The notes beneath the pieces were generated by a model. That model saw only the letters and a list, made by a program, of their open reading frames with translations, ran no database searches and had not been told where the DNA came from. 20,000 nt of DNA from an uncultured virus (IMG/VR IMGVR_UViG_3300042865_001090). Its lineage: Duplodnaviria; Heunggongvirae; Uroviricota; Caudoviricetes. The stretch lies in IMG/VR virus record IMGVR_UViG_3300042865_001090. The stretch is one strand, 5' to 3'. The position numbers were made by a program, and so were the translations under genes. This document shows positions 1 to 20,000 of this stretch, one piece after another; positions within the stretch are counted from its first letter, which is position 1, and the number at the start of each line of letters is the position of its first letter.

Positions 1-1
1 T

Positions 2-109
2 GAATTGAATGACGACTCGATTGAGGCTATTTCTCGCGCGATATATGCGTCGTATGTGGATAGCAATATTGAAGACATCGAAATGGACAGAATTTTCTCG
101 AAGAGATAA
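2..109 (+). CDS. 3' end of an upstream gene (partial; ...ELNDDSIEAISRAIYASYVDSNIEDIEMDRIFSKR*), function unknown
   Basis: Frame +2 is open from the window edge to TAA at 107-109, 3 nt before the next ATG (113). Translated manually. Confidence 0.65.
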   Translation, partial: ELNDDSIEAISRAIYASYVDSNIEDIEMDRIFSKR

Positions 110-112
110 TTC

Positions 113-484
113 ATGGCTTCAGATTTTTTAAGTCACCTTGCTCGATTGCGCGACAGCGCCATAGTGAATCACGACATGAAGTCTGTCAATAAATATAATG
201 ATGCAATCGACGACTTTTTGGAACTTAGCAAAAAACAAGAAAATTCGATTGCTCCTCGAACGGCAAAAAAGAAGTCATCGCGCTTCACTGTTAGCAAGCG
301 GAGACCAAACGTCAGCCGTGAATCCTCTTCTATGGGTTATGCTAAACCTATACATAATCAACGGATTTTAAGTAAATACAACTGCATGGTTACCGGAGAA
401 AAGCGCATGAATCCATGCGCTGGCTGTAGTAACGTACAAGGTTGTATTTCCAATTCAATGCAGTACAAGGAGCACCAAGCATGA
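113..484 (+). CDS. Hypothetical protein (123 aa), basic central region and C-terminal 4-Cys cluster (C-x10-C-x2-C-x5-C)
   Basis: ORF track. Its TGA overlaps the next ATG (ATGA 481-484). Contains CMVTGEKRMNPCAGCSNVQGC. Confidence 0.75.
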   Translation: MASDFLSHLARLRDSAIVNHDMKSVNKYNDAIDDFLELSKKQENSIAPRTAKKKSSRFTVSKRRPNVSRESSSMGYAKPIHNQRILSKYNCMVTGEKRMNPCAGCSNVQGCISNSMQYKEHQA

Positions 485-1986
485 GCGAAAAAGCAGCAGT
501 CGTAAAGTTGAATGCTGACGGCGAAGTTGTTAGTTGCGCCAAAGGCCTCGGCTCGGATGAGTGTGGATACACGCCAGGCGCAAAAGTTTGTGGAAAGTGC
601 GGAGCAATGGCTGTCTCTGTAAAGAAGAAAGAAGATGTTGACGTTAAGGCCGCCAAGAAAAACATGCTAAACATGGCCGCAATGGATTCTGACCTGGATG
701 AAGAAATGTCCATGGAAGATGAAGAAAAAGATGACGACATGGAAGACATGGAGCTCGTTGATGACGAAGAGGACATGGATGAAGAGGACATGGACGACGA
801 AGACGACGAAGACATGGCCGCAGATGACGACGAAGAAGACGAAGACATGGAAGACCTTGACGGCAAAATGTATGATGATGAATCAGTAGACGAAATGTTC
901 GTCCGTCGTTCTGCGCCAAAGAAGAAAAAGAAAGGCGCCATGATGATGGGGCCAGACGCTGAAGTAGAACTAGACGAAGACGAAAAAGACATGGATGGCA
1001 TGTACTCAGATGAATCTTCAGTTCGCAAAAAGATGCGCAGACGCAGACTCGGAACAATGGGGTACAAGTCAGCAGATTTTGACGACAACGCATTCGTTTG
1101 TGGATTCGACCGCAAGGTCTACCCAGGCGGCGCAAATGTTTGCGATAGCTGCCCAGGCGGTTGTGTTTCCGAAAAGGGAATGCCAGCCCTGATTGAAATT
1201 GAAGGCATGGCAGAAGACATGTTTAGAGGCAAGGTTCTCGATTCTGGATATTCAGATGAAGCAGACCTGTTTATAGTTGATGTTGAGAGAAAAGACGGAA
1301 AGCCAGTCGAGGTGTTCTTCGATGGTTCAACCGGCGAAGTCATGGGCTGGCACATGCTCACTCAGGATGTCGTGCAGGTTAAGTCTGCGCTGCAAAACAA
1401 GGTGATGATTAGCTTTGGTGAAGCAGCAGATATTGCTGTTAAATCGGTTGAAGGTGACATCATTGCTGTTGAACCAGATGTTTTTGAGGGATTTGATGTT
1501 TACGCAGTAGAAATCGAGGGCCTCAATGGCAAGTCGTATGACGTGTTTGTTGGGCTCGATGGTGAAGTGCTTGGATACGATGAGTATACGCAGGAAGAAG
1601 CTTCAGAGATTGAAGCCGAAGCGGCGGAAATTGCGCTGAAGCGTGCCTACTCGGAAGATTCGCGCACATCAATGGCTCAAGCCGGGCAGGCACTTGCAGA
1701 TGGTTCATTCCCAATCAAGGATGAAGCAGACTTGAAGAATGCAATCCAGGCTTACGGTCGCGCAAAAGACAAGACAGCAGCAAAAGCTCATATCATGAAG
1801 AGAGCTGTTGACCTTGGCATGGAAGAAATGATTCCTTTGAGCTGGGTCTCCAAGGAAGATATGGACAAAGCCAAAAAGGACTACGCTGCTGAAGAGAAGT
1901 CAGAAGTGACGGATTTCTTGTCAAACTTGATGGAATTCGAAATGCTTTCCATCGAAGAGGAAATCAACGAACCAAAACCTGAATAG
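481..1986 (+). CDS. Multidomain acidic protein (501 aa from ATG 481): N-terminal 4-Cys motif, D/E/M-rich tract, second 4-Cys motif, two PepSY-like domains, C-terminal DUF6582-like helical domain; possibly head-assembly related
   Basis: AAGGAG at 467-472 and the ATGA overlap favour start 481 over the track's 442. PepSY-like patterns at ~1192-1347 (...FIVDVERKDGKPVEVFFDGSTGEVMG) and ~1408-1575 (ISFGEAADIA...YAVEIEGLNGKSYDVFVGLDGEVLG). ALADGSFPIKDEADLKNAIQAYGRAKDKTAAKAHIMKRA resembles a phage DUF6582-type domain (from memory). Confidence 0.8.
   Translation: MSEKAAVVKLNADGEVVSCAKGLGSDECGYTPGAKVCGKCGAMAVSVKKKEDVDVKAAKKNMLNMAAMDSDLDEEMSMEDEEKDDDMEDMELVDDEEDMDEEDMDDEDDEDMAADDDEEDEDMEDLDGKMYDDESVDEMFVRRSAPKKKKKGAMMMGPDAEVELDEDEKDMDGMYSDESSVRKKMRRRRLGTMGYKSADFDDNAFVCGFDRKVYPGGANVCDSCPGGCVSEKGMPALIEIEGMAEDMFRGKVLDSGYSDEADLFIVDVERKDGKPVEVFFDGSTGEVMGWHMLTQDVVQVKSALQNKVMISFGEAADIAVKSVEGDIIAVEPDVFEGFDVYAVEIEGLNGKSYDVFVGLDGEVLGYDEYTQEEASEIEAEAAEIALKRAYSEDSRTSMAQAGQALADGSFPIKDEADLKNAIQAYGRAKDKTAAKAHIMKRAVDLGMEEMIPLSWVSKEDMDKAKKDYAAEEKSEVTDFLSNLMEFEMLSIEEEINEPKPE
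685..1014 (+). repeat. Low-complexity acidic coding tract with about 7 copies of GACATGG (Asp-Met) among GAA/GAC/GAT codons
   Basis: Seen directly: EDMDEEDMDDEDDEDMAADDDEEDEDMEDLD, interrupted by a KKKKK patch. Confidence 0.8.
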
Positions 1987-2045
1987 GCTAATATGGTTGT
2001 TGTTCCATAACTTCGTTAGGTGATTGCGGTATCTGTTTGCCGCCT

Positions 2046-2050
2046 AGGAG
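2046..2050 (+). promoter_or_regulatory. Shine-Dalgarno site for the 2026-aa gene
   Basis: AGGAG 6 nt upstream of GTG at 2057. Confidence 0.75.
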
Positions 2051-2056
2051 CAACAA

Positions 2057-5000
2057 GTGGCTAATTCATATTCCAATTTCGCAGAACGCAGGATAAACAA
2101 CCTGTCCAAGAATGGCGAATTAGAAATAGGTTTCATTCCCAAAATAGAGACCAAGGCCGAAAAACCAGAAGTAAATAAGCCTCCAGTAAAATATTCAAAC
2201 CCGTATGAAGAATACATAAAGACATGGGAGCCGGGGGACGTAATACCGCTTGTTCCACCAGGCAAGAGAATGCATTTTTGCACTTTCAACCCAAATATGC
2301 TGGATACAGATTCAACATTTTTTAGGTCAACACACAAACATTCCTCTCCGACGAAATTTAAATCGGGTGAACTGAATGACATCGAGTACAAGGTCCTTGG
2401 AAGGAAACTAAAGGACAGCCTTGACTCGCTACTGCGAAGAGCAGCCAAAACAAGAGGCTTATGGGTTGACGATAAAAACAAGCTTCGCTGCCCTCCGGGA
2501 ACACCAGCTGCAAACCAATTTACAGACATAACTGGCTCTAACTGCTTCATACCGTCACCAAGAACTGCCGCACAAAGTGGAGCTCGTGCAGTGCGTAGAG
2601 CAACAGCTGGCGCAACCCAGATGTCAACCCAGGTTGGCGGAAGAGTTGCTAGTGGATTCGATGCAGCTAGAGCAAACGCTGAACAAATTAGAGAACTTGG
2701 TTTTGAAAGAGTTCAAGAAGCAATGGGGTACGGTGGCAGAATTGCGCCCACTCCACAAATGGTTAGCGATACAGTCTCGGGAGCCATGAGGGCTACGAGG
2801 TTTGGTCTCATACCAAACCCTTCAGCGAGAACTGGAGGCAAGCAGCGTGGAGCACCGAAGGGCGTCGGCAACAATGTGTGGCAGCTTGGATTAAAAGAAC
2901 AAGTCTGGAGAGGCAGAAGAGCCACCGAACTTGCTCGCTCCACAAGGGATAGATTTAATAACCCAAACCGACCAGACGGACTAAGACTCCCACCGAGTCA
3001 GAACTTCCCGGCCGGTAGACCAATCGGCGACATAAGCCAAAAGGCTCAATTCGTTTCCGCAATGGCCGAACTATTTCCAAACGTTCCACAAGCAGAAATA
3101 GAAGAAATGTTTGACCAAGCAATTCCAATGAGCTTGAGCAGGATGGAAAGGTCAAAACTGAAGGCATCTTTGATTCAATACTGGTACTCCTGGATGGAAA
3201 ATGCAATTGCAAATCCAGAGCAGGCAAAATGGGTTACCTCTTTCGCGATAGATACGGAAATGGGGTCAGCGTTCGAAGTTAGATTTGATGCATTTGCTCC
3301 CTCGCCTTCAACGGGAGGAAGAAGAATTAGCCAAGCAGCATCAAACGCGGCTCAGGGAAGAACCGCAGAACAGGGTGGACTTCAGTTCTCCCTTGTTATG
3401 AATCCATGGGAAATGTGGTCACAGGTAAATCGCTCGGGCTTTGACAGAAATGGTCGAGCAAATGGAGTCGCTGATTCTGTTGAGGGTGACATGCACTATT
3501 TGGCCAACCATGAGTGGGGCCACGTTGCGCACTTCTCGAGTGTTATGGAGACACTTGGATTCCAAACGCAAAATCTTCAGAGATATCCGCTTGCACAAAC
3601 ACTCGTAAAACCACAGCAGGGTGGTCCCCAGTGGCAAAGACAGAAACAAGTCAATGCATGGATGATTGACTTTAGGCAAGCTGCGAATCCAACAGGAAAC
3701 AGAAGTATTCAGCTGTTAATCGACTCAGCAAACAATCTAAGCAGAAGGCAATATATTCGCTCTGGAAGTTGGGGAGGTTCGACCGGGTACACAAGGCAAG
3801 ACCTGGAGACCGATTTAAACAATTTTCATAATGCGCTAGCTGAGGCAATTGAAAACAACATCACCGATGATGCTGACGACCAGGAGTTGATGAGACAGTT
3901 TTCTGGTGGTGTTTATGCGGCAACATCAAACATAGAAGCCCGCGCAGAGTTCTTCGCATCCCGAAGATTGTTTGGAGACCCGGTACTAACAGGTGGGCAA
4001 ACAGGAATCCCATCCACGGTTGATGAGTTCGCGCGAACAATGGCTTCAGCCCAGGGAGCCACACGGACGCAGGCACAATACCGTTCCCAGATGGACGACA
4101 TTGGACAGAATGTTTTTAGTGTTCCTGGAAACGCATGGAATATTAGTGGTCGCATGGCTGGTTCTGGATTGCCACAACAAAGGCCAACACTTAAAACACA
4201 GGCCGTCAGAAGAGCTGTAGACCAAAACTATCCACGAAGCAATAGAAATAGGAGTTCCTCGGCTATTACTGGAGCAATGAGGTCATCCTCATTACAGCAG
4301 AGAACCACTTCTTCTCGTGACTGGAAAAATCAAGACACGATAAGTTCAATAAACACAAACAGGCCATTCACCGAAGAGCGTCAATCGCTGCCGGGAATGC
4401 TGCAATCAGCATTGGGAACTCAGCAATCATCTACACCAATCGTTGGAAGGATGTCCCCGCTGGTGCCAACAACGGTCACGGGTGTTAGGAATCGTTTCGA
4501 TGGCAGCAGGTCTGGTGATGTCGACATCAAGGTCCACGAAATAAACGGCGAAAAAATAGTATTTGATAATCCCGACGCAATATCAATCGATGACTCATCA
4601 ATAAAAATTATTCCTAAAAACCCATTTGAGATAACCGGAAAATCCAGAACCAGTAAGGAAGGTCGCGAATATTCAGAGAAGTGGCTCAATGCCCATCTAG
4701 GCAAAGGAGACATGGATTCGAATGATGTCGACGCCCTTCTGTATCGAGCATCACGCGGTGACACGGAGGCAGCAAAGGAATTCGATGGTTTAGCGGAAAA
4801 AGGAAGCAAGCGAGTCTCTGAAGCAGAAGGAAAATTGTATGAACCCATCGAACTTGATGAATACCAGGAAAGAACAATAACCCGAGCTGGTCTTGAGGAT
4901 TTGAGCCTAGATGACTTGTATGTTGTACATGAAACAAGTTACGAGCCAGAAATTGATGAAAATGGAGACATAAGCATCTCTCCTCGTTCTAACTTTGAGG

Positions 5001-8000
5001 AAACAACTGAATCCGGAAAGAAGGTAAGGGTTCCTCGCCACACGATTCACTTCGCATTAAATCACCTTGTTGGTGGACATATATTTAGGCAGCGCTCAGA
5101 AAAAGATACGACTATCTTAATAGCGCCACTGTCTCAGGTGCTAAGAGACAATCCAGATTCACTCGACAATCTATATACGCTTGATACTGTTCTTACACCA
5201 AAACCTGGTGAGGGGATAAAGCTCAAATCAGGAAGCTTCCGAAGACTCACTGGTACACCAGACAAAGAAGCAACAGAAGAGGCTGTTCGTCAGCAGCTAA
5301 ACGAAATGGGTGCAACAAAGATTTTTAAAGCAGAATCAGCAGAGTCTTCAACTGACGCACAGGATTTAGCAGTCGGCAAAATAGCCAGGCAGCTGAGAAC
5401 CCAATCGGGATTGCACGCAAACATCCCAAGCGGACAGGTCGAGCAGTATTTGATTCGCCAGGCTGGAAGTGGTGGTAGCGCTGAAGTGACGCTTCCGCCT
5501 AGTTGGGTGGCCGGAATGAGCAAAAACCATCGCCAAAGACTTGGTGATTCAAACTTCTGGAGCGATGCGAAACCAGCCCCAATCACCGGCTTTATGAGAA
5601 GCGGCTCGACCCCACAAGCAGGACAGAGCAGAATCAAGAAAAACAAAGACGGTGTGCCTCAGTACCCACGGACGCCAACCTACGGTCCAATGCTCGGTGA
5701 AACAGAAAATATTTTTGCTGGAGTTAATTCTTGGGAAGAATTTAAACAGAGATATAATGACCAGGAAATAGTCTTTCTTGATTATGAAACAACTGGTTTA
5801 GTATTCGACAAATATGGTCGCGCTACGGAAAACGGAAATCCGGTAGAAATAGGCGCAATAAAAGTAAAAAACGGACAAGTAATAGACAGATTCAACACAT
5901 TTGTCAATCCGGGAAAGCCTCTGCAGCAATGGTCTAAAGACAACTTGCGCGACGCAGACGGAAACCCCCTCACTGACCAATACCTACAGGGGGCTGAGTC
6001 TTTGGAGTCTGGGCACAAAAAACTTGTTGAATTTGCTGGACCAAATGCAATTATGGGTGTTCAAAACGCCGCATACGACAAGAACGTACTTGAAGACACT
6101 CTCCGTGAAGCGGGAATTGAATGGCAAGCAAGGGGCTGGATTGACCTCAAAGATATGGCCGGCATGACACTCCCAAGGTACACAGATGAAAATCCGGATG
6201 GACCACATAAGACAAATAAAGATGGAACAAAATCACCATCCAATGGACTTGCGGACATAACAAGATACCTCGGGGTCCCTCTTGGCAAAGAGCATCATAG
6301 AGCAGACAAAGACGCTGAAGCAACAGCGGAATCAATGCGTCTTTTGATTGATGGTGCAATTGAAAAGAATTGGTCAAAAGACGCTCTGGATAGAGCCAAG
6401 CGAAGTGCGTACGTCAAAAAAACACAAGACGATTTTGACTCAGATGTAAAAGAATGGGAGTCCGAGCTTGCAAAGTACTTAGGTGATGGAGTGTCGGGAA
6501 AGATGTCGTCATCACCTGCTTTGCGCTCTGCTCCACAGTTTGGCAGAAGACAGTCTCGTGAGTTCTATAGCTCGGTACCAAACAGTAAATTATGGAGACC
6601 GGAAACTCTCGAGCAAAGCGAACCATCACGAATTGCGAAAAGACAAGAAATAATCAAAGACATCAAAGGATTCATAGAGTCTGGCGATGGCGACGCAAAA
6701 TACATGTCTGCAATGAATGGACTTGACCCAGAATTTGCTAACTACATGCGCAATACCGAAGACCGCGAGATTCTGGCAGACCTTCGTCAGGCAGCAGTTG
6801 AATTTCATGCTGGCATCGACCAGAGACCACGTCTAAACGTAAACACTGCAGAACTTTCGAGCTTAATGGAAAATGGGCTACGAAGAGACGATTCAGGCAA
6901 ACCGCGACGTCTGTCAGAGAGAGTAAAAGCCTACGAAGCAGACATTGGAATTTCTCCAGACCTTCCCGACGCAGAACGCCCAATAACTGGATACATGGTG
7001 CATTCCGATGGCGACTTCGCTGAACAAGAGGCTTCATTTAGGGAGTTTTCTAATAAAGTTGATGTCAATTCTCCACGTTATAAGTTTGACCTTTTTAAGT
7101 CAAGTAACGAAAATCGCAACAATGGTTTCAATTCTATTTTTGGTGATGCTGAAATAATTCTAAAACCAGAAACCGGCCAAAGGACAGCTTACGGCAACGG
7201 TGACGCCCTTGATAATCACATATTTCCTGTCCTGGCAAACTCAACAGATTCTGACGAAATAGGTCGCGCACTCATTGACCCTAACGGAAGATTTGACGAA
7301 CGTGAATCAAATTCCATCGAACTTCTCTATGGAAAATTTAAAAATGATTTCAATGCCTACAGAAAAGATAACGGTCAAACTCGTCCACGGATAAGCGGAG
7401 CATGGGGAAATAGGGACGCCCTGATTATGGGCGGAATAGAGCCGAGTGATATCGAAGAGGTGAGGGTTCCGTTTAATTCTCTAGATATTACAAACTCAAC
7501 CACGCCGGAAGAATTTGCAAAAAAACCAAGAGAACTTAAGTACTTACCCGTTACTGAGTATGTAGACGAAGGCCCTGCGATTGCTTCCTCCGGCGCAGGA
7601 GCACCACCGCCGCCACCACCGCCAGATGACCCTGACAACAACATGACAGACGAAGAAATTTCTAAAATTCAAGAAAAAATGAAACGGAGTTTTGCGGCCA
7701 CAAAAGAAGAGCAAAAAATAATCGAAGATATTTTGTCTGGGTTAGAGCCAATTAATGCGATACCCAAAAATTTAGCCATACGAATTGACAACGTTAACGA
7801 ATACAGGAAAATCTCAGACGACTTTAGAAATCTAAGAAGAATTGAAGAAGCCGAAAGACTTCAGAGATTAGCGAAAGCAAGAGGTTTTAATCTTGCAGTA
7901 ACCAATGACTACGGATTGGACGTATTTGATGGGCGCTCATTCTCAAGTAAGGCTCCCAAGTCAAAAACATCAAAAGAAGTTATTGAGGCAAAAATAGACA

Positions 8001-8137
8001 AGCAGATAGAAGAACTTGTTGAGTCAATGCGTCAGGCAAAGTTCAAAAACATTAAAAATATTTCTGACTCCAGAAGCAGACTGGAAAAGATACAGGAAGA
8101 GTTTGATAAACTCACAGACGGCAGGAATGAAAAGTGA
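2057..8137 (+). CDS. Giant multi-enzyme (polyvalent-type) protein, 2026 aa: RCP..FT..C motif, HEXXH zincin metallopeptidase, His-rich unknown domain, DEDDh 3'-5' exonuclease, DUF3626-like domain, polyproline linker, coiled-coil tail
   Basis: 6.1-kb uninterrupted ORF with SD. HEWGH (3509-3523) plus YAATSNIEARAEFF (3914-3955). DYETTG, QNAAYD and HHRADKD exonuclease motifs. ERPITGYM...FGDAEIILK...RTAYGNGD...IMGGIEPSDIEEV. Confidence 0.9.
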   Translation: MANSYSNFAERRINNLSKNGELEIGFIPKIETKAEKPEVNKPPVKYSNPYEEYIKTWEPGDVIPLVPPGKRMHFCTFNPNMLDTDSTFFRSTHKHSSPTKFKSGELNDIEYKVLGRKLKDSLDSLLRRAAKTRGLWVDDKNKLRCPPGTPAANQFTDITGSNCFIPSPRTAAQSGARAVRRATAGATQMSTQVGGRVASGFDAARANAEQIRELGFERVQEAMGYGGRIAPTPQMVSDTVSGAMRATRFGLIPNPSARTGGKQRGAPKGVGNNVWQLGLKEQVWRGRRATELARSTRDRFNNPNRPDGLRLPPSQNFPAGRPIGDISQKAQFVSAMAELFPNVPQAEIEEMFDQAIPMSLSRMERSKLKASLIQYWYSWMENAIANPEQAKWVTSFAIDTEMGSAFEVRFDAFAPSPSTGGRRISQAASNAAQGRTAEQGGLQFSLVMNPWEMWSQVNRSGFDRNGRANGVADSVEGDMHYLANHEWGHVAHFSSVMETLGFQTQNLQRYPLAQTLVKPQQGGPQWQRQKQVNAWMIDFRQAANPTGNRSIQLLIDSANNLSRRQYIRSGSWGGSTGYTRQDLETDLNNFHNALAEAIENNITDDADDQELMRQFSGGVYAATSNIEARAEFFASRRLFGDPVLTGGQTGIPSTVDEFARTMASAQGATRTQAQYRSQMDDIGQNVFSVPGNAWNISGRMAGSGLPQQRPTLKTQAVRRAVDQNYPRSNRNRSSSAITGAMRSSSLQQRTTSSRDWKNQDTISSINTNRPFTEERQSLPGMLQSALGTQQSSTPIVGRMSPLVPTTVTGVRNRFDGSRSGDVDIKVHEINGEKIVFDNPDAISIDDSSIKIIPKNPFEITGKSRTSKEGREYSEKWLNAHLGKGDMDSNDVDALLYRASRGDTEAAKEFDGLAEKGSKRVSEAEGKLYEPIELDEYQERTITRAGLEDLSLDDLYVVHETSYEPEIDENGDISISPRSNFEETTESGKKVRVPRHTIHFALNHLVGGHIFRQRSEKDTTILIAPLSQVLRDNPDSLDNLYTLDTVLTPKPGEGIKLKSGSFRRLTGTPDKEATEEAVRQQLNEMGATKIFKAESAESSTDAQDLAVGKIARQLRTQSGLHANIPSGQVEQYLIRQAGSGGSAEVTLPPSWVAGMSKNHRQRLGDSNFWSDAKPAPITGFMRSGSTPQAGQSRIKKNKDGVPQYPRTPTYGPMLGETENIFAGVNSWEEFKQRYNDQEIVFLDYETTGLVFDKYGRATENGNPVEIGAIKVKNGQVIDRFNTFVNPGKPLQQWSKDNLRDADGNPLTDQYLQGAESLESGHKKLVEFAGPNAIMGVQNAAYDKNVLEDTLREAGIEWQARGWIDLKDMAGMTLPRYTDENPDGPHKTNKDGTKSPSNGLADITRYLGVPLGKEHHRADKDAEATAESMRLLIDGAIEKNWSKDALDRAKRSAYVKKTQDDFDSDVKEWESELAKYLGDGVSGKMSSSPALRSAPQFGRRQSREFYSSVPNSKLWRPETLEQSEPSRIAKRQEIIKDIKGFIESGDGDAKYMSAMNGLDPEFANYMRNTEDREILADLRQAAVEFHAGIDQRPRLNVNTAELSSLMENGLRRDDSGKPRRLSERVKAYEADIGISPDLPDAERPITGYMVHSDGDFAEQEASFREFSNKVDVNSPRYKFDLFKSSNENRNNGFNSIFGDAEIILKPETGQRTAYGNGDALDNHIFPVLANSTDSDEIGRALIDPNGRFDERESNSIELLYGKFKNDFNAYRKDNGQTRPRISGAWGNRDALIMGGIEPSDIEEVRVPFNSLDITNSTTPEEFAKKPRELKYLPVTEYVDEGPAIASSGAGAPPPPPPPDDPDNNMTDEEISKIQEKMKRSFAATKEEQKIIEDILSGLEPINAIPKNLAIRIDNVNEYRKISDDFRNLRRIEEAERLQRLAKARGFNLAVTNDYGLDVFDGRSFSSKAPKSKTSKEVIEAKIDKQIEELVESMRQAKFKNIKNISDSRSRLEKIQEEFDKLTDGRNEK
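3491..3960 (+). other. Zincin metallopeptidase catalytic core within the 2026-aa protein
   Basis: HEWGH zinc-binding motif plus a downstream YA-x5-E-x2-AE-F third-ligand helix, the pattern typical of anthrax-lethal-factor-like and phage metallopeptidase domains. Confidence 0.75.
5768..6350 (+). other. DEDDh (DnaQ/Pol III epsilon-like) 3'-5' exonuclease domain within the 2026-aa protein
   Basis: ExoI IVFLDYETTGL (D 5780, E 5786), VEIGAIKVKNGQVIDRFNTFVNP, ExoII QNAAYD (D 6077), ExoIII HRADKDA (H 6296, D 6311). All five catalytic residues are present. Confidence 0.92.
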
Positions 8138-8478
8138 AAAAGTACCTAATCGCCAAAGTCGGAAAAACTGGGAATCTCTATTTTGTTCCAGATGGCGACA
8201 GGTATAACGGCCTGTTTGTTGACGGCAAGAGATTATCCCCAGTTCCGCTGTTTTCTTTTATTGAACGACGTAATGACATCTTCCCAGTTATGAAGACCAA
8301 CAGACAGAAACGTTTCTGGAAGCTAGACTTCAGGGATAGTGACTGGTCCACTAGGCACAACACGGAAAACCCCGGAAAGATATCAAAGAATCCTTATAAT
8401 AAAAAAGCTTTAGATTTTTACGACCAACTAGAGGAAATCCAGCCAGTCCGCAAGCCAGGATTTCGGAAATCTAGTTGA
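8134..8478 (+). CDS. Hypothetical protein (114 aa), basic and aromatic-rich
   Basis: GTG start overlaps the upstream TGA (GTGA 8134-8137). Fills the gap between larger genes. Confidence 0.7.
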   Translation: MKKYLIAKVGKTGNLYFVPDGDRYNGLFVDGKRLSPVPLFSFIERRNDIFPVMKTNRQKRFWKLDFRDSDWSTRHNTENPGKISKNPYNKKALDFYDQLEEIQPVRKPGFRKSS

Positions 8479-8502
8479 CATGTATTTAAATCACAGTATT
8501 TT
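8475..8502 (+). promoter_or_regulatory. Candidate sigma70-type promoter
   Basis: Perfect TTGACA (8475-8480), 16-nt spacer, TATTTT (8497-8502). A TACAAT also lies at 8506-8511. Located in an AT-rich intergenic gap upstream of SD AGGAG (8541-8545). Confidence 0.45.
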
Positions 8503-8550
8503 GCGTACAATTAAATTCAGGGGTTTATTCACTGGTTGCAAGGAGACCAA

Positions 8551-9195
8551 ATGAGTCTGGTCAACAAAATTATGAATGGCGATGTCCAAATTGCCGTCGA
8601 CACAAAAGCAGCAGGACCTGCTGGCGCCATAATACCTCAAGAAAATATTACCGGTGATGTACTCAGGGGGTATGGACCGCGCAGGGGCAATCTTGAGCGC
8701 CTCCTTCGTTACTGGAGACCAATTATGCGCAAGCCTGGCGGGTTCAGGAGATGCCGAGTAATTCTTGCCGACCACCCAGAGCTTTACCCACTTGAAAGAA
8801 TATGCGCCTGGTTGCATCACGAAACAACTGGTCTGTGGCCAAATGAAGGGTGCCACCACCCAGGAATGAAAAACTGTCGCAAGAAGATGCGCGGGGTTGT
8901 TCGTGGCTCACTCTACTCTGACCAGGAATTCAACAATAGAATGCGCAAACTGACATCGCGCAGTGGCAGGAAGGCTGTAGAATTTACGGGTATACGCTCG
9001 GTTGATGAGCCCTTTTCCCCAGTCATCACGCAGGATGATTGGACCCATGCAGTGAAAGTATTACAAGATTTCATAGACATGGAACCGGACTTCGTTAAGT
9101 ACGTGGAAGACGAAAAAAACTGGGAACACGTCGATGGGTATGTTATCGATAAAAACGAATTGGAGTCGCTAGATGCGAACAATATTGAGTTCTGA
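8551..9195 (+). CDS. Phage-type hypothetical protein (214 aa from ATG 8551) with a Cys/His putative metal-binding domain
   Basis: AGGAGA at 8541-8546 supports ATG 8551 rather than TTG 8536. GNLERLLRYW...PGGFRRC...CAWLHHETTGLWP resembles a small domain I recall from actinobacteriophage head-region proteins. Confidence 0.8.
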   Translation: MSLVNKIMNGDVQIAVDTKAAGPAGAIIPQENITGDVLRGYGPRRGNLERLLRYWRPIMRKPGGFRRCRVILADHPELYPLERICAWLHHETTGLWPNEGCHHPGMKNCRKKMRGVVRGSLYSDQEFNNRMRKLTSRSGRKAVEFTGIRSVDEPFSPVITQDDWTHAVKVLQDFIDMEPDFVKYVEDEKNWEHVDGYVIDKNELESLDANNIEF

Positions 9196-11224
9196 TTGCT
9201 GCCCGTCCCAGGAGATTGTAAAAGTTAGACATATTTCTCCGTCTTTCGCACTATCTAGAACTAACCTTTTTACAGCGCCAATTTATTCTGTCAACGAAAG
9301 AAAATCAATTATTGATTTCAAATGCGCAATGCAGCGCAGAGGCGTAAAAAGTGCTTACGAAATAAAAGTCGGAGCGACTGGCTCGGACAGCAGAATTCTT
9401 CAATCTCTCCAGGGACTTGGTTCTGCCGTTACTCCGGGAAACTTTTCCAACGTGCGAAGTCCTGTTAGGTCACGAATTTACTCAGCTCTCACCCCGGGTG
9501 GTGGTCGAGGAGTTCCTGGTGGATTTGGCGCACTCAAGCCAGAGCGTGGATATAGATGTCCAGAAGGGTATCAATTCGGTGGAAGATTTACTGACTCACG
9601 TTTTTCTACATGTGGAAAACAACTATTCGACCTTCCTGGAATCATAGGCGCAACAATCGCCTCTGTTTTGCGTGGCTCTCGTCGTAGCCCATCCTTCCAG
9701 GATGTCGGTGGCACACGTGTTAAGCCAGTGTCTGTGGCTGGTGACGTAATCCAGTCGCGCGCGCCACAAATTCCAAAAGTTACTGGTGCTAACAGACAGC
9801 GCAGAAATCGCTCCGTCGATGACATAGTCGGACAGATGTCGCAGGTAAATGAAGCCTACATGAGAATGGTGCGGCGCGACGGCTTCATCTTGGAGCCGGT
9901 AGTTTCTCCTGCAGTTCTTAGGACAATCCCCGACAACAGAGATATGGAAGGCGCAACATTCCTGATGAATGCTTTGACGTCGGATTCAATTGGTGGAGAA
10001 GAACTTGGAATGCTTTCGAATACCGGCATTGAAAAACTATCCTATGTCCTATCTGGAGGTTCAACTGTTTCCATCGGGAAAGCTCGCCCGCTAACAGTTG
10101 GAGAACGACGCAAGCTTGGTAGAACTGTGGCCACGGCGGAGAAGCTGCGTGCCAATGATGACCCGGTTCAAAAATTAAAATTCATCGCAGAGGAAATGGG
10201 CGATGGAATATCTTATGAAGAAGAGTTTAAAGGAATAAAAAACCCGAATGAAATCATTAAAGTCAACCTCCCAGCAGGTGCTGGCAAGCGAACAATGCGC
10301 AGGTGGCATTATGAGACTTTCTATCGAAAGAAAAAGAAGTCAAAGCAGTCCGCTCGCTCCACAGAGCTAGAAGCAATTCCCGAAGACGATAAAATCAAAG
10401 ACCTTGCTTCTGCGGTCCGTCACCTTAATAATGGTGGTTCGATTGAGAATATTTCATCGAATGTTCGGTCGGAGGCTGTCAGTCGTAGCGCAATGTACAA
10501 GACTGGAAAAATACGAAACGGTGTATTGATTCACGAGCGTGCCGATGGACAAACGGTGTTTGAAATAACACCTGATGAGAACTTTGAACATCTGGGTGCC
10601 GCACTGGCATCAGAACTACAGCGCTCAATGGGTCTTATTGCGCCAAAGGTTCGTTTGGCTGGTGCTGGAAAAAAGCGCAACTATATGCTTGGAGAAGCTC
10701 AGGATGCAGAAATGTTTGGCGTTCAAGATAGGACAATGGACATTGCTGACCTCCCCTCGGAGGACGTTGTCGGAATTCTAATGTCCGACTATCTCACCGA
10801 TACCAGGGATAGAAACCCTTCCACGATTGCGCCAATACGCGTCGGTGGCAGAATGCGTGCAGTTGCTTCTTTGAATGGAAGTGCTGGTCTCTCGGGTATG
10901 ACCTCGACGGAAATACGCGGAAGACGACAAATGCAAGTAAACGATTTCTTCAAGAAAAAGCAGCAGAGAATATACGCTGAATATTTTGAAAAACTTCAGG
11001 CCCAGCAGCGCAAGAGGGCGTTAATGCTATTTGATAAGCTGCTCGAACAAGCAGGAGAATTTGATTTTAAGCGATTTAGACAAATGCTCTCAATAGATGG
11101 ACAGCTTTCTGAAGCAGAATTACTACATCTTGGGATTGTCGAAAAAATATTTGAACAGCGTGTCAACATACTTAAATCATCATCTGGAAATTTCAAGAAA
11201 CTGATTGGCTTATCGATTAGATGA
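9173..11224 (+). CDS. 683-aa protein: N-terminal RCP..FT..C motif and C-terminal degenerate HipA/PI3K-PI4K-like kinase fold
   Basis: GGAG at 9162-9165. 23-nt overlap with the upstream gene. ALASELQRSMGLIAPKVRL and DYLTDTRDRNPSTI...AVASLNG follow the HipA-like layout. Confidence 0.85.
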   Translation: MRTILSSDCCPSQEIVKVRHISPSFALSRTNLFTAPIYSVNERKSIIDFKCAMQRRGVKSAYEIKVGATGSDSRILQSLQGLGSAVTPGNFSNVRSPVRSRIYSALTPGGGRGVPGGFGALKPERGYRCPEGYQFGGRFTDSRFSTCGKQLFDLPGIIGATIASVLRGSRRSPSFQDVGGTRVKPVSVAGDVIQSRAPQIPKVTGANRQRRNRSVDDIVGQMSQVNEAYMRMVRRDGFILEPVVSPAVLRTIPDNRDMEGATFLMNALTSDSIGGEELGMLSNTGIEKLSYVLSGGSTVSIGKARPLTVGERRKLGRTVATAEKLRANDDPVQKLKFIAEEMGDGISYEEEFKGIKNPNEIIKVNLPAGAGKRTMRRWHYETFYRKKKKSKQSARSTELEAIPEDDKIKDLASAVRHLNNGGSIENISSNVRSEAVSRSAMYKTGKIRNGVLIHERADGQTVFEITPDENFEHLGAALASELQRSMGLIAPKVRLAGAGKKRNYMLGEAQDAEMFGVQDRTMDIADLPSEDVVGILMSDYLTDTRDRNPSTIAPIRVGGRMRAVASLNGSAGLSGMTSTEIRGRRQMQVNDFFKKKQQRIYAEYFEKLQAQQRKRALMLFDKLLEQAGEFDFKRFRQMLSIDGQLSEAELLHLGIVEKIFEQRVNILKSSSGNFKKLIGLSIR

Positions 11225-14200
11225 AAAAAGCAACGGTAATTAGAGACAAGCTCTCTGGTCAGCCTTTTGCAATACTTCTTCCATCCGATGGAAAGAAACC
11301 AGTTGCATTCGGCTCATCAGGCCAAGGGAGACTATGGGCCGACTGGGCGATGTCGTCCAGTAGCGGAGCGCTCGACAATCTCGATGTGTCTCTTACCGTC
11401 GAGAAAGATGTTGAACTAACCGATGAATTTATAACCTCACTCGAGAGCACTTTTGAAATTGCCGACTTAAACGAACTTAAATTCACCATCTCCAAAAAGG
11501 CGTTGCTGGTCATCGAAAAAGTAAAATCCCTTGCCGGAGAGGAGCCTGCAAAATATGAGCAGATGAACGAGGATAACGAGGAGGAACTCGTAGACAGATG
11601 GCCAGTAGTGGATGCTGCGATTGCGACCATCGATGTTGCCTATAAACAAAATGCTCTTGACTACAAGGCAAAGGCTTTCAACCTTGATTCAAAACGCAGC
11701 TCAATGCTGCTGCAAGTCAAGGGCGTAAGAGCCATGTGGGACCCAAACATGCCTGGCGGGGGTGGATGGAGATGCCCTGACGAAACGGTAAATGGTGGCC
11801 AGTTCACCAACAGACTTGGTCGTGGGTGCACATTTGGGGCAATACGCAGAATAGGCAGGGCATTGATGACTGCCTCCCTGAAGGACATTGCAAAGGGTTT
11901 TGATGATGATGAGGTGGCCTTTCCGAGCGTCTACAGGGCTGGAAAGAAACTAGACGAGGTTGGAGAAAAACTCAAAGAAAGAACAGGGAAAAAATACAGC
12001 CGCAGAGCGATGAGGAGGGCTGACCAGCTCAAAAAAGAACAAGCTCGTCAGATGCTAAAAGAATCTCGCCCAACGTTTAGACAAAGATATGAATCGCTTG
12101 GGCCAACAGTAAGTAGACGCAACAGGGTTCTAATAGCCGCCTCTCAAACCGCCAGAGACGTTGCCGATGACCAGGCAACCAGAGGTTTTGTTTCTGAAGC
12201 CAGGAGACGCACTCGCAGACAAGGCATCCCCACAAGAAAAACACCAACAAATGATACTGAAACCTTCTCAAATGACGACACCATAACTGGCGCCATGAGC
12301 CCAGAGCGAAGGGCTCAGATTGCGGAAAAACTGAGAACAACAGCACAAGACATTTACGAAGGTCGACGTTTTGCAAGACGACAAAAAAAATCGGAACGAA
12401 AACAGACAAAAAACTCACCACAACTCAATGAAAACGAACTAGAGCGCAGCAACAGGATTGCTACAAAGCAAATTGATTCAATACTTGGCGTACTCAAGCA
12501 AAGAGACTCGGGTAGAGAGTATCTTGCCGGAGTTGTGAATTCAGCGGTGAGCAATTTGAATAATTGGGCTAAAGAAAAAACTGATGGATTAGGGTTTCCT
12601 AACAGGGTTTATACAGAAGCCGACTTCGACGATAACGATGTACAGATAATCGAACGGGCTCTGCGTGAGCTAAAAGAAAACCCAGACAAGCCATTTGCGG
12701 ACCAACAGTGGGGTAGATTTGCGCAATTATTCAAGCTTTGGGGAACGCACAACTGGGCGGTAAATCGCTCTATGCCACTGCAAAATAACGACGGAAATGT
12801 AATTTCAGATTATATTCCAAGATTAAAAAAACCTTTTGGGCAAACAGATGTGTTTCCGGAGCTATGGGTAGATGGTCGTTCGGTCAATGAGTTTGGATTG
12901 CGCACGCCTGAGGAGTTGACCGAATTAAATAACGCCCACACTACTCTTGGTTTTCTCGACATTGACACAAAAATTCCAGACAAAGACCAGACACTCTCCA
13001 TGCTCGGCGGATTTTACTCTGACGAAGAAGGTGATGTTTTCGGTGGCTACTACAAGGAGTTTATCGCCGATGAATCAAAATTTTCGGTTTCGGCGAGAGA
13101 AGTTTTGGCAAATGGGCTAAAGCGCAATCATGAAATAGACTTGCGTAAGTTTTTACATAATAAATTTTATGGCTCAACCGCGTGGAACTCTCCAAAGAAA
13201 ACCACAAACAGGGAAACTGAGATAACGCCATCACAGTCCATTGTTGAGCGTTTCATGCGTGGACTAAGTCCTTCGCGTGACAAAGAACAACGAACTCTTG
13301 AAAGAGAACTCAGAGGAAAGACGCCTCGCAGTACAACCGAATTGCGCGAAAGAATTGCTCGACGACAGAGACGGCGAGCAAAGGAGCAAGCTGGTGAGCT
13401 GGTCACGTTTGAGGATTATGCAGACTACGAGCAGCTCAAAATAAACAGACCAGAACTTGTTGGCGGAAAGCGAAAGCTTAATGAATTTACAGAACCAACA
13501 CCTCCGAATAAAACCAGAATGCGTGCGCGCGAACGCTGGAGGACCAAACCATCCGAAGAGGGTCGCCCAAAGGTCGACATCATCCTGCGAGACATGGAGC
13601 CACACCTATCCTCAAGCGGAGATGTAAATGAAAACACCATCAAAGGTCTTGATGACCTAGATAGATTTTTTCAAGCGGAAGTAAATCATGCCGCAATCGC
13701 CAGACTGCGAGAGTCCGCCCTGACTCCATACGACACAGAAAATCAGGATGAACTCAAAAAGATTTACGGAGACTGGCTGCGCTCATTCAACGACTCAGAT
13801 GCGGACCCGCAGCCGGGTTCCCCATCAAACATGGGACTCACTGAGCAGACATCGATATCGTGGGTTGTTCCCGGTGAACCAGGGTTTCTCACCAGGAATC
13901 TGGATGAAGCATGGGAATTTGCAACTTCAAAATCAGAAGAAGATAGCAATTTCGACCCACGCACGCTAGACGCGGTAGGGGACAGAATTGTTCTCCGAGC
14001 AAATCAATTCAACGGACGTCCTGTGGTTTACGTAGAAGATACGGAGGCGCAGGTTGCTCACCTTATGACTCCGGATGGAAGACACCTGATGTCGATTGTG
14101 ACATCGCGGGACGACTCAGACGAGCCAGGAAAAGTTAGATTTATCAGCGGCTCCGCGGCCTTGGAGCAAATCGCAAGAACAAAAATGCGTCCAACAGTTT

Positions 14201-17200
14201 CGGAACGAATCGCAAAACTAACAGGAAGACAGAGACGCAGAACCGCTTCGTTAAGCAAACCAGCAGAACAAGCAAAAACGAAAAAGAGACTAAATATTGG
14301 TTTCGCCAATGGAGAGCCAGTCGGTTTATTTTTTGGCAAAACAACTACCGGCCGCCGCCTAAACACGCTCTCCCCATTGGCGATGACCGAATCCGAGATG
14401 GCGGAAATAACCAAGTCAATCGAGGAGAATCTAGACATTCTCGAAAACAACCTACGTAGAAGACTTGGCTACCCAGATTTGAATCAGCCAATTTCAACAG
14501 TCGATGCCGCAGCGAGAATTGAAGAAGTACGTAAAACTTCTGGAAGATTTGCAGGAATTCTAGAAACAGACCTACACAACATGATTGCGCTTTCCAGGGC
14601 TCAAGAATCAAACGATATTCTCTACATAAACGACCTAAAACCTGCATTGCGTAACAAAATTTTAGAAAACGTTTCTTCTAGCTATTTGGAAATTGGCTTG
14701 TCGTCCGGGAACAAGAGATATGACGTTGTTCCGCACAAGGGTAGGCCGGCAGCAGCCAAAAAAGTAATAAAACTGCCGCAGCGGGCTCCGCTCATGGTTT
14801 CAGAATCATCCCTTGCTCCGGACCCGTCGACCGTGGGAACTGGTCCTGACTTAACTCCAGGAGTTGGAAATGCCCAGCTAGGCATTGAATACGAGGCGAG
14901 CACTGGTCTCTACAAGGATTCCGTCAGTCTCGAATACATAGAAGACTACTCAAACCTCCCAATTGAGCAAACGGCAATCTACGACCCGGTTCTTCCTGAT
15001 GAGACAAAAACGTACCCACGAGTTTCGATTACCCCAGCTGGGGTATTCCCAACCAGATTCGCAACATTGGCTCCAGAAGTGAATCCGGATGGCGATGCAA
15101 TTAAACCTGGTGACGTTGCCACAAGAACATTCAAGGACGCAATCGAAGCTTACATATCATCTCGGGTGCTAACTGGAAAAGCGAAGACGGACCCAACCGC
15201 AGCGGCAGTCGACAGAATACTTGGAAGAAATGTCGAAGCCGAGTCGCTTAGGGCAAACATACTTGCTCGAGTTGACGCGAGAGGATACAAGCCCACGAAG
15301 ACGAACGGCGACCCTGTCTTTTCTGTGCCTCCGACACTTGGTCAACTCACGTTTGCTGAAATGCAGGCTCTTGCAAATAGCTCAATTGAATCAAATCCAG
15401 ATTCAAGCATGACCGACTTGGGTCTAACATTTTCTTCAGTTAGCCCCAATGCAGAACTTGGTTCGATAGCTGGGAAGAGGGCATTTGAGGATGTTTTCAG
15501 AACTTCCTTCATTGATGGTTTAGGTCTAGATATGGATTTGGAACCATCACTCTTTTATATCCCTTCTGAGTCCGTAAAAGGCAACGACATAAACGAGATG
15601 CTTGTCGACATAAACAGAGCATTGCAGCTTCAAAATGCCGCCGACCTGCTGCGTGCTTCCCTCTCTAGTTCATTCTCGGATGCCAAGGCTGCCAAGCTAC
15701 AACAACTACAAGACGAGGCAAATGACGCATGGCAGCAGGCATCAAAAACTTTATCTACGTCTTACAGGGATGCGGCAACAGCCCGGAACGATGCCCTCGC
15801 GATACTCAGCGATAACCCTAAGAATAAATCTGCCATGAGTATGTATTTACAGATGGGCGCAAGAGCAGAAGCAGCGAAGATGCTTCTTGATAAACACATA
15901 ACATCAAATCAGGTGGCTTTGGACGCAATTACGGCGATGAGGCGTACCGAACTTGAAGGAATGGCAAAATCTAGAAATCAGCGTAAGCGCGCAATGCTCG
16001 ACAGGGTGAAAGCAAGGGCAAATAAAGGAATTCCTCGCAATGAGGGAGCCTTTGACGCAACACCAGAACTCCTTGACCCATGGGGAACGGCGACTCCTCC
16101 GTTACAGCCTCGCTCCCTGGATGACATCCTCGCCGTGAGGGCTCAGCATCGAGCCGAGGGTCTGTATGACGACCCAACTCAAGGTATCGCTCAGCTAGCA
16201 GAAGAACAAATTGATGCACTCGTTGCAATGGATGTCATACAAAAAAAAGCCGCAGATGCTATGCAGGGCAATGGGGATGGTAGCGACCCAAGCAAATTTA
16301 CCGGCATGGAAAATACGCCTATGTACGGTGCGGATTTCGACTACACACAGAGAGCCGACGTGCAGGTTGCTCACTTTTGGTATTACAACGGTTCTAGCAG
16401 CTTGCCGGTGCTGGTCAATCAAGAAGAATTAGACGAAATTTTAACCTCTGTGGATTCTTCGGGTAATAGGCGCGCACTCGTGATAACGCGCGGCGTAAAG
16501 GCGTCAACCGGAACGACAGCGGAAAAAACGGCACAGGAAGAAGAGTGGGTAAACATGGCTCTCCGTGGAGACAGATTTGTCCCGGGAAGCGGCGGAAAGG
16601 CAGAGGGACACGGCGAGTATTGGACATTTAATCCTGGTGGTGGTTGGTCCTCGTATCATGGAGGACACGGCGGAACGATGATTGCCGTAATAACCGACCA
16701 ATCGGAAATATTCCACAAAGACGTTTTTCATGCTTTGTTTTCTGGTAATTCAGGACAACTATACGAAAATCTGTGGGGAATCTATAATGCAATTGGCGCT
16801 CCTGATTCGACTGGAGTCAATGCATCTCACGGACAGCAAGTAGCAAGATTGCTGGCGCCAAACAGTGTTCTCCCAGACGCGAATACCGGACAATTCACCG
16901 CAACTCAACTTGCACAACTTGAAGACGTAGTTCAACAACTAACCGCTATCGGCCCAGACCTCACCGTAAGAAAGTCAAGTAGGTCAAGATTGAAAGCACT
17001 TGATATATCGGATGAATGGGGAGCATTCACCCTGGAGGGACTATACAGAGACAGCCCATTGGGCACTCGCCCTCCACATTCAAGCATGTCACAATCTGCA
17101 TGGGAAGATATGTTTAGGGACGTTAGATTAACACCCGACACACCGGAGAATATCCGAATAATCGAAGAGACAAAAGCATTGCGTCAAAAAGTGAATGCTT

Positions 17201-17610
17201 GGTACGCTCAACATCTCAGCTGGTTCGTGCAGCTCGCGCAGATGCGCCGAGATGAATCACAACCTGGGCAAGCAGGCACAGATGCAAAAGAGTACAATAC
17301 AAGACTCAATTCAGCCATGCGAAGCATTCTGTATTTAGGGGCAGAATCTCGCGCATCAATGTTGGGGGTTGACGCATTGATTCCCGATGTGGCTCAAACG
17401 GTGCTTCCATCGGAATTATTTCAAGCTATCAGCAGGCCTGACAATCCGGCCGGGGACAGGGTGCTGATGATGAATCGCTCAGGTATGATTATGCTGAGGA
17501 CAGGAATAAAGCACTATACCGATATCGTAAGTCACCTGAGGAATCTGCAGGTCCCAAAACCAAACGGAACCGCATACTCACCTATAAACGATAGAAACTG
17601 GGGACGTTAA
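11221..17610 (+). CDS. Giant protein, 2129 aa: RCP..FT..C motif, Arg/Lys-rich segments, long helical region, C-terminal putative ADP-ribosyltransferase-fold domain
   Basis: 6.4-kb uninterrupted ORF with ATGA coupling to the upstream gene. C-terminal motifs LPVLVNQEELD, ITRGV, GHGEYW, LGVDA and MMNRSGMI. Confidence 0.88.
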   Translation: MKKATVIRDKLSGQPFAILLPSDGKKPVAFGSSGQGRLWADWAMSSSSGALDNLDVSLTVEKDVELTDEFITSLESTFEIADLNELKFTISKKALLVIEKVKSLAGEEPAKYEQMNEDNEEELVDRWPVVDAAIATIDVAYKQNALDYKAKAFNLDSKRSSMLLQVKGVRAMWDPNMPGGGGWRCPDETVNGGQFTNRLGRGCTFGAIRRIGRALMTASLKDIAKGFDDDEVAFPSVYRAGKKLDEVGEKLKERTGKKYSRRAMRRADQLKKEQARQMLKESRPTFRQRYESLGPTVSRRNRVLIAASQTARDVADDQATRGFVSEARRRTRRQGIPTRKTPTNDTETFSNDDTITGAMSPERRAQIAEKLRTTAQDIYEGRRFARRQKKSERKQTKNSPQLNENELERSNRIATKQIDSILGVLKQRDSGREYLAGVVNSAVSNLNNWAKEKTDGLGFPNRVYTEADFDDNDVQIIERALRELKENPDKPFADQQWGRFAQLFKLWGTHNWAVNRSMPLQNNDGNVISDYIPRLKKPFGQTDVFPELWVDGRSVNEFGLRTPEELTELNNAHTTLGFLDIDTKIPDKDQTLSMLGGFYSDEEGDVFGGYYKEFIADESKFSVSAREVLANGLKRNHEIDLRKFLHNKFYGSTAWNSPKKTTNRETEITPSQSIVERFMRGLSPSRDKEQRTLERELRGKTPRSTTELRERIARRQRRRAKEQAGELVTFEDYADYEQLKINRPELVGGKRKLNEFTEPTPPNKTRMRARERWRTKPSEEGRPKVDIILRDMEPHLSSSGDVNENTIKGLDDLDRFFQAEVNHAAIARLRESALTPYDTENQDELKKIYGDWLRSFNDSDADPQPGSPSNMGLTEQTSISWVVPGEPGFLTRNLDEAWEFATSKSEEDSNFDPRTLDAVGDRIVLRANQFNGRPVVYVEDTEAQVAHLMTPDGRHLMSIVTSRDDSDEPGKVRFISGSAALEQIARTKMRPTVSERIAKLTGRQRRRTASLSKPAEQAKTKKRLNIGFANGEPVGLFFGKTTTGRRLNTLSPLAMTESEMAEITKSIEENLDILENNLRRRLGYPDLNQPISTVDAAARIEEVRKTSGRFAGILETDLHNMIALSRAQESNDILYINDLKPALRNKILENVSSSYLEIGLSSGNKRYDVVPHKGRPAAAKKVIKLPQRAPLMVSESSLAPDPSTVGTGPDLTPGVGNAQLGIEYEASTGLYKDSVSLEYIEDYSNLPIEQTAIYDPVLPDETKTYPRVSITPAGVFPTRFATLAPEVNPDGDAIKPGDVATRTFKDAIEAYISSRVLTGKAKTDPTAAAVDRILGRNVEAESLRANILARVDARGYKPTKTNGDPVFSVPPTLGQLTFAEMQALANSSIESNPDSSMTDLGLTFSSVSPNAELGSIAGKRAFEDVFRTSFIDGLGLDMDLEPSLFYIPSESVKGNDINEMLVDINRALQLQNAADLLRASLSSSFSDAKAAKLQQLQDEANDAWQQASKTLSTSYRDAATARNDALAILSDNPKNKSAMSMYLQMGARAEAAKMLLDKHITSNQVALDAITAMRRTELEGMAKSRNQRKRAMLDRVKARANKGIPRNEGAFDATPELLDPWGTATPPLQPRSLDDILAVRAQHRAEGLYDDPTQGIAQLAEEQIDALVAMDVIQKKAADAMQGNGDGSDPSKFTGMENTPMYGADFDYTQRADVQVAHFWYYNGSSSLPVLVNQEELDEILTSVDSSGNRRALVITRGVKASTGTTAEKTAQEEEWVNMALRGDRFVPGSGGKAEGHGEYWTFNPGGGWSSYHGGHGGTMIAVITDQSEIFHKDVFHALFSGNSGQLYENLWGIYNAIGAPDSTGVNASHGQQVARLLAPNSVLPDANTGQFTATQLAQLEDVVQQLTAIGPDLTVRKSSRSRLKALDISDEWGAFTLEGLYRDSPLGTRPPHSSMSQSAWEDMFRDVRLTPDTPENIRIIEETKALRQKVNAWYAQHLSWFVQLAQMRRDESQPGQAGTDAKEYNTRLNSAMRSILYLGAESRASMLGVDALIPDVAQTVLPSELFQAISRPDNPAGDRVLMMNRSGMIMLRTGIKHYTDIVSHLRNLQVPKPNGTAYSPINDRNWGR

Positions 17611-17990
17611 TGAGCAATGCAAACATCGACTCAGACGATGCGAGATATCAGTACAATCGCGGAAAATTTATAGACAAATACTTTGACCTGTTCGAAAACT
17701 TGAATTTTCCACCTATGTTCATCGCAGGTCAAGACCTTGTCGCAGGTGAATATGAAATGGCTCTCAAGGAAGCGTACATTGATGGATTATCAGTACCCAG
17801 AATAGATTTCGTCACCGGTGATGCAAAACCATTTTCCGAATTTGAATCTAAATTCAAAAAAGAAATAGATGAAGCAAAGAAATTTAGAAGTGCAACAAAC
17901 GACAACCACCGATTGGCCTTGGATTTGTATGCAAAAGAAAATGGTGAACTTCACGAGTCGGAGTACATGAAGCAACAAAAGAGACCGTAA
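17610..17990 (+). CDS. Hypothetical protein (126 aa), acidic/aromatic
   Basis: TAATG overlaps at both ends (17608-17612 and 17988-17992). Confidence 0.8.
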   Translation: MSNANIDSDDARYQYNRGKFIDKYFDLFENLNFPPMFIAGQDLVAGEYEMALKEAYIDGLSVPRIDFVTGDAKPFSEFESKFKKEIDEAKKFRSATNDNHRLALDLYAKENGELHESEYMKQQKRP

Positions 17991-20000
17991 TGAAAAATGA
18001 AGAAGAGTTAGTCCCTAAGCTTTTCTCTAAAAAGAAAAAACGCACACGTAAGCGTTCTGCTGGAGAACATCGTGACGGATGGGAAAATTTGGGGGAACGT
18101 GGCGTTGTCAGAATAGATGCAAGCCCTGGTGGTGGAATAACAGGGGTTAATGTCGGCGGTATTTCTGGAAAGGGAGTGCCACGGGTCGGCCGTAGATTGG
18201 GCTCAATAGGTAGGGCTGCAAGAAGGAAATTTCAAAAAGTTTCACGAGATGGTGACGGTGATGGAAAATGGACAAACCCCCTTACGGGTGAAGACAATTT
18301 GCCATACAACCCTTCTGGAAAACCAGACGCGACTGATTTGCCTGGTGCAATAAACCTACCAAGCCCCAGCGACACAAATGGTCGGCAACGACGCAAGTTT
18401 CTTTCAGATATGGAAAATCACGTAATGAGATTGACCACTGGGGGGATAGATTCTCTGGAAGTTGAAATTGAAGACAGAATCACAGCAATGCAGTTGAGAG
18501 GCCGGGTTCACTACTGGAATAGACCGGGAACCAGGGATATAAAAACTTCTTACAATGGAAATAAATTCAGAGCCTACGCTTCAACTGGTCCTAAGTCTGG
18601 GAAAAAAGTAACAATTAGCGGAGCAATGGCGTCCGGTCCACCCAGGAATGAAACACCCTACATCGGTGACGAAAAACTGATTGAAGAGCAGGCAAACCAA
18701 ACACAAAAGTTTTTGCGCTGGAAGCAGAATGACGATTGGAAAAATTTCCACATTGAGCATTACGACTGGTGGACATTCCCAATAGACAAAGGCTCTGGAC
18801 CGTACGGATTTATGTACGACGTCAGTGGCGAGCCACTTGAAAGGCTTAAACAAAACCAGAGTTATCTTGCATCGATTCGAGATGCAGCTTCCGCCTACAT
18901 GGAAAGCCTTGGATGGAACATGAGAACCGGGTGGTGGATTCCAAATCCAAGACCAGACCAAAAACCTAACGGGAACATAAATCAACAGCGTTTGTTTAAA
19001 ATAGGACGGTCGCTTCAAATACACGAACTGAATGATTCTTTCAATTCTGTGCGGCACCTAGTGGAGACACTGAAGGCTAATGGGGTGCGCGTAGGGAACG
19101 ATGAATACTGGTCAAATCCGAGCAAATACACACCAAGGTCTCGTTTTAAAGATTCTGATGGCGTTGTTGGAAGGATGGCTCTCGGAATTAGTCCAAAAGC
19201 ATTCAAGGGTCACCAGGAGTTAATTGACCCAATGGATGCCAGCTTCAGGAGGGTGTGGAATGATAGAGATGAACGAAATGCAATTAAAAGCAAAATAAAA
19301 AATGATTTGACTTTTGATTGGAAGGACGAAAACTCGCGCAGGGATTATATTAATAAACTTTGGAGAAATGACCTAACCCCAGAATACGCAAATTTTGCTA
19401 AAAAGATTTCTCCGCAAACAAGAAATTCTGCTGATGGAAAAACCGGTCTAAACCCAATACTGAAGGAAAACCTTGGCCTCATAAATGATTTGGGTGTTCA
19501 CTGGACATCACGAACGGGTGCGCGCGGTCAAGCAACATTTCGAGACCAATATGGCTCCCTGTTCGGGCACGCCACAACACCAATGGGAGAGGACGCATAC
19601 GCCAATCAAGTCAGAGATATTCTAGGCTATTTTGCACCGACGATTAATCCAGATTTGTATTGGAATAGATTTGAATCGTGGATTAGGAATCCATTTTCTG
19701 TAGTTCGTGATAAAAAGACCGGAAACGACATAGGAGTGCGACTTTACTTCAATGACGACAGAGATGAGCTGGTTAAAGAATTTAATAAAAGAATTACACG
19801 TCTCTATGCAGCTGTCGCCGAGGCATACGGCCATAGGCCCGAAGACAAGCCTTTTATTCCCTTGCCCGAACATGAGGAAATGGACACCTTTTCACAAGAT
19901 GATGTTTTGGAGTACATCCGAAAGCAGATGAATGCGTTGATTAATTCCCCCGAGCTGCCCATGCACCAAACACCAACGGTTGAAGCGTTGAGAAAAGAAC
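17990..20000 (+). CDS. Large protein, 5' part only (>670 aa, runs off window): basic N-terminus, DGDGDG motif, OGFr_N/DUF1810-like module
   Basis: Not in the ORF track because it has no stop in the window. Manual translation from ATG 17990 (MKNEEELVPKLFSKKKKRTRKRS...) stays open to 20000. Contains RDGDGDGKW, ISGAMA, HYDWWTFP, RLFKIGRSL and VVGRMA. Confidence 0.88.
   Translation, partial: MKNEEELVPKLFSKKKKRTRKRSAGEHRDGWENLGERGVVRIDASPGGGITGVNVGGISGKGVPRVGRRLGSIGRAARRKFQKVSRDGDGDGKWTNPLTGEDNLPYNPSGKPDATDLPGAINLPSPSDTNGRQRRKFLSDMENHVMRLTTGGIDSLEVEIEDRITAMQLRGRVHYWNRPGTRDIKTSYNGNKFRAYASTGPKSGKKVTISGAMASGPPRNETPYIGDEKLIEEQANQTQKFLRWKQNDDWKNFHIEHYDWWTFPIDKGSGPYGFMYDVSGEPLERLKQNQSYLASIRDAASAYMESLGWNMRTGWWIPNPRPDQKPNGNINQQRLFKIGRSLQIHELNDSFNSVRHLVETLKANGVRVGNDEYWSNPSKYTPRSRFKDSDGVVGRMALGISPKAFKGHQELIDPMDASFRRVWNDRDERNAIKSKIKNDLTFDWKDENSRRDYINKLWRNDLTPEYANFAKKISPQTRNSADGKTGLNPILKENLGLINDLGVHWTSRTGARGQATFRDQYGSLFGHATTPMGEDAYANQVRDILGYFAPTINPDLYWNRFESWIRNPFSVVRDKKTGNDIGVRLYFNDDRDELVKEFNKRITRLYAAVAEAYGHRPEDKPFIPLPEHEEMDTFSQDDVLEYIRKQMNALINSPELPMHQTPTVEALRKE

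Follow-up and report, generated by a model that had tools for sequence, protein, structure and literature searches.

A hexapeptide repeated between the modules of giant proteins in the head-gene region of an uncultured myovirus, a probable cleavage signal for its Peptidase_S78 prohead protease

The stretch of DNA analysed here, called the window below, comprises 20,000 nucleotides and corresponds to positions 66228-86227 of the genome of an uncultured 160-kb myovirus, for which no close cultured relative was found. Pfam and PHROG matches identify genes for a terminase, a portal protein with a Mu F domain, a protease, a capsid protein and a sheath protein in this genome. The genes follow one another as terminase, portal (with the MuF-like domain), Peptidase_S78 prohead protease with a scaffold-like tail, giant genes and major capsid protein, and the window covers the left two thirds of a block of about 30 kb in this head-gene module, referred to as the cargo block. 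The features of the window are listed below; a site is a copy of the hexapeptide [IV]-[STV]-G-x-M-[ARS], the strict motif, a pattern drawn from the window's own copies.

1..109, plus strand: 3' end of the gene for the 881-aa prohead protease-scaffold protein (genome 63691-66336)
442..1986, plus strand: 514-aa acidic protein, rich in Asp, Glu and Met, which adjoins the protease in relatives too
2057..8137, plus strand: 2026-aa predicted cargo polyprotein (from the ORF, Pfam, relatives and a structure model)
2486..2545, plus strand: leader Cys motif RCP-x-QFT-x-C, aa 144-163, a candidate capsid-targeting element
2774..2791, plus strand: site VSGAMR, aa 240, at the border of the leader and the zincin-like module
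3509..3523, plus strand: HEWGH, aa 485-489, with which the zincin-like module would bind zinc
4142..4159, plus strand: site ISGRMA, aa 696, kept in relatives as '..WN-ISGRM' (pLDDT<50)
4265..4282, plus strand: site ITGAMR, aa 737 (pLDDT<50)
4439..4456, plus strand: site IVGRMS, aa 795, about 2-6 residues ahead of the folded His-rich domain (AF2 model)
5582..5599, plus strand: site ITGFMR, aa 1176, in the linker that joins the His-rich domain to the DEDDh nuclease (AF2 model)
5771..6331, plus strand: DEDDh (RNase_T/DnaQ-like) exonuclease core, aa 1239-1425 (Pfam 4.8e-11, PDB sequence hits, Foldseek)
6491..6508, plus strand: site VSGKMS, aa 1479, 2 residues past the last helix of the nuclease domain (AF2 model)
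6983..7000, plus strand: near copy ITGYMV, aa 1643, kept in close relatives
9173..11224, plus strand: 683-aa cargo protein with a leader Cys motif at 9554-9613 and one site
9824..9841, plus strand: site IVGQMS, aa 218, kept in relatives L012 and L020
11221..17610, plus strand: 2129-aa cargo protein with a leader Cys motif at 11770-11829 and one site
12283..12300, plus strand: site ITGAMS, aa 355 of the 2129-aa protein
17990..19999, plus strand: first 670 codons of the gene for a 784-aa cargo protein, which ends at genome 86571, past the window
18614..18631, plus strand: site ISGAMA, aa 209 of the 784-aa protein
19163..19180, plus strand: site VVGRMA, aa 392 of the 784-aa protein

The 2026-aa protein is built from a leader, a zincin-like module, two short spacers, a His-rich domain, a DEDDh nuclease and a C-terminal module. 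The nuclease had been named in an earlier note made from the sequence, and the name is borne out by the Pfam RNase_T match over aa 1239-1425 and by Foldseek matches to PolC and epsilon exonucleases. The zincin-like nature of the module at aa 240-695, proposed in the same note, is only a lead: it is suggested by the HEWGH stretch and by Atlas scores of 0.89 to M90/ATLF clusters, and the module has no Pfam match at E up to 1. Two other labels, 'DUF3626-like' and 'OGFr-like', found no support, there being no such Pfam match at the same threshold. The conserved RCP..QFT..C motif of the leader is present in three of the cargo proteins. No recognisable family was found in the 1769 aa that follow the site of the 2129-aa protein, and the 514-aa acidic protein, whose gene contains acidic repeats at about 700-1000, has no strict copy of the motif. 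Beyond the window, the gene next after that of the 784-aa protein encodes a 3915-aa protein with Pfam matches to NUDIX, Zeta_toxin and two Sigma70_r4 domains.

The earlier note had listed nine copies of the hexapeptide, and all nine are exact in coordinate and ORF; the list was one short, IVGQMS in the 683-aa ORF being the tenth, and it did not include the near copy ITGYMV either. These 10 copies compare with 0.057 expected from composition, and none of 1000 per-protein shuffles reached 10 copies, the maximum being 1; the corresponding Poisson probability of about 1e-19 is inflated because the pattern was defined on the same data. In the whole genome (160,282 bp; 183 ORFs, 50,351 aa), the strict motif occurs 13 times, always within five adjacent genes that have the head-protease gene on one side and the major capsid gene on the other. 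The 3 copies that lie outside the window all belong to the 3915-aa gene, and the scan of the 183 ORFs found none in the remaining ~40,000 residues. When Ala is also allowed at position 2, the cargo block contains 20 copies for 0.44 expected (9,996 aa) and the rest of the genome 4 for 2.8 expected (40,355 aa). The motif is thus far more frequent than in shuffled sequences and restricted to one gene block. Its codons vary from copy to copy and none of the 20 largest families of direct DNA repeats overlaps a site; the constraint therefore acts on the protein, as the earlier note had suggested.

A similar confinement is found in uncultured relatives, hundreds of which keep the motif at the homologous module borders. 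In their ORFs that follow the protease gene or precede the capsid gene, the strict motif occurs 121 times (432 distinct ORFs, 277,044 aa), as opposed to once in the 271,587 aa of their other ORFs, while the reversed pattern, used as a control on the same two sets, gives 14 and 22. In 117 giant proteins from databases sharing the leader, class A of the motif occurs 279 times, for 14.4 expected. The leader and the zincin-like module are the most widely kept part of the first giant protein, and the DEDDh module has moved: it is relocated, relative to this phage, in the four relatives L038, L046, L051 and L069. The motif has stayed beside it, bracketing the module on either side at a distance of a few residues in L038 and L046 and marking its exact start in L051. 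The hexapeptide is retained while the flanking linker sequence diverges. More diverged lineages each use a variant of their own, for example P-V-G-x-M, P-T-A-x-M or L-S-G-x-M; some have a linker motif without Met, R-L-S-S-G-[AR], and some of those examined have no motif at all. Gly (or Ala) is the only residue that is invariant over all the variants.

The position of the sites with respect to folded domains was examined on an AF2 model of aa 680-1560 of the 2026-aa protein. All five sites of this region fall in segments with pLDDT below 50, which set apart two confidently modelled domains (model residues 123-488 and 512-797). The flanks of 20 sites are low in order-promoting residues (0.19 vs 0.28), a value that none of 20,000 resamples equalled. 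The sites thus lie in disordered linkers between folded domains, and the sequence-level checks suggested in the earlier note, on enrichment, linkers, conserved borders and the swapping of modules between relatives, all favour its proposal of a processing signal that delimits modules. On the whole this proposal is partly supported; it may not hold for every copy, since VSGIMS, at aa 2651 of the 3915-aa protein, probably sits inside a J-domain-like fold.

The gene on the left edge of the window, between the portal gene and the cargo block, encodes the candidate processing enzyme. Its 881-aa product matches Pfam Peptidase_S78 at aa 38-182, just left of the window, with 42.4 bits (cut-off 21), as well as DUF6321, and its PHROG assignment is head maturation protease (PHROG_80, 3.4e-27). 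The alignment of the S78 homologues reveals two invariant stretches, VVWGHNW and EWSIGYKT. In relatives, the protease-scaffold protein itself carries the motif, in a Pro-rich linker ahead of its C-terminal helical domain, and the variant found there is that of the cargo of the same lineage (ITGRMG, PVGRMA, PVAAMA, LSGAMS). In this phage the two candidate places are degenerate, TMGRMG and ITGRTR, the former being probably structural because the sequence at this place does not change with the variant of the lineage. Lineages with different variants or none still share 71-87% identity in the S78 domain, in which the putative catalytic stretches are invariant, and no covariation of protease and substrate is visible across the lineages compared. 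L030, L063 and L091 have a polyprotein of 2,900-4,000 aa with 7-10 sites, whose N-terminal module is the S78 domain, recognised by the same Pfam match as in this phage. The major capsid protein has no copy of the motif in 58 distinct aligned N-termini; its N-terminal region is a coiled coil, followed by a variable linker and then by a conserved stretch K-[ST]-[IVL]-G-x-[MLA]-F (aa 103-108), which is related and differently ordered.

The model we propose, and which we regard as probable on the grounds of sequence comparisons, is that the motif is where the HK97-type Peptidase_S78 prohead protease cleaves, so that the cargo packaged in the capsid would be cut into its modules. The giant genes encode polyvalent proteins, i.e. 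chains of unrelated enzyme and DNA-binding modules. These chains would be loaded into the procapsid, probably by means of the N-terminal leader with its RCP..QFT..C motif. The prohead serine protease would then cut at each [G/S/N]-[I/V]-[S/T]-G-x-M-[S/G/A] linker, resulting in the removal of the leader and the release of one module per interval, and the pieces would be delivered with the DNA. The cut may well fall after the small residue, as in the related herpesvirus assemblins, with no less likelihood than after Met, since Gly or Ala is what all the variants share. The location of the giant genes between the S78 protease and capsid genes, together with the motif in the protease-scaffold protein of the relatives, supports the action of the head protease.

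The processing of internal head or ejection proteins by a prohead protease is known for T4 gp21 (IPI-III, Alt) and phiKZ gp175. In SPN3US and related giant phages, the substrates of the prohead proteases are packaged proteins of the head and of ejection as well as the proteases themselves, with 14 sites in 9 proteins and the motif AXE for SPN3US (PMC10052503). The system proposed here would resemble these, in which a phage head-maturation protease (gp245 in SPN3US) acts on packaged proteins, on the scaffold and on itself at a short motif, removes N-terminal propeptides and cuts some substrates several times. The present system differs by its protease, which is of the HK97-type Peptidase_S78 and not of the T4 gp21 type, by a motif based on Gly and Met instead of x-x-Glu, and by its chains of enzyme modules of 700-3,900 aa, with a site at nearly every border, which is a true polyprotein layout. 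Polyvalent proteins have been likened to RNA-virus polyproteins by Iyer, Burroughs, Anand, de Souza and Aravind in 2017 (PMC5512222); in the relevant sections of their paper, the genes for these proteins neighbour those of the portal and the terminase, the products are expected to enter the capsid and to be injected, embedded zincins are proposed as processing enzymes, assemblin-like peptidases are found at C termini, and no cleavage motif is given in section 8 and related passages. The proteins described here likewise combine unrelated enzymes: RNase_T in the 2026-aa protein, where the model shows two folded domains, and NUDIX, a Zeta-toxin-type kinase and the sigma-r4 HTH in the 3915-aa protein, besides the putative zincin-like module, a type of domain that polyvalent proteins often, though not always, contain. 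Compared with the sections cited, what is particular here is a defined signal between modules and an S78 protease situated upstream or at the N terminus.

The herpesvirus assemblin has a protease fold related to that of phage prohead proteases and cuts at (V/L/I)-x-A|S. By analogy, the phage motif may be aligned with these sites, an aliphatic residue being found two places before the small residue and small residues following it; in both cases the protease is fused to a scaffold and cuts, or in the phage would cut, its own polypeptide. Unlike the motif, the assemblin sites need no Met, and the assemblin substrates are scaffold only and not enzyme cargo. Eukaryotic positive-strand RNA viruses make one translation product that their own protease, bordered by sites of its own, cuts into separate enzymes at a repeated short signal. 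Here, in contrast, the virus is a dsDNA tailed phage and shares no homology with them, and the products would presumably be virion cargo for the next infection and not replication enzymes of the same cell.

Could the zincin-like metallopeptidase embedded in the 2026-aa protein cut the motif instead, in cis and in trans, either within the head or once injected? A hydrophobic P1' residue is commonly favoured by zincins, and Met would provide one. The module with HEWGH is itself bracketed by sites and belongs, with the leader, to the part most widely conserved in the relatives, and zincin-like MPTases are the processing enzymes proposed for polyvalent proteins in the passages of PMC5512222 mentioned above. 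We nevertheless consider this unlikely: the fused polyproteins of L030, L063 and L091, with their 7-10 sites and S78 domain, have no HExxH in the stretch fetched, the leader protein of L072 and L084 contains HExxH although these lineages lack the motif, and in L070 and L082 a 1452-aa protein contains HExxH twice and lacks class-A sites. Furthermore, the motif is also carried by the protease-scaffold protein, and the zincin assignment itself consists of weak leads. Cutting by a host enzyme following injection, or by a phage HslV/proteasome-like peptidase, seems very improbable. The data do not constrain the timing of the cutting, and the genome does encode an HslV-family peptidase (PHROG 8.3e-26, with a weak Pfam Proteasome match); this gene, however, is distant from the head module (genome 142778-143473), we know of no HslV-type peptidase with short sequence-specific sites, and head assembly is suggested both by the motif in the protease-scaffold protein and by the setting in the head module.

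The motif might also remain uncut and serve as a docking peptide between modules, binding to the inner side of the capsid, to the scaffold or to the portal, or guiding an ordered ejection. Encapsulin shells share the HK97 fold, and such a tag would be comparable to their cargo-loading peptides. A short linear motif in disordered linkers, specific to each lineage while the protease domain is almost unchanged, is consistent with docking, as is a related G-x-M stretch that both the N-arm region of the capsid protein and the scaffold portion of the protease protein conserve. Known targeting peptides, however, are terminal and single, while the motif is internal; its up to ~10 copies per chain, their placement at module borders and the shuffled modules flanked on both sides form the pattern of a separator rather than of a single address tag, and the separate N-terminal leader motif is a better targeting candidate. 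We thus hold docking to be rather improbable. It is hardly probable that the motif is a conserved linker element with no role in processing or docking, such as a hinge inherited with the shuffling junctions. A common linker could travel along with recombination junctions, but the hexapeptide is kept though its flanks diverge and its codons differ, and independent lineages each hold one sharp variant; such a selection on about five residues implies the recognition by a partner.

In conclusion, the cleavage of packaged cargo by the S78 prohead protease is the explanation that we favour. Could a large clade of uncultured phages package its early-acting enzymes as true polyproteins, addressed by a leader and cut by the S78 protease at a 'small residue-x-Met' code that each lineage can tune? 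This broader proposal is tentative, and we place it slightly on the doubtful side of even. If it is true, every injected effector, with the precise limits of its mature form, could be read directly from sequence, and the modules would be exchangeable between phages as pre-formatted cassettes. It would provide a dsDNA-phage counterpart to the polyprotein strategy of RNA viruses, as well as a substrate code, the first to be defined, for an S78 protease that acts on cargo.

The [IV]-[STV]-G-x-M-[ARS] hexapeptide of the giant proteins is probably a proteolytic processing site, and the sequence-level evidence speaks well for reading it as a cleavage signal. The window holds nine ORFs, all co-directional on the + strand, and the scan of their translations returned each of the nine hexapeptides listed in the earlier note exactly where it had placed them, together with a tenth strict copy, IVGQMS, in the 683-aa ORF (9824-9841) and a near copy, ITGYMV (6983-7000). 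The ten copies compare with 0.057 predicted from composition, and none of 1000 per-protein shuffles reached ten (maximum, one); since the pattern was derived from the same data as this enrichment figure, independent tests carry more weight. Codon usage differs among the copies, as had been remarked, and no site coincides with any of the 20 largest families of direct DNA repeats, which places the constraint at the peptide level.

The genome is one contig of 160,282 bp, and the window spans its bases 66228-86227. Beyond the window, 90 ORFs of 150 aa or more were scanned against PHROG and Pfam; the matches identify the phage as a myovirus, with genes for tail sheath, tail chaperone, baseplate-region proteins and large terminase. 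The interval between the protease and capsid genes is a block of giant genes (2026, 683, 2129, 784 and 3915 aa), to which we ascribe a cargo role, and the genes that frame or complete it are the following (L004 to L006 being loci of this genome).

Genes framing or completing the giant-gene block
genome 61348-63636 (L004:4549-6834): portal protein with a C-terminal Mu F-like domain (Phage_portal + Phage_Mu_F; Pfam)
genome 63691-66336 (last codons, window 1-109): 881-aa protease-scaffold protein (Pfam/PHROG)
genome 86675-98422 (L005:2676-14420): 3915-aa polyvalent protein, directly right of the window (Pfam)
genome 98768-100108 (L006:69-1406): HK97-fold major capsid protein (PHROG/Pfam)

The 881-aa protein opens with an HK97-type Peptidase_S78 prohead protease domain (42.4 bits; cut-off 21), behind which come DUF6321 and a long tail. 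The 3915-aa protein is typical of the polyvalent kind: a Zeta-toxin-type kinase, a NUDIX domain and a pair of sigma-70 region-4 domains share the chain with a J-like stretch that lacks HPD. It bears three strict and six looser copies of the motif. Across the genome (183 ORFs, 50,351 aa scanned) there are 13 strict copies, all within the five giant genes and none in the remaining ORFs; when Ala is allowed at position 2, the block holds 20 copies for 0.44 expected and the genome outside it four for 2.8 expected. A 1648-aa protein at the tape-measure position (L003:7675-12618, - strand; genome 44931-49877) contains LTGAMG at aa 44, IAGAMS at aa 582 and VSGAMG at aa 829, which could be chance occurrences in a Gly/Ala/Met-rich protein or tape-measure processing sites.

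Several other features of this genome deserve mention. A 514-aa protein (window 442-1986), conserved in almost every relative as the next gene downstream of the protease, has a long Asp/Glu/Met-rich repeat region (about 700-1000) and the looser G-x-M strings KCGAMA, KKGAMM and RLGTMG; a scaffold-like or charge-balancing role in the head is possible. The N-terminus of the 784-aa protein (aa 87-91, window 18248-18262) and the protease-scaffold linker (aa 563-567, L004:8578-8592) have an Arg-rich, DGDGDG-containing stretch in common (blastp E 1.5e-4), to which the N-terminus of the 3915-aa protein bears a weak likeness (E 0.003). Elsewhere lie a gene for an HslV/proteasome-like peptidase (L008:5522-6214, - strand; genome 142778-143473; PHROG 8.3e-26) and four clustered 2OG-Fe(II) oxygenase-like paralogues, accompanied by several glycosyltransferases and methyltransferases (L002:3935-17906, genome about 22500-36500), possibly a DNA or surface modification module.

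The position of the sites relative to predicted folds agrees with cleavage between modules. In the AlphaFold2 model of aa 680-1560 of the 2026-aa protein (18-row alignment, mean pLDDT 71.8), two domains are confident (model residues 123-488 and 512-797). The separating segments, of pLDDT below 50, hold all five sites (17-22, 58-63, 116-121, 497-502 and 800-805), and at two of these the edge of a domain is only a few residues away, in keeping with the module borders proposed in the earlier note. Over the 12 residues on each side of every one of the genome's 20 core sites, W/F/Y/I/L/V/C/M are depleted (0.19 vs 0.28, a value as low in none of 20,000 resamples) and S/G/P/T/N/Q/R enriched. The one exception to linker placement belongs to the 3915-aa protein, whose VSGIMS (aa 2651) is within the J-domain-like stretch (Pfam DnaJ 25.2 bits, below the cut-off; no HPD). 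As regards module identities, Foldseek upheld the DEDDh nuclease label, the second model domain being a DnaQ/PolC-type exonuclease, and its search with the two-domain model gave DEDDh matches alone, none for the His-rich domain. The labels "DUF3626-like" (C-terminal module) and "OGFr-like" (bracketed module of the last ORF) found no Pfam match at E up to 1, nor did the leader, zincin-like and His-rich modules or the pieces of the 683-aa and 2129-aa proteins. In the latter protein a very large module of 1769 residues (window 12301-17607) comes after the only site, without Pfam or PHROG match and with a best Atlas match of 0.79 that gave no lead; a PDB sequence search with the whole protein returned 0 matches.

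Megablast of the window against cultured phages found no close relative, nor did tblastn with the protease or the 2026-aa protein, of which the nuclease core alone matches. The best cultured capsid matches (48-49% identical) are Gordonia and Brevibacterium myophages, which carry enzyme genes, including an RNA ligase, between portal and capsid genes, joined in Gordonia phage ChisanaKitsune by an ADP-ribosyltransferase and an HNH endonuclease; they have no copy-rich motif of this kind and offer no handle by way of proteomics. Among IMG/VR viral contigs, 227 hold a relative of the protease and 390 one of the capsid protein, from which 80 protease and 80 capsid loci were retained. Their cargo-side ORFs, which follow the protease gene or precede that of the capsid protein (432 distinct ORFs, 277,044 aa), contain 121 strict copies and their other ORFs (1,030 ORFs, 271,587 aa) a single one, for 14 and 22 copies, respectively, of the reversed-pattern control; as the sequences share kinship, the counts show conservation and not 121 independent events. 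Conservation in homologues, which the earlier note had made a test of its proposal, is seen at homologous borders, such as "..WN-ISGRM" after the zincin-like module, despite diverged flanking linkers. In a collection of 5.8 billion proteins, 117 giant proteins sharing the leader bear 279 motifs of the Ile/Val-Ser/Thr-Gly-x-Met type for 14.4 expected.

The pieces of the 2026-aa protein, split at its sites, were each compared with the relatives by BLAST. The DEDDh module lies right after the spacers in loci L038 (alignment 786-1081, sites at 790 and 1088) and L046 (802-1076, sites at 796 and 1080), with a copy of the motif on either side no more than a few residues away. In L051 (2275-2564, beginning exactly at site 2275) and L069 it is found towards the C-terminal end of the ORF as fetched. 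Such placement and bracketing indicate that homologues rearrange modules at the motif, the swapping that had been put forward as a check.

Upstream of the first site, three cargo proteins have in common the sequence [RK]CP-x(3-10)-[QRKG]F[TS]-x(3-9)-C.

Leader Cys motif (+ strand)
window 2486-2545: aa 144 of its protein
window 9554-9613: aa 128 of its protein
window 11770-11829: aa 184 of its protein

Among the relatives, 88 copies occur in cargo-class ORFs, at least 60 of them within the first ~155 residues, and none in the other ORFs (271,587 aa). Each of the 117 leader-bearing proteins from the database shows it, between aa 77 and 238. A capsid-targeting sequence is known in T4, and by analogy the Cys motif is a candidate capsid-targeting element; the leader that holds it would be cut off at the first site.

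The 165 distinct sites of the relatives give the profile [G/S/N]-[I68/V32]-[S56/T27]-G-[R/A/K]-M-[S27/G23/A18]. Judged by their sequences, diverged lineages carry a putative signal of their own rather than none.

Lineage variants of the motif in loci of uncultured relatives
L063: G-P-[V/I]-G-x-M, nine to ten copies
L030: G-P-[V/A]-G-x-M
L091: P-[T/I/V]-[A/G]-x-M, about ten copies
L058, L074, L090: L-[S/T]-G-x-M
L139, L115, L153 (in giant ORFs that precede the capsid gene) and database proteins P0065-P0115: R-L-S-S-G-[A/R], Met-less

There is essentially one class per genome, the only residue common to all classes being Gly or Ala; LSSG occurs 119 times in the 117 leader-bearing proteins, and four loci with smaller, separate cargo genes (L067, L072, L084 and L089) contain no motif of any class.

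Which enzyme would cut is a matter on which the S78 prohead protease seems to us somewhat favoured. In the relatives' protease-scaffold protein, a copy of the motif closes the Pro-rich linker before the C-terminal helical domain and takes the form proper to each lineage (ITGRMG, PVGRMA, PVAAMA, LSGAMS, LTGALT); the equivalent place in this phage reads ITGRTR and, in the AlphaFold2 model (638-643), ends a long linker of low confidence that leads into a helix. In three lineages S78 is itself the N-terminal module of a polyprotein of 2,900-4,000 aa that also holds sigma-r4 and nuclease modules.

S78-headed polyproteins, each with its lineage's variant 7-10 times
L030:6051-14837
L063:9995-19564
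L091:9989-21940

A third line is what prohead proteases are known to do: SPN3US gp245 cuts 14 sites in nine head proteins, plus itself, at AXE (PMC10052503). These three lines together make S78 the best candidate. The main rival is the zincin-like module of the 2026-aa protein, which has HEWGH at aa 485; zincins have been proposed as processing enzymes of polyvalent proteins by Iyer et al. (PMC5512222), whose passages on the subject give no cleavage motif. However, the three S78-headed polyproteins have no HExxH within their fetched part, and in the loci examined, where the fetched stretches are incomplete, HExxH presence does not follow motif presence.

The S78 assignment meets difficulties of its own. 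Across all motif classes the domain keeps 71-87% identity and its catalytic stretches are invariant, so that no visible change in the protease accounts for the variants; nor is protease-substrate covariation visible in a domain too conserved to show it. Another conserved stretch of the protease protein, NP-x-x-G-R-M-G-x-LAKA, does not track the variants (it is kept in all lineages, even motif-less ones, and its Met is lost in lineage B); rejected as a co-varying cut site, it is probably a structural element. The capsid protein has merely a related stretch, K-[ST]-[IVL]-G-x-[MLA]-F at aa 103-108, conserved in 58 distinct N-termini after a coiled-coil region and a variable linker, which cannot be equated with the motif and may be a capsid maturation site. 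A complex prediction of S78 (aa 1-200, alignment A2) with a 36-residue ITGAMR linker gave no answer (score 0.00) and is evidence neither way.

Processing by S78 would resemble, in its mode of working, the prohead-protease processing of internal and ejection proteins, and its candidate substrates belong to the polyvalent proteins. It would differ from the known cases by an HK97-type protease, a Gly/Met-based motif with lineage variants, and a regular polyprotein layout with a separate leader. In the part of the open-access literature searched, we found no published description of such a motif.

Proteins injected with phage DNA set the first minutes of infection, through anti-defence, transcription takeover and repair, and they are hard to spot from sequence. 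Should the motif be a cut code, one could predict from sequence the borders of modules and a repertoire of candidates for packaging, many domains without known family among them, in hundreds of uncultured relatives (227 protease-bearing and 390 capsid-bearing contigs, 117 leader-bearing giant proteins). The idea, put forward in general terms in PMC5512222, that polyvalent proteins undergo processing would also be made concretely testable, and prohead-protease processing of cargo would extend from T4-type to HK97-type (S78) proteases.

Follow-up and report, generated by a model that had tools for sequence, protein, structure and literature searches.

The window analysed here is a 20,000-nucleotide stretch of the 160,282-bp genome of an uncultured member of the Caudoviricetes (IMGVR_UViG_3300042865_001090). 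In this genome the gene order runs from a terminase (minus strand) through a portal–Phage_Mu_F fusion, a Peptidase_S78 protease, a 123-aa open reading frame (ORF) and an acidic protein to a large protein that we call A; there follow two small ORFs, proteins B and C, a further small ORF, a 784-aa protein, a 3915-aa polyvalent protein and the major capsid protein. The Phage_Mu_F domain occupies aa 652–758 at the C-terminal end of the portal, the capsid protein has an HK97 fold (Phage_capsid match) and the 3915-aa protein contains Zeta_toxin, NUDIX and sigma70_r4 domains, with DnaJ just under the Pfam cut-off. Proteins A (2026 aa; 2057..8137), B (683 aa; 9173..11224) and C (2129 aa; 11221..17610), all encoded on the plus strand, are the carriers of the motif described below.

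The acidic protein (514 aa; 442..1986, plus strand), encoded just before A, has an N-terminal 4-Cys cluster and a long D/E run. Its residues 216–400 (nt 1087–1641) make up a conserved domain with an invariant C-x13-C-x2-C-x3-C pattern and two PepSY-like repeats (alignment A8), and the corresponding protein of a second lineage shows 44% identity to it across 301 aa. Residues 400–468 (nt 1639–1845) have counterparts in actinophages, in the C-terminal parts of maturation-protease ORFs, and the matches of the acidic protein among deposited phages covered this segment only; a ‘DUF6321-like’ label for the segment was dropped, as BLASTP against the DUF6321 region of the protease gave no alignment. 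We regard the acidic protein as a candidate scaffold or adaptor.

A Cys-bracketed motif in three large proteins

A first-pass annotation of this DNA had picked out an identically spaced motif near the N-termini of three large proteins, and translation together with a six-frame scan confirmed it. The core, R-C-P-x8-F-T-[DN]-x5-C, is 20 residues long and bracketed by two Cys, and the fuller consensus of the module is R-C-P-[PE]-G-[TFY]-x-x-[AG]-[GN]-x-F-T-[DN]-x3-[ST]-x-C. The copies are RCPPGTPAANQFTDITGSNC at residue 144 of A (2486–2545), RCPEGYQFGGRFTDSRFSTC at residue 128 of B (9554–9613) and RCPDETVNGGQFTNRLGRGC at residue 184 of C (11770–11829). These were the only three matches in six frames, both in the window and in the whole genome, and relaxing the spacing to CPx7-9F[TS]x5-7C returned the same three and no more. 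From the residue composition of A, B and C combined (4,838 aa), 2e-8 matches were expected analytically against three observed, and chance was therefore rejected as the origin of the copies. An origin as a DNA repeat was also rejected, because the three copies diverge at wobble positions, which indicates that conservation acts on the protein.

Across 175 instances of the motif, information reached at least 3.9 bits at R1, C2, P3, G5, F12, T13 and C20; the two invariant Cys lie 18 residues apart and there is no conserved His. Protein A contains 3 Cys in total, B contains 5 and C contains 2, and in C both of them are inside the motif. Outside the motif, the flanks in A, B and C were only 25–29% identical over 143 aa. 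A longer paralogous domain of known function, which had been named as the competing explanation, was rejected, since the three proteins could be aligned at the motif only and residues 100–220 of each had no match in Pfam-A, PHROGs v4 or NCBIfam 20. Judged by these comparisons, the motif constitutes a portable module of 20 residues, separate from any longer shared domain, and the claim of a shared module was upheld, its bearers being otherwise unrelated proteins encoded in the head block, after the prohead protease and ahead of the major capsid protein. There are two old subtypes, I (in A) and II (in B), each nonetheless with its own conserved surround of 50–70 residues. An Arg-rich segment said to follow the motif was borne out modestly (Arg 11–14% in the next 80 aa versus 7.5–9.2% overall), while the K leader said to precede it was found in A (11.9% versus 5.7%) and C (9.3% versus 5.5%) but not in B.

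The type I module of A (2390..2548, plus strand; 36-sequence ortholog alignment, A5) has the lead-in K.LG...AA..G..VD..GK[FLM], then the core RCPPGTPAANQFTDITGSNC, then F; residues G27, A42, D50, R56, C57, P58, G60, P62, A64, N65, F67, T68 and C75 were invariant in the 36 orthologs. Further along, A has a DEDD/RNase T exonuclease domain (aa 1239–1425; nt 5771–6331), matched by Pfam RNase_T at E 4.8e-11 and by phrog_192 at E 4.3e-23, with matches to NCBIfam DEDD exonuclease models below those models' cut-offs. This RNase_T domain was the only Pfam match in A, B or C.

Islands reading PG..S..RSP.RS and LTPG precede the core RCPEGYQFGGRFTDSRFSTC in the type II module of B (9422..9637, plus strand; 54-sequence alignment, A6), and G..LF..P follows it; the residues invariant in all 54 sequences were P34, G35, P43, R45, T53, P54, G55, C75, P76, E77 and G78, and then Q80, G82, G83, R84, F85, C93, G94, L97 and F98. 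The B motif was kept in all 80 related loci (78 with FT, 2 with FA; H replaces R in 4), at which B orthologs were just 36–53% identical once four nearly identical loci had been set aside. A conserved CC pair lies near the N-terminus of these orthologs. An AlphaFold2 (AF2) model of B built with 39 orthologs had pLDDT values of 30–50 over aa 1–200 and mostly above 80 afterwards. The motif region of B is thus modelled at low confidence and is probably flexible; its low pLDDT means that AF2 has no confident fold for the motif there, and is no proof of disorder. Residues 200–683 (nt 9770–11221) adopted a confident protein-kinase-like fold, for which Foldseek against the PDB returned CtkA (3akl; E 3.5e-5) and HipA (4pu4; E 8.8e-5).

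Protein C had no family match. Alignment of 18 N-termini of proteins encoded after B delimited the core RCPDETVNGGQFTNRLGRGC together with a conserved segment, TFGAIRRIGRALM (11770..11868, plus strand). Where C has the core, distant C orthologs have a Cys-free stretch of similar length, and the C-type motif was confined to the 11 closest loci (L016–L026). On this alignment, the third copy is a graft into the linker of C that belongs to this phage's own clade only.

Relatives of the motif and their gene neighbourhood

A profile search of 1.84 billion representatives, proposed in the first-pass annotation together with a list of attached domains, yielded 440 protein clusters at E ≤ 1e-3; exact spacing was kept in all 150 matches listed (the best 150 of the 440 clusters). 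The bodies that bear the module include RNase_T, 2H phosphoesterase, sigma70_r4/HTH and kinase-like folds and, mostly, unknown domains; a Pfam scan of 20 diverse profile matches gave a family for 6, in no case covering a motif copy. Proteins had between one and four copies, many with exactly 2 Cys per copy. The four copies of one relative, P0013, are at residues 205, 532, 1417 and 1939, and the deepest copy among relatives is at residue 1939 of 2331. In P0013 and P0105 a 2H phosphoesterase domain lies entirely ahead of the first copy. The motif is therefore not the strictly N-terminal feature that it had been taken for. In a two-copy relative the motif stretches were modelled as short strands with pLDDT 53–81 (AF2); two distant loci in viral contigs encode relatives of this protein, and none was found there for the four-copy protein.

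The motif is restricted to phages. It was absent, in frame, from 185,579 cellular genomes, and we did not find it mainly in non-virion proteins, the distribution that had been set against the original idea. Among 50,697 records of deposited phages, tblastn with B, with residues 1–400 of A or with the 60-aa motif region of B returned nothing real, and no cultured relative emerged. The nearest cultured capsid protein, at 49%, is that of Gordonia phage GMA6, and the 35 kb examined of the GMA6 genome contained no in-frame motif. PDB sequences gave no match to the motif even at E ≤ 10 and the ESM Atlas no usable one, and a literature text search limited to motif strings and DUF6321 turned up no account of it. 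The ‘PR..G...GGQF peptides’ to which the motif had been likened at the outset could be traced to no family.

In two groups of viral loci, of 80 and of 67, the carriers occupy one fixed head module wherever the contig reaches far enough, in the order terminase, portal, MuF, S78 prohead protease, acidic Cys4 protein, motif protein(s), major capsid protein. The 67 loci belong to other lineages and were found by DNA pattern; upstream of their motif ORF, 64 encode the acidic-protein domain, 62 the protease and 60 the portal. In the 3 loci that lack the acidic domain, the 5′ end of the locus falls within the motif ORF and truncates it. The association of motif and acidic protein may reflect nothing beyond shared ancestry within a single group of phages.

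Another short motif, of a second kind, is also shared: the copy here, DGDGDGKWTNPLTGEDNLPYNP (18248..18313, plus strand), lies in the N-terminal part of the 784-aa protein, whose ORF begins at 17990 and continues past the end of the window. This D-motif, [FN][DN]P.A.DADxD..[VI].EG, marks a further 48 large ORFs in these loci, and among 245 ORFs it never occurred together with the Cys motif; in some relatives it occupies the place expected for the motif of A. A form of it is carried by the C-terminal extension of the protease, and a C-terminal extension is reported as the part that targets prohead proteases into proheads (PMC7411985).

A possible tag for head cargo

The idea that the motif is an addressing module is partly supported by these results. 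We tentatively propose, as a reading that is quite possible, that the motif is a tag, rigidified by its two Cys, that incorporates or anchors in the head internal cargo proteins probably destined for ejection. The module would sit in flexible Arg/Gly/Ala-rich linkers of large head-assembled proteins, which are probably ejected into the host; the peptide would close through the two Cys (by a disulfide or a shared metal) as a small hairpin-like loop, and this loop would dock on some conserved constituent inside the prohead. The leading candidate for that partner would be the acidic Cys4/PepSY-like protein encoded just upstream, with the portal–MuF crown or the inner face of the capsid as alternative sites, and unrelated effector domains (exonuclease, kinase-like and others) would thereby be loaded. 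The head-module context, extreme conservation limited to the motif, breadth combined with restriction to phages, portability, the flexible context, the parallel D-motif and the precedents of the T4 capsid targeting sequence (CTS) and SPN3US propeptides speak for this reading. Conservation, portability, confinement to phages, the fixed place in the head module, the flexible context and the variety of attached domains are observations; presence in the virion, docking, its partner and the chemistry of the Cys are what we infer. Against the tag stand the distant C orthologs and, in one subgroup, the giants at the position of A, all without the motif, so that it must be dispensable for some large proteins of the module, if these are packaged at all; copies deep in proteins, and enzyme domains ahead of the first copy, tell against a simple N-terminal signal.

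To our knowledge, how the proteins that travel in a capsid are chosen is understood in only a few model phages (T4, SPN3US or phiKZ-like). Encapsulin cargo-loading peptides are short and conserved, lie in disordered stretches, are sometimes repeated and dock on the interior of an HK97-fold shell. The motif resembles them as a short conserved peptide alongside an HK97-fold capsid protein, but they are not known to contain Cys and have no sequence likeness to it, and binding to the capsid is here a proposal. We know of no Cys motif shared by the SPN3US ejection proteins. SPN3US gp47, gp53 and gp54 are described with N-terminal propeptides of 111–130 residues, proposed to target them to the prohead and processed by the prohead protease (PMC7411985); both cases would involve large head-internal or ejected proteins with leaders of similar length (127–183 residues before the motif here). 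The SPN3US head genes are T4-like, whereas the module here is of portal–MuF/S78 type, and the SPN3US data are experimental whereas ours come from sequence. In T4, the CTS is a short peptide common to the internal proteins IPI–III and Alt, which enter the prohead and later pass into the host by ejection, and is modular and transferable among cargo proteins (PMC9026906). The motif is similarly a short peptide shared by otherwise unrelated proteins, for which targeting is proposed. However, the CTS has ~10 residues at the extreme N-terminus, lacks Cys and is removed by gp21, whereas the motif has 20, is Cys-bracketed, lies 128–184 residues in (up to 1939 in relatives) and can be repeated; in length and position it does not match the T4 CTS.

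Polyvalent proteins of phages and conjugative elements are described as giant multi-domain effectors whose genes adjoin virion genes and for which packaging and injection are predicted, with delivery linked to MuF or portal fusions and MPTase peptidases (Iyer et al. 2017, PMC5512222); the word ‘cysteines’ had no match in that text. The neighbouring 3915-aa protein clearly belongs to this class. Its mark is at least two effector domains, of which A has one (RNase_T), B one (kinase-like) and C none, in a context of virion genes all the same. Unlike MuF-fused cargo, A, B and C have no Phage_Mu_F match, and MuF is here on the portal.

We think it unlikely that the S78 prohead protease instead docks on or recognises the motif, which would then mark where long cargo polyproteins are split into effectors, or leaders taken off, as the head matures, with targeting done elsewhere. 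Known prohead-protease sites have 3–4 residues, against a 20-residue block with two invariant Cys here, and nothing similar was seen by eye in the N-terminal region of the capsid protein or in the protease. Such a role would suit the multi-copy proteins, which the motif splits into segments of ~330–900 aa (for example, P0013), the 2H phosphoesterase lying wholly before the first copy in P0013 and P0105, and the S78 protease encoded upstream in 62 of the 67 loci; it would also suit the cases of T4 and SPN3US, whose targeting leaders are cut off by the prohead protease (PMC9026906, PMC7411985), at 111–130 aa in SPN3US (PMC7411985) and so not far from the 127–183 aa that precede the motif here. 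Equally doubtful to us is a metal- or redox-dependent element acting after assembly, which might clamp the Arg-rich flanks on packaged DNA or serve as a switch whose change from an oxidised state in the particle to a reduced one in the cytoplasm frees or unfolds the cargo at ejection. Two invariant Cys in proteins otherwise almost free of Cys (2 in 2129 aa) and the enrichment of Arg over the 80 aa after the motif fit this, as does RCPxG, which resembles half of a CPxCG zinc knuckle. Yet each copy offers just two candidate ligands and no conserved His, in place of the four Cys/His ligands in two CxxC-type knuckles of a zinc ribbon; no solved chain was similar at E ≤ 10, no zinc-ribbon family matched and nothing connects the motif with DNA.

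The two subtypes might also pair, for example as a Cys2+Cys2 shared-metal ‘hook’ tying A to B or parts of one giant together, which we hold to be very improbable. Among the top 150 matches, 23 of the 24 multi-copy proteins combined both subtypes, in either order (13 II+I, 9 I+II, 1 I+II+I), none consisting of one subtype repeated; the 24th, P0013, has three copies outside both subtypes and one scored as type I. All five full records checked had exactly two matches, one per subtype, and the conserved N-terminal CC pair of B orthologs also counts for pairing. Pairing is at odds with another subgroup, in which five of five records (35–79% complete) had a single match, of type II, and the giants at the position of A have no Cys whatever, and with the three copies in this phage's own clade. 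A strict rule of one of each subtype per genome was dropped on account of those five type-II-only records. A complex prediction for the type I module of A, the type II module of B and Zn scored 0.00, was run without controls and counts neither way.

Implications for phage cargo loading

A more far-reaching form of the tag, to which we give little credence, makes the RCP module and the acidic calcium-loop-like DADxD..EG module interchangeable metal-dependent ‘address labels’, read by the acidic Cys4/PepSY-like protein, that load any effector for injection. A 20-residue cassette grafted into a linker, as in C, would then suffice to make a protein a passenger, and the effectors that could be loaded would include multi-kilodalton polyproteins. 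The tag itself would be a label that is new, defined by its sequence and very widespread, with 440 clusters, all from uncultured phages; through it, dozens of uncharacterised giant proteins would be assigned a common fate and flagged as candidate injected host-takeover effectors. The motif offers a concrete, mutable 20-residue handle on cargo loading and, if it is a true loading tag, chosen proteins could be packed into capsids. Should a protease or redox role be established in its place, the motif would still represent a new mini-module conserved among phage head proteins.

Motif copies and their gene neighbourhood

The peptide R-C-P-x8-F-T-[DN]-x5-C (20 residues; hereafter the Cys motif) was confirmed by translation exactly where the first-pass annotation had placed it (2486–2545, 9554–9613 and 11770–11829), once in each of three large proteins: A (2057–8137, 2026 aa, motif at residue 144), B (9173–11224, 683 aa, residue 128) and C (11221–17610, 2129 aa, residue 184). 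The window spans bases 66,228–86,227 of one 160,282-bp virus record, and a six-frame scan of that whole record found the pattern at these three places only, with relaxed spacing adding none; 2e-8 matches would be expected from the composition of A, B and C. Cysteine is otherwise nearly absent from these proteins (A, 3; B, 5; C, 2), both cysteines of C being motif residues. Identity between A, B and C around the motif is 25–29% over 143 residues, invariant columns being concentrated in the motif itself, and its three DNA copies are unlike at wobble positions, so it is the peptide that is under selection.

Matches to tail sheath, tube and tape-measure-like proteins mark the genome as that of a contractile-tailed phage. 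The large terminase (minus strand) is followed by a portal protein whose C-terminus is fused to a Phage_Mu_F domain (locus L001:15121–17406; own genome 61348–63633), an 881-aa protein that has a Peptidase_S78 prohead protease domain at its N-terminus and also carries DUF6321, a 123-aa ORF, a strongly acidic 514-aa protein (442–1986) and A; then come ORFs of 114 and 219 aa, B, C, a 126-aa ORF, a 784-aa protein, a 3915-aa protein and the major capsid protein (Phage_capsid). The position occupied by A–C is, in tailed phages, that of genes for scaffold and head-internal proteins. In L099, a locus of another lineage that was checked with PHROGs, portal and MuF are separate adjoining genes.

The 3915-aa protein, directly before the capsid gene (locus L010:2676–14420; own genome 86675–98419), matches NUDIX, several copies of sigma-70 region 4/HTH and Zeta_toxin/AAA_33, with DnaJ just below the Pfam cut-off. 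It is a classic polyvalent protein in the sense of PMC5512222 and looks like an effector that is probably injected. The nearest cultured capsid proteins are those of actinobacteriophages (Gordonia phage GMA6, 49% identity); the in-frame motif was absent from the 35 kb of GMA6 examined. Directly after the major capsid protein lies an Asp/Asn beta-hydroxylase-like protein (Asp_Arg_Hydrox, E 2.9e-14; locus L002:13963–14502; own genome 100190–100729). Elsewhere (own genome about 22,500–37,000; locus L004), a dense glycosyltransferase/methyltransferase block with four tandem 2OG-Fe(II) oxygenase-like genes adjoins tail-fibre genes and could have a role in virion or DNA modification.

Conservation, subtypes and attached domains

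Among 139 relatives of B in a viral contig collection, 80 loci were fetched, and the B ortholog carried the motif in all 80. These orthologs are 36–53% identical (four nearly identical loci set aside); the motif has FT in 78 and FA in 2 (loci L045 and L061), and H replaces R in 4. The A-type motif (RCPPGTPAANQFTD..GSNCF) was present in 46 of the 80 loci, and the remaining 34 have short upstream DNA, the giant ORF running past the locus edge in 26 and less than 3 kb lying upstream in 8; all five such records searched in full contained exactly two matches, one per type, and none to a reversed control pattern. The C-type copy was confined to the 11 closest loci. Distant C orthologs share the N-terminal region and have, at the motif’s place before a conserved segment, a cysteine-free stretch of similar length; the 20-residue cassette of C was therefore grafted into a linker that was already there. 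In each class, no island is better conserved than the motif.

The first-pass annotation had taken the peptide for a module shared by different proteins and proposed a profile search. Such a search, in which 1.84 billion representative proteins were compared with a profile built from 87 motif regions, bore this out with 440 clusters at E ≤ 1e-3 (196 at E ≤ 1e-10) and varied attached domains. Exact spacing was kept in all 150 matches listed (of 440), in proteins of 257 to 4629 aa, and the consensus of 175 instances is [GN]-[KR]-[FML]-R-C-P-[PE]-G-[TFY]-[PQE]-x-[AG]-[GN]-[QRT]-F-T-[DN]-x-x-[GFL]-[ST]-[NT]-C-[FG]. Type I, as in A, has T/V/S/A after the glycine; type II, as in B, has Y/F there, mostly GG mid-motif and a following CG..LF..P. 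Among the 150 matches listed, 88 had type I only and 38 type II only, II preceded I in 13 and I preceded II in 9, one had I+II+I, and one carried four copies of a further variant (residues 205, 532, 1417 and 1939). One class, of 424-aa proteins, carries type I near residue 51 and type II near 149 and is homologous to B residues 55–392 (30% identity, E 3e-34); on sequence grounds, the class is the front half of B with an added type I module. A Pfam scan of 20 diverse matches found any family in 6 and none over a motif copy: 2H phosphoesterase (before the first copy), sigma70_r4/HTH, RNase_T and DUF5872. Attached domains thus vary, and the motif is able to stand between them.

Profile matches identify a DEDD/RNase T exonuclease domain in A, and C matched no family in Pfam, PHROGs or NCBIfam. 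AlphaFold2 modelling of B with 39 orthologs gave a confident fold for residues about 200–683 (9770–11221; pLDDT mostly above 80), the C-terminal 480 residues adopting a predicted protein-kinase-like fold nearest to Helicobacter pylori CtkA and HipA toxins (Foldseek, E 3.5e-5); B may therefore be a packaged kinase. Residues 1–200, motif included, were modelled at pLDDT 30–50. A CC pair in this flexible front part (residues 9–10, 9197–9202) is kept in B orthologs (consensus S.CC) and makes, with the two motif cysteines, four. In a two-copy 424-aa relative, the motif stretches form short strands at pLDDT 69–76 (type I) and 53–81 (type II). The motif matched no sequence of a solved structure at E ≤ 10, no curated family in Pfam, PHROGs or NCBIfam covers it, and a limited literature search found no paper on it.

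Restriction to head modules and the acidic neighbour

The back-translated pattern RCPxGxxxGGxFT[DN]x5C, scanned against 185,579 species of bacteria and archaea with one genome per species, found a single matching stretch, whose ORF is read in a different frame, making it a chance match; deposited phage genomes gave no motif match. A pattern for non-B type II copies (RCPPG[FY]..GG.FT[DN]) recovered 67 further viral loci in which, where the contig extends upstream, the order is terminase (minus strand), portal, MuF, protease, acidic protein and motif ORF. With the window’s proteins as tblastn queries, these loci yielded the acidic-protein domain (64 loci), the protease (62), the portal (60), terminase and MuF (49 each) and, downstream, the capsid protein (21); the three loci lacking the acidic domain begin inside the motif ORF, which itself runs past the locus 5′ end. 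A B-like core directly follows the type II copy in 36. Most viral records behind all the loci used are fragments (ten checked in full were 18–79% complete), no member phage is in culture, and every locus belongs to a single broad group of phages; counts of loci are therefore not counts of independent events.

The acidic protein has two separate four-cysteine clusters (aa 31–53, N-terminal, and aa 220–241), a run of D/E about 60 residues long, and a conserved domain (aa 216–400). This domain, in which C-x13-C-x2-C-x3-C is invariant and PepSY-like repeats occur twice, is 44% identical to its second-lineage counterpart. Against deposited phages, residues 400–468 alone matched, to C-terminal parts of actinophage ORFs that bear a capsid maturation protease annotation and lie immediately before the capsid gene; the Cys4/PepSY part had no match there. 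A search with that domain gave 406 viral relatives. In the best 80 of these loci, the motif lay downstream in 60, less than 1.5 kb of downstream sequence was available in 12, and none was seen within 7–10 kb downstream in 8, of which all five tested in full had one type II match further on. Domain and motif thus occur together in every checkable case, and neither in cultured relatives, a pattern that fits a functional link but is explained just as well by shared ancestry within a single group of phages.

A second motif and possible functions

In the subgroup with type II only (no motif within 7–10 kb of the Cys4/PepSY domain), the giants at the position of A are cysteine-free and carry NP.TARDADxD..VLEG.P..N.GRG.PDPTP near the N-terminus instead. 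It belongs to a second family of short motifs seen on large proteins of the head module, with the calcium-loop-like form [FN][DN]P.A.DADxD..[VI].EG (hereafter the D-motif; L211–L225). Related forms occur in distant C orthologs, as FDPNAWDGDGDGIVQEGTPFQRP, at residue 297 of the 3915-aa protein (L010) and, as DGDGDG...DN[VL]PY, in the 784-aa protein (18248–18313) and the extended C-terminus of the protease (own genome 65377, locus L009). Across the fetched loci, 48 separate large ORFs hold the D-motif and 245 ORFs the Cys motif, with none holding both. The C-terminal part of a prohead protease is reported to carry it into the prohead (PMC7411985), which makes the D-motif plausible as a loading element; from its parallel position, we infer that the Cys motif may be one too.

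All functional readings rest on gene order, conservation and analogy. That the motif is a docking or processing mark for the protease seems unlikely to us, and so does a role as a metal or redox element, whether on DNA or at ejection; the motif does not have the four ligands of a zinc ribbon. Pairing of type I and type II copies through a shared metal is very improbable, being weakened by the records with type II only. Among known systems, the T4 capsid targeting sequence and the long propeptides that SPN3US ejection proteins carry come nearest; the motif differs from both in length, position, repeatability and invariant cysteines, and it lacks the position that defines T4-type targeting sequences. 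We lean, tentatively, towards a short docking module: the motif would fold on binding or on closing its two cysteines, and would load or anchor internal cargo proteins in the prohead.
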